Assembly: GCA_029953675.1 (NCBI GenBank) | Contig: JAMWBK010000012.1 | Location: forward strand, 992,001-1,056,000 | DNA from: Rhodosorus marinus CCMP1338 | Lineage: Eukaryota; Plantae; Rhodophyta | DNA length: 64,000 nucleotides | Direction: 5' to 3' | Part shown: positions 1 through 64,000 of the stretch, one piece after another | Position numbering within the stretch: position 1 is the first letter of the stretch | Layout: the number at the start of each line of letters is the position of its first letter | Position numbers and translations under genes: made by a program | Notes under the pieces: model-generated | Database searches by the model: none | What the model was told of the DNA's origin: nothing | The model's input: the letters and a program-made list of their open reading frames with translations, nothing else

Positions 1-673
1 CGTCGCGTCTTCGTTTGATTCCCCTTTATCGGCTGGGCATTATTGCGTAGGTGTTTCCTGGCTGTCCTGTGTGTCCATCGCGTGATGGGTGGCAGTGTGG
101 TCGGCCTGGGGTGCAGTGTTGCCCTGTGGAGCCTCGACGACTGCCGGAGTCATCTCGGTATCCTGGCCTGTGTCATCAGTGGATACTCGCGACCCCTTGT
201 GTTGAGGAGGCTCGGGCAGGTTGCAGGGGAGCTCTGCATGAGGGTTATCCTCGGGTGCATCCTCTCCAGGTACTCGTGTATCGCTGCGAGAGTGTTGAAC
301 GAGAGTTGCCTTCTGCGAAGCCTCGCGCGGATCCGGATAGTCTGTTCAATGGCCCTTTTCAGGGTCTGGCCCCGATGTTCGCTGGGGCAACGTGCTGACG
401 TTCATTATAGCCCAACAGGTTGTCTGTATCCAGTGCCTGTCCCGTGTAGAGATTCACTTGCCGATCGGGGTGTCTCTGGGTGAACGAAAATCCCCGTCCT
501 GAAAACGCCCCGAGGGATGGCGCTTTGTAGAATCGGAATCGCTTCCGGATGGCATAGTAGGCACGCGTGGGATGCGATGAAGTCCACGTAACCGTAAGCT
601 TTACTAGGCAGCTGCCTACTGCAGCGCAACACTACGTCTAATTCTATCTAGAGAGAAACTTACTGGAACCCCG

Positions 674-1045
674 CTACCAGGGTCTCATGCTACGTTCAAA
701 AGAAATAACAGGCACCAGCGGATTCTCCAATTGGTCCACGCGCAAAGCGCCTAGTGCTATCTCTGCGTTACCTGGCCATAGTTGCCGATTCATCTGCGAT
801 CTCACGTCTCTCAGCTCCTCACTCCTGTGCAGTAAGTGTTTGCAGCTGTCGCGGAGGAACTCTTGTGCCATTTGCCCCGTACGCCCAAACGTCTCTATCG
901 CTATCGGGATGAACTTGTCATCCGGTTTCTCGATCACCATCGCTTCCTTGTAGTGAGCGATTTTCCACTTCTCCGCAGCTCTCGCCGCGTATTCGCTATC
1001 ATCTTGGCTCCGCCGCAAATCTTTTCCCTGTAATGGTGACACCAC
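674..1045 (-). mobile_element. 3' fragment of a CRE/SLACS-like non-LTR retrotransposon (restriction-like endonuclease tail), 'family C'
   Basis: AARAAEKWKIAHY...KFIPIAIETFGRTGQMAQEFL matches the RLE C-terminal pattern AA..E..K...Y...F.P.A.ETFG..G. The adjacent ORF 405-632 may be a related relic. Confidence 0.75.
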
Positions 1046-1770
1046 AGCACAGTAACCCCAGACTCTTGAGGATTTTACACTTTTTTACACCTTTTTGCAC
1101 TGCATCTAAGGTCGACTGACCCCAATCATCCATTTATCCAAAACCACTCCAAAAGCTTGTTCAGAATAGTAAGACATTCAGGGGTTCTCAAAAGCGCGGG
1201 AAATTCGTGTAGTTTGTGTAGGTCATTGTCCTAAGGCTCCAGCTCTGAACCCGCTATATACAGAACAATCCGCAAAACTGCCGCCGCTTGGTTATCGAAG
1301 AGCGCCTCCTCAGAGTCGCTAACCGCTTGGCTCCTCAGTTCTGGAGCATGAACAACGAGCATTGGCTATCTCAGGTGCTAGGAAGAGGGTAGCTAACTGC
1401 ACGCAGTCACAGAGATGAAGACCGTTCACGTACCAGTTCAGTCTGTCCTCAAATCCGTCGGGTTGGGAACTCGGAAAAGCCTTCCCGAGATGCGCGAGAA
1501 GGATTGCATTCTCTCGAAGGCTCAGACCTGCTGACAAGGGCGCATCGCGTTTCCATAAATAGGATGGGCACGTACTCTACCATTGTCCAGTCCCCGTCTT
1601 AAAAAACCCGCTTGCATTCTGTGAAAGAGTCAACTCGTTGCGTTCCAGGTTCAGGCTCTTCAAGTGAGTCTCTGTCTGCTTGAGGGTCTTCTTGTCAGTG
1701 AACAAGGCCCGCAAATATTTCAGGCCCTTTGTAAATTCAGTGATACTGTGGGCCTGGTTTCAATCACACC

Positions 1771-2142
1771 TTAGGCGCAGGTTTGCACATCGCGGTCGAT
1801 TCTTGTGATTCTCCGGTCTGATCTATCTAGAGAGGAGCCCAGGTTTTTGATCGTTTCCAACGCTTTGAAGCTGGCCTTGTCCAGCTCCACCACCGCATCA
1901 GCTTCAACTTGGATTACAGTCTGTAGGCCCTCGTTTAGCTTGACCTCCAGTTGATCCAGTTCCTCGGAGATGAACCGGCTGTCGGATTTTTTTACGGAAA
2001 ATGGAAGATGTTCGTCAGTTTCGTATGTATCCAGTACGATAAGTGATTGTAAATACTTTCTGGTTCCGACTTACTCGCCAAGCATCTGCTTTCTGATCAT
2101 CTCCTCAAAACTTTCCATCAAGTCGACACTTTGACCCGTCAT
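1771..2142 (-). CDS. Small spliced hypothetical coiled-coil-like protein (91 aa), possibly a pseudogene
   Basis: ATG at 2142; intron 2074-1979 (GTAAGT, CTGAC branch-like motif, CAG) restores the frame MTGQSVDLMESFEEMIRKQMLGD/RFISEELDQLEVKL...; TAA at 1771. No family recognised. Confidence 0.3.
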
Positions 2143-2654
2143 CGTTCTTGGATTGCATAAGCTCGTTCAGAGTGTAGCTGAAACGCAAAATTTCGTCAAA
2201 ACACTCTGAAAATCCAGTTGCTTGTCACAGACTCATCCGTCCCGGACCTCCGGAGCATATGGGGATCGATGCGCACAGACCCCATCCTCAACAAAATCCA
2301 CGCTGCTGCTCCAAATGCTGCCGAGGGAACACTCATCCGTCACGATTCCGACAGCACCTACCGAACTACGATTGCTGCCACCTCTGAAGTTCTGAAGGTC
2401 TCCCGACTCAGGCATACCTCCATTGGCACACCCACGTCCAGGTTCGTCTCTCATCTATCGATATCCACACGGGCCCAAATTTAGATTTGGGAGCAAATAG
2501 TTCTTTATTATTAACTATATGAATAAAATGAAAAAAATTTGAGAAATGAGGTATCTTAAATATGGATCAAAAGTTTCTAAATTGGGGATGTGTCTAGTTG
2601 AGCCACTGTGGTTAGGGTTGTTGAGATTGTAGGGAAGCTGTTGCAAAGGACGTG

Positions 2655-2700
2655 TGGGAATGGAATGGACTGGAATGGACTGGACTGGAATGGATGGAAA
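2655..2700 (+). repeat. (GGAAT/GGACT)n microsatellite in the ATM1 leader
   Basis: gggaatggaatggactggaatggactggactggaatggatgga read directly. Confidence 0.85.
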
Positions 2701-2742
2701 GAATAGATCTGATTTAGAGTGCTTTGGAGAATAATTATTTAG

Positions 2743-5700
2743 ATGAATCGAATGATATTGAGATTTGGATGGAGCAGATCAAGGTATGGATTGATTCGTG
2801 TCGTTCCGAGGAGGTATCTGTCGGAGAAGCGTGGAGGTGGACTGGGGGAGATCCCGGCTGCTACGACGACGCAGGTTTTGAGGAATCTGGGAAAATATTT
2901 ATGGCCGGAGGATAATCCTCAGGTGAAGAGGCGTGTTGTTCTGTCCATGGGGCTGCTGCTAGGCAGCAAGGCGATGAACGTCTCGGTGCCGTTCATGATG
3001 AAACACGCGATTGACTCCTTATCAACGTACGCTTTTGTTTTGAACTTTCAAATATACACTGTTCGAAACACATCAGGCTGAGCTTTACATGCTGGATTCT
3101 GCAATCAGGGTCGATGCTTCTGACGCAGTTAGTTACGCCCCGGTTGCGTTCCTCGTTGGATACGGAGTAATCCGAACTGTTGCTGCTTTCACCAACGAGC
3201 TCAGAAATGCGGTCTTTGCAAAGGTATAACAGGCTCCACAAAGATGTCGCGGACATTCTAGTGGTGTCTGGTTGCTTTCAGAACGGCAGATCTCCTGTTT
3301 GTGACCTGGAGATTCGGAAAAGTCTGAATCTGTGCGATATGGACTTCATCTCCGTGATCTCTAGGTCGCCCAAAACGCGATCCAAGACGTATCCGTGAAG
3401 ACGTTTCGACATGTTCAGGACTTGGACCTGGAGTTCCACCTGGGAAGAAATACTGGAGCTCTCGCTCGAGCTATCGATCGAGGTCAAAGAGGAATCGACT
3501 GGGTTCTAAGATCCATGGTGTTCAACGTACTTCCGACTATCGCGGAAGTCACTATGGTAGCCACCGTTCTCGCGTACAAGTTTGGACCAGTCTTTGCTGG
3601 CTTATCGATCGGAACCGTATGTATCATATCAAAACCCTAGAGAACTCAGCCGATGATCGGATCAGAGGTTCTAAGCGTTGCGAGCACTTGTATCGATCCA
3701 GGTGGGACTGTATGCAGCGTTCACTATGATGACGACGTCCTGGAGGACCAAATTTAGGAAGGAGATGAACAAAGCCGAGAATGAAGCCGGAACCAAGTCC
3801 ATCGATACGCTTCTAAACTTCGAGACCGTCAAGTACTTCACCAATGAAGACTATGAAGCGAAGCAGTACAAAAAGTTTCTCGAAAAGTGCGCCGAGCGAT
3901 ACTTCGAAAGCCTCAATCATCTTCGGCTGGACTGGTGCAGCTACGGTTTTGATCTGAAGACAGCCACTTCTCCATGGACTTGCGGAACGATTCCGGGGAC
4001 GCCTACCGTTCAACAATCTGTGAAAGAAATGCTGTCTCAGGATCGAAAACGTAGAACGAGTCTGGTCCAGCTCAAGAGCTGTTCGAGAAGAAACTTTAGA
4101 TAGGAACTGGTGGCTGACCAGGACTGATCTGGGTGCCGAGGAGGGTTTCTCAGACAACCAGCATTTTCTTTATCATTTCGCGTAGATATGGAGCTGCCTA
4201 CTACAACACTCAGACGAGCCTTTCGTTTCTCAACTTTGGGCAGAACGTGATCTTCTCGGCGTCGCTGACGATGATGATGGTGTTAGCCGCTCAGGGGGTG
4301 ATGGGCGGTCATTTTACTGTCGGTGACGTTGTTATGGTGAACGGATTGTTGTACAACCTCAGCGTTCCTCTCAACTTTCTCGGAACCGTTTATCGTGAGG
4401 TTGGGTCAACCACAGCCCCAGAGGAGGCGTCCAGCCCCCTAAACCAGAAGATGATTCCCAACCTTAGCCTTTGAAACCCACTTATGTCTCACTGTTACTC
4501 AGGTTCGACAAAGCCTGATCGACATGGAAACGCTCTTTGGCATTCTTCAAGTCAAGAGCAAGACGACAACTATCGCAAATCCAGCTCCGCTCTACCTTGA
4601 ACCAGTAAAAGGTTCCAAACGGATTGGAGAAATCGAGTTCAAGGACGTCTCCTTCGGTACGATTGACGAACCATCGAGACGTGATTTGCCAAGGCTGTTC
4701 ACCAAGGACTAACCCACCGTTTTGACAGGATATACACCTTCGAGACGTATTCTAAACGGCCTATCGTTCAAAGTACCAGCAGAAACAAGCACAGCTATCG
4801 TCGGACCAAGCGGTTGTGGAAAGAGCACTGTCATCCGCTTACTCTTTCGGTTTTATGATCCGCAGGAAGGAACGATCTCAATAGATGGACAGGACATTCG
4901 CAAGGTTGACCTGGTCCAGCTTCGTAAGGCGCTTGGTATTGTCCCTCAAGACGTGTAAGTGGGGCATACCAGTCCGCTATTGGATGAACCCGACCTCGTG
5001 TTGTTTACCGATATGGCGTCGCCTTGTCCTCTTCAGGGTTTTGTTCAACGAAAGCGTCATGTACAATATTGGGTATGGACGGGTGGATGCGTCCAACGAG
5101 GAGGTCTGCTCTCTAAGAACTCTAGTAAGCTCGTGCCGATCATCAAGAGATTTTGATCGCTGACAGTCTTGCTGTGATTTTGTTTATTTATTTATTTTTG
5201 CTTAGATCGTGGATGCAGCGAAGATGGCCGCTATAGATTCTACTATACAGAGTTTCCCTGATGGCTATGAGACCCAGGTAGGGGAACGTGGATTGAAGTT
5301 GTCTGGAGGAGAGAAGCAGAGGATGGCCATTGCTAGAACGATGTTGAAAGGTCTGTATACACATTTACCCGTTTTCCATTTTCGAGCAATTGTTCTGAGC
5401 TCTTGTTTTTTTCGGCCTCCTACACAGATCCCAAAGTGCTTTTGTGTGACGAGGCCACGAGCGCGTTAGACAGTACGACGGAAACTGAGATTTTGCGATC
5501 TCTCAGGAGTGTCGCTGCAGGTCGAACTTCCCTGTTCATTGCTCACAGACTTAGCACCGTTGCGGACTCCAACCAGATCATAGTTCTAAACGGCGGCAAG
5601 ATCGTTGAGCGGGGGACTCACGATGAGCTTTTCAGGCAACCAGATGGTATGAAGCATAAAAATACGAAGCCAAATTCTGCGACCCAGTAATGCTAACGAG

Positions 5701-5769
5701 CGGCAATTCTGTCTCTCCCTGGTTTTAGGTCACTATGCTGCCATGTGGAAGCTACAGCAGAACAGTTAA
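2743..5769 (+). CDS. ATM1: Mitochondrial ABC transporter ATM1/ABCB7 (Fe-S cluster export), 11 exons
   Basis: Arg-rich presequence; [44 protein letters not shown], Walker A GPSGCGKS, signature LSGGEKQR, Walker [16 protein letters not shown] introns 3027-3108, 3224-3364, 3617-3701, 3887-4185, 4400-4502, 4657-4728, 4955-5036, 5104-5205, 5351-5427, 5647-5728 all keep the frame. Confidence 0.96.
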
Positions 5770-6366
5770 AAGTCAGATGACGTCTCTTTGCCTTACAGAA
5801 AGCAAACCGACAGGAGGCTCCTCGTTTTGCCTCCGTTTTGTGTACCGGACTTGTTCAGGTTCCTGGTGGAGTAGGCTGACGTCGATGGAGGGAAGGAGTG
5901 TGCAGCATTAACCGCCCTCCCCTCCACAGCCTTGGCTGTGTTTTTGAATCACGGCGGAATGGAAAGCCGGGAGCCTAAAGACCCTCCGCACTTTCAGACG
6001 CGGCATTGCTGATGAATCCTTAGTCGAGCATCAGTTACATGTTTTTGCCCCGCGTCGGCAACGACCGGTTATTTGTTTACAAATTCTCTTGTGAATAATA
6101 GTAGTTCAGAGTTCTACCTTCTCTGCGGATTAACACATAGTTTCAGAAGAAACAACCTCCTGTGCTCGATTGTTAATACTATTCCCTTGAGCAGTGAGCG
6201 ATGCGGTCCGGAAATTCCCTCATCTCACCCTGCTCGAACCTGAACGGCTACGATCAACCGCCTTTGCCAGCGACCCTCTCAGTGCGCTCGGATATCTCCC
6301 GGCGCCCCAATGGTAACTGGACTGTATCAAGCTCTGCGCCGTGTTTGCTGTGGTCCCACTATCAAC

Positions 6367-8335
6367 TCAGCCGGCATCACGGGATACGTCATCCGCTGCG
6401 CGCTCGCTATCGGGTACGACTCGGTCGGATTCCTTCAGCTCCTCCGGTTTGTCCGTGCTCACAACCTTTTGTGCAACCACGTAGGAAAAGTCTCTGTCCA
6501 GCAGAAGAGATGTCCGTGCACGAATGGACATGACCACCATGGCAACCGTTCCCAGAAGCATCCACAGGTACTTGATAATGTGCCACCATTTCCTATTGCC
6601 AGGCACGGTGTTGTGCGTCTCCGGCCCACAGCCTTTCACAATCTCGGCGGATATGATGAGCAGACCAATGAACACGAAAGTCAAGTTCATCACCAGAGTC
6701 GTAGTGAGGACAAACGTGTACCCCCAATCTGGGAAATCATCCGGCTGCAAGGACTCCACCATCAAGACGCGCACAGTGATCTGCATCCACCCAACAAACC
6801 CGACAATGGGTGACATTGTGAGCAGGAAGAACAGCTCGAAGATTCTCTGGGATAGTTGGACGTGCTTCCAGAACCCAAGTCGGAAAAATCTCCTCCGCAT
6901 CATGGCAAAGCTGTACCCCACGTCAACATTGCCCTGGAAATGCCGACGGAGCTGGACCAATTTAGCTTTAATGCCTTTCCATATGGTTTCGTCGAAGACC
7001 TGCGCCGCGAAGAAGTCGGAACACAAGGAATACCGGAAATCAGCAGTAGAATATTTTCAGACCGTCGCTTCTGGGTGGACTGAACCAACGGTAGCGATGA
7101 CCATCGATCCCACACTTACCGTTCCAACGTTCATGACCTCATAAATTGTGTGGATTTCCACCCTTCCACTGGTCGCGAAAAATGCTTTCAGGGCCATGTG
7201 CTCATCTTCGGCAATACCTTCCGGTCCTGCGTCCCAGAAGTCGAGGTCACGGAGGAACCTCATCGGAACGCAGTAGGACGATGCAGGAAACTTGAATTCA
7301 GAGTTGCCTCGCGCCAATATACCCAAAGACAGCATAGCCCAGAGTTGATCAAAGTTGGCGTTGAAGCCCGGCACCTAGTTAACGTAGGCACGACAGAATT
7401 GAAGGATTTCTGAGCCCTCACGTGCCTCATGCGCTGGTCTGTTTCTGCAAGGACATACCTGTGGGTCGTACATGTTCTGATAGTTGTAGAAGGGGCTCGC
7501 GAATATCGTGTTATAAACATGGCTCGGATTCTTCTGCATTTCCGCCTCGATCTTCATGAAATACCTCTCTGTGTGGAGAGTATCCGAGTCCATGCTGCAG
7601 ACTATGATGGAGTCGATGTCGAAAGCCCTATCCTGGACGAAATGCTCGTGTGCGAACTGACCAGCAAACCCTTCGTTCGAGTGCTTTCCAGAAGTCTCTC
7701 CCGGCAGTCCTCTCGGGTGAACGGAATGAACGACAGTCGCGAATTTGTCTCCGTATTCGTTCTCCAAAGTTGTCGCCTTCTCCTCGCATTCTGCTTCACC
7801 ACCTTCCATTCCCAGGACGACCAGGAACCTGATTATTGCGCAAAAGTCGAAACGATTCCTCACCTCATGAGACAGGTTTCAAGCACACGCAAAACTCTCT
7901 CTATTACTGAGAAAACGCCGCAACCCACCTCTCCTTTGCCCATGCGAACGTTGCATAGTGGTCCAAGGTGCTTCTCAATGTACTGAAATCCTCCTTGTAG
8001 TTTGGAATGATAATTGCATAGTAATGCTTTGGAAGCACCTCCGGCAACTCCTCCTTTACCCCCCTTCTAAGGGCCAAAGCTCCCTTTAGCAGATACGCCC
8101 CCTGCATGATCGACAGAATCTGGAAACAGACAAGGAAGGCAAACAGCGCCCACATCGCAACATAAAAAAAAAGCCATGGCCCAATTGCGCAGAAAATGAT
8201 CGTAACATAATCAACCAACGCCGGTAACCTCTTCAACCAGTTGTACCATTTCCTATCTGCCCCCGACAGACTGATCGGAAGGCTGCTATCCACACTTGTC
8301 TCTTCCACACCCACTGTCAAATCATCATCACCCAT
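6367..8335 (-). CDS. Processive GT2-family membrane glycosyltransferase (554 aa, 4 exons)
   Basis: Exons 8335-7929, 7828-7459, 7374-7120, 6999-6367 sum to 1665 nt. Motifs IIIPNYKE, GETSGKHSNE, DSD (DxD), GIAEDEH and QLRRHFQG, with N- and C-terminal hydrophobic helices. Confidence 0.85.
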
Positions 8336-8397
8336 GATTTTCAATAATAAACAATAATAATAGCTAACGGCCTCTCCGATTCCAGCCTCTACAACTC

Positions 8398-8465
8398 TAC
8401 CTCCTTCTCTCCTCCCAGCCTCTCTCCTCCCTCCCTCCCTCTCGCTCTCCCTCTCTCTCTCCTCC
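8398..8465 (+). repeat. CT-rich microsatellite upstream of the GT2 gene
   Basis: ctccttctctcctcccagcctctctcctccctccctccctctcgctctccctctctctct. Confidence 0.8.
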
Positions 8466-10280
8466 AAACTTTTTGCCAGCTAAAATTCGCACTATTTACC
8501 ACTTCCAACAACTTATTTCTACCCAGACGGCATCAAACGTCATGACGTATGACCAAAAAGCCCAAAGTCTAGAAAAAAGAAAGAAAACATTATAAAATCC
8601 CAACCCAATCGAAACCGTCCCGAAGCCTCCCATTTTTCTTGTTTTAAAAATATATTTTCTCTCTCGCTCAGCCGGTTGCAACAACTCCCCCCCACCCGTT
8701 TTTACCCTTTTCTGTGCATTGAAAAATACATGGTAACGTCCAGAAAAAAAATATGTGTCCCTCTTCAAAGGGGTGATCCGTAAGGCGCAATGAGAATAGT
8801 AATAATAAATTCACCTCGATGTGACCAGTTTAGAATCTGGCTAAGGGGGGGTGGGGGTTACGAAGGGAGTAAGTCATTATTGTATAGCCGATATCAGTAC
8901 CCCATGCTTATTATCAGCTATTGTTTTTCTTGAGAATTCTATTATTCCTAGATCATTTTAATTCAAATCTATAGTTACTAGATAATTCCAAATATTGATA
9001 TATTTTGTATAATTAAAATTTCTGTATGGTAGAATTCTCTGTTTTAAGACATATATTTCAAAATCTGAGATAGATTTCTTATGGACGAAGATTGTAGGTA
9101 AGAAATGGGAGACTATAACTTTTTGAGGTTAATATGAAAAGTTGTAATCTTTTCGACTTTGCCAGCAGCTCATTCCATCCTTTTTTTCGTTTAAATTGAG
9201 CCCGTACAACGTAATCTCAAAAAATAAATGAACTCACCTCCCCCCTCCCCACCCAACCCCCAACGCCATCTTTTCAGATTTTGGTTTTACTTTTTCTTCG
9301 CCAACGGAAAAAAAGAAGGGGACCAACAAATCAGGACTTCAACCCCGGGGTTACTGTAAATTTTCCCTTCACCCACACACACCCCCCCCCCTTTTCTTTG
9401 CCGTTTTGGCAAGCTTTCAAAATCCTCGTCAATCCTACCAAAATATATATTATTTAATGGTTGTTTTACTGCAAATCAAATTCATCCTGTATCAACTCTG
9501 GGCTAGTATCGGCTCTGTCCTCCTCCATCCTCAACAATCATTAAGCTTGAATTTGATAAATTCAATTAACTGCACACGAGCATATGCTCTATTGGATTAT
9601 TGTCCCGGAAAAGTAAACATTGATTGGTTAAATGCAGTGTAACACACGCGTCGTTAATTAATTGGAATATATTACTACATATGTAAATTTGTTTTAAAAA
9701 ATCCGGACTAATTACACTCTCCTATTGGTCAACTCGTACTTCATGTTGTAAAGAAAAAATTGATATACTAAATTTTTTTTTGGTTTCACTGTGGCTTTCT
9801 ACTTCCTAAAATAGAATTTTGGTGGGGGTCTGCAAACGACTAGAGTTCGGAATTGTGAGGGAGTTGCGCGCTTGCTCCCGTGCTTCCAAGGCTCTTGACG
9901 TCAGAGAATCTATCCGGAGGGTTTCGGGAGGGGTTTCCATAGTAGGAAGTTGTTAGCGCTTGTGTGGGAGGGTTTTGGAGAGGATAAGTGTCAGCAGGAT
10001 TGGAACGTCTTGTCTGCTGACGTTCCTTCCGAGGAGCCTTTGTCAGTGAGCCTCAGGTGACGGGGATCCTCCACACCTGGTTCTCTTTCGGGATGCACCG
10101 CAGCTGAGGAATTCCGCTCTTCGATGATGTGTGGAGAGCGGTGTGGATAACTCAGCAAGGAAACTAACTGACAGTGAGGAGAGCTAGGTGGTTGTCCTGA
10201 GCGCGGGTCGGACAGACCTAGCTTGACGACTGTCAGATACCCCCCTTTAAGATGCGATCTGTAGTCATAAACAAGTTCAC

Positions 10281-10476
10281 AAATCCTCTGTTCAGAATAG
10301 AGGGCGAAAAAACTCAGGAGGTTTGTCCTCAGTAAAGAAAATATGTCAAAGTTTTGGTTGGTCCCCTCTTCGTGTACTACCTTTGAGGTGAGACCTGCGT
10401 CATAGAGAAATCCTCTGTTCACAATAGAGAGCAAAAAAACTCAGGAGGTTTGTCCTCAGTAACGAAAATATGTCAA
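10281..10476. repeat. ~70-bp imperfect direct repeat (10281-10350 and 10408-10476)
   Basis: aaatcctctgttca.aatagag.gc.aaaaaactcaggaggtttgtcctcagtaa.gaaaatatgtcaa occurs twice, 127 bp apart. Confidence 0.9.
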
Positions 10477-11973
10477 TTGTCGATCCCCTCCTTGCGACAG
10501 TGCTGGAACAACTCGATCACTCCGTATGAAGCCACGCTTGGGTTGCACTGAGTAGTTATCAGAGTGTGAGCGTGATTCCGTTTTTTGAAAACAATTCCAA
10601 CGATCAACTTGGGACAGTTTGGGACACACTGAAAAAAAGGCTTCGTGTCCCACCACTGTGACACGGGAGATTTTCGGTGGAAGCAGCGTTTCCGAGGATA
10701 CTGGAGTGCTTACGGTGGCCTTGATTGTGCGAATTGGATCCAGCTATAGGCCGTTTACTTTCAGCTACTGTAGATCTATACTCTCTTTCCCACCCCCGAC
10801 CAAGATGGGGGGAGAGACCTAGAGCGGGATGCAACCAATCCAAAAAGGCTCCAATGACAAACATCACGGGAATGGAACCATAGACTCTATACCAAAGGCA
10901 GTAGATTCTTTATGCGCAGGGATTCGATCCGCTATCTTAATTACACCCAAAGAAACTCCGTTCTTTTGTTCCTTTTTGCTCCTGCTCATTTCAATCTACT
11001 TCCCACTGAACTCTATAAACCTTGTGCTTCACTACTGACTTCACTTCTGGGGCGGCAAACCTAGGGGGCCTGGGGACCTTTGCATGTGCTGGAACGCAAC
11101 TATTAGCCCTCGACTGGCATTGGTGGTGAAAAGGAGGCGGGCAAGGAGGTTAAGCCAAAGGGAGCCACTCTCCGCCGGAAATACCTCCTTGCCGGCCTAC
11201 TTTTCACGACTGACGCGTTCTGTGCAGAAACAATCTATAGGACATTTTGTGGTGGTCTTTCTGGACGAGATTTTCGTCCACTCCACGGCGACTGAGGAAC
11301 ATCAAGAGCCCCACTGGGTATTGAATTACCCGAGTTGGAATTCAAGCTCAAGCCTTCACCGAGACTTTTTTCAAAGGTCTGGCTTATATACACACTCGAA
11401 CTTCCCCTCCCTCCCGTCGCCGAAAAAAAACACACACAGGCAGGGATGATGATGATGATGATGACATCGGTCCGCCGTCCCTCGCTCTAAATTTGACATC
11501 AGTGAAACCTCTCTGGGAAGACTCTGCAAAGGTTCACATAACCAGACTACTCTTGGATGGTTGTAATTCTCCTTTCCATATTCTACTAGGTGCTCTAAAC
11601 TCCAAGGGCTCCTCACCCACCTGTCCATCTCAGAGCCGCCAATTCCCCGCCAGCCCCAACCCTCCATTAATCCAAACATATAAATCAATCATTATTACTA
11701 TCCAAGCTGTCCTAATCACCAAAATACAGTCTGTCCTTTTTAAAAGCTTCAGTTTTTAATGAATAGATCAAGAATGTTGGAAATTTATTTCGTTTTTCAA
11801 TGACGAGGGTTTTGGACGGGATGATTGACGGTTGGGAGTCATAATCAGCCGCGGGGATAGAGTTAGGATCATTGGGGAGGTGAAGTGGTAGTGAGGGGGA
11901 GAAGTGGGAGGAATTATTTTTTTTTGTGGCGGTTTGGGGTTATGGGTGTGGATGGGATTGAGGATCAGTTACA

Positions 11974-12711
11974 ATGGAATCTGAGGAGAAGGATGAGAGT
12001 GATCAGAAAGGGATTGAGCCTGCAGGATGTAAGGATAGGGGGCGCGTGGACGATGCATATGAGGCTGCGAGCAGGATGAAGGATGAGATGTCGGCGTATT
12101 CTCCGGAGGTGGTCGCTGAGCTGGTGAATGCGAGGAAGGTTGCTGAGGGTGCGGATGATTGGCAGAGAGAGGAACCTGAGGAACGTAGGAATACTTTGGA
12201 TGAGGACGATCAGGATCAGCTGGAAGATAATGATGACGTGTCCAATGAAGAGGACCAGCCGTGTTTGGGGCTGTTTGATGACGTTACTGACCCCAGTCCT
12301 GCTGCGTGCTTGAGGCGAAGTAAGAATGAATATAACGTTGATATTCTTCAGATCGCCACGGAGAGAAATCTTGATTTTTATCAGAGGATCCGGCTCGTAA
12401 ATTACATTCGAAAACGGAGAATACATGATCACGTAGATGCCCAGGTCCTTGCTCAGGAGGTCAATTCCATAACAGATAAGGATGCAATTTTCAATGATGA
12501 GAGGTATGTGGAAGGACAACCCGTTGTTCGCCTCACTCCGGGACGCCTGAATAATCTAAACGCGCTTTCCCATGCCCTCGCAACCAGCTTACTTACCCCC
12601 ATAGTTGATGACGACGCTTTACTAACCGTACTGGAGGCGGACGAAGACTGGGAAGATGAGGAAGACGAGCAAGTCGTTGCGGACGCTGTGCGTCGCGCTG
12701 TTTTACAGTAA
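11974..12711 (+). CDS. Acidic protein with a PRMT3/Rmt3 N-terminal zinc-finger-like domain; no methyltransferase domain
   Basis: CLGLFDD...LDFYQRIRLVNYIR and NDESLLTPIVDDDALL resemble the PRMT3 N-terminal motifs. Probable in-frame intron 12504-12587. Confidence 0.7.
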   Translation: MESEEKDESDQKGIEPAGCKDRGRVDDAYEAASRMKDEMSAYSPEVVAELVNARKVAEGADDWQREEPEERRNTLDEDDQDQLEDNDDVSNEEDQPCLGLFDDVTDPSPAACLRRSKNEYNVDILQIATERNLDFYQRIRLVNYIRKRRIHDHVDAQVLAQEVNSITDKDAIFNDERYVEGQPVVRLTPGRLNNLNALSHALATSLLTPIVDDDALLTVLEADEDWEDEEDEQVVADAVRRAVLQ

Positions 12712-13245
12712 ACGTCCCAGTCTCCCAAACCAAAAAGGAACAGAGCACAGCAACCCCCCCCTTCTTTCCCCAGATTGTCCACCACGACCGAAAACCGAAA
12801 AAAAACAGCCTAGCGACTGCAGTGTGAAACAAGCAGCGTCATCTAGTCCATCTTGACGGAAGCTTCTTGAGAGTCATGAAAGAGCATTGGCAAAACAAGA
12901 CTGAGCCTCCACAAGCCGACTTCGACTAAAGTCGAGTCAGTCTAAAGTTAATGGAGAAAGGGGTATTGCTGAACAAGAACCGCATTAGGATGTTTCGTGC
13001 TACTCTTTCTTTATGAATAATAACCTGTTTCGATAAGAAGAGAATTCTCGGATTATCAGAGGCCTTTCCTTATGTCTTCGTGCTCTTGTGGCCGGTCGTT
13101 TTCTGGCGTACGCAGGGGGGGTGTTGGCTAGCTCGATCGCTCCCTTTTCGTGTTCGTTGATAAGCTTACCGCCGACTTGTTTCTTCTTGTTTGTCTTTGT
13201 TCTTTCTCGCTGTTATCTCTTTTTGCTAGACCTTCGAAGCGACGG

Positions 13246-13758
13246 ATGCTTGATGAGGAGTACCTCGACGCTGTCGGAGCGCTCGAGGCAGCGGCGTCGG
13301 AAAATTACCGGTCTTTCTCCCACCTCACTGAACTAAAGCGCGGTGTGTCTGGTAAGTTCAGCTCTCCTGCATCAGCTCCGTGCATCCAGCGCCCGTATGA
13401 ATGCCTTAACCGTTCACATACCCTCACGCCAGGCGAGGAGACGGTGCTCGCGGCCCCAGACGCCGTCAAAGAATGGAAGATGATATCAACGCTCATCAGA
13501 CGCGACCTTGGATACTCGGATCGAGCTGCACCCAGCTGTGAGATTGTCGCCGAGTCGGTCCGGGACCTGATCTCCCGCATCCGAGTCGCCAAGGAAAGCT
13601 CACCGGAGGAAGCAGACTGGGAATCTGTTCTTGAACTCACAGGGGAGCTAACAAGGTCGTCCTCGGTGAACGAGATCATTCGCAACAGGACGATCCCAAG
13701 GTGCAGGCAAGTGCTTCGTGACCTCGAAAATGAACCTTCCCAACATCGTCCACCCTGA
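13246..13758 (+). CDS. Hypothetical helical protein
   Basis: Open frame from ATG 13246 (MLDEEYLDAVGALE...) with protein-like composition and a probable in-frame intron 13352-13432. The true start is uncertain. Confidence 0.55.
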   Translation: MLDEEYLDAVGALEAAASENYRSFSHLTELKRGVSGKFSSPASAPCIQRPYECLNRSHTLTPGEETVLAAPDAVKEWKMISTLIRRDLGYSDRAAPSCEIVAESVRDLISRIRVAKESSPEEADWESVLELTGELTRSSSVNEIIRNRTIPRCRQVLRDLENEPSQHRPP

Positions 13759-13770
13759 CGACGTGCATAG

Positions 13771-15055
13771 CTATACAGACTTTGAAACCCTCGAAAACCT
13801 ACTATGATTGGAAATCCAATCCGCTAACAAACGACCCGTTGCCAAATAGTAGCTCCTGTTTCCCTTCACAAAGCTCCAACCATTCACATCGATAACAAAG
13901 CTCTCTCCGTTCGCCCTCAAAAGGTCGAAACCTAGACCATTCAACAGGAGGGACACGAGAGAAAAGCCCATCAACTCAGTCTCCGTCCGATCGATACGCA
14001 ATCGATCACCCTTGAATATCAACGACCTGGTCGGCTGACTCGGAATTGGGGAGGCTCTTACCACATATAAACTGCTGCATGATGGATGAAACCTTGATAG
14101 CAATTTCAGTCTCAAACTCAGATAATCCCACCTCCCTCCTCACCTCCTTTCCGTTTACCGTTCTCTCAACAAGGCCGTCAACGGTCGGTGCTTTCCGGCT
14201 CTCTGCATAGACAAAACTCGTTCCCACAGTGTACACCTTTATGTCATTTCGGTCTTCGCTTTCATACATTCGCTGGTAAAGATATGATCCATCACGTCGG
14301 ATCTCCCACTCACCTTGAGAACAGATTCACGGGCAAGGATCTCAAGTCAGTCCCAGTTCAAGAAATCCATGAAGAGAATTCCTGAGATATGGAATTCATC
14401 TGCTCTCCAGAGTTTGTCCGGGGGTCAGTTCCACCTCTGCCTTCCTCTACCCAAGTAGAAGGGCGTCGTACGTACCTGGAACAAACTCGCTGGACTTTTT
14501 GCGAGTCTTTCTGAACATTTTTCTGACGCCTCCGCCCTCTGAGTAAGGGTAGTAGAGCCATACATTATGGTCTTCAGAGTTGAAAGGCTTCTCTATGAAC
14601 GGTTTATCGAGCGTTTTTACTTCCTCTTCTTCCACGAAGAAGCTCAGTTGGTCGCCATCCTGCTTGATTCGGCTGTTGTCGTCAGCATAGTAGGTCTCCG
14701 GGTAGGGAATCTCGTTGTCTTTAAGAAGGTCAAGCACTTTCCGACGGTCAAGGATATCATATTGTCGTTCCAAGTTACAGAGGAGCACGGGCTGTCTCAG
14801 GTGGGAATATGCCTGGACTTTCTCGAGCGGAAACCCGTCGGAGTGAAAGGCAATCAGAAACTCGCAAATCGGCCAGTTCTCAACGTCCTCCTTCAGAACA
14901 AGCTCTTCTTCGAAGACAACAACGTCTAAATCCGGCTGGAATTCATTCAAGTGCGTGATGATCCCTTTCATTCCAGCTGACCTCGCCTTTTTCGCCATCA
15001 CACAGACCCCCAACCGGCATGGTCGCTCGTCAGACTCCATAGAGTCCTTCACCAT
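13771..15055 (-). CDS. VIP1: VIP1/PPIP5K-type inositol pyrophosphate kinase, ATP-grasp kinase domain only (330 aa, 3 exons)
   Basis: [96 protein letters not shown]. Exons 15055-14476, 14313-14062, 13931-13771 sum to 993 nt. Confidence 0.9.
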
Positions 15056-15420
15056 TAGCGAAACGAAAATCCACAGGCTCTTCAGATTTAATAGCGATCT
15101 TTATTCCAACTAACTCTTCACACGGTCACTTGGAATCTCTGCTCTCCAAGTTCCCCTAGCGCTCCCTCCCTGTCTCTGAGATTTTCCGTCTACAACCTCC
15201 TCATCACCATCGGGAGTTTCCGAGCGTTCCAGGGAGCGAGTAGGATGTTATGACCGTGGGAGGGCGAGAGGAACTCCTTGAGCAGGCTCTTGGGATGAAT
15301 TAGAGCTTGATATAAAGAGATTTGGGAACCGGGACCTTTATCATACTCTCTGTCCTTGTCAGAGGACTGTTGTTTCCTATCCTCAAGACGTTGTTTCGAA
15401 CAGAACAACTGATGGAGTTC

Positions 15421-15676
15421 CTAGGTTTCGATAGACCTCTTGAGCAGACTCGAACTCGATTCGCCGTCTCTATTAATGACAGTCAAAAGGCTTTGGTCTA
15501 GTAGTAATGCGGTTCTTTCTCGGTACTTGGTTGGCAACGGGAAAGGCGCTGCTCGTTGGAGAAGGTTTAGCAGAACGTGGGAACGCTTTTTTCCATGTGC
15601 CACCTGTACTTTCTGCAAGGGGGAAGGGGGAAGGCACAGATCAAACTAGGTCTTATCTAGAACTAGTCCTTACCAT
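15421..15676 (-). CDS. Candidate short spliced ORF (M|KVQVAHGKKR...) upstream of VIP1
   Basis: ATG at 15676 is immediately followed by a GTAAGG donor; a polypyrimidine-CAG acceptor at 15613 leads into ORF 15421-15612. No homology recognised. Confidence 0.25.
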
Positions 15677-16131
15677 GCTCACTTTTACAAGTCCCCAACT
15701 CTAGAGCAAGCTTTCTATTACACAAACCATTCCGTCAGCCCCATCCCCAACCTCATCAAAGTTTTCGCGGGAAATATCGCAAATATCAAAATACTAATGC
15801 ATCCAAATATCTAGAACTCCCTAAACAAAACAAAAAAAGCAGTGCAGATTATATTGACTGAATACAATCCATATTATTAAAAGTAAATACAATTCATATA
15901 TCTCCATCGCAGAGATTGAAAATTCAATCAAAATATCGAATCGATCAGTTTGGGCTGAAATGGGATCGATTGGCTGTTTTGTCACCAATGGGTTTTGGTT
16001 GGGGAGGGTGGGAAGGAAAGGGGGGGGAGGTGGGAGAGCCTTGAGGGAAGTACTTGGATATCTGAGGCTGAATTTGGTGGAACATATTCTGTATAAGATG
16101 AGTGAGTAAAGCACTGGATTTAGTGAACGAA

Positions 16132-18152
16132 ATGGAGGGAGGTGCTGAATTGAGTGAAGTTGAGTTGGATTGCGTTAAGGACGGGACCGGGGATGGTGAG
16201 GATAGCGGATGTGAGGAGGCTGCAGAAGCCTCAGGTGAGTTTCGCTATGAGGAACATGAATTGGTGGAAGATGCTGAAGGATTGCTCAGGGAGAGTCATG
16301 CGCTGTTGAGGAAGGAGAAAGTTCAGCTCAGGGTGGTAAAACACCAGCCAAAGTGAGCAGAATTATATACCTAGATTTACTCATGCATGACTAGTCGCGT
16401 CTTGAGTCTAAACACCCCCGCGCACCTTTTCCAGGATCGACGTTTTGGCTGAGCTTGAGATTCTCAAACAACGAAGGCAAAAGCGCCAAGCTGGGAAAAA
16501 TTTTGCTCACCGTCGCGAGCTTGAGGTAGTTGCCTCCTTTGTAGGTCAGCCGAAGATCAGTTGGGATGCAGGTAAGCAAGGAATTACTCTACGCCAAAAG
16601 CCCCATTCCAATCCCTGTGCATGATAACAAAGTTTCAACTGCCTTTCCTTGCCCTGGTATAGACTACAAAGTTCGGCTTACTCAAAGCAGCACCGGGGAT
16701 GAGAACAAGGCTACATTAGCAAGCCAGACCGAGATTTTTTGGAGTCAGGGACAAGCTGAGGTGGGACAAGCTGAATCTCAGAGTCAAGTCGTTACTCAGT
16801 CCCAAGTGGAGCAGTTCCAGGGTAGTCAGCGGGAAGGAGGAACTCAGGTATCCGTTCCCGTGATTGCTGTGCCAGACACTCAGCTCAGCAGCCAATGCTC
16901 GGCGCTAAACCCCGAGAGGGTGGACCGAGTACCTATGAATGATCAAGAATCGGATGAGGAGCACCTGGTCGTGCTGCCGCCTCAGAAACTTCCGGGGGCG
17001 ATTCAGGAGAGAAACCAGTTGCGACGTGAGCTCCTCGGTGAAGCGGAAAGGAAGAAACTTCTGCGGAGGTACCAGGGCGGCTACAACGAACACAGGCTTG
17101 AGATGAACAATGACGATCCATCGCCTGCTCAAGATTCTGAGCGTCAGGAGGTTGGTGCTGAGCAAGAAGAGAAGCCTGCAGCCGATTACCTAGTTGATTC
17201 CAGTAGCGAGGGTGAAGCTGCGTCCGTTGAGAGGACGTACGGGACTCAAAACATCGCGAAATCAGGTGAAATATGCGCCGCTGTGGAAGAGTCGCCCTTC
17301 ATCGACAACGAGGCCGATGACGAGGATGAGGACGAGCTCCCCGTTGTAGCGCGAAATGATGAGGATGCTGAAGAATCGGTGGCTTGTGGGGAATCCGTTC
17401 TTGAGCAGCTTATCGATGATTCCGTGGTCGACACCGAGCAGCTTCATGACCATCGGCTTCTCGATAAGAAGCGAGAAGAGGAAGTACGATGTGAAGCCGT
17501 ACGTAACGCCGGAATCTGCTCTTTACTTCGTCAGAACCGAACACGGCGTGATGATAGGAGCGGGTCGAAGGAGAACCCCCCAGCAACGGACACGGAGCGA
17601 TCTGTCTTGTCATCTGAGCGAGATGGTAACGGCTCCAAGCCGGATCTCCATGAGAGTGAACAGGGTGAAGCAGATAGAAGAAAACGGGCGAGGGCCTTGT
17701 GGAAGGCTAACATGGATCGAAAATCCTCGTTCAGCCACGAGTCGCTATCGCAGTGTGCGTTTGCGGACGAGACGAGCCGATCTTCGGTACAAGACAATCT
17801 AAAAGCTCGCTTCGCTACCAAGGTATGGCCGTACCCGTCAGGAATTCTTGCACCTGTCCCGCCGAGCCTCATCAGGATGCAAATCCGCGCCTTTTCATTT
17901 GTGCACAGAGATCAAAACCAAACCCGAAACGAGATTTCATATCGCCCAGAAAAATGCGTCGTCAAGCTGTCTCTCTCAACGACTGGTGCAGCAGAAAGCC
18001 TGACATCAACAAAGCCAAGGACCGAGAGGGTGATCCACCCTCTTCTAAATCGGTACCTTTCGGATTCTTCTCCAGGCCACAGTCAACTTCCTCCAGCAAG
18101 ACGAGCTGACCACGAAAGAACCGCTGGGGACGAACTAAACACATTATTCTAA
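16132..18152 (+). CDS. Large acidic protein, putative MRC1/claspin-like replication checkpoint mediator (multi-exon)
   Basis: Introns 16353-16434 and 16572-16662 join the ORFs. The FIDNEADDEDEDE...EQLIDDSVVD...LLDKKREEE segment resembles the MRC1-like domain, and the protein has SQ/TQ-rich stretches. Further in-frame introns are likely. Confidence 0.55.
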
Positions 18153-19413
18153 CTGAGACGGACTGATCGCATCCGTCTGCGCATTCTCCTTCGACGAGGG
18201 TCCGCCCTTAACACCTTTGCGAGCTTACCATGAAGAACAAGACCGGGTTCAGCATTGTCAATCCGGCTCGCCGTTAGGAGTCGATTGCCTACCGCAATGA
18301 ACGTCCTGTTCTCAATCTGGCAAAGCTTGTCAACTTGTGTAGTCCGAACCTCATCGGAGGGTTGGAAACCAGGTCCAGAAGTTGCTGATAGGGTCAGTAG
18401 GGTTGGCGGTCGACCCGGGAATGAGATGGAAGCACGATACACTGCGCACGACTAGGGGAGCGTTCGGAGCTGCCAAGGCTCGTTGGGGACATCTGAGCTG
18501 GAGAGCTCTATAGGTACACACCGAGCCTCCGCTTCGCTCCCGCGTCACAACTCCTATGGTCCAGTCGACGTCAACCCTGCTGACTCCGTCGTCAGCTGGT
18601 CGCCTCTTCTCTACGGATAGCCCACTCGGGAGGTGAGAATTCCGTGCTGTCGATCGTCTGGAACATCGCCTTGGATAGGCCATGTACGAAACATTAGATT
18701 ACGTCTGACTGAGCTCTGGTCGCAGTCAATGAGTCAAGACATTCTGTCCTTCCTTAAGGGTTTCACAGAAAGAATTGATTAATCATCTCCTGCAACCCAA
18801 AGCAAACGCGCACAACTGCGACCCAATTGCGGGCAAATCTGCACAAAACTTCAGCGCAGTACCATGATGACTACCGTACATAACGATACTGAGAACGAAC
18901 TCTCTGAGATTCTCCCGTCTGTAGCATGCTCGCGTTACTTTTCCAGACTAGTCGTCTTCGTTTGAGAGTACCCATCGTCTACAGCTGGCTTCCACCACAC
19001 TGCGCTCGTCTTTCCCTGCCGAGCTGACATCTACTTGATCGGTTCTCCCTCCGCATCTCATCTGCGCTTTGCAGCGCAGATACTGGGTCACCCTGGCGCC
19101 TCCCACCTGCTTAGCTGGAAGTTCTGTAGCTTCCTCTTCGTCAACCTTAAGCTCAAGTTTTGGTCGTTTATATGATGTTTCCTTCTTCGTAGATTTTGGT
19201 GTTGCGTGGGGGATTCAGTTCTATAGTTTGTCTTCGTCTTCTTTAAGGTTGAAGGAACGTTTTTGGAAGAGGGGGCGAGAAGGGCCCTTTCCGCGTAGGA
19301 AAGTGAAAGTGTTGTTTGGATTGTCCCTAGTTTTTGGGTTGTTTCAAGAGGGGCTGTGAAGAGTTGGAATTGGAATGGTTGGGCTGGTTCTTTGACAGAA
19401 GGGACAGAACAAA

Positions 19414-20417
19414 ATGCGCAACATGTTGCGGGTGGAGATAAGTGCGGTGGTTCTTTTCGTTGGTGGTCTTTGTGTCTTTGCCAGCTGTCTTGAACTGTTT
19501 ACTCATCTTGCTCGGTTGGTTGTTGGATACGGCGGGAGGGCTGCCAATGAACTCCATTGGTGTCTCTTTCCTGAGTCGATCCTTCTTCACAAGCAGCGTA
19601 AGTAGTCATCCTCCTCCGCCCTCCGCCTGCCCGTTCTTTTGGCTGAAACGCTTTCCTACTTGGATTGCGTTTGGGGGGGTCGCGATTAGTATGGCGGATC
19701 TTCACTGCTCCGTTCTTTCACGCTGGGTTTCTGCATCTGGTCCTCAACATGTTGGCCTGGTGGCAGATGGGAATTATCCTGGAGAGGATCATGGGATCAC
19801 TTGAGCTTTTGTTTCTGGTGCTAACATCGGCCGTTCTATCTGGTCTGCTGCAAGTCTTCCTCGCTCTTGAAGCCACTCGGATCTTTCATACCAGCTCGGT
19901 TTATTCCTGCACTCTGGGACTTTCCGGAGTTCTGTTCGCCTTGCAGGTGTTCCTTATCAAGGAGCTGGACCTGAATACGCTCAGCGTGTTCGGTCTGTTC
20001 AACATGCCAGCACAGTTGACCGTCTATGTCTCGCTATTTGCGATCCAGCTGTTCTTCCCAAGAGCCAGCTTCCTTGGTCACCTCTGTGGTATCCTAGTTG
20101 GATATTTCTTCTGCATGTTCCCTCCAAGGCTCGCGAGGAATGGTTTCGCAAACATTGAATCAAGCATGAAGCTCGAAGGCATTCCTCTTTGGAGGCCAAG
20201 TCCAGCTTCAGATTCCTTGCCCTACGCGAGTATCGGGAACGCGGACAACCAAGGAGAGAACTGGAGCAACCGATTCAGGGTCTGGTTCTCTTCAGAACAA
20301 GGCGATTCCAGTGAACGAGAAACGTTCCAGGATGAAGTTGAGTTCAGTCCGGTTGGAACCCGATCTGTCAACGTGAGCTCCGTTAGCAGACTTGTTCCTG
20401 AGAAAGAAGAGGCTTGA
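19414..20417 (+). CDS. Rhomboid intramembrane serine protease (RHBDD1/RBL14-like)
   Basis: Intron 19598-19689 gives LWRIFTAPFFHAGFLHLVLNM; catalytic GLSG and SFLGHLCG are intact. Confidence 0.92.
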
Positions 20418-20601
20418 CTATACTCTCACTTGCATACATGTTTGCGTTTTATTATGCTCCTTTTTAAACCAAAAAAGATCTGTGAATCCCTGTACATAAA
20501 AGCTTTTTCGGGTATCCTAAAGAGTATGCTGCTTCTGTTCAATCGCCCGGCGGACGTCGTCGCCCTGGGCTTTCCTCTCCCCGTGACTGCCAAAATGGCG
20601 G

Positions 20602-21081
20602 TTAGCTTCCTGCTCGAAACGGCACTGGAGGCCACTTTGGAGGGTCATAGCCTGATCCCCCAAGCGGGTTACACCGTAGGAGGCGCCAAGCCGTCAGAAC
20701 GAACCCCTTCTGAGGACCAAAGGTCTGAATTGCTTCAATCGCGTACTGGGAGCAAGTCGGGAAGAACCTGCAAGCTGGAGGGAGAATCGGTGAGATGTTC
20801 TCCTTATACCCCTTCACTGCAGAAATCATGATGTCGCTGACCCACTTCGCAGCCAACAAAAGCACGACAGGGTTGACCGTCAGGTCCCGAACACACGTAG
20901 TACATGCCAAGACGGACCGAGAAGAAGAAGTCACGCTCCTCCGTCGACGTATTCCAGTACAAGCCACCGCACTAGTCATCTTGAAACCCTCCACAAAACC
21001 AGCTCCGCTCCAAAACAAAACCTGTCCCTCTTCACCGTTTCCTACTCTTATCTCTCCTGACTTTCGCCTCCCCATCCACAT
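20602..21081 (-). CDS. yidD: YidD membrane protein insertion efficiency factor, organelle-targeted
   Basis: YKENISPILPPACRFFPTCSQYAIEAIQTFGPQKGFVLTAWRLLRCNPLGGSGYDP, with an S/T/R-rich N-terminal extension. Start codon uncertain. Confidence 0.92.
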   Translation of the reverse strand: MWMGRRKSGEIRVGNGEEGQVLFWSGAGFVEGFKMTSAVACTGIRRRRSVTSSSRSVLACTTCVRDLTVNPVVLLLAAKWVSDIMISAVKGYKENISPILPPACRFFPTCSQYAIEAIQTFGPQKGFVLTAWRLLRCNPLGGSGYDPPKWPPVPFRAGS

Positions 21082-21639
21082 CTCAACGGCTAGACGTCCC
21101 CATGCCGAAGGGCATGGCCCAGGCTCTTCATTGCTGAGCGGCAGTACTCCTCTCTTTCATCTTTAGAAAGCTTTTCGCCACCTTGGAAACGTCCAAAAGC
21201 TTGATGGTCGCTTTACGGCACCGACCAGCCTGACAGACTATCTACAACTGCTCAACGACAGTTCAGAGTAGGATTGATGAGGATAGTTTAGTCCCTGGTT
21301 AGCTTCAGTCTCGCTATATGGACGCCTTGGGTTTGCCGAGCAAGTTTTGTTAAGGACAGTATCTTCTCTCTTCTAATAGCTGATGGAGGACTGAAGTTCC
21401 ACGACGGTCCTCCAGTTCCATTGCTTTATTGACTCCTTATGCGATGGATACTGGAGCGACCAGCCTCACGCCTCTTCTCCTGGATTGAGCTGTTTTGAGT
21501 CTATTGACTTGCGATGTTATGCTGTCTTAAGCTTACGAGGTTCCCATCCTTTCATCTTGGAAAGCTCTGGTCTCCTTGAAACTTCAAGGCGCTTTGAGGT
21601 GGCTACTGACCATCCCGCGGGAGGTCCCTCAAGGAATGT

Positions 21640-22300
21640 CGATGTTGAAGATGATGGAAAAGTCTATTGCATTCGACAACGGAGTGGATGATGATTCTGC
21701 TTATGATCTGTTAGATGCTGGGCATTGATGACAGCGTTTCTTAGTTCAGACTCTTTCAGTGAGGAGGATTGAGATCACTTGCATAGGCCAACTATATTAG
21801 ATGATGATGATGATGCTGCTCATGGTCAGTCAGATATTTCACGTCGATCACAGCGCTTCTCTCAAGTTCACTCTTTCAGTGAAGAGGATTGAGTTCACTC
21901 GCATAAGCAGATTACTCCCAAACGTCCCAAACGCCATTGCATCGATGTTGAAAATGGTGAACCAGTCAAATTTGCATTTCACACCAGATTGGCATGATGA
22001 TGATGACGCTGCTCATGGTCTGCAAGATACTCCACATCAATCACAGCGCTTCTCATTTTGGATTCTTTCAGTGAAGAGAATTGAGATCACTTTCATAAGC
22101 AAAATTCCTCCCAAACGTCCCAAACGCTATTGCCTCCAATGTGAAGACGGTTAACTAGTCAATTTGCATTTCACTCCAGATTGGATGATGACGATGATGA
22201 CGATGACAATGATGATGCTGCTCAGGGCTTGTCAGATATATCACATCAATCACAGCGCTTATCAGCTTAGACTCTTTGAGTGAAGAGCATTGAGGTCATT
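21640..22300 (+). repeat. Diverged tandem array of ~190-bp units, each opening with a (GAT)n run
   Basis: Units start near 21686, 21800, 21994 and 22185 and share gctgctcatggtc, cacagcgcttc, ctctttcagtgaagag.attgag and tcccaaacgtcccaaacgc. Confidence 0.85.
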
Positions 22301-22359
22301 AACTACCGAACTTTTTTTTGAAAGTTTGATGAACGTTTTTGTTGTCATGATCACGAAGC

Positions 22360-23050
22360 TTCTAGTCGATAGTAAATGGAGATGGAAGGTGGTGTGATGG
22401 TAGAGAGATCCATCCGTGTGTGTGTGTATGTGTGAGATCGATCGTGAAGGAGGAAAGAAGAGGAGGGTGGAAGACATCGTGCGGGATAGAGGAGATGACT
22501 TGATTGGAAAGTGGTATTGATGAGAGTGTAGATAGACGTTTTCGTTTGCTTGTGGTGGTGAATTGGAGTGAGGAAGGAGAGGGAGTGCGTGATTGAATTG
22601 AGAGAGGAGATGGGGATGTAGTTTTTGGTATATTGGTATTGGTATTGGAAAGTGGATGGGAGTGAAGGAGGAGGGAGACTGAGAGATTGAGATCGGGAGT
22701 TGTGGGGGGGGTGGGGAAGTAGGAGAGTGGTAGTTTTGTATTGATATCGGAAAGTGGATGGGAGTGAAGGAGGGAGGGAGGGTGGGAAAGGACGGGTAGG
22801 TAATTTTTGGTATTGGTAGTGGAATGTGGATGGGAATGTGAGGAGGCAGAGAGTGAGTGAATGAATTGGGGAGAGGGGGTGGAGGAAGGAGGAGGTTGGT
22901 ATTTTTGTATTGGTATTGATGGGAAGGATATAGGCTGTGGTTTGAATACTGGTTTCCTTCTGGTGATTTGATCGGGGGTGGTGGTGGTGGTGGTTTGTTT
23001 GGAGGGAATGTGGAAAGTGGATTGGAGTGAGGAAGGAGTGAGCGTGAGTG
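22360..23050 (+). repeat. C-depleted, G/T/A-rich low-complexity tract with a degenerate ggaaagtggatgggagtgaaggag motif
   Basis: About 5-6 motif copies (near 22505, 22645, 22750, 22820, 23010); cytosine is almost absent on the + strand. Confidence 0.8.
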
Positions 23051-23085
23051 ATTGAATGTTGTGCTGGGAAGAGGGGGTGGAGAAG

Positions 23086-24166
23086 ATGGTGGAAAGTTGT
23101 GGATTTGTTTTTGATGTTGGTGTTTGGAGAAGACGGAATGTTGGGGTTGGAGTGAAGCGATGTGGGGTGGATCGTAGTGCAAAGGTGTGGGCTGGTGGTG
23201 GTCGGGGTGGGGGTGCGTGGCTGCCGCCTCGAGGAGGAGGCTTTTTTGGACGATTTGGTGGCGATGGGGAGGGTGGCAAGCCAAACGATCGGTTCGTTTT
23301 GGGTTTGGGAATCGTTGGAGGTGTTGAGATTGCCAGATCGATTGAGAAAAGGTGAGCTCGTTCGGAAAACGCTTCTTCTTTTATGAATTTCGTGTATTGC
23401 TGAAGTATTGAACCTCAGTTTTTGTTTGCTACCTTTTTCTGGAACAAGTGAGGGGCTGGGTAGGCGTAATTTGAGCTGGCCGTACATCCTCATCGGCTTG
23501 AACATACTTGCGTTTATTTTGCAAGGTTTCATGGGGGATAAGCTGACGATGATGGGTGCCAAGGTGAATCGGGCTATTGCTGAGGGCCAGTTCTATCGGC
23601 TGCTAACGTCGATGTTCCTTCACGGATCTCTGGGACATCTCCTGGTGAATAGCCTGAGCACCTACAGCATCGGGCCGAGCGTGGAGAGCTGGTTTGGGAA
23701 AAGGCGGTTCATCGCACTCTACCTTTTCTCTGGCTTTTGCGGAAACCTGATGAGCTTCTACTTCCTCCCTCAGCCCTCCATTGGCGCTTCCGGCGCAGTC
23801 TTTGGACTCCTTGGTGCCCTCGCGTTCTTCCTTCTCCGACATCGAGGTCTCATACGAGGATCAGAACGCAATCTTACGAGGTTTGCATACGTGATTGCGA
23901 TTAACTTTGCCATGGTAGGAATCTCCACTCATTGTACTACCACCTACTCCTGTTCCGAAACGACAATACCCTCTAACCGACGTCTTTATGAACTTCTTCA
24001 GGGGCTCTCACCCAACTCTCAGATCGATAATTTCGGACACCTCGGAGGTCTCCTTGGAGGTGTTATGTTCTCCTACCTAATCGGTCCAAACCTCACCATC
24101 GAACGCGTCAGAGGCAGACCTGTCCTAGTCGACCGACCGCTGCTCACCCAGGCCATCCGTAAATGA
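23086..24166 (+). CDS. Plastid rhomboid protease (RBL10-like)
   Basis: Transit-like MVESCGFVFDVG...; donor at 23352; intron 23915-24001; YRLLTSMFLHGSLGHLLVN, IGASGAVFG and IDNFGHLGG. Confidence 0.92.
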
Positions 24167-24980
24167 ACTCAGAGTTGGAGACCCGACAGGCGATGAGGTG
24201 GTCATCGGTTGAGGAGACCCTCGTACTCGAGAATGGACCCGCTTGGAGGAGCTGGAGTCTTTCCTCAAGCGAAAATCAACCGGCAGAAACCGCATGGCGG
24301 CTCTCCGCTGATCTCCGAGATCCAATTTTTAACAGTGGCTGCTGAGTCAACGAGCCGCTTGACCGACACAAAGTCCCGAGCTGAGAAACGATCTAAGCTC
24401 GTTTGACATCGGCGTGTTCTCCTCCTTCTCTTAAAGTATGCTTATGCCCCTTTCCCAGTCGGAGCCTGGACGCGTGAATCTCGACCAGCTGTGAGATCGA
24501 CAAAGCGTTTGGTAGGCTTGTCTTTAGCTCCGGACTGATCAAGGATCGTGTCAATCCCCGCTGCGCTTGTCCCGTAGTTACTTGAAAGAGAGGATTGTGT
24601 TGCTATTGCTGTGAGGATGGCAGGAGTCAGGAGAAGGCCCATGGGAGGGAGCTTTGGACCAGACAACCAACCCCGATAGGTGCGCGCGTTACTGATCATT
24701 CAGAGCGTTTCCCTGGCGTCTGGGAAGTGTAGAATAGATGCTTGTTCGCTACTACGAGCTTGGCTGCAAACCGTTCGAGTTTGCGGAGACGGTCGCTCCC
24801 AGTAGCATATTCTTGCTTGTGAGACTCAGTCTCTACTGTTGTACTGTAGTATTCTGAATGTTTTTTGGATGCTAGAGCCAGGAGCAGCGAAACCATATTT
24901 TTTGTAAACGGATGAGCCGCACCGCTGCCAAGCTGCGCTTTCAGCTGCTGTCGTTCGTTTTCGCTGTGTCTCGTTTTGTT

Positions 24981-25586
24981 CTACTTCATCCACTTTTCAA
25001 GTTTTTCATAGTTGCCCAAACGAATGACGTCCTTCTCCCTCGCGGTTTGGATCGCTTCATCGGTCGCGTCGGATGCACTCAGACCGTACTTTGTCACCAG
25101 CCAGGATGTTGCTGCTCTTGCTGAGCGACCCCTACGAGAGATTCATGAGCAAGCGTTGGTAGGCTGCCTTCTAATTTGCTGTGCGAGTTGTTGACCAACT
25201 TACTTTCCGCCCGTGCAATGGACGACGATTCTTTCGCCTGCGTTCTCCGCATCAGACATTGCTTTGAACACGTTGTCCCTTGCATTCTCGCTCTTCATCG
25301 GTACGTGAGTGCAGATCATCCCGTTCTCCTTGTACATATCAAAGAGCGAGGACGCGTAAAACGCCAGCTCGTTGTCATCCAGCAAACACAAGATCCGCTT
25401 GACATCATGATCCTTCATAAACGTGAACCATTCATCGATCTCGTCCTGCGGAGTAGCTCCAGGCGCATCGTTCTTCTTGTTCCCACCAGGCCGCTCACAG
25501 GTATACACAATCTCATCGCGACCAGAAATCGGTCCATAATTGAACGGCGCCCGCGATTCCGGCTTTGTCACAACGTCTTCAACCAT
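24981..25586 (-). CDS. Cys-based protein tyrosine/dual-specificity phosphatase (CX5R)
   Basis: Intron 25203-25132 reconstitutes the P-loop VVHCTGGKGRS; also CERPG and FMKDHDVKRILCLL. Start codon uncertain. Confidence 0.88.
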
Positions 25587-27013
25587 ATTTTCACCCTCAA
25601 ATGATTCTTCTGCAAACAAAGCTCAGAGTGTGCTCCACAAGGTATCAGCAAAGGCACCCAAGCTATCAACGGACCAGGTTGATCAGTGTTCCGCAACCCC
25701 CACAGCGGTCCGGTAAGTGATTCCTTTGAAGACAATCATCTCAGAACGACCGGCCGCGGAGCCAACAGAAAAATATATTTAGTAGAAATATTTTCAAGGG
25801 ATTGGTAGTCGCGGACTTTTCAAAAGGGGTGACTGAGCAAGGCGTTGGGGTGGAGTTAGCTAATGAAACGGATCTGGTGTTGAAGCCATGGTGTAGTCAC
25901 CACTATACCGGTTCGAGGTGACGTGACCGTTTTCCTTTGATCGACTGCAGAGGGTCTAGGTTTGGAGCGCGGGGGAAGTCCCTGTGATTTGAACGTTCCT
26001 GGGATTAGATCGCAAGCGACCGTGGTTGGAAGGGGCTAGTTCATCGAGACGCTCGTCTTCCGATGACCGGCCATGGTCAGCACTGGAGTGGTCTGATAGT
26101 CATCAGGGGCCATCCGGGGACCTGTTTTGTTCTTGGCGGTTGTCGAATAGCAAGAGTGGCTTGTTCGTCCAAACATGGTAAGCTCCAATTAAAAGAGTTG
26201 GTGCAAGCTCTCTGCTCAGGCTTCTCCACAGCCTGTGATTGCCTGTACAGTCACCCGCTTCGTAAAGTTCAAAGCTGTAACGGGTCGCTATGGCGGTTCC
26301 TCAATCCATCTGCAATGTTCAATCCGCTTTCTCCCCCCACCCCTTTCCCAAAAACCCCCGCCCTTCTATTCCTAATATAATCAAAACAATATGACCAAAA
26401 TATCTCCCAACCACGATCAGTCCACACCCTGGCAATTACCCGCTAAAATCGCCACGCAATTCAATCCAATAACTACATAATGACTGATATATATTCATAT
26501 TCAATAATATTAACGCTAATCAATCTATTCATCAAACTGGCCCAGGGGTCCTAAATTCACAATGCCGTATATTCGTCACCTAATATTCTATCCATTATGA
26601 TACAATTATAAGTAAAAAAAAATTTATTGATGGATGGTCGTATGACGCTTAAATAGTAGACGACGCCGAGAACCCTACAGACAAAATTAATTGTCACCTC
26701 TAATATCAATCAATTAATATATATATATAGGTTTTTTAGAAACGATTTTGAGTATATTGGTGTTTAATGATTGATAGTTTTAGATGACGATTAGAAATGA
26801 ATAATTGGGTTGAAAAGGTGCCGCCGTTGAGAAAACGATGAGCAACACAAATGGCGTATTGGCTTTTGGGAAGGGAGAGTGAGGGCTACTAGGAATGAAG
26901 ACGGGCGAGTTGAGGTGGTTGAGGTTGGCAAGACAGGGGTTCCAAAGTTTTATTCCATTCTTAGTAGACAGCAGTGGTCCACCTGCTTTCCTTTTGTTCG
27001 GGGGTGTTGAAAG

Positions 27014-29195
27014 ATGGTGGGGTTTGTCCAGGGCGGTACCCTGTTGGTACCGAATTTGAAGGGGCTGGGGGGGAAGGTTGGGGTGTGTTCCGGGTATGAT
27101 TTTCGAGGGAGGCTGAGACCGGTTGTTGGATCGCTGGAGGTCGAGGACGCTTCTGTGAGGCAGGCGTCTGTGGGTTGTGTGGATGGCGAGGAAGCAAGAT
27201 CTGGAACGTCGTTTGTAGACATTTATGACACGACGCTGAGAGATGGGTCGCAGGGTGAGGGAATTTCGTTGGCTGTGGAGGACAAGCTGCGAATTGCACA
27301 GAAGTTGGATGATTTTGGAGTGTCCTATATTGAAGGAGGATGGCCTGGATCAAACCCCAAGGATGCGGAATTTTTCGCGGCGATGAAGGAGATCAAGCTG
27401 AAATCTGCAAAGCTGTGCGCGTTTGGAAGCACGCGGTATAAGCACGTGACTTGTGCAGAGGATGCCAACATTCGTGCCCTTATTGAGGCACAGACTCCTG
27501 TCGTGACGATTGTGGGTAAGGCCTGGGACATGCAGGTTGAAGTCGTGCTTGAGGCGTCACTTGAGGAGAACCTGGCGATGATATCAGAGTCCGTCAGCTA
27601 TTTAAAGAAAAGAGGGAAGGAGGTCATGCTCGATGCCGAACACTTTTTCGACGGGTATTTGGCCAATCCAGCCTACGCTATGAGATGCCTCGATGCGGCC
27701 GGTGATGCAGGTGCGGACGTCGTAGTCCTCTGCGACACGAACGGTGGCTCGTCCCCGTGGGAGATAGGTCGGATTACCTTCGAAGTCGCTCGACATGTGG
27801 CTTGCAGGGTTGGAATCCACGCGCACAACGACATGGAGCTCGCTGTGGCCAACTCTCTCGCCGCGGTTAGGTCGGGTGCTTCTGTTGTGCAAGGGACAGC
27901 GAACGGATACGGGGAGAGAACCGGGAATGCGAACCTCATGAGCATCATGCCAGCTCTGCAGCTCAAGCTCGGGTACAAGTGCCTTCCAGAGAACAGCCTA
28001 GGCGGTCTTACCGAGCTCAGCAGGTTCATTGACGAGCAGGCAAATCGACCACACGTCACCTCGCGCCCGTTCGTAGGGAGCTCCGCCTTTGCACATAAGG
28101 GAGGCCTGCACGTCGCAGCGGTGATGAAGAATGAAAACACCTATCAACATATCGATCCTAAAGCTGTCGGTAAGGATTTCCGCTTTTCCAGTATACAGCT
28201 TCTTTCCAGTATATAGGTCCCTCAGAAGCACACCCCCCATTGCCTCTGGCGTTTGAGGGGACCGTTTCCGATTTCAAATCGAGGTTGCCTGCTGTCAAAT
28301 GTTCTGGTTCATTTCTTAGTCCTCCACCTTAACAGCGCAGCTTACTCGTGTATGGAACCGACCTGCGTGATCTTGAACAGGGAACCAGAAGCGCGTATTG
28401 GTTTCTGAACTCTCCGGACGAGGCAATATTGTACAAAAGGCTCAGGATTTGGGTCTCCTAAAGTCTGGAGAGGTGGTAGATGACGCGTGGAAACGCCGAT
28501 CGAAAGCCATCCTGCAGAGGATCAAAGAGCTGGAGAACCAGGGCTATACCTTTGAGGGCGCAGAGGCGAGCGTTGAGCTTATGATTAGGCGATCCTTGCC
28601 TGGCTATGAAGCTCCGTTCGAGCTTGTTGATTTCACTATTGTGTCCGGCAACAAGAAGGTAAGTGTGCAGGAGGGCCTGACTTTGTGAGCAAAAACTCTT
28701 TTCCTGCTCGGCTGGTGCGGATGTGGTCCTCAGTTCTGGCTTTTATCTTTTCTCTTTGCTGTTCGCCTTTTTCAGGAGATGGATGCGCGGGACCTAATCC
28801 CGTTCAGCGAGTCCCAGAGCTCCCAGGCGACAGTGAAGATGCGTGTGGTGACAGAGTGCACAGACGAGGATGGATGCCCTTTTGTGGAGACGTTTGAGGG
28901 ATCCGAGGGAAATGGACCGGTGAACGCGTTGAACAAGGCCATGATGAAGGCGCTAACTTCTGTATTTCCGTCAGTTCAAGCACTCACTCTGATCGATTAC
29001 AAGGTTCGTATTCTTGACAACGACATGGCAAGCGAGGCAACCACGAGGGTCATGATCGAGTTTATGGACGAAGAGCTCAAGCGCAAGTGGAGTTCAGTCT
29101 CTGCTCATCCCAACATCATCGTGGCAAGTGTAAACGCGCTTATGGACGGCTATGAGTATGGAATGCTCCTTAGGACGAATCCAACTCCAGGCTGA
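27014..29195 (+). CDS. cimA: Citramalate synthase, bacterial/cyanobacterial CimA type (TIGR00977-like), with plastid transit peptide
   Basis: YDTTLRDGSQGEG, YIEGGWPGSNPKD, LDAEHFFDG, HAHND, GTANGYGERTGNANL, SAFAHKGGLH, VSELSGRGN, GPVNAL, DYKVRIL. Introns 28170-28380 and 28659-28775; N-terminus MVGFV. Confidence 0.9.
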
Positions 29196-29544
29196 GTTTC
29201 CATCCTCCACCTAATTAGAAAGGAAACCAACCTGTTCTATTTATATCGTCGTATTCAGTTGGGGGAAGCCCCGACAGCCGAGAATTGTAGCCAGCTTCCT
29301 TGTTTTTAAAAACGCGAGGTTTTCTGTACGAACGTAAGCCCTTCGCGGGTCAGAAGTCGCTTTCGCAAGGATTTGAATTCTTCGCACGCAATGCATCGAC
29401 GGTCGAGCTCCGTCTATGTATCGCTACATTCGAGAGCTTATCGAGCATGGACATCTGAATGATCTATGCACATGGGCGGGTGGGGCTCGTCAAGTTCAAA
29501 CGCTCACCCTCTCCCGGTTGTTGTTGGACAAGTCCCGACTTGAA

Positions 29545-29840
29545 GACGGTAAGCGGAGGGTGCGTTGGCCGTGTGCGGAGGGGTGGGGGGAGGGTGCAGA
29601 TGAGCGTGAAAGCCGCAACGCGAAATCGTGAGCGACCTACCACTTGTCCGCGACAAAAAGTCCTCACTCCCACCTATCAACGTGGAGGCTCTGGATGGGT
29701 ACAGGAAGTGGACGGTACGTTGGTCGTGTAGGGAGGGGGGAGAAGTTGAAAACGAAAATCGAAAAATGAAATCGTGGAAAACATCCCGCACGTTCGGTAC
29801 CAAAGTCCTCGCTCGCGCCTATCAAGCTGGAGGCGCCGGA
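29545..29840. repeat. Diverged ~145-bp tandem duplication
   Basis: 33-bp cores at 29657-29689 and 29802-29834 are 28/33 identical; the flanks also align (cgttgg.cgtgt, gaaatcgtg). Confidence 0.75.
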
Positions 29841-30756
29841 TGGAATCCGACTGGTTTCCAGAGCCCGATGCTTCAGGGTAGGGAAATGCAGTGCAATGGA
29901 ATCCTTTTTCTCCAAACTTTCACTGCCCATAAAAATCAAAAACAAATAACGCCTATACCCAAAATTTAAAATTTACGTAAGTTATTAACCAATAGTTCAT
30001 TTTAAACTCTTCCATAGTTTAGAATAAGTCCCTTCCCTTTTATCTTCTCCCTTTAATTAGGCGAATAATAATATCCTATAAACAAAAAATTTAATATATA
30101 TTAGTAATTCCAATACCCTAAAAACCAACCAAATACTTCGAAGTTTTCAGAGTGCTAATTTATAATTTTAATCCATATTATGTTACCAATCTCATATCCA
30201 CAAATACCAGTTTATCCAATAAAATCCTTTTCTACATCAAATAATATTTTAATTTTAAAGCCGCACTGTGTTGTCTGTGACCTACACGATTTAAAATCTG
30301 TTTATATGTCACCTATTTAAAACCCCTATTTATTAAATGATTGATATAACTATGGTTTTTAAGTAATAAAAAAGATATATGGATACATTTTAGATTGATT
30401 TTATGATGACGTTTATCTTTATATAATGAAAAATTTGGAAACTGTCGGGAAGAAGATGCACTGGTTGGGGGTTTTCGTTTACCGAAGCTCTTCTTGTTTC
30501 TTCAGAGTCTTTTGGGGGGAGGAAAACGGGCGGTACTTTTTTTCTTGGGAAAGCTTTGATAAGGAGGGGAAGAGTTGGTAGGATTGGGTGGGAGGTAAGG
30601 GGTAGGGAGGAGGAGGAAGAGGAAGGGAGAAGATTGTGGATCTTTGAAGTCTGGGGCTTTTTGTGACTGACTGACGTGGTGGGGTTGATTTTGAGTGAAG
30701 TTGTGTTTTCGGGGTGACGGTTGGGGGTTGAGGGTGGTGGGGGGGGAGGAATACCG

Positions 30757-31659
30757 ATGGCGAGTAATGCAAGTGCGAGCGAAATGGTCTTGGTAAAGGC
30801 TTGGCAGGGTTACTTGGGCAAGTTGGACTCGAGTCCGTTGTTGACAAAGGTGGGGTGGGGGGGGGGGTGTTTTTTGTTTTCTCTCTGCCGTGGACCTGCT
30901 TGTGTTTGCAAAGTTTCTATGGGAATCGATTCTGATGTTCGGTTTGATCTGTCTCTGTTTTGTACCGCGAACTTTAGTCAATTTCTGCGGCCGTTCTGTC
31001 GATCGTTAGCAGTCTCGTAGGAAAGTCGATTGCCAAGGAGAAGATCAAGCCGAAGAGTATTATTGACGAGTTTTGCGTCGGGCTGATCTTGAGGTATGAA
31101 TATCTTGGTCATGAAGGGATGAAAACATAAGACAAGAACCTAAATGCTCTCATCGTTGGAAACCATCTTCGCAAAGGGGTCCTCTCGTGCACTGGTTTCA
31201 CACGTTCTTAGACAAAGTCGTGTTCAGGAGAGCCAACCAGAAAAACAAGATCGTCGTCATCGCCAAGGTCCTTCTCGACCAGCTCCTCTTCGCTCCAATC
31301 TTCATATCTCTCTACTTTTATCTGTCCGGCATCATGTCTGAAAAGAAGGTACACGTCCGCCCATCATCTCTCTCACAATGACGTCGCAGGTCTCCACATG
31401 GGCTGTTGTTCTAACAGAAACTCTAATTTATCAGATCTCGGACATCTCGAAGAGCATCAAGAAAGACCTCTGGGGCGTCATGAAGGGCAACTGGGGAGTT
31501 TGGGTACCAGCCAACGTCATCGGATATGGCCTGATTCCTCTAAACCTCAGGGTTTTGTGGGGTAACATCATTAACATATTCTGGACGGCGTACCTGATTA
31601 CCAAGGTGAACAAGAAGTCTACTGTGAAAGCTGGTCAGGATAACGGACAAGTCAGCTAG
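30757..31659 (+). CDS. Mpv17/PMP22 (PXMP2-like) membrane protein, 4 exons
   Basis: YLGKLDSSPLLTK/SISAAVLS, GPLVHWFHTFLD, KVLLDQLLFAP, NWGVWVPANVIGYGLIPLNLRVLWGNIINIFWTAYL. Confidence 0.92.
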
Positions 31660-32317
31660 ATTCTTGTTGAACCGCGAGGGAGTTGTTGCGGTGCTGCTAC
31701 CACCACAACATCGTGCATCGAGTTTTTTGGGGGGAGGGGGGAGAGAGAGAGCGGAATGCCAGGCATAGCCGTCGTCGTTGATAGCGCGATGGGCAACTTT
31801 TTGAATCCCGAATTTGGTTGGAAAAGTCATGGCGTTGAGGGCGAATCGATCGACCGCGTAGTTGTGATTGGGAAGTTCGTCATGCACTCGGCCTTGCGAG
31901 ACATTGCGGGAGAAGTTTCTGGTTGTAGAGAAGACCAAATAGCTCGTCTCAGATAGCTTGCTAGATAGTGCTTCTTCCTACTCATGTGCATTGTCTGCCT
32001 GAAAGTCGAGAGAAAGTTATCTAGAACGTCCTAAAATCCTGTTTTGCACTAAAAAGCCCGTCCTTCACAGAAAATACCTTGTTTTTGCTCGTTGGCTTTA
32101 ATTTGGTTAGCAATCTGTTCGGTAGACGATGCTCACACAAAAGATATCGACATGACGTGGTAGAGAGACCCTTTGTCTCTCTGTAATCCCACTGAGAACG
32201 TGGAGAATCCGCCTGTTTGTTAAGTCTACCGTCGTGGGTGAACGGAGGCCCCAGCAAATCGTAATCACATCTCATTTCCGTTTCTCCCTTTTCAGCTCCC
32301 TTAGAGGACTCATTCCT

Positions 32318-32614
32318 CTACTTGCCGGTGATACGATTGACCAGTTCAAAGATTGTCGGATGGGACGGGTCGATGATCTCAACGAGGACAATAACCACAA
32401 ACGCGATCATGGCTATTCTACCGTTCAACTTCTCAGAGTAGTGAACGAATCCAAGCTTTCTTGTATCAGGATCCTCCATATTGTTCGTTTCCTTCGCCAT
32501 CGAAACTCTCGAACCACCCCTCGTCCTCACACGCCTAGCCACCGCCCCCGATTGACCAACAACCTTCGCACCAACCCTCCCTCCCAAAATAATTCCGCTA
32601 CCTACAAAAGCCAT
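32318..32614 (-). CDS. One-helix LHC-like protein (HLIP/OHP family), nucleus-encoded and plastid-targeted
   Basis: MAFV-type transit peptide; chlorophyll-binding motif GFVHYSEKLNGRIAMIAF. Confidence 0.92.
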   Translation of the reverse strand: MAFVGSGIILGGRVGAKVVGQSGAVARRVRTRGGSRVSMAKETNNMEDPDTRKLGFVHYSEKLNGRIAMIAFVVIVLVEIIDPSHPTIFELVNRITGK

Positions 32615-33199
32615 CTCTTCAAAAAAACCAAAATCCCCCCACAGAACCCAGATCCCTCACTAGAACAGTTGATTCGCTCGTACCTAATATCCTCTTCACA
32701 CACACTTAACCTCTCCCTCTCTCTCCCAAACCACGTAAAGGAACTCACCAAACTCTGCTCCCCCTCCCCCTCATTGCCACCCCCCCGCCGGAGAACCTCC
32801 TCTTTTGTTTCCATCCACATAGTAAACATTGGCCACTAAACTCTGGCCAAGTAATTTATCCCTTTTTTCTTGATCTACTCACAAGTTCTTATATAATTCA
32901 CATATTATTTCAACATTTAAAACACAAGAAAAACGCCAATCGGAAACCATGCTCGCCAAAAATAAACCTACCGGGGGCTATGTTTTAATACATTTCTAAT
33001 ATCATTTAAGTATTTACACTTAATGTGATGATGAGCGGAAATAAAGTAAGGGGTAATGCGTGTTCACGATGAAATTTTGTCTTCGAATATAACTGTGAGG
33101 ACTTGGTAGTATAGGACACGTGCAAAAATTTCATGTGACTATTGGGTAGATTTTAATATTTTGTAACATTTGGAATAAGGACACGCGTCACTTCGCAGA

Positions 33200-34230
33200 G
33201 ACCGGATTGGGCAGGGATTCTCTAAATTCTGCTGTACTAATGGTACTATCTATGGTATCGGTTTGGGTCCGGCTTGGGTGCTGACAAGAGAGCAGTTGGA
33301 CGTCTGGGCGATTGAAGGGAGAGGTTATCATTGTCCTATCGTCATCGTACGAGCATATTTGTACCGCATGATCTCAAGATCCTTCTTCAGGGCTCTGTGC
33401 CGGGTTCTCCTCGCCTGTTTCAGTCCTTTTTTTCGTCTTCGCCTTCTGGCCCTTGTACGGCCATCCCCTCTAACTGCTCCATATAGAATTCCTCCCCTAA
33501 ATCCTCATAGAGAATGCAGTCCGTACGTCCAACCGCTCTGCATAGAGGTCTTCTGCTGCTGCAACTGTGAGTAGCAGGTTCAGACTGTTGATGTCTAGTG
33601 TCGGCGAGAACGTTCGCTGAAAGTCCATGTACTTGGTTTAGGCGAACCCCCTTTTGCTCCTCAGCCTGGCTTATATATCTGGACCAAACCGTCCTGGCCC
33701 TTGTTTCAACTTTAAAATGAATCGAGTCTTAAGGGCTTTCATTCCTCGTTCCTCGTTCCCTCTTCTCGAGGCTCCAGGTCTACCTTCCTGCACCGATCTC
33801 GTTTCCTCAGCGTCGTTCACTATGAACGGTTCCTTAACTTCATAAAGGGTGTATCCCTTTCTCAGAGCTTCCAAACTCTGGGTCTTTGGCTCATCCTCCG
33901 GCAAGTCCTCGTTTTCGATGTCTGCGTTGATCTGGAGTCCTCTCGCCTGATTTAGAGCCCTCGTCATATTTGTTGGCGCAGTAGCTGTTTTATGCCTCTT
34001 TAGTTATGTCTCTTGTTGCTTTATCTTAGAGTCTCCCTCATTAGTATGTCAATGACCTTGGCTTCTACAAGAATCAAACTTGGTTAAGCCCAATGCTTCT
34101 AAGTCACTTCATGGTCACACGTGTGTCTCGATTCAACACGTTAGTTCCCGTTCTAGAGCCTGCACGCTCATTGACTCCATCAACATGTTTCAGGGCCATG
34201 TGCAGGGATGGCAACTGTCGGCAGCTCTGA
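33200..34230 (-). mobile_element. Degenerate Ty1/copia pol fragment (RT, possibly an integrase tail)
   Basis: Frameshifted reading gives KTRFILKLK..YK(ARL)..AKG, TFSPTLDINSLNLLLTVAAAEDL..LDVRTAF/LYEDLGEEFYMEQLEG and GLKQAR. A weak DGVNER integrase-like motif lies near 34150. Confidence 0.85.
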
Positions 34231-34299
34231 CAAAGTCCTCATGGTGGTAGGAGTCGCTTCGATTGTGCACGTTTGCTGGTAATATTCATGTGCCCTGTC

Positions 34300-34745
34300 A
34301 GCACGAACTTTTTTGCAGAGGGGAGCGATTGATCACACCGACCGTTGAAGAATCCATCGGAGTCCATAATTTCAATTCGTTGACGCAGGAGCGGTAACTG
34401 AAGAAGAGGTTCTTGTTCAAGGTTGGGTTGCGGTCGCCACCTTTCTTAGAAGTTCTTAGAAATAGGGACTTGCGTTTGATGTAGTAGGCGGTAACTCCAA
34501 CGCACGAATCAGACTCCCCAGCCAAAAGCCGTCCTTGTCTGGTAGGTTTCGACCCCATGGAACTTGGACTTGTAGTCCAATGGCGCTCGCATCGTTCGCC
34601 TGTGAAACCTCAGAATTTTGTCAACACAGGTACCTCCGTTCCGACAGGGGTTTGGTGCACACTCGTTCCCATCTTCAATCGGCTCCGTACGGAACGTTGC
34701 GTATCTGGAACAGGAAACACTAGTAAATCGAAAGTCCTTAACGTA
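34300..34745 (-). pseudogene. Partial paralog of the astacin-C2-EGF-C2 gene (EGF and second C2 only)
   Basis: Aligns by eye with 47940-48370; encodes [19 protein letters not shown] and a frameshifted C2. Confidence 0.85.
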
Positions 34746-35124
34746 GTAGCAGCAGTAGACTGGACTAGGGCAGTAGACTAGCGAGGAGGGCGAAGAAAGA
34801 GGGATTATGTACGGGGTATTTGTTCGGCTATAATCCTCGATACCGTTCAGAATAGAGGCACTGATTCTGAGAGTAAACACGTGTGCATTGATACCAAAAC
34901 AGCGGTATTTATGAAACTCGGTCACTGGAAAAAAGGTTAGCAGAACATATATATTCTGGGGTTTCTGTCGAATGCTCACCTGGTACGTGAATGTTGTGTA
35001 TCCAGAACCTTCCTGGTATAAGTCCAGTTCTAGGACCCCCATAGGTCGATCCAGGACAGGAGTAACCTATGAAGATCCTATATTGACTGAGGTTAGATAG
35101 GGGAGGATCTGAGGTAGTGACCAC

Positions 35125-35810
35125 TGTTGGACGGATTCGGCAACTAACACAGAGAACTTATGAGCACTAGAAGTCGTTCGTAGTTTGTCGGCTGCGGAGT
35201 TTTTAGGATCAAGCGCGGTTAGGAGTAGGGTTTTTGTACTCCTGCATCTGCATGAACGCATTCCTTAAGTCCCCCAAGATCTCAGAGGCTGGAAGAGTAT
35301 ATATTATGTTCCAAGAAGCCGATATGAGGTGCGGTTGGTTCTCAGTGGTGTGGAGCCTAATAGATGAAAGGAAACTCAGAAGCCTGAATTTGTTCACAGG
35401 TTGTGAGCCTTGGTCAAATTTTGAGCGGTGAAAGAGGGGAGAATCATGGAAGGTGAAGCAGGGGATCGATGGATCCTGCAGGTATTTAGGAAAACCCCGC
35501 AGTTGGAGTCTGATGAAAGCTACAGGCGTTGGGCGATACATGTCAAGTCACGCCTGGAGGCAACTGGCACGCCTCCAGGCGTGACAGTTCGCGAAGTTAG
35601 TTTTTCGAGGTGAAGAGGACAACGTTGACAATGCCAAGTTGGCCGTGGTTGGAGCCTGCATTGAGTTGACCCTGGGCGATACGCAGTAGCTAATGGTGGC
35701 AGATGAAACAGATACCAAATTGATCTGGGAAAAACTCGAGAAGGTCTATACCAGCTGGACCAGAACGAATAAGGCACAGCTTTCTTTTCAACTGTACCAT
35801 ACAAACAAAA
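35125..35810 (+). mobile_element. Copia LTR (35125-35398, TG...CA), PBS and 5' gag fragment
   Basis: TGTTGG...TTCACA with an internal TATATAT; GGTTGTGAGCC PBS at 35399; gag-like LESDESYRRWAIHVKSRLEATG and AKLAVVGACIELTLGD..IWEKLEKVY. Confidence 0.8.
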
Positions 35811-35859
35811 GCAAAGCCAAACGTAACCCCAGAGCATCGCAGACGTCCTAGTATGGGAC

Positions 35860-36290
35860 CCCGCCGGCAGACCCTCAGCACATGTGGACCTCGCCGTCAC
35901 ATGCCCTGTGTCAAGTAGCCATCTGCCCTCTGCCGCTCTCCGCCGGGGGAGGGGGGAGCAGCTTCTGTCCTTCCCCGACTGAAGGAACGGCGGTTGCCGA
36001 GAGCATAGCCGGTCTCCCCTGGGCAGAAAGCCGTTATCACATGTTCCAGCCTTTCATTGCGGAAGCTTTGGGCATTTGGAAAAGTCAGTGGCATGGCTTA
36101 GCAAAGGTTTGCTAACCATCCTGTTGAACATCCGGGACTCCTACGCCGTTTAAGTGTCGTTCTTGGCCGATATTTTAGCAGCTTGCTCGCCGAGGCGCAC
36201 CATCGACGCCTGGGTTCGCATACTTTTCTCCCTGGCTCCTAGTTCCCTTTCACGCCCTGCGTAGCGCTTCGGGCTAGGAAAGGCACCACT
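35860..36290 (+). mobile_element. CRE-like RLE retrotransposon 3' fragment, 'family B'
   Basis: HVDLAVTCP...AA..RG, MFQPFIAEALG; ends in ctagttccctttcacgccctgcgtagcgcttcgggcta. Confidence 0.8.
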
Positions 36291-36419
36291 TGACGCAATT
36301 ATTTTCCGCGTCGATAATCAACCATCATCCTCACGACGTCTTAGGGTTATATGGGGTTCAAGGCAAGCACACTCAAGGCGCTCTAAAGCACGAAAAGTCC
36401 CAATCATGGGTACATAGTT

Positions 36420-37195
36420 TTCCCTCTGTGAAAGGCGCCCGAACCCGACGACATACGCGGATCTTGAACGTGACATAGCGCGAACTTCGGCCTATCGTAA
36501 TGCGAGCCAGTCTTGAAATTGAACGTGAGAACCCCTTGCCTGTCGCGCCGTGGGCCTCGTGGTCACCTCTGACTATAAGCGCCGTTCCACGTACTTTGAT
36601 CTTCCTGTTCCTAGTCCTCAGGCGAGTCGTTATTTGCCGGCTGCGGGAGTGCGCCGTGGATTTGCCGCTGCCAGTATGAGTTGAAATATGCGCAGGCTTT
36701 GTCTTCCCCAGGGATGCGTGTCTCGGCTCTAGCTCATCGCCCGGTACCTCTGGTGATTGAGTGCTTTGGGTTTGTGGATTCTTGGTTCTCATTGGCTTCG
36801 GGATGAGGATTTTGGCCAGGTTTGCTCAAGGCCTGCAATAGTTCCATTCGTAGCCCGGGGGGTCCAGAACAGCGTCCACGACGGGAGGTTCGGAGTAAAT
36901 TCCCAGATCAGACTCTCTGAGCGTCAGTTCAATGCAAAATATTGAAACGATGCTACATCATGTGTCTATAGATACGTGCTCTTCTTGCGGGAGGTGATCT
37001 CCAGAACCGTGAAAAGGATCGAAAAATGGCAGCGAACACCCTGACCGTATGCCCGGAGTTTTTACCCGTTTTAAAATTTCTTGCTGTGGCGTATTAACGC
37101 TGCTTTGATGTTGGAGGCGCACGATGTTCGCCGCCGCGCTTAGTCTTTTGTTTCCCTCGGGTTTTTTCAGTCTCCAAGTAAACAAATTCATCAAA
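36420..37195 (+). mobile_element. Old 'family A' CRE fragments (internal 36420-36800; 3' tail ~37085-37195)
   Basis: VKGARTRRHTRILN and PLVIECFGF match ORF 51857-53083; the tail reads cagtctccaagtaaacaaattcat. Confidence 0.8.
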
Positions 37196-37664
37196 AGGGC
37201 TCATTCTTGGAACAAATTCGATCTCGTGAGACTCCTTCGAGCGCCAACGGTTCTCTATGCGATGCGTTGGTGAAGCTCACACCAATACGCAATAAACCAA
37301 TCCACTTAAGAACTTCGGGCTCCACTAGGGAGTCCTTTAGTAAAGCGTTCACGGTTGCGTTAATGCTCGTCTCCCTAGTCCCTAGTTCCCTTTTACGTCT
37401 TGCGTAGCGCAGAGGCTTACAGGCCTTTGTTCTTAACATGCGCGACTGCGCTTTTATTGCTGTTAAGTTCAAGGGTTTTACATTCTGCGAAGGTAGACCA
37501 TTACTTGCTTTGAAGATGAAATTATTTATTTGTTGATGCAAGGGGATAGGCAAAGAGCGAAGGCTGCGAATCCACGCGCGAGAGTGCAGAGATGGACCGT
37601 TTCCGATCGCTGTAGCAACTGCTTCCGCGATGTGCTTTTCGATCGTCATGTTGTCACAGATGAT

Positions 37665-40600
37665 TTATAAGGTGCACATACAGAAACCTTCTGGATCTAA
37701 CCTCACAGTCTGGGGTTTTCATGCAGAAGAACAACATAATGGTCAGATGATCAGATAAGTGAAAAGCAAGGTAGGGACAATTCCCCCCGTAATTGATACG
37801 GTTGCCGTCGAGAAGAGCTCATCTGCTCTAAACACTTACAGCGCAACTTCTTTCCTTTCCCCAGTCCTCAAGCGCTTTGCATGTACCGGTCACTTTGTCG
37901 ATGCACTGGCCTTCAGGACAATCTAGACACCAGCAAGCCCCAGTGCTCTTTAGAATGAAAGGTGTCTATGGCGTGGATACAGTAGGTGATTAGAGGAAGG
38001 AGGTGGAAGAGGTCAGATACGTATTTGGATTGATTCAGGAAACTTTTTCGTATCGAGAGGAAATACATACCGCGTCGGGGTGGCAAAACAACTTGGCAAA
38101 CCTATCAAGAGTATCACAGGCCTTGGTCCTGAAATTAATGCAGGTGCTCTCATGGTCGCCGCAACACTGACACTTTCCTGGCTCATCTTCATCTAAGAAC
38201 ACGATACCTTGCTGTTTGCGTAAGGGTACATAGAAAACGTGATACCGTTCGCAGTTAGCTCTCAGGAAAGGACTTCATTTCTCTGTATTGTCTTCCTTAC
38301 CGGAAAACCGGGACAGGTGAGATGCACTGAGATGCCGGACGCAATTGGTTGACATTCACCATTCGGCGTGACGCAATTATCAACGGAATCACAACAGCGG
38401 CATTCATAATTTTGTTGTGAATCCGCGTAGGGATTCCCGCAGCCCGAACTTTTTTTGAAGTCCGCCAACTTGGTACACTGCCTTGGGGAAAAAAGCTCGC
38501 CAGGCAGGAAACAAGAGTCAGCGGACTCACCAGCAACTTTACAACAACCGCATTGACCACCGTCAGTGAATACTACCTGCTCTCATCACAAACAGCAGGT
38601 TCACGGAACATCTGAATGAGGTTACGGAGAGGGGTGCATGGAAAAATGCAAATAAGAATCGTTTGCTGAGTATTCTCACTTCAGAGCTGCTGCACGTAGT
38701 TGACGAGTACGCTGAAGTGCTGACACAGGTTGCATTGTCTATTCCACCGTCCAAGTTCACACAGTCGCTAGAGTCCGCCCCGCAGCACTCGCATTTTTCC
38801 GTGTTTTCATTCTTTACTGCAAGCTGGAAACGGCACAAGGGCGAATTTCGCGGTCAGTTTTAAACACATGGAATGTTGAGCAAAACGAAATTGTCCAAAA
38901 CTTACGACGTGTTGCGGGATTTTCGGCAAGCTCTCGCAGACTGCTTTTGCGCTATCTGATGACACTGACACGCAAGTGTTACTATCGTCCAGGCATTGAT
39001 CGGCTGGGCATCTAGAAACGCAATGGCAAAACCCATTCTCGTCCGGCGCACCGAGTGACGCACCGAGTTCTGAACCGCAAAACCCGGCAGCATACTTGTC
39101 ATTGTCAATGCATTGACCGAAAATGACGCACTGGTCCTCCCCAACCGCAGTTCTGCAGCATTCACAGTTGCCGGAAGCGTCGGCGTGCGGAAAAAGTCCG
39201 TTGCAGTTGGAACTCGAAAAAGCTTGGCGTGAGACGCATTGTTGATCAGCATTGACACAAGAATTTTCATTATCTCCAACACCTGGGCAACACTCGCAGG
39301 CTCCGGGGGCCGCCTTGGCAGGCGCGAACTGAAATAGAGGTAAGGCACCCAAAGTGTTATGTGAGTCGGAGTTCGTTTCTAGTCCTCCATGGGGCACAGG
39401 TCGGAGGATTCGGGGAAGGAAATCGAGGGAAGACCGCACAGGAAAATCCGTGAAGATTTTCAACTGCGAAATTCACGAATTGATTTCCGAAGTTGAGTGC
39501 ATGGAATTTGTCAAAGGCAGTCTTACCTGGCGCCCGAACGGATCGGCTGCTGCTTCGGCATCACAAGCTGTTTTCCTTTCTGCGGGTCCCACACACTTTT
39601 GCTGATCAGTGTCGAAGCAGTGGTCGGGAAGCGAGGCACAACACTGACATAGCCCTTCCGAGTCGGTAATAGCGGACTGTGTTAAGAGGAACCACCAAAC
39701 GAGTTCAGCAGGTCAGATCCTTCAGCAATCATCTGAGATACCCCAGACACGCCCACGCCATGACTGTCCCAGAAGAAGAAAGGGAGAATGATGTTGCTCG
39801 AAGATACTCACGGAAAATGTACAATCCGATCCGAAATCAGCTTCACTAATACACTTGATGCCGCCCGCATCCGAATCAACGGAGAAACATGAGCCTTGTG
39901 GACAGCAGGAACAACTGCCATGGTCGTCCTTGTACAAAAGTGAACCTGGCCCCCCCTACACAAAAATCATCGTAAAGCGGGAAATGGTTATTGAGCCAGG
40001 AGTGCACCCGTCAAAAGAGTCCAGTCGAGGATCAGTGTAGCCTACCGCATCGCAAAACGCAGAGGATTCGAGACTAAGGCATCCCTGGATTGGGTCAAAG
40101 CATTCGTTTTCTCCGCACGCCACCGCTTCACACTGACAAGAATTGTCAGATGGGTCTATGACGGCAACCTGAGAGGATGACGTAAACGTTTAGTTCATGT
40201 ACTTCCAGGTGTGTGACGAGCTTTGTGCGGGCATACCTCGGAGGAACTACATGATTGTGATTCAAAGTCTGAAACCTTTACGCAGCCGTTAGTCTCATCA
40301 ACGCATACATCAGTTTTGCTTGGGTCGCATCTACATCCACAAGCACCAGTATCGGGATCCTTAAACTCTTCCTGAAGAAAGAAGTGGTCCAATCATATTT
40401 TTATCAGAGGGTGCCCGCATTTGTGAAAGCGAACGGAGACTTTGGTCTTACCCCCAGGTCACCGCACGCATAATCGCTCGTTCTCACACACGTGCCGCTG
40501 TCATTGCATGCACTATTAGGGCAACTATCACAGGTCAGCTTCAAAGTGCAGAGAAACTCCTTTCGACCTCCTCCTATCCTCGTTTCGTCGCAGATGCCTT

Positions 40601-41171
40601 CGGTGGTCGTTTGAGGACTGATATATGCCTTTAGTTGTAGTTGCTCATCAACTTGGTTGGGTCCGTTGATGATGGCTCCGGGGGAAGAAACCACCGCAAA
40701 TCCGAGGAACTGGAGATCCGATCCGCAGCAAGGTATCTCTAGCACGGAGATTGCGCTCGGACAGAAGACAAGGCTGGCCTTGTGAACATGCGGTGAATTC
40801 AGACTGGCCACAGTTCGCTTGCGGGTATACCTCGACGATTTGCTGGTGATGGGGTCTCCTTTCTTGTGGACCCCTGCCCTCAGCTTCAATATTGATTCAT
40901 CCGTGCTGGGGACGGTGAACTTGGCGCGAAGGCACGTTCCTCCTGGTCTAGAGCTTGTAGGGGCTCTAACAATAGTTGAGATACAGACCTCCCCGTGTTT
41001 ACTATCAAGACGATCGATAAGATCAAAGCACGCACCCTCGTAACCAAACAGACCCTTCTTAGGGTCTGCGTCACATGTCGTGGCACCCGCCGTAAGCCTT
41101 AAAACGACCATGCTCAGCAGCACGAACGCTGCGAGTCGATGCATGTTTCCGACAAAGGCAGACGCAGACAT
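37665..41171 (-). CDS. Secreted Cys-rich modular protein (~808 aa, 11 exons): signal peptide, unassigned Cys domain and ~13 Cys modules
   Basis: Exons 41171-40452, 40371-40237, 40168-40046, 39955-39812, 39676-39527, 39328-38906, 38823-38680, 38576-38301, 38211-38071, 37965-37840, 37709-37665. All are multiples of 3 with GT-AG ends and no stops. Hydrophobic N-terminus MHRLAAFVLLSMVVLRLTAGA. Confidence 0.85.
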
Positions 41172-41277
41172 CTCGCGTAATCGATTACTGTTCTGCCCGA
41201 CACGTTCAGTCCACAGTTTGTAATCCGCTTTGCTTGCGCTGTACACGCGCACGCTGCTTCCCAGTACATGCGGACGC

Positions 41278-41288
41278 TTTATATATAC
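41278..41288 (-). promoter_or_regulatory. TATA box of the Cys-rich gene
   Basis: TATATATAAAG on the - strand about 110 bp upstream of the ATG. Confidence 0.55.
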
Positions 41289-42500
41289 TCGCCAAACTCA
41301 ATCGATTTGGTCTGCACAGACTGAAACCCATTGAGTCTCCGAATTAGCAGATTACAGATTCATGCTTCATTCATTCTCACCGGCTCGAGTTTGACAGACT
41401 ATGAGGGCGAACATAAAAAAGCAAACACTTTTTTCTTGTTCGACGGCAAGACGCTTGAGCCGCACCAAACCAACACAGGTGCCAATCACTTCTCACGTTG
41501 TGGATGTACATATCAAAATAAAAACCGCCGGAGGGCCCCACCCCTTATGTGTCAATGTCGCAGCACTGCTCTGAAGCTATCGCGCAATAATACTCAGACG
41601 ACCCCGCTCCCTTCTCCGTTCCCGTCCATCTAATTCTCAGCGAATGACGCGCCTCGGCGATACCCCTCTAAAATTGTCATGTGCTCGTTCATTAGTTGAT
41701 AATCATCAACGCAGTCGGGCCAATCTGAAAATTCGCCTATCGTCTTTGTCCATCCAAAGCTAGATTCTCTCCTAAGAATTCGGATCCGTACATTCAAGTG
41801 GCTTATGGCCCCCGCACTCAGAGAAAAACCAATCCACCGGTGGTTCTGAAATTTGCTCGACCTCAAATCTCATCCGACGGCCGCTCCGTGTACGATTCCA
41901 TCTGATTCCGGTAGAACATGAACTGTTCTGATTCTCGTTGGAGAACTCTTGGTTTGTTCTGCTAAGAAAAAAAAGGACCTATCGTTGAAGAAAAGAATGG
42001 CAAGAATTCCTGGAGCCGCAAATAGGCCTGAGGTAGGTCTGCTAGCTGGGTCGCCTTTGGTGAAAAAGCATCGCGTGCTTGAAACACTGTTCGTACCTAG
42101 CTATCGATGCTGTTCAAACCACCTCCTTACCAATCACGAACGTTCATTTAGTGTTTCAATACGAAAAGGAAATCTGCTTCCATATGAACTAAGGGTCGCC
42201 CGCTGAGCAGAGCGGACCGATTTCTCTAACCGACTTGTACAATGAGGATGGTCTTATTGTAGTAGTTGGTTAGCACGAGGGACTCTGAATCCGTAGACCC
42301 GAGTTCATCTCTCAGTAGGACCTCCCGCAACTTTCAGCGCTTCAGGCTTACATTGGTAGTATGTCCAGTAAAAACGCGTTGGAGAAATCGGTCCGCTCAC
42401 CGCATCGGGCCACCATTCGTTCGTATTGAAGAAGAAGATTTCGTTTTAATGTTGATTCACTAAATGACTATTCTCCTAATTGGCGAGTGGTCTGAAGAGC

Positions 42501-42762
42501 AACGATAGCCTGGTACGAATCGAACGAATGGTTTAATCGGAGGCTGAAAAAAAAAACCCCGAGGGGAAAAAAAGACTAAGCGCGGCGAAGTACTCGCGCC
42601 TCCAACATCAAAGCGGCATTCATGCGCCACAGCAGGAAACTTAAGCGGGTAAACAACGATTGAAGACGGTCAGGGCGTTCGCGGAACAACTCCCGAAGCC
42701 AGCGAGAACCAACAGAGTCCATGAACCCAAAGCACTCAAAAAACGATAGCCTGGTACGAATC
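42501..42762 (-). mobile_element. 220-bp 5'-truncated young family A retrocopy with a 21-bp target-site duplication
   Basis: aacgatagcctggtacgaatc at 42501-42521 and 42742-42762; the insert is near-identical to 51803-52020. Confidence 0.95.
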
Positions 42763-42980
42763 AGTGTTTCAAGCACGTGACGCAAGTTCTGGAACGGACT
42801 TTGTATAACATAATAAACCCATAGGATAAATCGGGCCGCTCCCTATAAATCATATGAGCAGGAAACAAAAGGTTTGGCTTGGAGTCTGCTAACAATGGAA
42901 GGATAAATTGATAGGCCCTTTCTCAAGTGCACCCTCCGACTTTCTGTGAATGTGACTCGCAACCAGAACACAGAGGGTTG

Positions 42981-43383
42981 TGTTGAAACTGGAAGTTCTG
43001 TAAGCGTTCTGGGCTCATAACCGGTTGAAACTGGAAGTTCTTACAGAGCTATAGGGACCCGTCGAGGCGCAAACACCGTACCCTTTTACTCGAGCCACCC
43101 CTCCGAGCACAGAGTGGCTTAGCAAAGAGCGGCTTAGCAGCTCCTATATATGGTTGTGCCAAGTGGGTCGGGTTTTTCGCTTGCGTACCCCTCTAAACCC
43201 CCCTGTTTTCGCGGGTTTAACTACTTCTGGGTCGTAAACAGCAAAAAACCCGTTCCCACTCGGCACCACCCTCACATATATGCTAGACTGCTCTGTGCAT
43301 TGTTACTAGATATAGGGGTAATTGGTTCTAATATAAGCTCTAGACTAGTATGAGGTGCCTAGATCACATATCGAGTTCCAACA
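42981..43383 (-). mobile_element. Copia-type LTR (43383-43023) with half-tRNAiMet PBS (43022-43009) and a duplicated LTR end (42981-42999)
   Basis: On the - strand: TGTTGG...TTTCAACC GGTTATGAGCCCAG aacgcttac AGAACTTCCAGTTTCAACA; TATATA near 43145. Confidence 0.8.
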
Positions 43384-43559
43384 AATTGGCCGGCGGAGAT
43401 GCAGATTCTGTATAATAATATTAAGAATATTGTTCAATCCTGAAGCAGTTTAGGTTTCTAAATGTTGATAAGGGTAGCCGGCTACGGCTACACCACAGGG
43501 GTAGCAACCTTACCGCAGTTGGGGAATTGTTCCGCGATCGCCGTGACCGTCTGTCCTCG

Positions 43560-44070
43560 TTGTTTACCAGTTTAAAAGTCTCTTGCTGTGGCGTATGAAC
43601 GCTGCCTTGATGTTGGAGGCACGCGATCTTCGCGGTTTAGTATTCTTTTTTTCCCGCTCAACTGTTTTTCTTTCAGTCTCCGATTAAACAGATTCATTCC
43701 GTAGGGGAAGATAATATCGGTTCCATGGTGGATAAGCACTATGCTAGTGTTGAAGGAGAACCGCCAATCGTAGTTCGAGGCTACGTTTGGCATGAGAGTA
43801 CTTACTGAATGCATTTGTGGCAAAGCCCGGGGGCGATGGCGCTCTTCGGCGAGCATGCTATCCCCAGAGAGCGACACTTTCCCGGGGTAGGAGTCCAAGA
43901 TATTCAACCAGGTGGTCAGTAAAACATTTCCGCAGCCACTCCAAGCCGAGCTTTTCCAGATGCCCAAAGCTTTCCACAATGAAATGCTGGAACCTGTGAG
44001 AACGGCCCTCCTGCGCGGGGGAGACTGGCCATGCTCTCAGCATTTCGTCGTTTCTTCAGTCGGCGAAGTA
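43560..44070. mobile_element. Old family A tail (+, 43560-43700) and family B fragment (-, 43790-44070)
   Basis: Tail cagtctccgattaaacagattcattc; the B fragment encodes EGRSHRFQHFIVESFGHLEKLGLEWLRKCF. Confidence 0.8.
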
Positions 44071-45074
44071 CAGAAGCTGCTGGCCCGCGGCCAAGAGCGG
44101 CTGAGAAAAAGGTGCGTCACCTGGCGTTCCCGAGTCATCCCCCAGGTCAGGACTCTCCAGGCCCGTTTGAGCTTAACTTCCGAGTTTGAGATAGAATCGG
44201 GTGCCTATGTTCGAGAGGTGTGAACATGACTCACAAATATGCTTGAGTATTGAAAATAGCATGGGGTGATGGTAATAAGGGGGAATTCGGCTGGAAGGGA
44301 TAACCGAACTAGAGAACTGAGGTCACCCCAAATATCCAAATATCATTTGGGAGGGGGAAGCTGGGAATGCCTTCGGGCATTGGAAATACCAGCTACAGAT
44401 GTTCTCCGACTCAAGGGAGTCGCGAACGTCCTGGTGGACGACAGTGGACAGTAAGGATTCAGTATACGTATATGTGGTATTAGCCAGGACTCCGGCTGGA
44501 CAAGCGCTGGATATCGTCATCGGTGCAGGAGAAAACCCGCGGCACAAGGGGAGTCCGAAAGAGGCACGATACGACGGCCGCTGAAAGCGAGGACTCCGTC
44601 GGCGAGAGACGACCTATTTTCTCCGTCGATGATCAACTATCATCCTCATCACGTTTCAGGGTTATATAGGGTTCAAGCCAAGGACCCTCAAGGCGCTCTA
44701 AAGCAATGCGAAAAGGCCCAGTCTAACGGCTATCGTCATTGTTCAGACCTCCTTCTTCGATAACAACGAACGTGCATTTACTTATTCAATCTTAAACGAA
44801 ATCTTTTGCTTCAATATGAAAGAATGGTTGCCCAATGTTGAGAGCGGACTAATTTCCAGGACTGACTTGCGGAAACACGCGATGCCATGTTGTCAAGTGC
44901 CACACCAGTGAAAAAACGGTTCCAAGCTTCTAGGAACAAAGGTGGACTTTCTCTTCCCGTTTGGGTTTTCGCGTTTACCGGCGGTACTACTGCTACTAAA
45001 TTCGAATTACCTGCCGATGGGACAACCCTAGAATAATGAGTGTGAGTGGGGTAAAAGCCACTCACACACACAGA

Positions 45075-46190
45075 TCTCGAAGTGCGCACCGCTCTGCGCT
45101 AATACCTCGGCTTGCATCAGTCGCTCTGGCCTTCCGAGATGGATTCGCCGTGCCCTCTAACCCCTCTATCTCTTAGAACGAAGGTACCGCGGATTTTGCC
45201 GCACACCTGCTCGCCAGCTGCCACGCTGTGAAAGGCGCCCGAACCCGACGACATACGCGGAACTTGAACCTGTTATACCGCGAACTTAGGACCTATCGTA
45301 CAGCAAGCCGGTCTTGAAGTTGAGTGTGAGAAGCCCCTGCCTGTCGCAGACTACCAGAATGATGAACGCCGCGTGGCTGACCTCGTGGTCACCTGTGACG
45401 ATAGGCGCTGTACGATTTACGTTGATCTTGCTCCGCCTAATCCTCAGGCTAGTCGCTATTTGCCGGCTGCAGGAGAGCGCCGTGGATTTGCCGCTGCAAG
45501 TATGAGACGTCGCAAAAGGTTGAAATATGCGGGTCCTTTGTCCTCCTCAGGGATTCGTGCTTCGGCTCTAGCTCGTCGCCTGGTGCCTCTGGTCATTGAG
45601 TGCTTTGGGTTTTCGGTTGTCTTTTTCGTTGGTTCTCGTTTGCTTCGGGAATTGTTCCACGAACGCCTCGACAGTCTGTCCAGTAGAACTAGCAAGTTCT
45701 TGCTGTGGTGTATGAACCCTGCTTTGATGTTGGAGGCGCGCGACCTTCGCCGCCCTTCGTCTTTTTTTTTCCGTCGGGTTGTTTTTTTCAGTCTCCGATT
45801 AAACAAATTCATGCAGAATAAACGCCCCTAACGCCCTGATCGTCTTACCTCATTGTTTACCCCTTTTCAGGTACTTGCTCTGGCTTATGAACGCTGCTTT
45901 GCCGCATGAATGCCGCTTTGATGTTGGAGGCGCGAGTACTTCGCCGCGCTTAGTCTTTTTTTCTGGGGTTTTTTTTTCAGCCTCCGATTAAACCATTCGT
46001 TCGTTCGGTGTTAGAGGCGAACGCGATATTCGCAGCGGATAGTCCTCTTTTTTTTCTCGGTTTTTTTTCTTTCACCTCCAAATTCATTCGATTTGGAGAA
46101 ACGCGCGATATACGGCGCAAATAGTCTTTTTTTTCTCTCCGGGTTTTTTGCTTTCAGTCTTCGATTGAACAAATTCATTGAGAATAATGA
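45075..46190 (+). mobile_element. Family A 3' portion (45075-45815) followed by a stack of family A 3' tails
   Basis: ADLVVTCDDRRCTIYVDLAPPNPQASRYLPAAGERRG...LMLEARDLRR; further tails end near 46006, 46090 and 46180. Confidence 0.85.
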
Positions 46191-46489
46191 AAATAAAAAA
46201 GCCAAAGACGGATGACCGATCCTCCACTCCTCCAATGCCTTTTTGGACAGTATTTTGTCAGGAAATACCGGCCTTTTTAGAACTGTTGCACTTTTTATTG
46301 GAATAAAAATGAGTAGATACAAGGCTGTTGAGGACGAAAAGCCGATCCGCACCTCCAACGGCACTTTTTTAGGGCGGGTCGGGTGCTCTTGAGATACTTG
46401 AGTATTTTGTGGAAAATCCAGTCGTGAAGAACGGAAAGAACGGACTGCTTTGTTAGTGGTGGTTTTACTGGGCTTTTTACTAACAGAGC

Positions 46490-47600
46490 CTGATGCGCTA
46501 CTCAAGACGTAAAAGGAAGCTAGGGACTAGGAAGGAGAGCCTGTAAGCCCAGGCGACGGTGGCGCGCCTCGGCGAGCATGTTGCTAGAATACCGCCAGAG
46601 AGCGACACTTAAACGGCGGAGGAGCACCAGAGATTCTTCTGAATGTTCGGGAAAACATTTACGCAGCCACTCCAAGCTTGACTTTTTCAGACGCCCAAAG
46701 CTCTCCACAATGAAAGGCTGGAACCTGTGAGACCGGGTCTCTTCCCGGGTAAGACTGGCCATGCTCTCAGCGTACGGTGTCGTTCCTGCACGCGGCGAAG
46801 CTTTGTTGGTAGTGTTTCATCGGATGCATTTACCCTCATAGCCTGAAGCGCTACGCAGAGCGTGAAAGGGAACTGGAAACTAGGAAGAAAACGCGCAAAC
46901 CCAGGCGGCGATGGCGAGCCTCTGCGAGTATGCTGCTAGAAGATCCCCAGAGAGCGACACTTAACCGCCTTAGGAGTCCAAGATACTCTTTGTTGGTCAG
47001 CAAAACATTTCCGCAGCTACCCCAAGCTGGACTTTTCCAGATGCCCAAAAATTTCCACGATTTAAGGCTGGAACCTGTGAGAACGGCCCCTTGCAAAGGG
47101 GAGACTGGCGTTGCTCTCAGCAAACCGTCGTTCCTTCACTCGGCGAAGGACAGGAGCTGCTGGCCCCCAGGCAAAGGGCGGCAGAGGGGAGATAGATACT
47201 TGACACAGGGAACGTGACAGCGAGGTCCACATATGCTGAGCGCCTGGCGGCGGGGAGTGTTTTATTTGTCCGTGCGGTTGGCGTCATACCTTCAAGATGC
47301 TGCGCGGGTCGGAATACGAGTTAGAGCTTGGTACAGGGGACTTTATAATCGTGCAATCCAAGGCGGCATTAGATCCTCGGATAACACTTTGCTGGAATAA
47401 TTCCACAAAACGACAGTACTCGGCGTAGGAGTACAACATCCTCTGCAGGGTGGGCGGCAAAGCATTTGCGAAGCCGGTTCAACCTTGAGTTTGAAGATGA
47501 CCAAACTTTCTCCCATTCAGGGACGGCTGAAAGTTGTGCGCCCTGCCCTCTGCGCGGTAGAGGTTGGCCACGCCGTCCGCTCTTTCGGCAAAGTCAATGT
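46490..47600 (-). mobile_element. Three family B 3' fragments in tandem (46490-46800, 46838-47240, 47370-47600)
   Basis: RSHRFQPFIVESFG..EWLRKCF..LLRRLSVALW..ML.EARHRRLG in each; the first two carry the GTAGCGC-N-TCAGGCT end. Confidence 0.8.
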
Positions 47601-47829
47601 GGTCAGGCCGAGCCAGCCCTGTGGACCTGTGGACTATGTCCTGCGGCCTTGAATTTTCTTATACATCCCGTAAGTGAGGTCCACTGGTTTCGTGGACCAA
47701 GTGCTCAGTCAGATAATGAAACGTCTCAATTTAATGATCTTGAACGAGAGGCGATGGGAGGCCGCCCCGGCGGGGGGGGGGGAGGTGTTTCGAAGAGCTT
47801 CATAGAACACAAAGTTCAACTAGACCGGT

Positions 47830-49379
47830 CTAGCTGCTATGTGAATACGTGATATCGACGTATCTACTGCAACTCGAAGAATCGCAAATGCGCGCTGTTC
47901 TTGTTCCAGAGAACGGCACTCCGAGGGAAGTTGTCCTCGTGGGGAGCAATCTATCATCCTGACCGTTGAAGAATCCATCCGAGTCCATAACTTCAATTCG
48001 CATGCTGATCCAAGAGCGATAACCAAAGAAGAGGTTCTTGTCCCAGTTTGGGTTGTGGTCGCCACCCTTTTCAGAAGTCCTTAGAGATAGGGACTTGCGG
48101 TCGATGTCGTAGGCGGAAACTCTAACGTACGGATCAGACTTCCTAGCAAAAAGGCCGTCCTTGTCTGGCAGGTTTCGCCCTCTTAGAACTCAGACTTGCA
48201 GGAGTCCAATGGCGCGCTCGCACCGTTCACCTGTGATACCTCGCCTGCAGATGCAAGTGAAGTCCGCGAGTCGGTCAACACAGGTATCCCCGTTCCGACA
48301 GGGGTTTGGTGCGCACTCGTTCCCATCTTCAATCAGCTCCGTGCGGAACGTTGCATATCTGGAACACGAAGTGGGAGCGCCGCAGGCGGTCCGTACCGAG
48401 CTTCCTCTGTAAAAGAGGGTCAGCTGTTCGTGCACGAGGACATCATGAGCACCCAGTAAATGGAATCATGACCTGAATTCGCAAGTATTGCCACTTTCCA
48501 AGCCCGAAATCAATCTTTTCGTTCCATGTCGGGGAGCTGTCGTTGCTAATCACTTTTGTGGTTCGAACTATGGAGTTTCCATCTGCATCCACAGCGGTTA
48601 CTCTCATGAACGGATCCGATTTAGCGAAGTGGAAGCAGCACGTGTCACGGTTGGGGAAGTTGTAGCCTGGAGAGCTGTGACTGCAAGCCGCCCGTCTTTT
48701 CCGTCATTCGGGCACTCATACATACGGTTGACGGTGAGAATGTCGAGGGAGGTCAGGTCTGTAGAACCTCCGATGGAGCCATTAGATATTCGCCTCAGCG
48801 TGTTCTGCCCGTTCTTGCTAAAGAAATCTTCCTCGTAGTGCATGATCGAAGCAAAGTCGTACCTAAGTCCCTGATGGTCAACGTTGTCCCAGGACTGCTT
48901 ATCGAAATTGTGTTCTTTTCCTGACTCAATGCTCTGCGAGAGTACTCTGACAAAGCTGTCTCTGTCTGGGCGCGACTGTTCATGGAAGAGACCAATACTG
49001 TGTCCAATTTCATGAAGCGCTATCGAGGAGGTGCTGCTGAATCCGTCGTGGCATATTGGACCCAAGTTGATCTTCTGGCGTCCTCAGCGACGTCCGACGT
49101 CGCTTGAATAGCAGAGACTGTTGTCGCTCTCGAACACTATCCTGTCGTCCGCATGTCTTGACTCGAAAAACCTTAGGCAAGTCGCGCTTTCATACCTGTC
49201 CATAGCGTTCCGGACATTTGTCCTCGTATGTAGTGGGACACCATTGTCGAACTCATCGTCGACCCTCCGAGAATGCCACCTCTTGCCCTTGTCCCGGATC
49301 GATCCGTTCTAGCTGCCCAACCGGCGATCGAAACCAGGAGCACCAGGGTCAATACGAACTTTGAGTTGGGTTGCATCAT
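47830..49379 (-). pseudogene. Intronless secreted metalloprotease pseudogene: signal peptide, astacin (M12A), C2, EGF, C2
   Basis: HEIGHSIGLFHEQSRPDRD and Met-turn SIMHY; C2 KSDPFMRVTAVDADG..PTWNEKIDFG; [37 protein letters not shown]; second C2 NLPDKDG..SDPYVRV..NPNW..VMDSD. About three frameshifts and two in-frame TGA. Confidence 0.88.
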
Positions 49380-50094
49380 CTTTGTTTTTACGTGAAAACC
49401 GAAGAAGTCTTCCCAATAGCTATCCTTCTTTTGCTGATTGCTTGCTTGAAGTGGTCACCTCTCTCGAAAGTCGTAGCCGACTGGGGTCCTTATATAACCT
49501 CTGAGTTGTCTTCCTCGGCACTGGAGGAGCTACCGCTGATGGTGAGATGAGAGAACTAGCTTCCGCAGACAGACAGAGGAGGATGACTCAGCTGGCCACC
49601 TGCTAGGCTGGCGTGCGCTCAGCAACTGGCCAGTGAGCTTGGTTCTAGTCATAGGTGGCTGATTGGATTGTTTTGAACAATTGAGCAGGCTGCGCAACCC
49701 CTGAAATGTTTCAAAAAAAATTGAGACTGCGAACTTAGTAAACCCACCACTTTAACAGGCTTTTCAACAATCCAAATCAAAGGATAAACATATTTTTCGA
49801 ATAGCGAATAGAGTAATGACTGGCGCTGCTGCTCGGCCTGATCAGCTGGCTGCAGTCCTCTGTAAATGTGCTTAGCCAATACTGGCTTTATTAGCCAATA
49901 CCAGAGCTTGGAAAACGTCCTCAACATCGAAAAAACTGCTACACTGCTGGATGTGGTAGATGGGTTACTTGCTTGTGGCGAGCAAACTCTCTCACGTACC
50001 CCGGAAACTAATAAGCCCAACAATCTCGCCAGAAGTCCGTCGCTGGACCAAAGACATTTCAAGCCAAGTACTGATTTCGAAACACCGCGTTCAA

Positions 50095-50308
50095 TCGGAC
50101 GTCGCTGAGGCCGCGAGAAGATCAACTTGGGTCCAATATGCCACGACGGATTCAGCAGCACCTCCTCGATAGCGCTTCATGAAATTGGACACAGTATTGG
50201 TCTCTTCGATGAACAGTCGCGCCCAGACAGAGACAGCTTTGTCAGAGTACTCTCGCAGAACATTGAGTCAGGAAAAGAACGCAACTTCGATAAGCAGTCC
50301 TGGGACAA
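50095..50308 (+). repeat. 214-bp inverted duplicate of the astacin active-site region (partner 48884-49097)
   Basis: Near-identical reverse complement, including the premature TGA; third Zn ligand changed H to D (GLFDEQ). Confidence 0.92.
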
Positions 50309-50455
50309 GCGCAACCTCTTTTCAAGAGCGCTCGACGACATTCGAAATTCGCGGGCCCATGCACCACCCCCAACACGTTCAATACGGTCAGCAGCTTAGC
50401 ATCTCTTCTCCTCAAATGGATGACACACTTCCGCGGAGAGCGATGTAGTTAACCC

Positions 50456-50492
50456 TTCGATATCTCCGATTAAACCATTCGTTCGATATCTC
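50456..50492 (+). mobile_element. 15-nt family A micro-insertion with an 11-bp TSD
   Basis: ttcgatatctc-cgattaaaccattcg-ttcgatatctc. Confidence 0.8.
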
Positions 50493-51589
50493 ACTCGCTA
50501 ACTCTTTATATTCTACGATTATTCTAGTCAACTTGAACTCTTCTAAGAAAACAGGATAACGGCCTAAAATATACAGAAAAACAAACAATATTTTAGGCAA
50601 ACATATGAATGAAAGTTGAGAAAGCTTTATGCGGCAAGGGCCCTTCTCACTGCTGCCGCACGCCGCCATGGGGCAGCCGCTTCGGCCCTTGGTCGAGTGA
50701 AGGAACGACGCTTTAGGCTATGTGTGTAATAAAAACCAGTTTACTCTTTGTACTCTTGAAATGCTGACATTGGATCATAATTTAAGTAGAAATTATTGAA
50801 CTCTGTACTGTATCGAAAATACGAGGCGGGAATGGTGCGTGGGATCATATTCTGAAAACAAAATATTGAATTCTGTAGAATGTACACTCGTCAAGAACTT
50901 TAGTTGAAAGCCGGTTTGGTGAAAGGCTCAGGGAACGTAGCTATTTCGTATTCCAGTTAGTTTCAAATCGCTTTGGAGGTGCGGAGGTACATCGCCCGCC
51001 CTGCCGAGGATAAGATCAGAAGAGCGTGCGCTTCTTTTTCTCTTTGGTTCAGGAGCCCGCAAGGTGGTGGTTTGGTGGAAGGCAGGCTCGTATCTTTTTC
51101 GTTTTTCCAAGCCGCTTTCGTGGTCAGAAGTACACCGTCCGCCCCGCTGCTGACAAGCTTCACAGCTAGCATATTGATCTATGGTTGAGTCAGGAGCTGG
51201 GAATTTGAACGACTACATTTTGCGATGCTGCATGATGAATTCAGGTCTGGACTGGAAACTCGTAGATCCGAAAATTTTCTCGCGCACTTGCCTTTGATGA
51301 GAGAGTGGAAATTTTCGTATCCACCAATTGAACCCCGGAGGCATAACCACAGTGGTTGCAACTCCCGGATACCAGCCCCCCCCAAGGAGAGCTGAGCCAA
51401 TACCCATTCCAGTTGTGAAATCTGGACGAAATATTGAGCACGGGAGGGCGATCAATAAGCAAGGAAGCAGACATGCGTTGCGCAGATTCAGAATGCGCCA
51501 GGAGTGATAATCACCACCATCGTCAAGGGTTTGACGTCTTCATCCCTCCCTATTCATGCCGCTGTCGGTGCAAGCTTCGAACATCTGCA

Positions 51590-51745
51590 AAAGCCAAGCT
51601 TGGAGTGGCTGGGAAATATTTTACCGACCATCCTGTTGAATATCTGGGACTTCTACGCCGTTTAGGTGTCGCTCACTGGCGATAGTCCAGTAGCATGCTC
51701 GCGGAGGCGCGCCACCACCGCCTGGGCTGGCCCGCTGAGAAACTT
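51590..51745 (+). mobile_element. Family B 3' fragment
   Basis: LGVAGKYFTDHPVEYLGLLRRLGVAHWR..MLAEARHHRLG. Confidence 0.75.
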
Positions 51746-51801
51746 GTACCCTCTCCGATCGGACCCGACCTCGCCACAGGATATGGCAGTATATCAGTAC
51801 T

Positions 51802-53031
51802 ACGAACGAATGGTTTAATCGGAGGCTGAAAAAAAAACCCCGAGGGGAAAAAAAGACTAAGCGCGGCGAAGTACTCGCGCCTCCAACATCAAAGCGGCAT
51901 TCATGCGCCACAGCAGGAAACTTAAGCGGGTAAACAACGATTGAAGACGGTCAGGGCGTTCGCGGAACAACTCCCGAAGCCAGCGAGAACCAACAGAGTC
52001 CGTGAACCCAAAGCACTCAATGATCAGGGGTACCAAGCGATGTGCTAATGCCGAAGCACGAACACCAGGGGAAGACAAAGCCCCCGCGTATTTGATCTCT
52101 TTGCGGCGTCTCATGCTGGTGGCGGCAGATCCACGGCGCTCCCCCGCAGCCGGGAGATAACGACTAGCTTGAGGGTTAGGAACAGCAAGATCAACGTATG
52201 TGGTACGGCGGCTGTCGTCACAGGTGATCACCAGGTCGGCTACACGGCGTTCATCATTTTGAAAGTCCGCGACGGGTAAAGGTTTCTCACGTTCGATTTC
52301 CAGACCGGCTTGCCGGACTATAGGCCGAAGTTCCCGGTATAACAGGTTCAAGATCCGTGTGTGGCGGCGGGTTCGAGCACCTTTCACCGCCGGGCAACTA
52401 GCGAGCAGGTGGGCGCCAAAATCTGCGTTGTCTTCAGTCTGAGAGCAGAGAGGGCACGACGAACCCATCTCGTACGGCCAAGGGGGCTGATGTAAGCCGA
52501 GGTATAAGCGCAGTGAAGTACGCACTTCGAAATCCGACAGTGTGAGTGGCGGAAAGGCTGGTACGGTCATGAGCCACTGAGAGCTAATAACCCCTCCAAG
52601 ACTACGTAGGCGGGCGCGAGCGCGAGAAGATGAGACCATCTGCGCGAGGAGTCGGCCATATGCAGCACGGTGCAAGTCCCAAGAAAGGATATTTTGCAGC
52701 GCATCCGTGCGTGCTTGAGCTCGGCTCCCAGCGCGCTGGGAATCATCAGGAGGATCAACTGGAACTTCTTCTTCTGCGGCAACCACTGGGTCAATCTCCC
52801 CTAGAACAGGTTCAGGCGCAGGACGAATCCCCGGGGCGGAGCCTCGAGAGCGGTCAAATACAGCTCGCCAGTCAGGAAGACGGGGTTGAACGGTTTCGGG
52901 GAGACTAGTACAGGAATTCAGGGCGGTTTGGAGCTCCAGAAACAAGTCTTGGGCGCTTTCCGGTACGCTGGGAAGCAAGACACCCCGCGAGAGGCTCGCC
53001 ATCAAATTGCGGAACTTCGAGATACCCAAGC
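51802..53031 (-). mobile_element. Young 1.23-kb 5'-truncated family A CRE-like element (RT C-terminus, CCHC knuckle, RLE) with an 11-bp TSD
   Basis: Uninterrupted ORF with CPLC..GAHLLASC (CCHC), RRHTRI, RRVADL, YVDLAVPNP, RRKEIKY, PLIIECFG; TSD atatcagtact at 51791-51801 and 53032-53042; (TTCG) tail. Confidence 0.93.
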
Positions 53032-53275
53032 ATATCAGTACTTGGGTCGGACCGGATTTGGGTCTCAACCACTTTGGCTCCAATTTTTATGTCGTCCTGT
53101 TGAGAATTTTATACTTTGCTTTATACTTTTTACAGTGTATCTAAGGCCGTAACAGCCTAGAACACTCCTTTTATGTATAGAACAACCATAATATTTCAAA
53201 ACGCTTTTCAGAACGAATGAAATATTTTCTCTCCGTAGATTTAGGATTTTTTTTGTTTCTCCTAGAAAGCACAGT

Positions 53276-53710
53276 GTGGGAGCCGGCGAGCTATGGAAGG
53301 TGATGGGGCTTGACAACAGAGGGAGGGAAAAAGCCCCGGGAAGACAAGGGCCTTGGCGATACAGGTTGGGGAGGCCAAACTGTTGGAGATGTAGAAAAGA
53401 AGGGCACTTCAAGAGGGAGTGCCCTCAGTGGAGACAGAAGTTCGTTGCGACGAGTTCGGTGCGAAAACAACTTATCCCTGTTGAGACTAACTTCTTGCTT
53501 GACATCTGAAACGAGAGGAGCTACTTGAGGAATTACAAGGAGATCGACACTACTCCAATCTGCTTCGGAAGCGATTCTACAAGTCCTACAAGTCCCGCCG
53601 TTAGCAAGAGGCAGATATTATCTTCCCGCTAAGCTCAGGCGCGGAATTGATGGAGAGGGACGTCTGCTATATTCCTGAACTGGACTGGACAGTCCATTCC
53701 TGAACTAGCT
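53276..53710 (+). mobile_element. Copia gag zinc knuckle and degenerate protease fragment
   Basis: CWRCRKEGHFKREC; NFLLD..LRNYKEIDTTPICFG..ERDVCYIPEL. Confidence 0.75.
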
Positions 53711-53741
53711 TATAATCTACTTTCGGTTAGGACGTCGTTCG

Positions 53742-54200
53742 CTAGAGTCGGAACCCTTTGGAGTCGGAACCCTTTAGGTTTACACCAAGCGATAAACTAG
53801 TGTGAATATTTAATCTGTCGGCTAACCCCATCAACTCTGAGTATTTGATTTCCAGCCATTCATTCAGTTCAGATATGGTCTCTCCTGGCCTCATGTTTCT
53901 GCTGAGCAGTCTACTTCCCAGTTCGTATAAATTGGGCTTTACTAGCAATTTGCTTAAACTTATCCCAGATCTCCTTTGGGTCTACTTTGTTTTGAACCAT
54001 TTCTTCTTGAGTACCGCCCAGGGTGGTCATTTTCAGACATGAGCTAACCAGAGCCTGATCCTCACCACTTGTCGTTCGACGTCCGCTGGCACGATCACCC
54101 AGCCAGCCCTCATGTTTCCAAACAACATCGCACCTGATGTGCCCAGTGCGGGTATTCAATACGTGATTCCAGTCTCGGGCACTTCAGGAATACTTGTAGA
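53742..54200 (-). mobile_element. Copia gag (UBN2-like) fragment
   Basis: EDQALVSSCLKMT..MVQNKVDPKEIWDKF / YELGSRLLSRNMRPGETISEL. Confidence 0.7.
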
Positions 54201-54229
54201 ACTGGTGGTTTTGACGGCATTATTAGCAT

Positions 54230-55124
54230 AGCGTAAAGCGCTACGCAAATCGTTAAAAGGAACTAAGAACTAGGTAGGGAAGCGGGCAAACCCAGGCGCC
54301 GATGGCGCGCCTCAGCAAACATGCTGCTCGAATATCGCCACAGAGAGACACTTAAACGCCGTAAAAGTTCCAAGTGTTCAACAGGATGCTCAGTGAAACA
54401 TTTCCGCAACCACTCCAAACCCGCCTTCTCCACATGACCAAAGCTCTCCACAATGAAAGGCTGGAATCGGTGGGAGCGACCCTTCAGCGCGAGGCAGACT
54501 GGCCATACTCTCAGCATACCGTCGTTCCTTCACGCGGCGAAGGGCCGAAGCAGCTGCTCCCCGGCGGCGGGCGGCAGCCATGAGATGGGCGCTTGCCACA
54601 GGGCATGTAATCGCGAGGTCAACATATGCTGAGCGTCTAGCGGGAGCATCGGAGGCGAGGAGATCTGCGAAACAACGGGGCGGTGCCCTATCCGAGACCG
54701 ATCTGGGTAGTTCCGATTCCAACTCAACCCTGGTGGCTTTAATAATATAGCCTGATGCGCTACGTAAAACGTAAAAGGAAACTAGGGGCTAGGAAGAAGA
54801 GCATGTAAGCCCAGGCGACGGTGGCGCGCCGCGGCGAGCATAGTGCCAGACTACCGAAAGAGTGCGATACTTAAACGGAGGAGGAGCACCCCTTGTAGAT
54901 CTTGTCCACGGTCCACCATCATTTTGTCCTCAGCGCGTTCACTCGAGCTCTATTGGGCTAGGAAGAAGAGCATGTAAGCCCAGGCGACGGTGGCGCGCCT
55001 CGGCGAGCATGGTGCCTGACTACCGACAGAGTGCGATACTTAAACGGCGGAGGAGCACCCCTTGTAGAACTTGTCCGCGGTCCACCATCATTTTGTCCTC
55101 ACCGCGTTCACCGTAGCTCTATTG
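54230..55124 (-). mobile_element. Family B copies (54230-54722; 54750-55124, including a 169-bp tandem duplication)
   Basis: FADLL..AYVDLAITCP..AARRRGAAASALRRVKERRY; units 54787-54955 and 54956-55124 are near-identical. Confidence 0.85.
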
Positions 55125-55135
55125 CAGGTCGAAAT

Positions 55136-55235
55136 CTGGGCTCATAACCATTGAGCGAGTTTGAGCCAGACCATCTATCCTTTTATCTTGGTTCTTACTC
55201 ATTAGTGATCTCGCACTATCTGAGCTATTCGAACA
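55136..55235 (-). mobile_element. Short LTR-like segment (55235-55150) with a perfect half-tRNAiMet PBS (55149-55136)
   Basis: On the - strand: TGTTCGAATAGC...CTCAAT GGTTATGAGCCCAG. Confidence 0.6.
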
Positions 55236-55699
55236 CCTGGGTGGTCTGTTGAGGGTTTATGGTGTTGGCTTGGGTGAGTTTTAGGTTATCAGAGTGTTTG
55301 TTCGTAGGAGGCGCTGCCTTCCTTTGTCTTTCCCCGTGGCTTTTTGGGTGTGCGGCTTGTCGGCCGGCTTTCTCTCCTTTTCTTGGGGTTGTGATCGAGG
55401 TTTCGGGGTGCTTTGTAATGGGTATTAGCCAGTTTTTGCGGGCTTTTGTGATGAAAATTCTTCTAACCACTCCCTTTTGTGATGGCTGGGGTTTCCCCAC
55501 CTCTTCTGGTGGTCGGCGATGCCGTCTATCCGCTGCATTCAGCACCCAGGCCACTCTCAGCAACTGCGACAAAGCATCGTCGAACGTACTCGTCTTAAAA
55601 CTGACCAGATATCTCATCGTTGCTTCGCAGGAGAACCGCCTGCCCTCGCTAACGGCGTACCTGGAGAAATTTCCTACTAACGCGCGTGCCTCTGTCCTC

Positions 55700-58580
55700 C
55701 CCCCCCCTGATTCTGGGGGGAGCTCTAGACCCGCCCTGCCTTCGGTCGTCCGTCGCGGTCCGCCCCGATCATCCCTCCTAATTCTGCTGTGCCCTTCCAT
55801 GCCTCCGGCCAAAACCCCCCTGGGCTTTCCTTGGGGCCGAATCTTGCCCCTGCGAGTGTCACTCGGCCCTCCTATTCCCAAGTCCTTCGTCGGGGCTCCT
55901 CTGAAGAACGCACGACGGCCATGCCCCTCCATGCCTCCGGCCAAAACCCCCCTGGGCTTTCCTTGGGGCCGAATCTTGCCCCTGCGAGTGTCACTCGGCC
56001 CTCCTATTCCCAAGTCCTTCGTCGGGGCTCCTCTGAAGAACGCACGACGGCCATGCCCCTCCATGCCTCCGGCCAAAACCCCCCTGGGCTTGCCTTGGGG
56101 CCGAATCTTGCCCCTGCGAGTGTCACTCGGCCCTCCTATTCCGAAGTCCTTCGTCGGGGCTCCTCTGAAGAACGCACGCCGGCCATGGTGTGTGTGATGC
56201 CTTCCCCCGTGGCGACCGCGCCCGTAAAATACCGTGATTTCCGCGATACGATGGCCTCCTCACTTGGGGTCGCACCATCTGAGTTCCCCTATGCGTATTT
56301 CACTGGATCTTATGCCTGTTTCCTTGTCACAGAGTCTGCTTATCAATTCCTCACCTCGCTCGTCGCCACCCCTGAGCCTCAGCGCTCTGCCCTTGCAAAC
56401 ATGATACTGACTCGTGCCCACGTCTCATTGTTTGTTGAGTTTGACCGCTTCGACGCAGGTTGGGTTCCCCAGTCGGCGCTGCAGAGCCTCCCTTCCACGC
56501 AAGCTCCTGATATCGCGCTGCAAACTCATGCGGCGCGACTTTCACACCTCCAGTCGCTCTTTGCCCGTTTCATCCCCCGTGGTGTCCTGCGCTCGGCGTT
56601 AGAGAACTTCTTCTCCGCTGAGGCCGCTCTGATGGAAGCTCATCTGGCCTTCGACCTCTCGCAAGCCGACTCCTGGCCGCACCTTCTCCCCTCCTCGGGC
56701 AGCTGCAGTTCCTGATGCCGACATGTCGGCAGGCCCCTAGTGCTCCCCGAATCCGCTGGCTTTGGACACCCTCAGCGAAGACTCCGTTCCTGACAATCCT
56801 GTATCTGCCTTCTTTATTTCCTTTAGTTCCTTCGCTCGTCCGCCACGGAAGCGCCGCCGCCTGAGAAACCCTCAGAGGGCCCCCCACCGGATACCCGCAA
56901 CGCCTCCCCGACTGAGGGGAGGCATGATGTCTTGAGTCCTCTACCCCCGCCCGTGTGTCACCCGTGTCCGTCCTGTTCGCCGATGCCCTCTCCACCTGGC
57001 GCGAGCGTCTTTTCTCGTGGTTCTCTGACCTTGTGGCTTCCTTAACGGTGGTGTTATTCCTTTTTGCCGTCAGAGCCCAGCTGTACGGCTCCCTCGTCGT
57101 CTTCTCAAGCCTCCCGCGATGGTTTTGGACTTTTTATGGCAGGAAGTTTCCAATCACCCTCAATGCTCTCTTCGCTGGGATATCCTTTTCTTTTTCCCTC
57201 GCCTCGATCTCACTTCCTCTACTCTCTCGAGCCCTTCACCTCCCCGCCGTATCCACCCTCGGCGCAAGATGCATTTGTTCCTCTCAGGTGACTTTGCAGA
57301 GCTCGAACGTCTCGACTTTGCTTCCCTCTCTTCCTTCTCTACGTGTTCCCCTTCAGATCTAGTCGCCAACAACGGGCGCGTCACGCTATGGCGGTGATCT
57401 CCGGAGGGCTGCCAGTGTCCTCCAGGAACGGCAACCTGTGGTCGAGTATTCTGACGATCTTGAACCTCCGCTACGCTCGTTTTTCCATGCAGCAGGCTCT
57501 GGGTGGGACCCGTCTTTTGACCGGTTCTGGAAGCGTTCCAAGTAGCGTCCAATGAAGGTGAGCGGCTGGTGGTCACCTCGGAGGCTGTGTGTGAGCTGAT
57601 CCAGAAGTGCTCTAAAGGGTTGTTCTCCTGGGCCCCCGGGTTTGCGGGTGGAATACCTCTTTTTTTGGGGGTGGGACGGTATGAAAGCGTTCGCGTCCAG
57701 GTTGGAGGGAATCGTCAACGGCGATCCTTTTTGTGATCGCGCATGGTTTTTGCTGGGACGGACGCAGCTATGTTTGCTCTCCAAAGCGGGTCACACTGCT
57801 TCGACTCCAGCCCTTCGCCCTAGGGGCTTGGTGGGAGTGGCTTGGTGGGAGTGGTCCGTAAACTGGCAGCTCGATGGTTGGTCCAGATTTTGGTCCCCGA
57901 ATCCCGTCGCTTTTTGGACACGCGCAGTTGGGCGTGGGCTACCGTGGCGTCTGTGAATTGCTATCCGTACTTCTTCGCTCGGATCTAGCCTACTCACCGG
58001 ATTACAAGTTATTATCCGTAGACTTTAGTAATGCTTTTAATCGTGTCTCTCGACCGGCCATTATGAATGTGGTGCGCCAGGTCTCCCGGTTAGCTTTTCC
58101 TTTTTTTCGTAGCCTTTACTATTTGATGGGCCATGGGCCAACTCGTGACACCCTCGGCCCTTCCTCGCACTCCTTTGAGGCGCTTACCGGGGTTCAACAG
58201 CGTGACCCGTTGGTGCACTTTTTGCAGGCCTGTGGGCTTCAGGTCGTCGCTTAACCTGCGCTCAGAGTTCCCGGAGGTCCTCACAATGGGTTACGACCAT
58301 CTCCGCACAATGGCATCCCTCGTCTATCTCGAAGTCAATCATGCGAAGTCGCTCTACTGAGGAGGAGCGGATATTCAAGAGCAGCAGGTCCCCCCGCGTA
58401 TCCGGGATATTTGGCATTGGGAAAGGTTTGTCCACCTGGACATCTCCTATGGGTCCGCGTCGTTCGTGGAGGGTGAGTTGTCGCAGATTCTGAGTAAGCA
58501 CCGCCAGCTGGTCTCGGAGCTCCGTCGGCTGCCTCGCGGGGTTTTTTCTTTCAGCCTCCGATTAAATAAATAATTCATTC
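55700..58580 (+). mobile_element. Internally deleted, decayed CRE/SLACS-clade element (5' region, RT and family A tail)
   Basis: RT motifs QLGVG, VDFSNAFNRVSR, GVQQ(R)DPL and LEVNHAKS; the RT joins directly to the tail gggttttttctttcagcctccgattaaa at 58538. Confidence 0.85.
55789..56184 (+). repeat. 3 x 132-bp (44-aa) tandem repeat in the CRE 5' ORF
   Basis: atgcctccggcc at 55799, 55931 and 56063; unit MPLHASGQNPPGLSLGPNLAPASVTRPSYSQVLRRGSSEERTTA. Confidence 0.95.
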
Positions 58581-59044
58581 AGGCACTGAGCTACTACCAC
58601 CTTGGGTCATTCATTCAGTATCTGCAGTGAGAAGCTGCCACCAATTTCTCCCCAAAAGAAAATTGGTCGTAAAAACTCTGAAAAACGGATCCCATCATTT
58701 GTATAAAAGAAAACTTATTATTGAGCAACATTTGGATTGGATTGATTCAGTGGATAACAATTGGTTAATTGGTAGTTGTTACTCCTCATGATTGGGTGAA
58801 TATTTTAGAACTCTTCAGTACACCTTAGTACATTATTGTATAGTTTGATGATCCCCTTTTTTGCACTAATAATTTGATACTTTGGAAATTCTATTTTTTT
58901 CAAGTATGGATTTTAATAATTTCAATTGTTATTTTGGTCAACTGGCGAAAAACTGTTTTGCCACTTCCCTTCGCGATCGTTCGGGATCATACTTTGGGAT
59001 CATACTTTGGGAAGTTGGTGAGGTGCAATCGAGTGCCTCATGAG

Positions 59045-59540
59045 CGTGACGATATTGTGGTACTGGTTTGAGGGGACTGCTCCCTACCTCCGCCGGATAG
59101 ATTATGGAGTTGGTACCTTGCGGGACGTGCTGATAGGAAAAACAGAAGATATGAAAGATTTTTTTCTTAGCTTCGTGTGACAAGTAGGTCTAGTAAGTGC
59201 TTCCATGGATGTGTTCAACGGTTTTGGTAAGCGGCTTAAGACCGTCTGCCGAGTGGCAAGGAGGTAGAGTTTTCGTATCCGGTTCGTTTCACAAATTTGG
59301 AGGTTGTTCGCTGGAGTGCATTTTCAGCGTGACGATGTAGTGGTCTGGTTTGAGGGGACACTCCCCGCGTACGCCATGTCGATCATGGACTCGATGCCTG
59401 CGGGACGTGCTGATACAAAAAGAAGGGATATCTAAGACTCGACCACGTCTGATAAGTGCCTCGATGGATACGTTGAAGGGTTGTGGTAGGCGTTTTGCTG
59501 GCTGCCGAGTGGCAAAGAGGATGAGTTTTCCTGCTGATGT
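59045..59540. repeat. Diverged ~283-bp tandem duplication
   Basis: cgtgacgat..tggtttgaggggac, tgcgggacgtgctgata and ctgccgagtggcaa..gagtttt each occur twice at about 270-283-bp spacing. Confidence 0.8.
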
Positions 59541-61913
59541 CGCGCTTAGTGGAAAGAGTATACTTCAAAACATGAGCATACTTTTCACTGGAAGTTTTTC
59601 GCATCGGTCCAATGCCCTTTGCTTTCGGAATTGGCTCAAATTTCGCGAGCTTGTAAGAAGATCCTGGTAGGCAATTGGGACCTGGGGATGGAGCGTCATA
59701 TTCTGTCTGGATAGTCGGGTGCGACTTTAAGGGGGGGGAGGGTGGTAAGGATGCGAAGGGCTCCCGCATATCTGTCGTTTACAGAAAGTTCCGGAATGGT
59801 GGTTAATGCAAAAGGTCGCGTAGCGAAAAATTCATTGCAGTTTTACACCCCGCGAGCATATTGTTGTAGATATTGGGGTCCATAAATCCACCACGAGTAC
59901 TTCGCGCTCGGAGGACGGGATTCCGGTGGCTGGTAGTGAACGCCACCCCGCAGAGCAAGATTCAACATAATAAGTTGAATTCATCTGCTCTACCACGTTT
60001 CAACCACCGAGGGGTGCTGCCATGCGGGACCCTGTCCTACGGATACCGCCACCACCACATGAGAATCCGAACTCAGCCAGTTGGTTTACAATTTGTCAGT
60101 TCTAGAAACACCAGTCCGTAAGGCCTTCACTCACGCCTTGACATATCCCAATGAGTACACGTTGAGCACGACTCTGTTCGGCTCGTGGGTCCCCCGCTCT
60201 CCAACGGGGGAGTCTGTTGTTGAATCCAAAACCCTTGAGCAAAAATACTTGTGCACAACATACCAGTGGAGAGCAGTTGTCTCGATGATTGTTGAGCATA
60301 CACACCCCGCCCGGGACCTCTCCTTGCGATACCGCCTGCACACCAATGATCGTTCGCCGAAGCACCATCGTTGCACAGAACAAAAACCATTTGCGGGGAA
60401 AAATTGATCAATCCGACGAGAAAAAAAGTCTCCGGAACGGAAGTTCATGAAATTACGTAATAATTAAACATAAAATTAGAGCAATCGGCGACTAGTTTCG
60501 TGTCCGATCCAAAGCGTCTCGGACGGAATAAAAAGGACAAAAAAAAAAAAAGTTCTTTATTTGTTCGTCCGAGAACATCGGTCCGATAACGACATATCGG
60601 CGTCCGATATTCCTCATTCAATCAGAAAACAGTGCTTGATGCTCAATCTTCTTCATCTCAGAGGTGGTCTTAATTCAAAATCAAGAGACAGCTTGTCATA
60701 CCGAGAAGTAATTATTATTCAATATCTGGATGGGAGATGATTGATTATTTGACACATGCGTTGATTGATTGAGTAGGGGGGACGTTTTAAATCGGACGAC
60801 CAACAAGACGGGTTTTTTTGAAGGAATTTCAAAACATACGTTAATTCATTTACTTTTTGTATTTTTGTTCTATAGTCTATCCACGAATGAGAATTTATCC
60901 GATAGTTTACGACAGTCTGGTATCTGGTCACAATCATCACCTTCTTATGATAATTTTCAAGATCTTCCAAAGCCCTCCTCCAACTCCTCCTGCTCCTTAA
61001 AAAAAAAATAGTTTTCAACCGATCTTCAAGCGGCTTGTTTTTGGTGGATCCCTTACATGAATTATTCTATATTTTGATCCGCGCGCAAACGTCAGCTCCG
61101 ATCGTGATTTTCTACGATTTCACGATGCACCGAATCAATTTCCCAATACTTTTTGATGCAAATCTCGAGATTGTTACCAAAATATCTGATTTTTTTAAAA
61201 ATACTACTTTTGTCAAGCCAAAAATCAAAAAATAAAATAAAAATTGCAGTTTCCTGAAATGAAGCCTCGTTTTCTTAAACTTTTTCTTTTTTGTCAACCA
61301 ACCAATCCCAACTACCCCTATACCTAAACTGTAAAAATCAAACAGGTAGAATATTATTTATAAATGATAAATGGAATTCGACCGATCCTCTCCACCCCTC
61401 ACTCAGTCTATACAACAGCAGCATTTCATATTGGTTCTGGGACTTTGTTAGTAGCTTACGACTTTCGCAGTCATACGAAGAATGTTTGATAAAGGAGAGA
61501 TCACTATTCGAAGAGAAGGGATGTGGTCTGCCGGAGGAAACATACAAAGTTCCAGCAGCCCCCAACTCAGAAACCAGCAAGGAGCGTTGTTCGTTCCGGC
61601 ACCCCCAAGAGGTGCAAACAACTTGGATTGTGGTCAGTTCAACCAACTCCCTGTTCCCTCCCCCTGGCACTGGAGCAACGGTCAACGGTCTGGAGCGTTT
61701 TGCTGTTTAGTGTTTAGCTCCCAAGGCGACAAAGGAAATGAACTCTTAGGTAAGATTTGGCTAACATCGTTTTCGACAGAACCCATGTTGGTTAGAACGT
61801 AAAGAAAAACAGAGAATGATAAGCATGTGACCATTAGAACGGAGGACGAAAAGGAGACCACGGGGAGGGGGGGGAAAGGAGGGAATGAGGACCTCCGTCC
61901 ATATTGGGGTTTC

Positions 61914-62380
61914 GTTCCCAACAGGCCTTTGGAATCGATCCAATTCGATCAACTTTGATCGAGGCTACTGGACTCAGTAAAATCACTGCTGGATCCTTCG
62001 GTTTGGATAGTATGCTTAACCTGCAGGATGTCCCCTGGGCTCTCCGGTGGATGTTTGTGTGGGTCATCGCTTGGTTTCGCTAAGGAGAAAATATCAACGG
62101 TTTGTCGCGACTAGGGAAACCCCGCGTGACGGACGAGGATAAATTTTGTTCCCAACAGCCCTTAGGAATCGATCCAATTCGATCAACTTTGATCGTGGCT
62201 ACTGGACGCAGTAAAATCACTACTGGATCCTTCGGTTTTGATAGTATGCTTGACCGGCAGGATGTCCCCTGGGCTCTCCGGTGGATGTTTGTGTGGGTCA
62301 TAGCTTGGTTTCGCTAAGGAGAAAATATCAACGGTTTGTCGCGACTTCGGAAACCCCGGGTGACGGACGGGTATAAATAC
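61914..62380 (+). promoter_or_regulatory. 234-bp-period tandem duplication ending at the TATA box (TATAAAT, 62372) of the RTX gene
   Basis: Copies 61914-62135 and 62148-62369 are near-identical; copy 1 is followed by ggataaatt, copy 2 by ggtataaata. Confidence 0.8.
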
Positions 62381-62483
62381 GTCCGCGGATGTGGTGGGCC
62401 GAGCACTAGTTCGTCGCACTTCAGCGTCGGCATTGAGTGTGCGCGAGTGGCTTTTTTGGCAGGCTGTTCTCGAAGGTCTCAAG

Positions 62484-63818
62484 ATGGACAATTCTCAAAT
62501 TCGATACGTCGTTCTGATGCTCATAGTCGCTGCATGCGCGAGCGGAGTTAAGCTTGGCGATGGGAAACCGATGCTGGCGGTCAGGCCACCGGGTAGTACT
62601 GTGTGCGACGCGGAGCTGCTGCCAACGCAGTTCGTAAAGGATTTCCAGGAGACATGCTTCCCTCTACTCGACATTGATCAGCGCGAGCTTGGGACCATGT
62701 GCACGTCTACGATGGACACGGGCTCGAAGAAATGTGTGCGGGTCAGATTTACTGCTATTACAAGCAACTTGAGGAGCTTGAAGGTAGGCATCTACCAGGA
62801 CTGCAACATGGTCCCAGACAATAATCCGTTCACCCACATCAAAACAGCATCGGGCTCAACAAAAACAAAGTCGGTGACCATTTGCCCCGATGAGATCGAA
62901 GCAAATACGAACTGCTGCGAAGCCAATCTCTGCATGGCGGCAGAGGGATCAGTGAAGAAGCGGGGCGCAGTCTTAAAGGTCAGACCAGGCGAGGGCTGCT
63001 CCACGGGTACAAGCGGCAACGGAAACGGACGTATTTGTCCCCTTATGTTGAACTGCGTGAACGTAGTTACTGGCACAAACGGAGCTGACATCCTGATGGG
63101 GACGAACTACGTTGACTACATCTACGGGTTGGGTGGAAATGATACCATCGACTCGTATGCAGGAAACGATGTAATCTTTGCGGGAAGCGGCGATGACTAC
63201 GTTAATGCCGGATTCGGAAACGACAAGGTTTACGGGGAAGACGGGGATGATTACGTTTACGGCGACAACGGTGATGACTACATATCAGGTGGAGATGGCA
63301 TGGACAACCTTAGCGGCGGCAATGGGGATGACGAGATTAAAGGCGGTAAAGACGAGGACGATATATTTGGTGGAAATGGAGATGACAATCTGCTAGGTGG
63401 AGACGACGATGATTTCATCCAGGGAGGAGCTGGCAACGATCGCATCCGCGGATACGACGGTAACGACCTACTGCGTGGCAACCATGGGGACGACAATTTG
63501 GGCGGTGGCTCCGGCGATGATTACATGCAGGCCGGTTATGGAAATGACGTGGTGAACGGAAATTCCGGGGACGACGGCATTTACGATTACTACGGTAATG
63601 ACATTCTCAAGGGCGGAGGCGACAACGACAACATCGCAGACTTTTTCGGAGACAACTTCGTCGACGGCGGTGGGGGTAATGATATCATCAATACCGGAGA
63701 TGGCGATGACGAAATCCTCGGTAAGGAAGGCGACGATGATATTACGAGCGGTGGAGGGTTTGACGTTATTGATCCAGGACCGGGAAACGATACTGTCGAC
63801 GGCGTACCAAATCTTTAA
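62484..63818 (+). CDS. Secreted protein (444 aa): signal peptide, unassigned Cys domain and 27 RTX (GGxGxDxLx) Ca2+-binding nonapeptides; intronless
   Basis: ATG 62484 MDNSQIRYVVLMLIVAACASG; uninterrupted 9-residue repeats from GTNGADILM to PGPGNDTVD. Confidence 0.92.
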   Translation: MDNSQIRYVVLMLIVAACASGVKLGDGKPMLAVRPPGSTVCDAELLPTQFVKDFQETCFPLLDIDQRELGTMCTSTMDTGSKKCVRVRFTAITSNLRSLKVGIYQDCNMVPDNNPFTHIKTASGSTKTKSVTICPDEIEANTNCCEANLCMAAEGSVKKRGAVLKVRPGEGCSTGTSGNGNGRICPLMLNCVNVVTGTNGADILMGTNYVDYIYGLGGNDTIDSYAGNDVIFAGSGDDYVNAGFGNDKVYGEDGDDYVYGDNGDDYISGGDGMDNLSGGNGDDEIKGGKDEDDIFGGNGDDNLLGGDDDDFIQGGAGNDRIRGYDGNDLLRGNHGDDNLGGGSGDDYMQAGYGNDVVNGNSGDDGIYDYYGNDILKGGGDNDNIADFFGDNFVDGGGGNDIINTGDGDDEILGKEGDDDITSGGGFDVIDPGPGNDTVDGVPNL

Positions 63819-64000
63819 GTCGTTGGCGTCCCCGTAAGGGTTTTGTTGCCCTTACGCCTGCTAGCAATTGTCTACAAGGGTCATCCTTTGCTTGGACATA
63901 ATAGCTTTCGCCCTGCGGGGCGTTCGCGACTGCGGTATCCTCACGCGCAAGGATCAGGGAATGACCAATAAAGGCAGGGCCTTCGAAATATATCCGACAT

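Follow-up and report, generated by a model that had tools for sequence, protein, structure and literature searches.

Animal EGF-, TSP- and laminin-type repeat proteins consist of small disulfide modules whose number grows by phase-compatible exon duplication; the EGF module has six cysteines, with C-x-C between cysteines 4 and 5. Bacterial RTX repeat regions fold only at millimolar Ca2+. In the RTX adhesins of bacteria, which leave the cell by type I secretion, the RTX block is C-terminal, Ig-like repeats form the stalk, and an N-terminal module holds the protein in the outer membrane (PMC8286594). A marine example of a fibrillar RTX adhesin is the ice-binding adhesin of Marinomonas primoryensis, MpIBP (PMC5550230). 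Our literature search returned no description of RTX proteins in red algae, nor of the cysteine-rich head family presented here, in which one head is followed by cysteine modules and another by an RTX region.

The window, 64,000 nucleotides of the nuclear genome of Rhodosorus marinus (contig JAMWBK010000012.1 of GCA_029953675.1, about 992-1056 kb), was searched with a head HMM and contains exactly two heads, those of genes A and B, 21 kb apart (Table 1). All 10 introns of our model of gene A (NDN08_005008) are GT-AG, in phase 0 and 68-198 nt long. The NCBI model (P0002; 696 aa, window 38563-41171) has the same introns 1-4 and 6, takes exon 6 from an upstream acceptor, and leaves intron 7 unspliced, ending at a stop. 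Our exons 8-11 are backed by nucleotide conservation with a paralogous locus, L001, and by matches to the module HMM; several public gene models for the head family are truncated. Gene B is annotated in the same assembly (record positions 1054484-1055818). It lies between gene A and another family member, P0032 (NDN08_005010), and presumably carries the intervening NDN08 tag. The family members cluster in a repeat-rich region; algal repeats of the window recur at a locus 650 kb away, and recently active repeats nearby reach 98-99% identity.

Table 1. Features of genes A and B (positions in the window)
Feature	Position	Strand	Remarks
Gene A (NDN08_005008)	37665..41144	-	11-exon model made here, 799 aa
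Gene A exons 1-4	41144-40452, 40371-40237, 40168-40046, 39955-39812	-	open frames and splice contexts
Gene A exons 5-8	39676-39527, 39328-38906, 38823-38680, 38576-38301	-	open frames and splice contexts
Gene A exons 9-11	38211-38071, 37965-37840, 37709-37665	-	open frames and splice contexts
Gene A exon-1 ORF	40404-41252	-	
Gene A signal peptide	41082..41144	-	MHRLAAFVLLSMVVLRLTAGA, followed by TTCDAD; read by eye
Gene A head domain	40527..41081	-	aa 22-206, about 185 aa, 10 Cys
Gene A Cys-module stalk	37665..40526	-	pattern and module HMM
Stalk first unit, 5-Cys	40526-40452	-	end of exon 1
Gene B	62484..63818	+	one exon, 444 aa plus stop
Gene B ORF	62391-63818	+	
Gene B signal peptide	62484..62546	+	MDNSQIRYVVLMLIVAACASG, followed by VKLG; read by eye
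Gene B linker after signal peptide	62547-62597	+	17 aa
Gene B head domain	62598..63059	+	aa 39-192, 12 Cys including the extra pair C69/C112 (head numbering)
Gene B RTX region	63060..63815	+	aa 193-444, 252 aa; PF00353

A preliminary description of this DNA had proposed, from an alignment by eye, that the two genes share an N-terminal domain. The motifs it quoted are all present in the gene A exon-1 ORF and the gene B ORF, and the limits it gave are exact, 40452 being the last base of gene A exon 1 and 63060 the first base past the gene B head. In BLASTP, the two proteins were 25% identical over 142 aa (E 7e-7). In a Smith-Waterman comparison the heads scored 98, whereas 2000 shuffles scored 30.9 +/- 5.2, which puts the pair at z 12.8 with a Gumbel p of 2e-8. 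With the cysteines masked, the pair alone was not significant (p 0.056), and the pairwise signal thus comes mostly from the colinear cysteines. An HMM of 18 heads, from which the RTX-linked ones were excluded, matched the gene B head at E 1.2e-20, and its 71 bits compare with at most 10.5 bits for 2000 shuffled sequences; the converse profile found gene A at E 3.4e-17, and hhalign gave a probability of 99.4% (E 5e-22). With the 25-sequence profile, which itself includes both, the E-values were 8e-51 for gene A and 1e-41 for gene B. The alignment of the two genes spans the full head domain. We conclude from the shuffle statistics and the independent profiles that the heads of genes A and B are homologous, in agreement with the initial proposal. 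The same proposal spoke of a system, an idea that we do not retain; the two genes are clustered paralogues, and nothing suggests that their products work together.

By exhaustive HMM search the family has about 27 true members, counted as clusters at 50% identity, and every true match bearing a source name was from Rhodosorus marinus. The family thus appears specific to this lineage, as had been supposed, a restriction that rests on the exhaustive search with a 3-sequence profile. A word-indexed search with the 2-head or the 25-head alignment returned only P0001, though many relatives are in the collection, because the word index is blind to this family. Five long repeat proteins (P0022, P0023, P0025, P0029 and P0033) were rejected as members, as their E-values are summed over many stretches of 3-10 bits. 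Those members that have names are listed either as "hypothetical protein" or under automatic labels that do not agree with one another. Genes A and B both show the arrangement that defines the family, a signal peptide and then a head of about 155-185 aa, with conserved cysteines (positions 3, 50, 107, 118, 119, 164, 178 and 184 of gene A) and the blocks K-L-R-x-G and I-C-P-x-x-I. The head occurs alone, before one to many six-Cys modules of about 40 aa, or before an RTX region; both stalk types of the window therefore exist, as first described, and recur in other members. Many members are predicted to be small, secreted, head-only proteins. P0032 combines a Cys module with a large C-terminal region; one family gene reads head-RTX-head-RTX. 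The head-plus-RTX form is transcribed, since P0035, from the MMETSP transcripts, aligns colinearly with gene B (40% identity).

Several cysteines of the head vary in pairs. Among 25 heads, C18 and C33 were both present 13 times and both absent 12 times; C50 and C107 were jointly lost three times, C3 and C118 once, and C69 and C112 are confined to seven type-B heads. This co-variation of four pairs points to disulfides, and the number of head cysteines is even in both genes. The leader of gene A, read by eye, opens with a short basic stretch that leads into a hydrophobic core, with A-x-A at -3/-1, and the paralogues P0001 and P0003 carry the same leader. With the gene B leader, also read by eye, and its RTX region, these features make both proteins look secreted, as the preliminary description had it, and the head family is most likely extracellular. 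Inspection of the C-termini of genes A and B revealed no membrane span and no credible GPI signal; there is thus no evident anchor to the cell. The adhesin-like design put forward in the preliminary description is a hypothesis. We rejected a GPI anchor because the L001 paralogue has too short a tail, ...TTRLLLSASAGF, and the last residues of gene A are ...CMCTL.

The head had been called unassigned, and our searches agree. Pfam searches with 25 heads at E<=10 returned no recurrent family, including none for DOMON or carboxypeptidase-regulatory-like domains, and a search of PDB sequences with the head profile at E<=10 was empty. AlphaFold2, given the 25-sequence alignment, predicted the gene A head as an all-beta domain with 11 strands (pLDDT 88.1, pTM 0.84), probably a sandwich; with 3 sequences the pLDDT was 60, and Foldseek output from that model was left out. 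Foldseek of the better model against the PDB gave no neighbour at E<=1e-3 (best TM-score 0.34, rmsd above 8 A). In BFVD, the sole structural neighbour at E<=1e-3 was an uncharacterised 559-aa protein of Pithovirus LCPAC001, A0A481Z1W0 (E 1.1e-4, TM 0.51, 164 columns), which is itself a predicted structure, shares 9% identity with the head, and is not informative as to function. By Pfam, PDB sequence and PDB fold comparison, the head would be a previously undescribed domain. A serious but minority possibility is that it is a very diverged form of a known beta-sandwich (DOMON/CBM9-like, C2-like, GM2-activator/ML-like or carboxypeptidase-regulatory-like), with the usual sugar, lipid or haem binding. 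UniRef automatically names P0016 "DOMON domain-containing" and P0007 "Carboxypeptidase regulatory-like", but neither family was recovered by Pfam; the weak top Foldseek matches were a putative carbohydrate-binding protein (4iyk), the Jagged C2 domain and the GM2 activator, but none came closer to the pLDDT-88 model than the TM-score above. The exhaustive search also gave a weak summed match to P0023, an unnamed 2118-aa repeat protein, which however amounts to only about 8 bits per repeat. Cysteines are the only invariant residues of the head, and hence no binding site can be named. In heads of the Cys-stalk type one basic strand, R-[FY]-T-[RK]-[RK]-[RK], is conserved. We dropped the idea of a family-wide sulfated-polysaccharide binder acting through this strand, as the pI of the head ranges from 4.5 to 9.6 across the family, a spread that speaks against one common charge-based ligand.

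Behind the head of gene A, the Cys-module stalk anticipated in the preliminary description comprises 13 six-Cys modules by pattern, 12 of them recovered by HMM, and all module matches in the window fall inside this gene. Exons 2-10 encode 12 full modules (C-x-C-x0-3-C-x3-9-C-x5-9-C-x8-12-C), one to three per exon and bounded by phase-0 introns, and exon 11 a truncated unit. The stalk is acidic (pI 4.2), as is that of gene B. Searches at E<=10 gave no Pfam family for the 595-aa stalk and no PDB match for the module profile. An EGF-like domain was rejected on these empty searches and because CxC(C) opens the module; the UniRef label "EGF-like" on P0017 was not reproduced for the gene A stalk.

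Could the family serve in defence rather than in construction? Its members might be secreted interaction or defence effectors, directed at bacteria, grazers or pathogens, with a head that recognises or acts and that evolves in an arms race. We regard this as unlikely. The lineage-specific expansion in a repeat-rich region, the many small head-only members, the varying head charge and the recently active repeats nearby would all suit it, as would rapid evolution: between the heads of gene A and the neighbouring paralogue NDN08_004882, dN/dS is 0.50 at a dS of 0.56. That ratio, however, suggests a head under constraint, and a whole-head value below 1 is no sign of positive selection. Moreover, Pfam detected no toxin-like, pore-forming or enzymatic region, and long acidic stalks are commoner in matrix and surface proteins. 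The head family nevertheless appears to be fast-evolving, and by our searches is confined to Rhodosorus marinus.

The stalk of gene B is an RTX region, as had been recognised: it matches PF00353 (HemolysinCabind) with 129 bits (cut-off 23; E 5.2e-38) in 7 stretches, and Pfam found no other family in this protein. It consists of Gly/Asp-rich nonapeptides (canonical GGxGxDxUx; 18 distinct regex matches, aa 233-439), has a pI of 4.05 and contains no cysteine. At E<=1e-10, 2419 bacterial-type RTX proteins match it, with 29-52% identity; the head was sought in the best 120 of them, and none carried it. Because the repeat consensus saturates similarity to the bacterial proteins at about 40-50%, identities do not suffice to show that the RTX part came from bacteria. 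The extra Cys pair is present in 5/5 RTX-linked heads and in 0/18 others, the head-RTX junction is identical in type in all five, and RTX was found on no other heads. Because every RTX-linked head shares the extra pair and the junction, the fusion probably arose once and was then duplicated, which implies that the stalks are not freely interchangeable, contrary to what had been envisaged; four of the five RTX-linked heads form one clade in an NJ tree (95% bootstrap). Domain shuffling, also proposed earlier, fits the Cys modules, with their exons and phase-0 introns, but not the head-RTX join of gene B, which has no intron.

We consider it improbable that stalks were swapped repeatedly among heads, uncoupling head lineage from stalk type. 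The three stalk states (none, Cys, RTX) are scattered over the family, phase-0 module exons suit shuffling, and the type-B heads are not one clade in the NJ tree, where P0032 intrudes and lies, with the stalk-less P0015, beside the RTX-linked P0031. Yet the restriction of RTX to heads with the extra pair and the single, intronless junction argue for one fusion, and loss or truncated models account more simply for stalk-less type-B heads. Finally, chance or convergent Cys spacing (the masked p of 0.056), or a gene B that is bacterial contamination, RTX repeats being overwhelmingly bacterial, or an annotation chimera, is hardly credible and is refuted by independent profiles (E 1e-20 and 3e-17, where the best shuffles reached 10-11 bits), by a 1.16-Mb contig shared with the intron-bearing gene A and bearing the algal repeats also found 650 kb off, and by one continuous ORF whose colinear paralogue is known as a transcript.

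Our preferred reading, to which we give a probability of roughly 0.6, is thus a fast-evolving family of secreted paralogues with a disulfide-bonded, all-beta head and a role in the matrix or at the surface. The signal peptides would direct the proteins into the secretory pathway, and the head would form five (gene A) or six (gene B) disulfides. The RTX region of gene B would fold into a beta-roll only outside the cell, at the roughly 10 mM Ca2+ of sea water, and the Cys modules of gene A would make a long, acidic, disulfide-stiffened rod. As a mechanism we propose that the head may bind a component of the mucilage or of the cell surface of the alga itself, or of a partner surface, and that within the extracellular matrix the acidic stalk may serve as a spacer or as a cross-linker. 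Exon duplication would have lengthened the Cys stalk. The RTX region, whose likeliest source is a bacterial-type RTX gene, would have been added a single time to one lineage of heads, with later duplication of the fusion. More tentatively, a new fold may have arisen in one small lineage of unicellular red algae, one branch of which captured a bacterial RTX region and rerouted it through the secretory pathway as a Ca2+-switched extracellular protein. If so, a hallmark of bacterial type I secretion was reused by a eukaryote, beside a home-grown six-Cys module without known relatives. The extracellular matrix of red algae is poorly known at the protein level. The family offers a new domain with predicted disulfide pairs and a confidently predicted fold without a solved neighbour, a second unassigned Cys module, and a clear case of a bacterial-type RTX region behind a eukaryotic signal peptide. 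Gene B would be a small, predicted Ca2+-switchable eukaryotic RTX protein that can be compared with bacterial ones, and the family opens concrete experiments on how a unicellular marine alga builds or decorates its surface.

Gene A resembles the animal mosaic proteins in its N-terminal globular domain, tandem six-Cys modules of about 40 aa and phase-0 introns; it differs in the CxC(C) at the module start, which is not the EGF pattern, and in matching nothing in Pfam or the PDB. The C-terminal 252 aa of gene B are those of a PF00353 protein, with canonical repeats and about 40-50% identity to thousands of bacterial members, although the type I secretion context and bacterial operon are missing and the head is specific to the alga. 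We rejected a bacterial RTX protein, exported by type I secretion through an uncleaved C-terminal signal, as the class of gene B, since this gene lies in nuclear DNA, on an algal contig of 1.16 Mb, and encodes an N-terminal signal peptide. Nor does it belong to the LapA/MpIBP type, having an N-terminal head, no Ig-like extender and only PF00353 in Pfam. In contrast to bacterial fibrillar and RTX adhesins, gene B lies in the nuclear genome of a eukaryote and its product starts with a signal peptide, RTX is its only "stalk", no anchor is evident, and the disulfide-rich head is unrelated. What it shares with them is a modular extracellular design in which a binding domain, here putative, is joined to a repetitive, Ca2+-stiffened extender made of RTX nonapeptides.

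Both ORFs described in the preliminary account of this DNA, those of gene A (NDN08_005008) and gene B, translate exactly into the motifs quoted there, and its start coordinate, 40452, is the exact end of exon 1 in our model of gene A. It had further claimed, by eye, that the two N-terminal, Cys-rich head domains align. BLASTP of gene A against gene B showed 25% identity over 142 residues (E 7e-7), and the Smith-Waterman score of the head pair was 98, against 30.9 ± 5.2 in 2000 shuffles (z 12.8; Gumbel p 2e-8). With the cysteines masked, the pairwise score was not significant (p 0.056), and the match seen by eye therefore depends largely on colinear cysteines. The decisive test was that of independent profiles. 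An HMM of 18 heads, none of them RTX-linked, gave the head of gene B 71 bits (E 1.2e-20), the top score among 2000 shuffles being 10.5 bits; the reverse profile reached gene A with an E of 3.4e-17, and hhalign gave a probability of 99.4%. The shared head is confirmed. The window contains exactly two heads, those of genes A and B.

The window belongs to the nuclear genome of a marine, unicellular red alga of the Stylonematophyceae, since gene B is present verbatim at 1054484-1055818 of the 1.16 Mb contig JAMWBK010000012.1 (GCA_029953675.1), which puts the window at about 992001-1056000 of that contig, and since interspersed repeats are held in common, at 98-99% identity, with the locus of P0001 (NDN08_004882), a Rhodosorus marinus protein retrieved with a two-head profile and encoded on this contig at a distance of 650 kb. 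In our model of gene A all 10 introns are GT-AG, in phase 0 and 68-198 nt long. The deposited model (P0002, 696 aa) matches it at introns 1-4 and 6; it departs in placing the exon 6 acceptor further upstream and in reading through intron 7 to a stop. Each of the four extra 3' exons of our model encodes further modules, and these exons are both conserved in nucleotide sequence with a paralogous locus and matched by the module HMM.

Coordinates of genes and other features (window positions unless marked L004, the locus of P0032)
Feature	Position	Strand	Remarks
Gene B	62484-63818	+	single exon, 444 codons
Gene A	41144-37665	-	11-exon model built here, 799 aa
Astacin-type gene, signal-peptide ORF	49173-49379	-	ORF
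Astacin-type gene, catalytic ORF with HEIGHSIGLFHE	48604-49065	-	PF01400, E 3e-33
Astacin-type gene, EGF-like Cys exon	48190-48435	-	
Inverted, near-identical fragment of astacin-type catalytic exon	50127-50399	+	
Interspersed repeats	42515-42739, 51800-52495, 54216-54729 and others		in common with the P0001 locus
Two called 98-aa genes downstream of gene A, spaced by 1 kb	32318-32614, 33671-33967	-	deposited annotation
P0032 (NDN08_005010)	L004 10001-12613; ~75.1-77.8 kb in window terms	-	~11 kb past window end; follows gene B as the next gene in the annotation

An apparently unannotated astacin-type metalloprotease gene occupies about 48190-49379 on the minus strand, between genes A and B; the deposited annotation calls no gene in this region. 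Repeats common to the window and the P0001 locus occur in several places, at 93-99.5% identity, with older copies at 72-85%. The repeats around family members look like recently active mobile elements, and their larger ORFs had no Pfam match. For the two 98-aa genes downstream of gene A, no Pfam family is recorded.

With a three-head profile, an exhaustive HMMER search through 1.84 billion representatives found 32 matches at E<=1e-3. Five were rejected as long repeat proteins whose score is the sum of many weak stretches; the remaining 27 are proteins with a predicted signal peptide and the same head domain. All family matches that carry a source name are from R. marinus (genome NDN08 tags or MMETSP/EukProt transcripts), in agreement with the lineage-specific family proposed earlier. 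We found four architectures: head only, head with one or many Cys modules, head with RTX (gene B, P0010/P0035 and P0031) and head-RTX-head-RTX. The last is that of P0004 (NDN08_004411), encoded by one uninterrupted 2079-nt ORF on JAMWBK010000007.1 (L003, its locus, 6001-8079, plus strand), the second head lacking a separate signal peptide. P0032, encoded by a single exon and 870 aa long, combines a head with one degenerate Cys module and a ~600-aa tail, for which no Pfam family is recorded and which ends in acidic DFADGVEDAAN repeats. Because gene B lies between gene A and P0032, three consecutive annotated genes (NDN08_005008, gene B and NDN08_005010) appear to be family members, and at least 10 of the 17 traced genome-annotated members are on the same contig as the window. 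At the P0001 locus (L001), a second head gene (4725-5540, minus strand; called, 262 aa; profile E 3e-47) lies 4.5 kb upstream of NDN08_004882 and is oriented divergently to it, so that neighbouring head pairs occur elsewhere too. The deposited model of P0001 (243 aa; L001 10001-14700, plus strand) appears truncated: its exon 2 acceptor is out of frame, and an acceptor 30 nt upstream retains a Cys module in frame. This locus has 15 module HMM matches, most of which lie downstream and which include a tandemly duplicated block of ~1 kb.

Pfam left the head regions of both window proteins without a match and found no recurrent family among 25 heads at E<=10, and a profile of the 25 sequences matched no PDB sequence at E<=10. 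AlphaFold2, given this alignment, modeled the gene A head confidently, with a pLDDT of 88.1 and a pTM of 0.84, as 11 beta strands with essentially no helix. Foldseek found no PDB neighbour of the model at E<=1e-3, the best TM-score, 0.34, being to assorted beta-sandwiches. The sole neighbour at E<=1e-3 in any structure library searched was among predicted viral structures, an uncharacterised Pithovirus LCPAC001 protein of 559 aa (A0A481Z1W0; E 1e-4, TM 0.51, 9% identity). Alternatively, the head could belong to an already known sandwich superfamily and have diverged within it, as hinted at by the inconsistent automatic names in UniRef, where P0007, P0016, P0017 and P0028 bear four unrelated ones (carboxypeptidase regulatory-like, DOMON, EGF-like and membrane-associated); Pfam, however, reproduced none of the first three on the heads of P0007, P0016 and P0017. 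Across the head alignment, cysteines are gained and lost strictly in pairs. In gene A head numbering, C18 and C33 are both present in 13 sequences and both absent in 12; C50/C107 are lost jointly in three sequences and C3/C118 in one, and the gene B head has an extra pair, C69/C112, found in seven sequences only. This is good evidence for four assigned disulfide pairs, with two more probable among C119/C164/C178/C184, and for the head as a real, disulfide-bonded fold, predicted to be extracellular because it is disulfide-bonded. Between the head of gene A and its nearest paralogue, dN/dS is 0.50 at a dS of 0.56; the head is under constraint yet fast-evolving.

The gene A stalk consists of 13 modules of ~40 aa with six cysteines each (CxC(C)…C…C…C), one to three per exon, for which we found no Pfam family and no PDB sequence match. 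That of gene B is a 252-aa run of canonical RTX nonapeptides (PF00353, E 5e-38), which resembles 2419 bacterial-type proteins at E<=1e-10 (identities ~29-52%); the head is absent from the best 120 of these. Both stalks are strongly acidic (pI ~4.1-4.2). Growth by exon duplication fits the Cys stalk, whose modules are arranged by exon between phase-0 introns. No intron separates head from RTX, the extra Cys pair is present in 5/5 RTX-linked and 0/18 other heads, all five RTX-linked heads share one junction (…NC[VI]N[VIL][VI]xGTxGxDxLxGTxxVDYIYG…), and four of the five form one clade with 95% bootstrap in a tree weakly resolved elsewhere. From these features we infer a single head-RTX fusion followed by duplication, and not the free exchange of stalks that had been suggested. 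The observation made in the preliminary description stands, and its interpretation does so only in part.

Predicted signal peptides would route the family proteins into the secretory pathway, where five to six disulfides would form in the head. As bacterial RTX repeats are established to need bound Ca2+ for folding (for example PMC5618222 and PMC13224072), the gene B stalk would fold on meeting sea water. We propose that the head may bind a constituent of the mucilage or surface of the alga, or of the surface of a partner, with the acidic stalks possibly serving as spacers or cross-linkers. Against this proposal, there is no evident anchor, the charge of the head is not conserved and its only invariant residues are the cysteines. 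Alternatively, the family could represent secreted effectors aimed at other organisms.

Literature searches found no published description of the head family or of red-algal RTX proteins; a paper on Stylonematophyceae genomes (PMC10250338) concerns mitochondrial minicircles, a subject unrelated to the head family. We rate the genes as a lineage-specific mosaic family of secreted proteins, in which both the head domain and the Cys module are new and RTX repeats are put to an unusual eukaryotic use. The nearest concept is that of a bacterial fibrillar or RTX adhesin (PMC5550230, PMC8286594). Of the features that define this class, the window proteins show neither type I secretion nor an Ig-like extender nor an N-terminal module for retention.

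Follow-up and report, generated by a model that had tools for sequence, protein, structure and literature searches.

EGF-like repeat proteins of animals are secreted proteins composed of tandem six-Cys modules, one per symmetrical exon, which grew by exon duplication, as described by Patthy. The modules of animals are overwhelmingly of the phase 1-1 class and are present in many unrelated proteins, and a gene is recognized as an exon-shuffled mosaic, again following Patthy, when the module boundaries fall at introns, the introns share one phase and the module occurs in unrelated proteins. Genes of the collagen type consist of phase-0 repeat exons of 54 bp, a regularity that is explained by duplication of exon-intron units. 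Among the sponge aggregation factors, 154 of the 155 introns of the AqAF genes of Amphimedon are in phase 1, and Clathria MAFp3 and MAFp4 contain phase-0 introns only (PMC5400394).

Here we analyze a window of 64,000 nucleotides (the whole stretch of DNA under study, to which all positions refer) from contig JAMWBK010000012.1 of the red alga Rhodosorus marinus (assembly GCA_029953675.1), in which protein search followed by genome placement identified the gene NDN08_005008. We demonstrate the structure of this gene, its membership in a gene family and the duplication mechanism. On balance, the gene probably belongs to an R. marinus family that encodes secreted proteins with a head and a module array, expanded by exon duplication and likely acts in the matrix or in adhesion.

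Gene structure and the deposited models

In the scripted rebuild, the gene begins on the minus strand with the ATG at 41171 and ends with the TAA at 37667-37665, with exons E1-E11 of 720, 135, 123, 144, 150, 423, 144, 276, 141, 126 and 45 nt, and the product contains 88 Cys. The 10 introns are 68-198 nt long, all with a GT donor and an AG acceptor, and 10 of 10 are in phase 0. The product comprises a putative signal peptide and a head of ~185 aa with a predicted all-beta fold, followed by 13 modules of six Cys each and a terminal C-x-C stub. The features are as follows.

37665..41171, minus strand: corrected coding span of NDN08_005008 (11 exons, 10 phase-0 GT-AG introns, 808 aa)
41082..41171, minus strand: putative signal peptide, ~30 aa, MSASAFVGNMHRLAAFVLLSMVVLRLTAGA, read from the sequence
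40530..41081, minus strand: head domain, ~185 aa, 10 conserved Cys (homology and AF2 model)
40452..40544, minus strand: last part of exon 1, with the incomplete first module (...TCDSCPNSACNDSGTCVRTSDYACGDLG), with four module Cys and without the C-x-C
40237..40371, minus strand: exon 2, one module; junctions agree with the deposited model
40046..40168, minus strand: exon 3, one module (rebuilt model and BRAKER models)
39812..39955, minus strand: exon 4, one module (rebuilt model and BRAKER models)
39527..39676, minus strand: exon 5, one module (rebuilt model and BRAKER models)
38906..39328, minus strand: exon 6, three modules (BRAKER models and paralog comparison)
38680..38823, minus strand: exon 7, one module, CECCGADSSDCVNLDGGIDNATCVSTSAYSSTTC, the example peptide of an earlier, sequence-only reading of this DNA
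38301..38576, minus strand: exon 8, two modules (paralog comparison and BRAKER models)
38071..38211, minus strand: exon 9, one module (paralog comparison)
37840..37965, minus strand: exon 10, one module (paralog comparison)
37665..37709, minus strand: exon 11, 14-aa stub TVRLDPEGFCMCTL and stop, the start of a module that ends just past the C-x-C
40372-40451, 40169-40236, 39956-40045, 39677-39811, 39329-39526, minus strand: introns 1-5 (rebuilt model)
38824-38905, 38577-38679, 38212-38300, 37966-38070, 37710-37839, minus strand: introns 6-10 (rebuilt model)

If retained, each of the introns would interrupt the reading frame, by a length not divisible by 3 or by an in-frame stop, so that all of them need to be spliced out. 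Ten phase-0 introns out of ten correspond to P ~0.0003-0.006 if the introns are independent and the phase-0 background is 45-60%. The modules arose by duplication from each other, however, and the introns are thus not independent.

The rebuilt junctions are predicted from BRAKER models and reading-frame comparison, and are least secure at introns 9-10 and exon 11. The BRAKER models of NDN08_005008 and of the paralogous locus NDN08_002780 (87% identity, same assembly) together match introns 1 and 3-8 at both ends, and the BRAKER model of NDN08_005008 itself also matches intron 2 at both ends, the model of the paralog having a different intron-2 donor. The support for introns 9-10 and for exon 11 is the paralog comparison. 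Exon 11 is the least certain of the exons; its pattern TVRLD..G.C.C.L is in frame in the paralog too.

The comparison of the two loci clearly separates coding from non-coding segments. The indels within E1-E10 measure 3, 3, 18, 15, 15, 3, 12, 3 and 126 nt, each divisible by 3, and the 4 nt scored as a gap in E11 fall on the stop or beyond it; the intron indels are of 1, 1, 2, 2, 11, 1, 1, 8, 9, 20, 2, 1, 8, 2, 2 and 8 nt. The splice sites are conserved in the paralog except for one GT to GC donor change. The gene structure proposed in the sequence-only reading, with ten phase-0 introns, holds and is supported by this conservation of frame, and the module counts given there for the nine internal exons also hold.

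The deposited NDN08_005008 model, which is RNA-seq-trained, is truncated at 696 aa and differs from the rebuilt one: it opens exon 6 135 nt earlier, at 39463, and continues exon 7 across intron 7 until a stop at 38563. The extra 135 nt are frame-shifted between NDN08_005008 and the paralog, and hence non-coding, so that the 696-aa model with its additional 45 codons is ruled out. The deposited 3' end is ruled out as well, given that the read-through of intron 7 contains frame-breaking indels of 8 and 9 nt, and is further contradicted by the downstream exons E8-E10, which keep the frame and all Cys with respect to the paralog. In NDN08_004884, another member of the family, an intact-looking equivalent of exon 2 lies inside an annotated intron of 340 nt. 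The deposited models of NDN08_005008, NDN08_002780 and NDN08_004884 are wrong in several places, for which the present analysis provides corrections.

The head and the six-Cys module

The N-termini are hydrophobic in all family members, and comparison of the start codons indicates that the second ATG of NDN08_005008, at 41144 (MHRL...), corresponds to the start conserved in all paralogs. With a putative signal peptide and no hydrophobic tail, the protein is probably secreted, as the sequence-only reading had suggested, and we infer that its Cys residues are disulfide-bonded.

The head is a predicted all-beta sandwich (AF2 model with 10 strands, pTM 0.67). Foldseek searches with this model retrieved generic beta-sandwiches only (best E 7e-3, TM <=0.29), and a PDB sequence search with the head profile gave no match. 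Profile and homology comparison detected the same head in all family members and in an additional ORF of the window, at 62391-63818, where it is joined to RTX calcium-binding repeats; this ORF is a single uninterrupted frame, with no intron at the junction of the head and the RTX repeats.

The internal exons E2-E10 contain 1, 1, 1, 1, 3, 1, 2, 1 and 1 modules, respectively. Across the modules, six invariant Cys follow the pattern C-x-C-x(0-4)-C-x(4-9)-C-x(5-11)-C-x(8-12)-C; Cys accounts for 11% of the protein and 13% of the module array, and its count is even in every unit. The array begins with a four-Cys half-module, for which two Cys of the preceding head may replace the missing C-x-C pair, and finishes with a C-x-C stub. 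Judging from this arrangement, the structural register might be shifted, such that the disulfide unit would consist of C3-C6 and the next C-x-C.

No known relative of the module was identified by sequence. The whole 808-aa protein matched 0 Pfam families at E<=10, and the 13 single modules, searched at the same threshold, yielded no EGF-type match and one noise match in all, which was to Cys_rich_VLP, for 1 of the 13 modules, at E=0.054 and 14 bits, well under the cut-off of 27. PDB sequence searches with two module profiles produced nothing better than E=6.9. An AF2 model of a single module, built from an alignment of 29 modules, has a predicted beta-hairpin core with a pLDDT of 64, and Foldseek with this low-confidence model retrieved noise only (E>8), the model being too poor for this result to count. 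The head and the six-Cys module are two domain families without a Pfam or PDB counterpart. The module matches no named family, in agreement with the sequence-only reading, which recognized neither EGF, TSP or LDLa nor another named fold in it.

Several specific candidates were considered and rejected. EGF-like domains, with a two-stranded beta-sheet fold and disulfides 1-3, 2-4 and 5-6, have the spacing C-x(4-14)-C-x(3-8)-C-x(4-14)-C-x-C-x(8-14)-C, which differs from that of the module, where the C-x-C comes first and the third Cys follows at once. For TNFR_c6, Furin-like/GF_recep_IV, TSP_1, Ldl_recept_a, Kazal, granulin and PSI, there was no match to the family HMM or in the PDB. Metallothionein-like proteins are small and cytosolic, with ~20-30% Cys and no signal peptide, and are ruled out by the length of 808 aa, the 11% Cys content, the hydrophobic signal sequence and the even number of Cys per unit.

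The module could still be a highly divergent version of a known disulfide-rich repeat, EGF-like, TNFR-like or furin/growth-factor-receptor-like, that is beyond the reach of sequence methods. The six Cys within ~45 aa and the predicted beta-hairpin core are compatible with such an origin, as is the resemblance of a beta-sandwich followed by Cys repeats to the C2 and EGF domains of Jagged, a weak Foldseek match. Nevertheless, apart from noise, neither the whole protein nor the modules matched any Pfam family, the two profiles found nothing in the PDB, and the order of the Cys fits neither the EGF nor the TNFR spacing in any register tried by eye, so we consider this derivation unlikely, although worth keeping in mind.

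Family distribution

An HMM of the module, compared with 1.84 billion representative proteins, matched four clusters, all from R. marinus and all with the same head, and in this search, the module was not found behind any other domain. A word-index protein search with the head profile added one relative, NDN08_004882; a search of the same kind with the head of the RTX ORF yielded no new relative, and did not list its own query protein either. The word-index search with the head profile also missed known members, so that searches of this type are weak evidence for absence elsewhere. The gene is present in the assembly of a single strain, and each protein cluster has one member, with no transcript-derived protein among the results of the protein searches. 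From these searches, the proteins appear to form a small gene family so far known only in R. marinus.

The relatives contain the same head followed by modules, mostly one per phase-0 exon. In NDN08_002098, 14 of 14 introns are in phase 0, exons E2-E14 carry one module each and E15 is a 12-aa stub; in NDN08_004874, phase-0 introns (the first 13) extend throughout the module array. Some of the relatives look broken or truncated.

These findings bear on exon shuffling, which the sequence-only reading had invoked. The parts of this proposal that stand are the coincidence of module boundaries with introns, the single phase (10 of 10 introns) and the duplication of units; movement of the module into unrelated genes is not supported, no unrelated protein containing the module having been found in these searches. 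The idea that the module is a mobile cassette inserted in unrelated genes draws some support from the occurrence of the head with an RTX tail (62391-63818), which implies that the domains of this family recombined at least once, but all four clusters matched among the 1.84 billion proteins are from R. marinus and share one head, and the head-RTX junction is intronless within one uninterrupted frame; with regard to the databases searched, true shuffling appears largely refuted and is very improbable.

Growth of the module array

In relatives of NDN08_005008, exon-plus-intron units have been multiplied recently. A 399-bp unit consisting of two exons and two introns is repeated 4.0 times at 98% identity, in an array that ends inside introns; a 470-bp unit is present twice at 96% identity; and a copy spaced by 904 bp extends over 778 bp, gapless, at 93.7% identity. 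Thus, the relatives differ in module number via recent exon-plus-intron duplications.

NDN08_005008 itself contains no such recent copies. Alignment of introns against introns revealed no recent duplication, the pairs being no closer than shuffled sequence, and Tandem Repeats Finder detected no recent internal duplication in this gene. Its modules share 3-30% of the non-Cys residues, and their identity shows neither a neighbor effect nor block periodicity with distance along the array; by these measures, the modules inside this gene seem to be old. Given that NDN08_005008 lacks a trace of recent copying, its own duplication history is reconstructed from the repeat pattern and from the relatives. 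At 10 of the 13 repeat-unit boundaries of this gene, and at all boundaries in NDN08_002098, an intron is found at the same relative position; it invariably separates two codons and in most cases lies 1-4 residues past the sixth Cys.

The array most likely grew by tandem duplication of a unit that consists of one module exon and its intron. With introns between codons at a fixed position of the repeat, every product of unequal recombination would keep the frame. The multi-module exons E6 and E8 could reflect either intron loss or duplication breakpoints that left no usable intron. Exon 10 of the paralog, which contains an extra in-frame tandem copy of 126 nt that takes in the 3' end of intron 9, exemplifies a duplication leaving no usable intron. 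The claim of the sequence-only reading that exons can be duplicated or skipped in frame is borne out by their 0-0 symmetry.

Such symmetry also invites the explanation, along the lines of the sequence-only reading, that the exons form a splicing cassette, with skipping or mutually exclusive use enabling one gene to encode a variety of isoforms of a recognition protein. All internal exons are 0-0, so that any skip stays in frame, each skip removes a multiple of six Cys and so keeps their parity, and single module exons are absent from the BRAKER models of relatives, as a result of either skipped transcripts or prediction error. Against this, the introns have lengths of 68-198 nt, which is short, and their GT-AG sites are of the ordinary, strong type, with no feature that singles out any exon as alternative; the symmetry is fully accounted for by the duplication history, and the variation observed is between gene copies rather than between transcripts. 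We therefore view alternative splicing as a rather improbable explanation of the exon pattern and favor growth by exon-plus-intron duplication.

Outside animals, this family provides a clean, datable case of a repeat protein multiplying together with its introns. Red algae are commonly described as poor in introns and genes. The exon-plus-intron units caught at 94-98% identity in the relatives imply that introns are being 'gained' here simply by segmental duplication.

Divergence between the paralogs and possible function

All aligned Cys (86 of 86) are kept between NDN08_005008 and NDN08_002780, against 176 non-synonymous changes (P ~2e-10), demonstrating that the Cys scaffold is conserved. 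The overall Ka/Ks is 0.83 and that of the head 1.12, values near 1 that could also reflect relaxed constraint. The non-synonymous divergence of the head is 13%, compared with 8% in its flanking non-coding DNA (p=0.02), a contrast weakened by the uneven divergence along the locus (Ks per exon of 0.04-0.35), which may result from gene conversion.

The mature protein would most likely be a component of the extracellular matrix or a protein of cell-surface adhesion or recognition, in which the acidic, disulfide-locked modules could serve as an extended stalk, with the binding end provided by the fast-evolving head. A more elaborate scenario, which we put forward as a speculation with low odds taken as a whole, is a red-algal extracellular system of recognition or adhesion (cell-cell, cell-substrate or cell-microbe), with the head under diversifying selection and the length of the stalk tuned by ongoing duplication of exon cassettes; through recombination, the head would also have acquired a different stalk, a calcium-binding RTX beta-roll. 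If true, this would amount to an independent, non-animal invention of a 'variable head on a modular disulfide stalk' that employs a novel six-Cys fold. This species-restricted set of probably secreted proteins supplies candidates for the little-known matrix and surface biology of unicellular red algae.

That the gene is a decaying or non-functional duplicate with an open frame surviving by chance, as Ka/Ks of ~0.8-1.1, the truncated deposited model and the apparently broken relatives might suggest, is highly unlikely, considering that the spliced frame is open across 808 codons, that both copies retain 86 of 86 Cys codons and, with one exception, the splice sites, and that the indels of E1-E10 all preserve the frame whereas those of the introns do not.

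Comparison with known systems

Like the R. marinus family, the sponge aggregation factors are extracellular, lineage-restricted and fast-evolving repeat proteins in which the repeat exons are flanked by introns of a single phase (PMC5400394). For the sponge genes as for the red-algal ones, the symmetry of the exons is taken to explain the expansion and to permit splicing diversity. The sponge factors are animal proteins with Calx-beta and Wreath domains, whereas the red-algal family consists of a new module and head that have no relation to those in sequence or fold, and the role of the sponge proteins in allorecognition and aggregation has experimental support, in contrast to the inferred role of the R. 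marinus proteins.

The EGF-repeat genes of animals share with the R. marinus family one six-Cys module per symmetrical exon and expansion by exon duplication, but the red-algal exons are phase 0-0, the module is confined to one family and the Cys spacing is different. The N-terminal beta-sandwich followed by small disulfide-rich repeats is reminiscent of Jagged/Delta (PDB 4cc0, 5uk5), although the match of the head is not significant (Foldseek E ~1e-2, TM 0.22-0.24, ~10% identity) and the R. marinus protein has no DSL or EGF signature, so that the resemblance is one of layout only. With collagen-type genes, the family shares a long array in which every exon is bounded between codons, the repeats themselves, Gly-X-Y triplets in one case and disulfide modules in the other, being wholly different. 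The domain family of the R. marinus proteins is new, and their architecture is of a familiar kind.

Gene model of the window gene

On the minus strand, three-frame translation of 41300-37500 shows an ATG-initiated open block of 240 codons followed by a frame-hopping chain of short Cys-rich open blocks. Joining these blocks at GT...AG boundaries yields a single continuous frame, the window gene, with a product of 808 aa that contains 88 Cys.

Exons of the window gene
41171-40452, minus strand, exon 1 (E1)
40371-40237, minus strand, exon 2 (E2)
40168-40046, minus strand, exon 3 (E3)
39955-39812, minus strand, exon 4 (E4)
39676-39527, minus strand, exon 5 (E5)
39328-38906, minus strand, exon 6 (E6)
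38823-38680, minus strand, exon 7 (E7)
38576-38301, minus strand, exon 8 (E8)
38211-38071, minus strand, exon 9 (E9)
37965-37840, minus strand, exon 10 (E10)
37709-37665, minus strand, exon 11 (E11)

The introns are, in order, 80, 68, 90, 135, 198, 82, 103, 89, 105, and 130 nt long, and any whose length is divisible by three contains an in-frame stop. Every exon length is divisible by three, so that, given the GT...AG joins, all ten introns are in phase 0, as the sequence-only reading had proposed; its coordinates, exon sizes, modules per exon, and example peptide were all recovered in the rebuilt frame. The R. marinus genome (31.2 Mb, 8392 genes, 24,821 introns, annotated by RNA-seq-trained BRAKER; PMC10250338) averages about three introns per gene, so ten is a high but not an extraordinary number.

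A protein search returned two proteins, both from R. marinus and both encoded in assembly GCA_029953675.1: NDN08_005008 (JAMWBK010000012.1), which is the window gene as deposited, and its paralog NDN08_002780 (JAMWBK010000003.1; 76% identity). The deposited NDN08_005008 agrees with our exons E1-E5, then uses an acceptor at 39463 that adds 45 Cys-free codons by keeping part of intron 5, and past E7 continues across intron 7 and stops at 38563, for a total of 696 aa. The models were tested against the paralogous locus, which is 87% identical across ~4.1 kb including introns. In the global alignment, the indels within E1-E10 (3, 3, 18, 15, 15, 3, 12, 3, and 126 nt) are all multiples of three. The alignment also places a 4-nt gap in E11, no earlier than the stop codon. 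Indels within introns measure 1, 1, 2, 2, 11, 1, 1, 8, 9, 20, 2, 1, 8, 2, 2, and 8 nt. Splice donors and acceptors are kept in the paralog with one exception, a GT to GC donor, and the paralog's own BRAKER model shares introns 3-8, the intron 1 donor, and the intron 2 acceptor. Exons E8-E10, absent from the deposited model, retain the frame and all Cys in both copies. The additional 135 nt of the deposited E6 can be read through in both copies; because the reading frame differs between them across the middle, however, the encoded protein is not conserved. This frame-shifted extension, the conservation of E8-E10, and the indel pattern argue against the 696-aa model. We accept the 11-exon model as apparently correct because indel frames, splice sites, the paralog's BRAKER junctions, and the conservation of E8-E10 agree; for introns 9 and 10 and exon 11, the evidence is the comparison only. 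Judged from sequence, the window gene is a real, intact, multi-exon gene.

The deposited BRAKER models of the family are mutually inconsistent. NDN08_005008 is truncated (window 38563-39463); NDN08_002780 (JAMWBK010000003.1) is mis-spliced at exon 2, where the donor is GC, and at the 3' end; NDN08_004884, a relative, omits an intact-looking module exon (4762-4887 of L005, the stretch that holds it) and enters exon 6 out of frame.

Genomic setting

The neighbors of the window gene include ordinary housekeeping genes (PPIP5K, rhomboid, HMGL-like), which confirms a normal nuclear chromosomal setting.

Other features in the window
14447-15055, minus strand, PPIP5K N-terminal domain
19665-20417, plus strand, rhomboid-domain ORF
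23408-24166, plus strand, rhomboid-domain ORF
27014-28216, plus strand, HMGL-like gene (isopropylmalate/citramalate synthase type)
42250-42323, plus strand, weak tRNA-like match (32 bits), not confirmed by ARAGORN
44109-44231, minus strand, 5S rRNA gene (Rfam 45.9 bits, E=2e-6), ~3 kb upstream of the window gene
51857-53083, minus strand, 408-aa ORF without a Pfam match, adjoining a GC-rich repeat stretch
62391-63818, plus strand, head-RTX ORF of 475 aa, no intron, probable ATG 62484, signal-like N-terminus

Just downstream of the window gene, 36502-37191 resembles (72-78% identity, both orientations) dispersed copies around the paralog, at 2267-2430, 6945-7447, 13804-14305, and 22174-22683 of L001, the stretch around that gene; the likely explanation is a mobile or otherwise repetitive element at the edge of a duplicated segment of ~5.7 kb. 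Upstream, a ~100-bp segment (41841-41939) is single in the window and present in ~3 tandem copies upstream of the paralog (L001 9014-9214). The GC-rich stretch 54786-56715 (56-58% GC) contains tandem repeats of 169 bp x2 and 132 bp x3 at 98%, with overlapping long ORFs on both strands, and may, together with the adjoining 408-aa ORF, be a repeat or mobile element. The region 22262-23562 looks like simple-sequence DNA, not a gene: GC skew is strong (+0.39 over 22-24 kb), and three frames of the minus strand contain long ORFs of low complexity, rich in Pro, Ser, Thr, and His.

Protein organization

Residues 1-30 resemble a signal peptide, and the second Met (MHRLAAFVLL...) is the start common to all paralogs. 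After the signal comes a head of ~185 aa with ten Cys, and exon 1 closes with a half-module that has four module Cys. E2-E10 encode twelve complete modules, and the chain finishes in a C-terminal stub of 14 aa (TVRLDPEGFCMCTL) that ends directly after a C-x-C pair. Alignments of 13 window-gene modules and of 29 family modules contain six invariant Cys per module, spaced C-x-C-x(0-4)-C-x(4-9)-C-x(5-11)-C-x(8-12)-C. A D-x-x-G-x-C lead-in is common, and the fourth Cys is followed by a hydrophobic residue. Acidic residues prevail in the array (D+E 15.5% vs K+R 6.3%), of which Cys makes up 13%; no membrane anchor is evident because a hydrophobic C-terminus is absent. Secretion and disulfide bonding are probable in view of the apparent signal peptide, the even number of Cys in each unit, and the extracellular marine environment.

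Introns in the array mostly follow the sixth Cys by 1-4 residues, the distance being 10-12 for exons 5 and 6, and the next C-x-C comes 8-14 residues after the intron. The array opens with four Cys, without C-x-C, and closes with C-x-C alone. The disulfide-bonded unit may be offset from the exon by one C-x-C; alternatively, the terminal pair may bond to some other partner, such as another molecule. The relative NDN08_002098 likewise ends directly after C-x-C, at a point coinciding with a duplication breakpoint.

The whole protein matched no Pfam family at E<=10, and the 13 modules searched separately yielded a single noise hit (Cys_rich_VLP, E=0.054, 14 bits against a cut-off of 27); neither module nor head profiles matched PDB sequences. 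AlphaFold2 modeled one module (29-row alignment) with a beta-hairpin core at pLDDT 64, with which Foldseek returned only noise, and the head (seven sequences) with ten strands at pTM 0.67, with which Foldseek returned only generic beta-sandwiches (Jagged C2, carbohydrate-binding-like proteins, FN3, adhesin Ig-like domains; best E=7e-3, TM <=0.29). Given that the Pfam, PDB profile, and Foldseek searches gave nothing specific, neither domain can be assigned to a named family; for the module, whose structural model is of low confidence, this accords with the earlier failure to recognize a named fold. The head is best described as a predicted disulfide-bonded beta-sandwich, with no more specific label. 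A literature search found no paper mentioning this R. marinus head-plus-module family.

Distribution of the family

The 13 modules were built into a profile HMM, with which all 1.84 billion representative proteins were searched; at E<=0.001 it matched four proteins, all hypothetical proteins of R. marinus (NDN08_005008, NDN08_002098, NDN08_004884, and NDN08_004874), and a head-profile search added one further relative, NDN08_004882. Every member combines a signal peptide, the common head (13 invariant columns, eight of them Cys), and modules. By sequence similarity, the family is restricted to R. marinus among the searched proteins. The absence of the head elsewhere is less secure than that of the module because the word-index head searches missed known members: the head profile failed to recover some, and the head of the head-RTX ORF returned nothing, not even its own deposited model. 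This ORF shares the head with the window gene (25% identity over 142 aa, E=5e-7) and has no modules; in their place, its tail carries calcium-binding nonapeptide repeats of the RTX type (PF00353, E=1e-37), which are unusual for a eukaryote. Directly upstream of the ORF, at 61910-62378, a 234-bp unit occurs twice (93%).

Growth of the module arrays

The phase-0 exons had been read as an exon-shuffling cassette; in the strict sense, exon shuffling is not supported because the module was never found outside this family. We mapped the deposited proteins of the relatives onto their own loci. Of the 15 exons of NDN08_002098, E2-E14 (108-141 nt) hold one module apiece, and 14/14 of its introns are in phase 0; in NDN08_004874, module exons alternate between 126 and 117 nt, with introns of 72 and 84 nt, in phase 0 throughout the array. 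Although the heads are only ~25% identical, the relatives and the window gene have their introns at the same places in the Cys framework; the one-intron-per-module layout therefore predates the diversification of the family.

In the relatives, a 399-bp unit of two exons and two introns is repeated 4.0 times at 98% identity, in an array that ends within introns, and a 470-bp unit occurs twice at 96%. NDN08_002098 contains a gapless copy at 904-bp spacing (778 bp, 93.7%) that covers three complete exons with their introns and part of a fourth exon. These repeats indicate, at the sequence level, that arrays of symmetrical phase-0 module exons grow by tandem duplication of exon-plus-intron units. 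In the paralog, an in-frame 126-nt tandem copy that includes the last ~20 nt of intron 9 adds one more module inside exon 10, which shows that an exon can come to hold several modules, as E6 and E8 do, with no need for classical intron loss. The modules within the window gene are old: their non-Cys identity is 3-30%, pairwise comparison detects no neighbor effect, and the introns are no more similar to each other than shuffled sequences are.

Divergence of scaffold, loops, and head

Between the window gene and the paralog, Ks is 0.126 and Ka 0.104 (Ka/Ks = 0.83; head 1.12, modules 0.71), and intron divergence is 0.088. All aligned Cys codons are conserved (86/86) against 176 non-synonymous changes elsewhere (P ~2e-10 under the null that Cys is as free as other codons). 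The Cys are strictly conserved as a scaffold. The head has diverged more at non-synonymous sites (13.1%) than its flanking non-coding DNA (7.8%; Fisher p = 0.02). The picture that emerges is of a rigid Cys scaffold, with loops and head apparently keeping pace with neutral DNA or outrunning it. Diversifying selection would fit this pattern but is not proven, since divergence is uneven along the locus (Ks from 0.04 to 0.35 per exon), an unevenness that may reflect gene conversion.

Comparison with known systems

Stalk and head probably divide the labor, and the protein probably has a role in adhesion, matrix, or recognition; splicing isoforms from the module exons are possible. Among known designs, animal extracellular proteins come closest, with one exon per module and introns of a single phase. 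The resemblance is particularly strong in the sponge aggregation factor genes, and is architectural, not homologous: nearly every intron there has the same phase (1 in Amphimedon, 0 in Clathria MAFp3/p4), and their symmetrical exons have been linked to expansion and possible splicing diversity (PMC5400394). We consider the head and module domains new, and the lineage unusual, whereas the way in which the gene is built and expanded is familiar.

Follow-up and report, generated by a model that had tools for sequence, protein, structure and literature searches.

A probable, recently inactivated pseudogene from an intronless family of putatively secreted astacin-C2-EGF-C2 proteins in the red alga Rhodosorus marinus

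The locus described here occupies positions 47830-49379 on the minus strand of the window, by which we mean the whole 64,000-nucleotide stretch of Rhodosorus marinus DNA that was analysed, and corresponds to JAMWBK010000012.1:1,039,830-1,041,379. The window is from strain CCMP1338 (JAMWBK010000012.1:992001-1056000) and matched assembly GCA_029953675.1 without a difference over the 22 kb that were compared. Translation and Pfam searches delimit a pseudogene that runs from a start ATG at 49379 to a TAG stop codon at 47832-47830, ends that an earlier reading of the DNA without database searches (the sequence-only reading) had placed exactly. Its modules follow in the order signal peptide, astacin, C2, calcium-binding-type EGF (cbEGF) and C2, and are spread over three reading frames of the minus-strand translation. 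The hydrophobic signal-peptide part (MMQPNSKFVLTLVLLVSIAGWAA; 49311-49379, minus strand) lies in a frame that differs from that of the remainder and aligns with the signal peptides of two intact homologs, A0A7S2ZTJ2 (P0003) and the L001 ORF. It is followed by an astacin (M12A) catalytic domain (48709-49284, minus strand) that matches the full length of PF01400 (positions 1-189 of the 189 in the profile; 169 bits, cut-off 22.5; E=1.2e-49) and contains an intact zinc-binding motif of the HExxHxxGxxHE type, HEIGHSIGLFHE (48979-49014, minus strand), as well as an intact Met-turn of the SxMHY type, SIMHY, which includes the Tyr ligand (48835-48849, minus strand). Pfam and motif inspection thus bear out what the sequence-only reading had recognised at this locus, namely an astacin-C2-EGF-C2 architecture with a signal peptide, a complete zinc site and a Met-turn.

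The C-terminal half is built from three modules, all on the minus strand. The first C2 domain (48331-48693; PF00168, E=2e-7, 31.6 bits against a cut-off of 22) has IPF in the alignment instead of the loop-3 DxD of the homologs. The calcium-binding-type EGF, DGNEC...C.C...G..G..CE (48217-48327; PF00008, E=1.1e-7, 32.4 bits, cut-off 21.5), has six cysteines, the N-terminal DGNEC and the conserved aromatic residue. In the second C2 domain (47833-48210; PF00168, E=2.5e-9, 37.7 bits, cut-off 22), the calcium-binding Asp clusters LPDKD..SDPYV and MDSD....DD are retained; D473 and D475 of this domain are invariant across 25 homologs, and its loop aspartates do not vary between algal and sponge members. 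Approximately 110 nt upstream of the ATG lies a TATA-like element, TATATAAGG (49488-49496, minus strand), which by its sequence and position may have served as part of a promoter. The GC content of the pseudogene (0.519) is similar to that of the window (0.496), and its composition is not foreign.

Five lesions interrupt the reading frame, namely three frameshifts and two in-frame TGA codons, all on the minus strand. The first lesion is a frameshift at ~49300-49311, between the signal peptide and the mature astacin N-terminus, with a TAG at 49311-49309 bounding the downstream frame on the 5' side. The second is a TGA at 49084-49086, where the alignment has the conserved Gly in the GxxGGxQ strand; the third and fourth are frameshifts at ~48663 and ~48451, at the start and end of the first C2 domain, respectively; and the fifth is a TGA at 48190-48192, near the start of the second C2 domain. 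Translated with X at each lesion, the pseudogene can be aligned over its entire length with intact homologs, no gap being needed at any lesion, and both TGA codons sit in conserved alignment columns. The title of the sequence-only reading gave the domain order, which stands, and left these five breaks unmentioned.

We considered whether the gene might nevertheless be intact and functional, the breaks being Nanopore assembly errors or being bypassed by short introns or recoding. The assembly is indeed based on ONT reads, assembled with NextDenovo and polished in three rounds of Pilon with Illumina reads (PMC10250338), the TATA-like element is still present upstream, and the pseudogene retains all 29 of the residues that are invariant among eleven algal-type proteins and 19 of the 21 near-invariant ones. 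However, two of the lesions are substitutions to TGA at conserved codons while ONT errors are usually indels, no long homopolymer is present at any of the three frameshift sites, and no product of the locus is among the database matches. Moreover, the first TGA is independently present in a 214-bp duplicate nearby (see below) and is therefore not a one-off consensus error. Finally, because there is no surplus sequence at the lesions, introns cannot restore the frame. Individual frameshifts among the three could be residual Nanopore assembly errors, but such errors are an unlikely source of either nonsense codon, and an intact gene is, on balance, very unlikely. The five disabling mutations would abolish the product of the locus, and the retention of every invariant residue indicates that inactivation was recent on the time scale of the family. 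For annotators, the five lesions identify the locus as a pseudogene, and "repairing" it to obtain a gene model should be avoided.

Two further partial copies, also noticed in the sequence-only reading, are present in the window. The active-site segment recurs as an inverted 214-bp copy (50095-50308, plus strand), which is 97% identical to 48884-49097; the third zinc His of this copy is changed to Asp, and it carries the same TGA as lesion 2, which shows that the copying postdates the first stop codon. An older fragment (34320-34716, minus strand) comprises the final part of the first C2 domain, the EGF and most of the second C2 domain, and has 79.5% nucleotide identity to 47941-48370. It has a deletion in the EGF, several frameshifts and CAA at the site of the main copy's second TGA. 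Its differences from the main copy are evenly spread over the three codon positions (25, 19 and 28, with 139 positions each), a pattern of neutral decay, and the fragment and the main copy are what is left of a local duplication whose products decayed separately. The two fragments reflect continuing local duplication and decay within a repeat-rich stretch of DNA, and birth-and-death evolution, proposed in the sequence-only reading, fits a family with at least nine intact paralogs, one pseudogene and two fragments.

Dispersed repeats fill positions 42-56 kb of the window. A repeat ORF at 51857-53083 has a weak match (E=1.3e-3) to the zinc-knuckle/endonuclease region of an R2 retrotransposon protein. 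Elsewhere in the window, an ORF at 27014-28213 is 99% identical to R. marinus citramalate synthase NDN08_005004, and an ORF at 40407-41171 is merely the first exon of a gene for a 696-residue protein; an exact-product look-up of the ORFs at 16566-18152 and 40407-41171 returned no match, and a tRNA scan found none.

The family to which the pseudogene belongs is well represented in R. marinus, a red alga of the class Stylonematophyceae. An exhaustive HMMER search with the R. marinus transcript A0A7S2ZTJ2 and a cluster look-up identified at least seven annotated intact paralogs in the assembly (NDN08_001265, NDN08_002050, NDN08_002057, NDN08_002058, NDN08_002107, NDN08_004243 and NDN08_004247), located on three other large contigs, and two more members, A0A7S2ZTJ2 and A0A7S3A5U5, come from R. 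marinus MMETSP transcriptomes, giving a total of at least nine. These paralogs share with the pseudogene its architecture, the lack of introns and a signal peptide adjoining the mature N-terminus, and differ from it in being intact. A profile search detected a homolog in the transcriptome of the stylonematophycean Purpureofilum apyrenoidigerum. Two further intact, intronless members, the L001 ORF and P0220, are found in sequencing runs SRR22824282 and SRR22824290; these runs have one identical 533-residue protein in common and also contain the closest non-self relative of R. marinus citramalate synthase (74% identity), and judging from these sequences the source organism is probably another alga of the Stylonematophyceae. 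An algal-profile search returned nothing from other red-algal classes, which is weak evidence since the matches were swamped by EGF-repeat proteins and the profile's own NDN08 paralogs were not returned; absence of the family from these classes is thus to be read against searches that were non-exhaustive for named eukaryotic genomes.

Paralogs are 28-48% identical to the pseudogene and to one another. Identity to the pseudogene is highest for the L001 ORF (47.6%), followed by A0A7S2ZTJ2 and A0A7S3A5U5 (40-41%) and the NDN08 paralogs (29-36%). When the pseudogene with X at its lesions was used as query, the match to A0A7S2ZTJ2 had 42% identity at 96% coverage, and relatives with the full architecture were A0A7S2ZTJ2, one sequencing-run contig, and proteins of the demosponges Suberites domuncula and Halichondria panicea. 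The family's sequences are already in public databases, where they carry automatic names, and are undescribed in the literature that we searched.

Neighbor-joining (NJ) trees were computed for 57 proteins in which an astacin domain is combined with C2. On 472 columns, the algal-type sequences are split from all other astacin plus C2 proteins, including those of the sponge type, with 93% bootstrap support, and the NDN08 paralogs form a subgroup with 90% support. The tree of the astacin domain places the pseudogene beside the L001 ORF at 45% bootstrap, a pairing that disappears when the C2-EGF-C2 or the full-length columns are used, and the Purpureofilum homolog beside P0220. Both pairings are tentative, the former at its 45% bootstrap, and would fit a diversification older than these taxa. 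With outgroups included, support for the algal group in the astacin-domain tree is 32% and the root is unplaced; in this tree the astacin plus C2 family is not a clade, and two outgroup sequences fell inside it.

The deep divergence among paralogs, the presence of the family in at least two genera of Stylonematophyceae and its separation from the sponge type argue that the family is old and not a recent import. On these sequence comparisons, we conclude that it has been vertically inherited, at least within Stylonematophyceae. Widespread, vertically inherited occurrence in red algae had been named in the sequence-only reading as an observation that would speak against it; such inheritance is found within this one class, in at least two genera, and so accounts for part of that picture only. 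Beyond the algal group, S. domuncula and H. panicea, both demosponges, are the only holders with a name, and most other members are on ENA contigs, some of them 1-3 Mb long. In a look-up of the clusters of ten non-algal clades, one family member on a 2.5-kb contig is labelled as belonging to a Proteobacteria MAG; we set it aside as a probable binning artefact, since its cluster-mates sit on contigs of 1-3 Mb.

The pseudogene is intronless in that it aligns over its whole length with intact homologs without extra sequence. By comparison, five of eight complete annotated genes in the neighborhood (17-39 kb of the window) occupy a gene range that exceeds the coding sequence, in agreement with the observation in the sequence-only reading that the locus has no introns, unlike most of its neighbors, and the R. 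marinus genome averages ~3 introns per gene (PMC10250338). The same reading took this as consistent with a horizontally acquired or retroposed origin. However, all family members examined, algal and sponge, are single uninterrupted reading frames: NDN08_002057 and NDN08_002058 are in tandem and intronless, the L001 ORF, P0220 and the members on ENA contigs have single frames, and Halichondria LOC135335979 uses 1614 bp for 537 residues and lies inside the range of a BROMI gene. Intronlessness is thus a trait of the family and provides no evidence on acquisition or retroposition of this particular copy.

A recent acquisition of this copy from an animal (sponge) donor, or its origin by retroposition, might still be read into its lack of introns in an intron-bearing genome, the position of sponges as the closest named non-algal relatives, and the remnants of an R2-like non-LTR retroelement in the surrounding DNA. 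Against a retrocopy, genes of the parent type have no introns to lose, no poly(A) tract lies within 600 nt 3' of the stop codon, no target-site duplication was evident at the pseudogene in an unsystematic look, and the TATA-like element is still upstream. Against a fresh import, GC content is similar to that of the surroundings, the nearest relatives are of the algal type (47.6% identity for the L001 ORF and 40-41% for the R. marinus transcripts) and not from sponges, and the algal clade stands apart from all others with the high bootstrap support given above. The pseudogene is therefore non-processed, neither a retrocopy nor a fresh import, and the contrary explanation is largely refuted and highly improbable. 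That contamination or a chimeric assembly joined animal DNA to the algal contig is scarcely credible: astacin and EGF domains are animal-like and unexpected in Archaeplastida, and a review of the astacins found no astacin in plants (PMC9848320), but the locus is interior to a contig of 1.16 Mb, where it is flanked on one side by red-algal housekeeping genes and on either side by shared dispersed repeats, and paralogs are found on three further large contigs of this assembly as well as in the independent R. marinus MMETSP and Purpureofilum transcriptomes.

Altogether, our results make it probable that the locus is a recently inactivated, non-processed pseudogene of an old, intronless, multi-copy stylonematophycean family that encodes predicted secreted astacin-C2-cbEGF-C2 proteins. 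The locus itself is an ordinary pseudogene; the distribution of the family is odd and undescribed, the family being otherwise named only from sponges.

The link to sponges, which the sequence-only reading had drawn for the C2-EGF-C2 part, is confirmed by S. domuncula H8WG14 and H. panicea LOC135335979, which have the same domain order and 31-39% identity across more than 85% of the length. H8WG14 is named "bone morphogenetic protein 1"-like, and the Halichondria relatives are LOC135335979 and a nas-14-like protein. These demosponge astacin-C2-EGF-C2 proteins are collinear with the pseudogene, with 31-39% identity over 79-95% of the query; like the algal genes, theirs are intronless, single-exon and often in tandem, and the C2 aspartates and EGF cysteines are conserved between the two groups. 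By contrast, the demosponge proteins have a long propeptide (~60-220 residues) with an FEGD aspartate-switch motif, which the algal proteins lack, and they often have a third C2 domain or many EGF modules; moreover, the pseudogene falls outside the sponge-type clade, within the separate algal group.

Comparison with the canonical astacins of family M12A, such as crayfish astacin, BMP-1/tolloid, meprins and hatching enzymes, shows that the pseudogene encodes a catalytic domain of full length, in which HExxHxxGxxHE, SxMHY and the conserved cysteines are all present. In the canonical proteins, the C-terminal modules are CUB, MAM, TRAF, ShK or TSP, whereas the algal family has C2 and EGF, and no prodomain. 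A prodomain with an aspartate switch (FxGD) is considered part of the "conserved core architecture" of astacins (PMC9848320), and in this respect the algal-type sequences depart from the group. The same 2023 review lists no red algae among the non-holozoan holders and no C2-bearing astacins, and attributes scattered non-holozoan occurrences to proposed transfer from holozoans (PMC9848320). Our search of the literature for an astacin fused to C2, including sponge or red-algal cases, found nothing relevant.

Structural comparisons were made with an AF2 model of the intact paralog A0A7S2ZTJ2 (mean pLDDT 85.7). The catalytic domain of this paralog, not that of the pseudogene, superposes on BMP-1 (3edg/3edh) with TM scores of 0.90-0.92 and rmsd of 2.0-2.2 Å. 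By its sequence, then, the catalytic domain at the locus is a bona fide astacin, with the fold shown on the paralog model. The predicted C2 domains of the paralog match those of extended synaptotagmin, ferlin and synaptotagmin. Perforin (MACPF-EGF-C2), to which the sequence-only reading had compared the locus, is likewise secreted with an EGF-like module beside a calcium-dependent C2 domain, but the likeness is one of analogy only: a MACPF domain was found neither by Pfam nor among the fold matches, no perforin structure is among the best 50 fold matches of the A0A7S2ZTJ2 model, and the predicted C2 folds are of the synaptotagmin and ferlin types. The perforin comparison therefore does not hold.

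The FxGD aspartate-switch motif is absent from every algal-type sequence and present in ~60 sponge-type sequences. In the algal type, only ~20-40 residues, which make up the signal peptide, precede the catalytic domain, and the signal peptide adjoins a conserved A/S-x-(V/I)-R...W stretch equivalent to the mature astacin N-terminus. In our model of the intact relatives, cleavage by signal peptidase would directly expose this N-terminus; lacking an aspartate-switch propeptide, the enzyme would be active on its release from the cell, without zymogen latency. The pair of C2 domains, with calcium-binding aspartates conserved especially in the second, together with the cbEGF, would tether or orient the protease at the calcium levels of seawater, the predicted anchor being an anionic membrane or a cell-surface matrix. 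Anchored in this way, the protease might trim surface or matrix proteins. We therefore suggest only a likely role for the family, as secreted proteases that calcium-dependent C2 domains would keep at an anionic membrane or a surface matrix; for the intact relatives, secretion, constitutive activity, calcium-dependent surface binding and the nature of the substrates are inferred. The role in defence or wall remodelling that the sequence-only reading had offered for a membrane-binding secreted protease falls away for the locus itself, which is dead, and could apply only to its intact relatives.

Not all members appear equipped for catalysis. The full zinc motif is kept in the pseudogene, A0A7S2ZTJ2 and A0A7S3A5U5, and in most of the NDN08 genomic paralogs Asn or Asp takes the place of the third zinc His or HExxH is missing. 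The changed zinc ligands suggest that part of the family may be non-catalytic and that proteolysis may not be uniform among its members; it is possible that the algal paralogs with altered ligands are pseudoproteases.

How a complex four-module architecture came to be distributed in this patchy manner is a question on which we speculate. An ancient transfer would be the simplest reading of such a distribution, and we tentatively propose one between the sponge lineage and the stylonematophycean red algae, in either direction, followed in the algae by loss of the propeptide, expansion to at least ten copies and alteration of zinc ligands, a scenario that we regard as a serious possibility while stopping short of calling it probable. 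If it is true, red algae would be an unrecognised home of astacins, and the dead copy in the window would be one trace of the turnover of the family. An architecture common only to named demosponges and to a single red-algal class, whose members are unicellular or filamentous, is also a clean test case for transfer between animals and algae.

A pseudogene locus thus leads to a family that is undescribed in the literature searched and that merits a thorough phylogenetic and biochemical test, combining as it does a sponge-like architecture, occurrence in one red-algal class, the lack of a propeptide and variable zinc ligands. An astacin that is free of a propeptide and has calcium-dependent C2 anchors would represent a new and testable way of controlling an extracellular protease, namely by location rather than by zymogen activation.

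The dead astacin-C2-EGF-C2 gene is surrounded by a dispersed repeat family, the longest open reading frame (ORF) of which encodes 407 aa (window 51857-53083, minus strand), with related repeats at approximately 35859-37150, 42530-44105, 45170-47255, and 54220-55123. This ORF had zero matches in Pfam and weakly matched the CCHC and restriction-like-endonuclease (RLE) region of the R2 retrotransposon protein (PDB 9nl2; E=1.3e-3); the repeats near the pseudogene probably represent what is left of a non-LTR retroelement of the RLE type. Farther along, a 79-nt unit recurs at 132-nt spacing with 99% identity (55790-56000) within long ORFs that overlap one another (55225-56715), where the DNA has a high GC content (0.56-0.59).

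Two rhomboid-family genes (PF01694; 19665-20417 and 23408-24166, both plus strand) are spaced 3.7 kb apart, and between them lies a stretch of low complexity that is rich in Pro, Ser, Thr, and His (22262-23562); GC skew is strong here (0.39 in 22-24 kb of the window). At 62391-63818 (plus strand), this red-algal nuclear genome encodes a predicted secreted protein with calcium-binding nonapeptide repeats of the bacterial RTX type (PF00353, E=1e-37), arranged in six stretches. The N-terminal region of this protein contains Cys and shares 25% identity (E=5e-7) with the first exon (40404-41252, minus strand) of a gene for a 696-aa protein at 38.5-41.2 kb.

Outside the algal group, sponge-type family genes form tandem arrays of intronless copies on Mb-scale ENA contigs (L002, 5001-7325 and 11643 onward; L009, 10001-18036), which probably represent DNA of the sponge host within metagenome assemblies. 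One of their cluster-mates, MCG8624890.1, was deposited as a Proteobacteria MAG protein, a label that is likely a binning artefact.

In most intact genomic paralogs of R. marinus, namely NDN08_002050, 002057, 002058, 002107, 001265, and 004247 (proteins P0218, P0211, P0213, P0304, P0228, and P0323), the third zinc-binding His is replaced by Asn or Asp, or HExxH is wholly gone, while the rest of the fold signature is retained. Two of these six lie together in another stretch of the genome (L007, 10001-15910). These zinc-altered paralogs may be pseudoproteases or have altered metal coordination.
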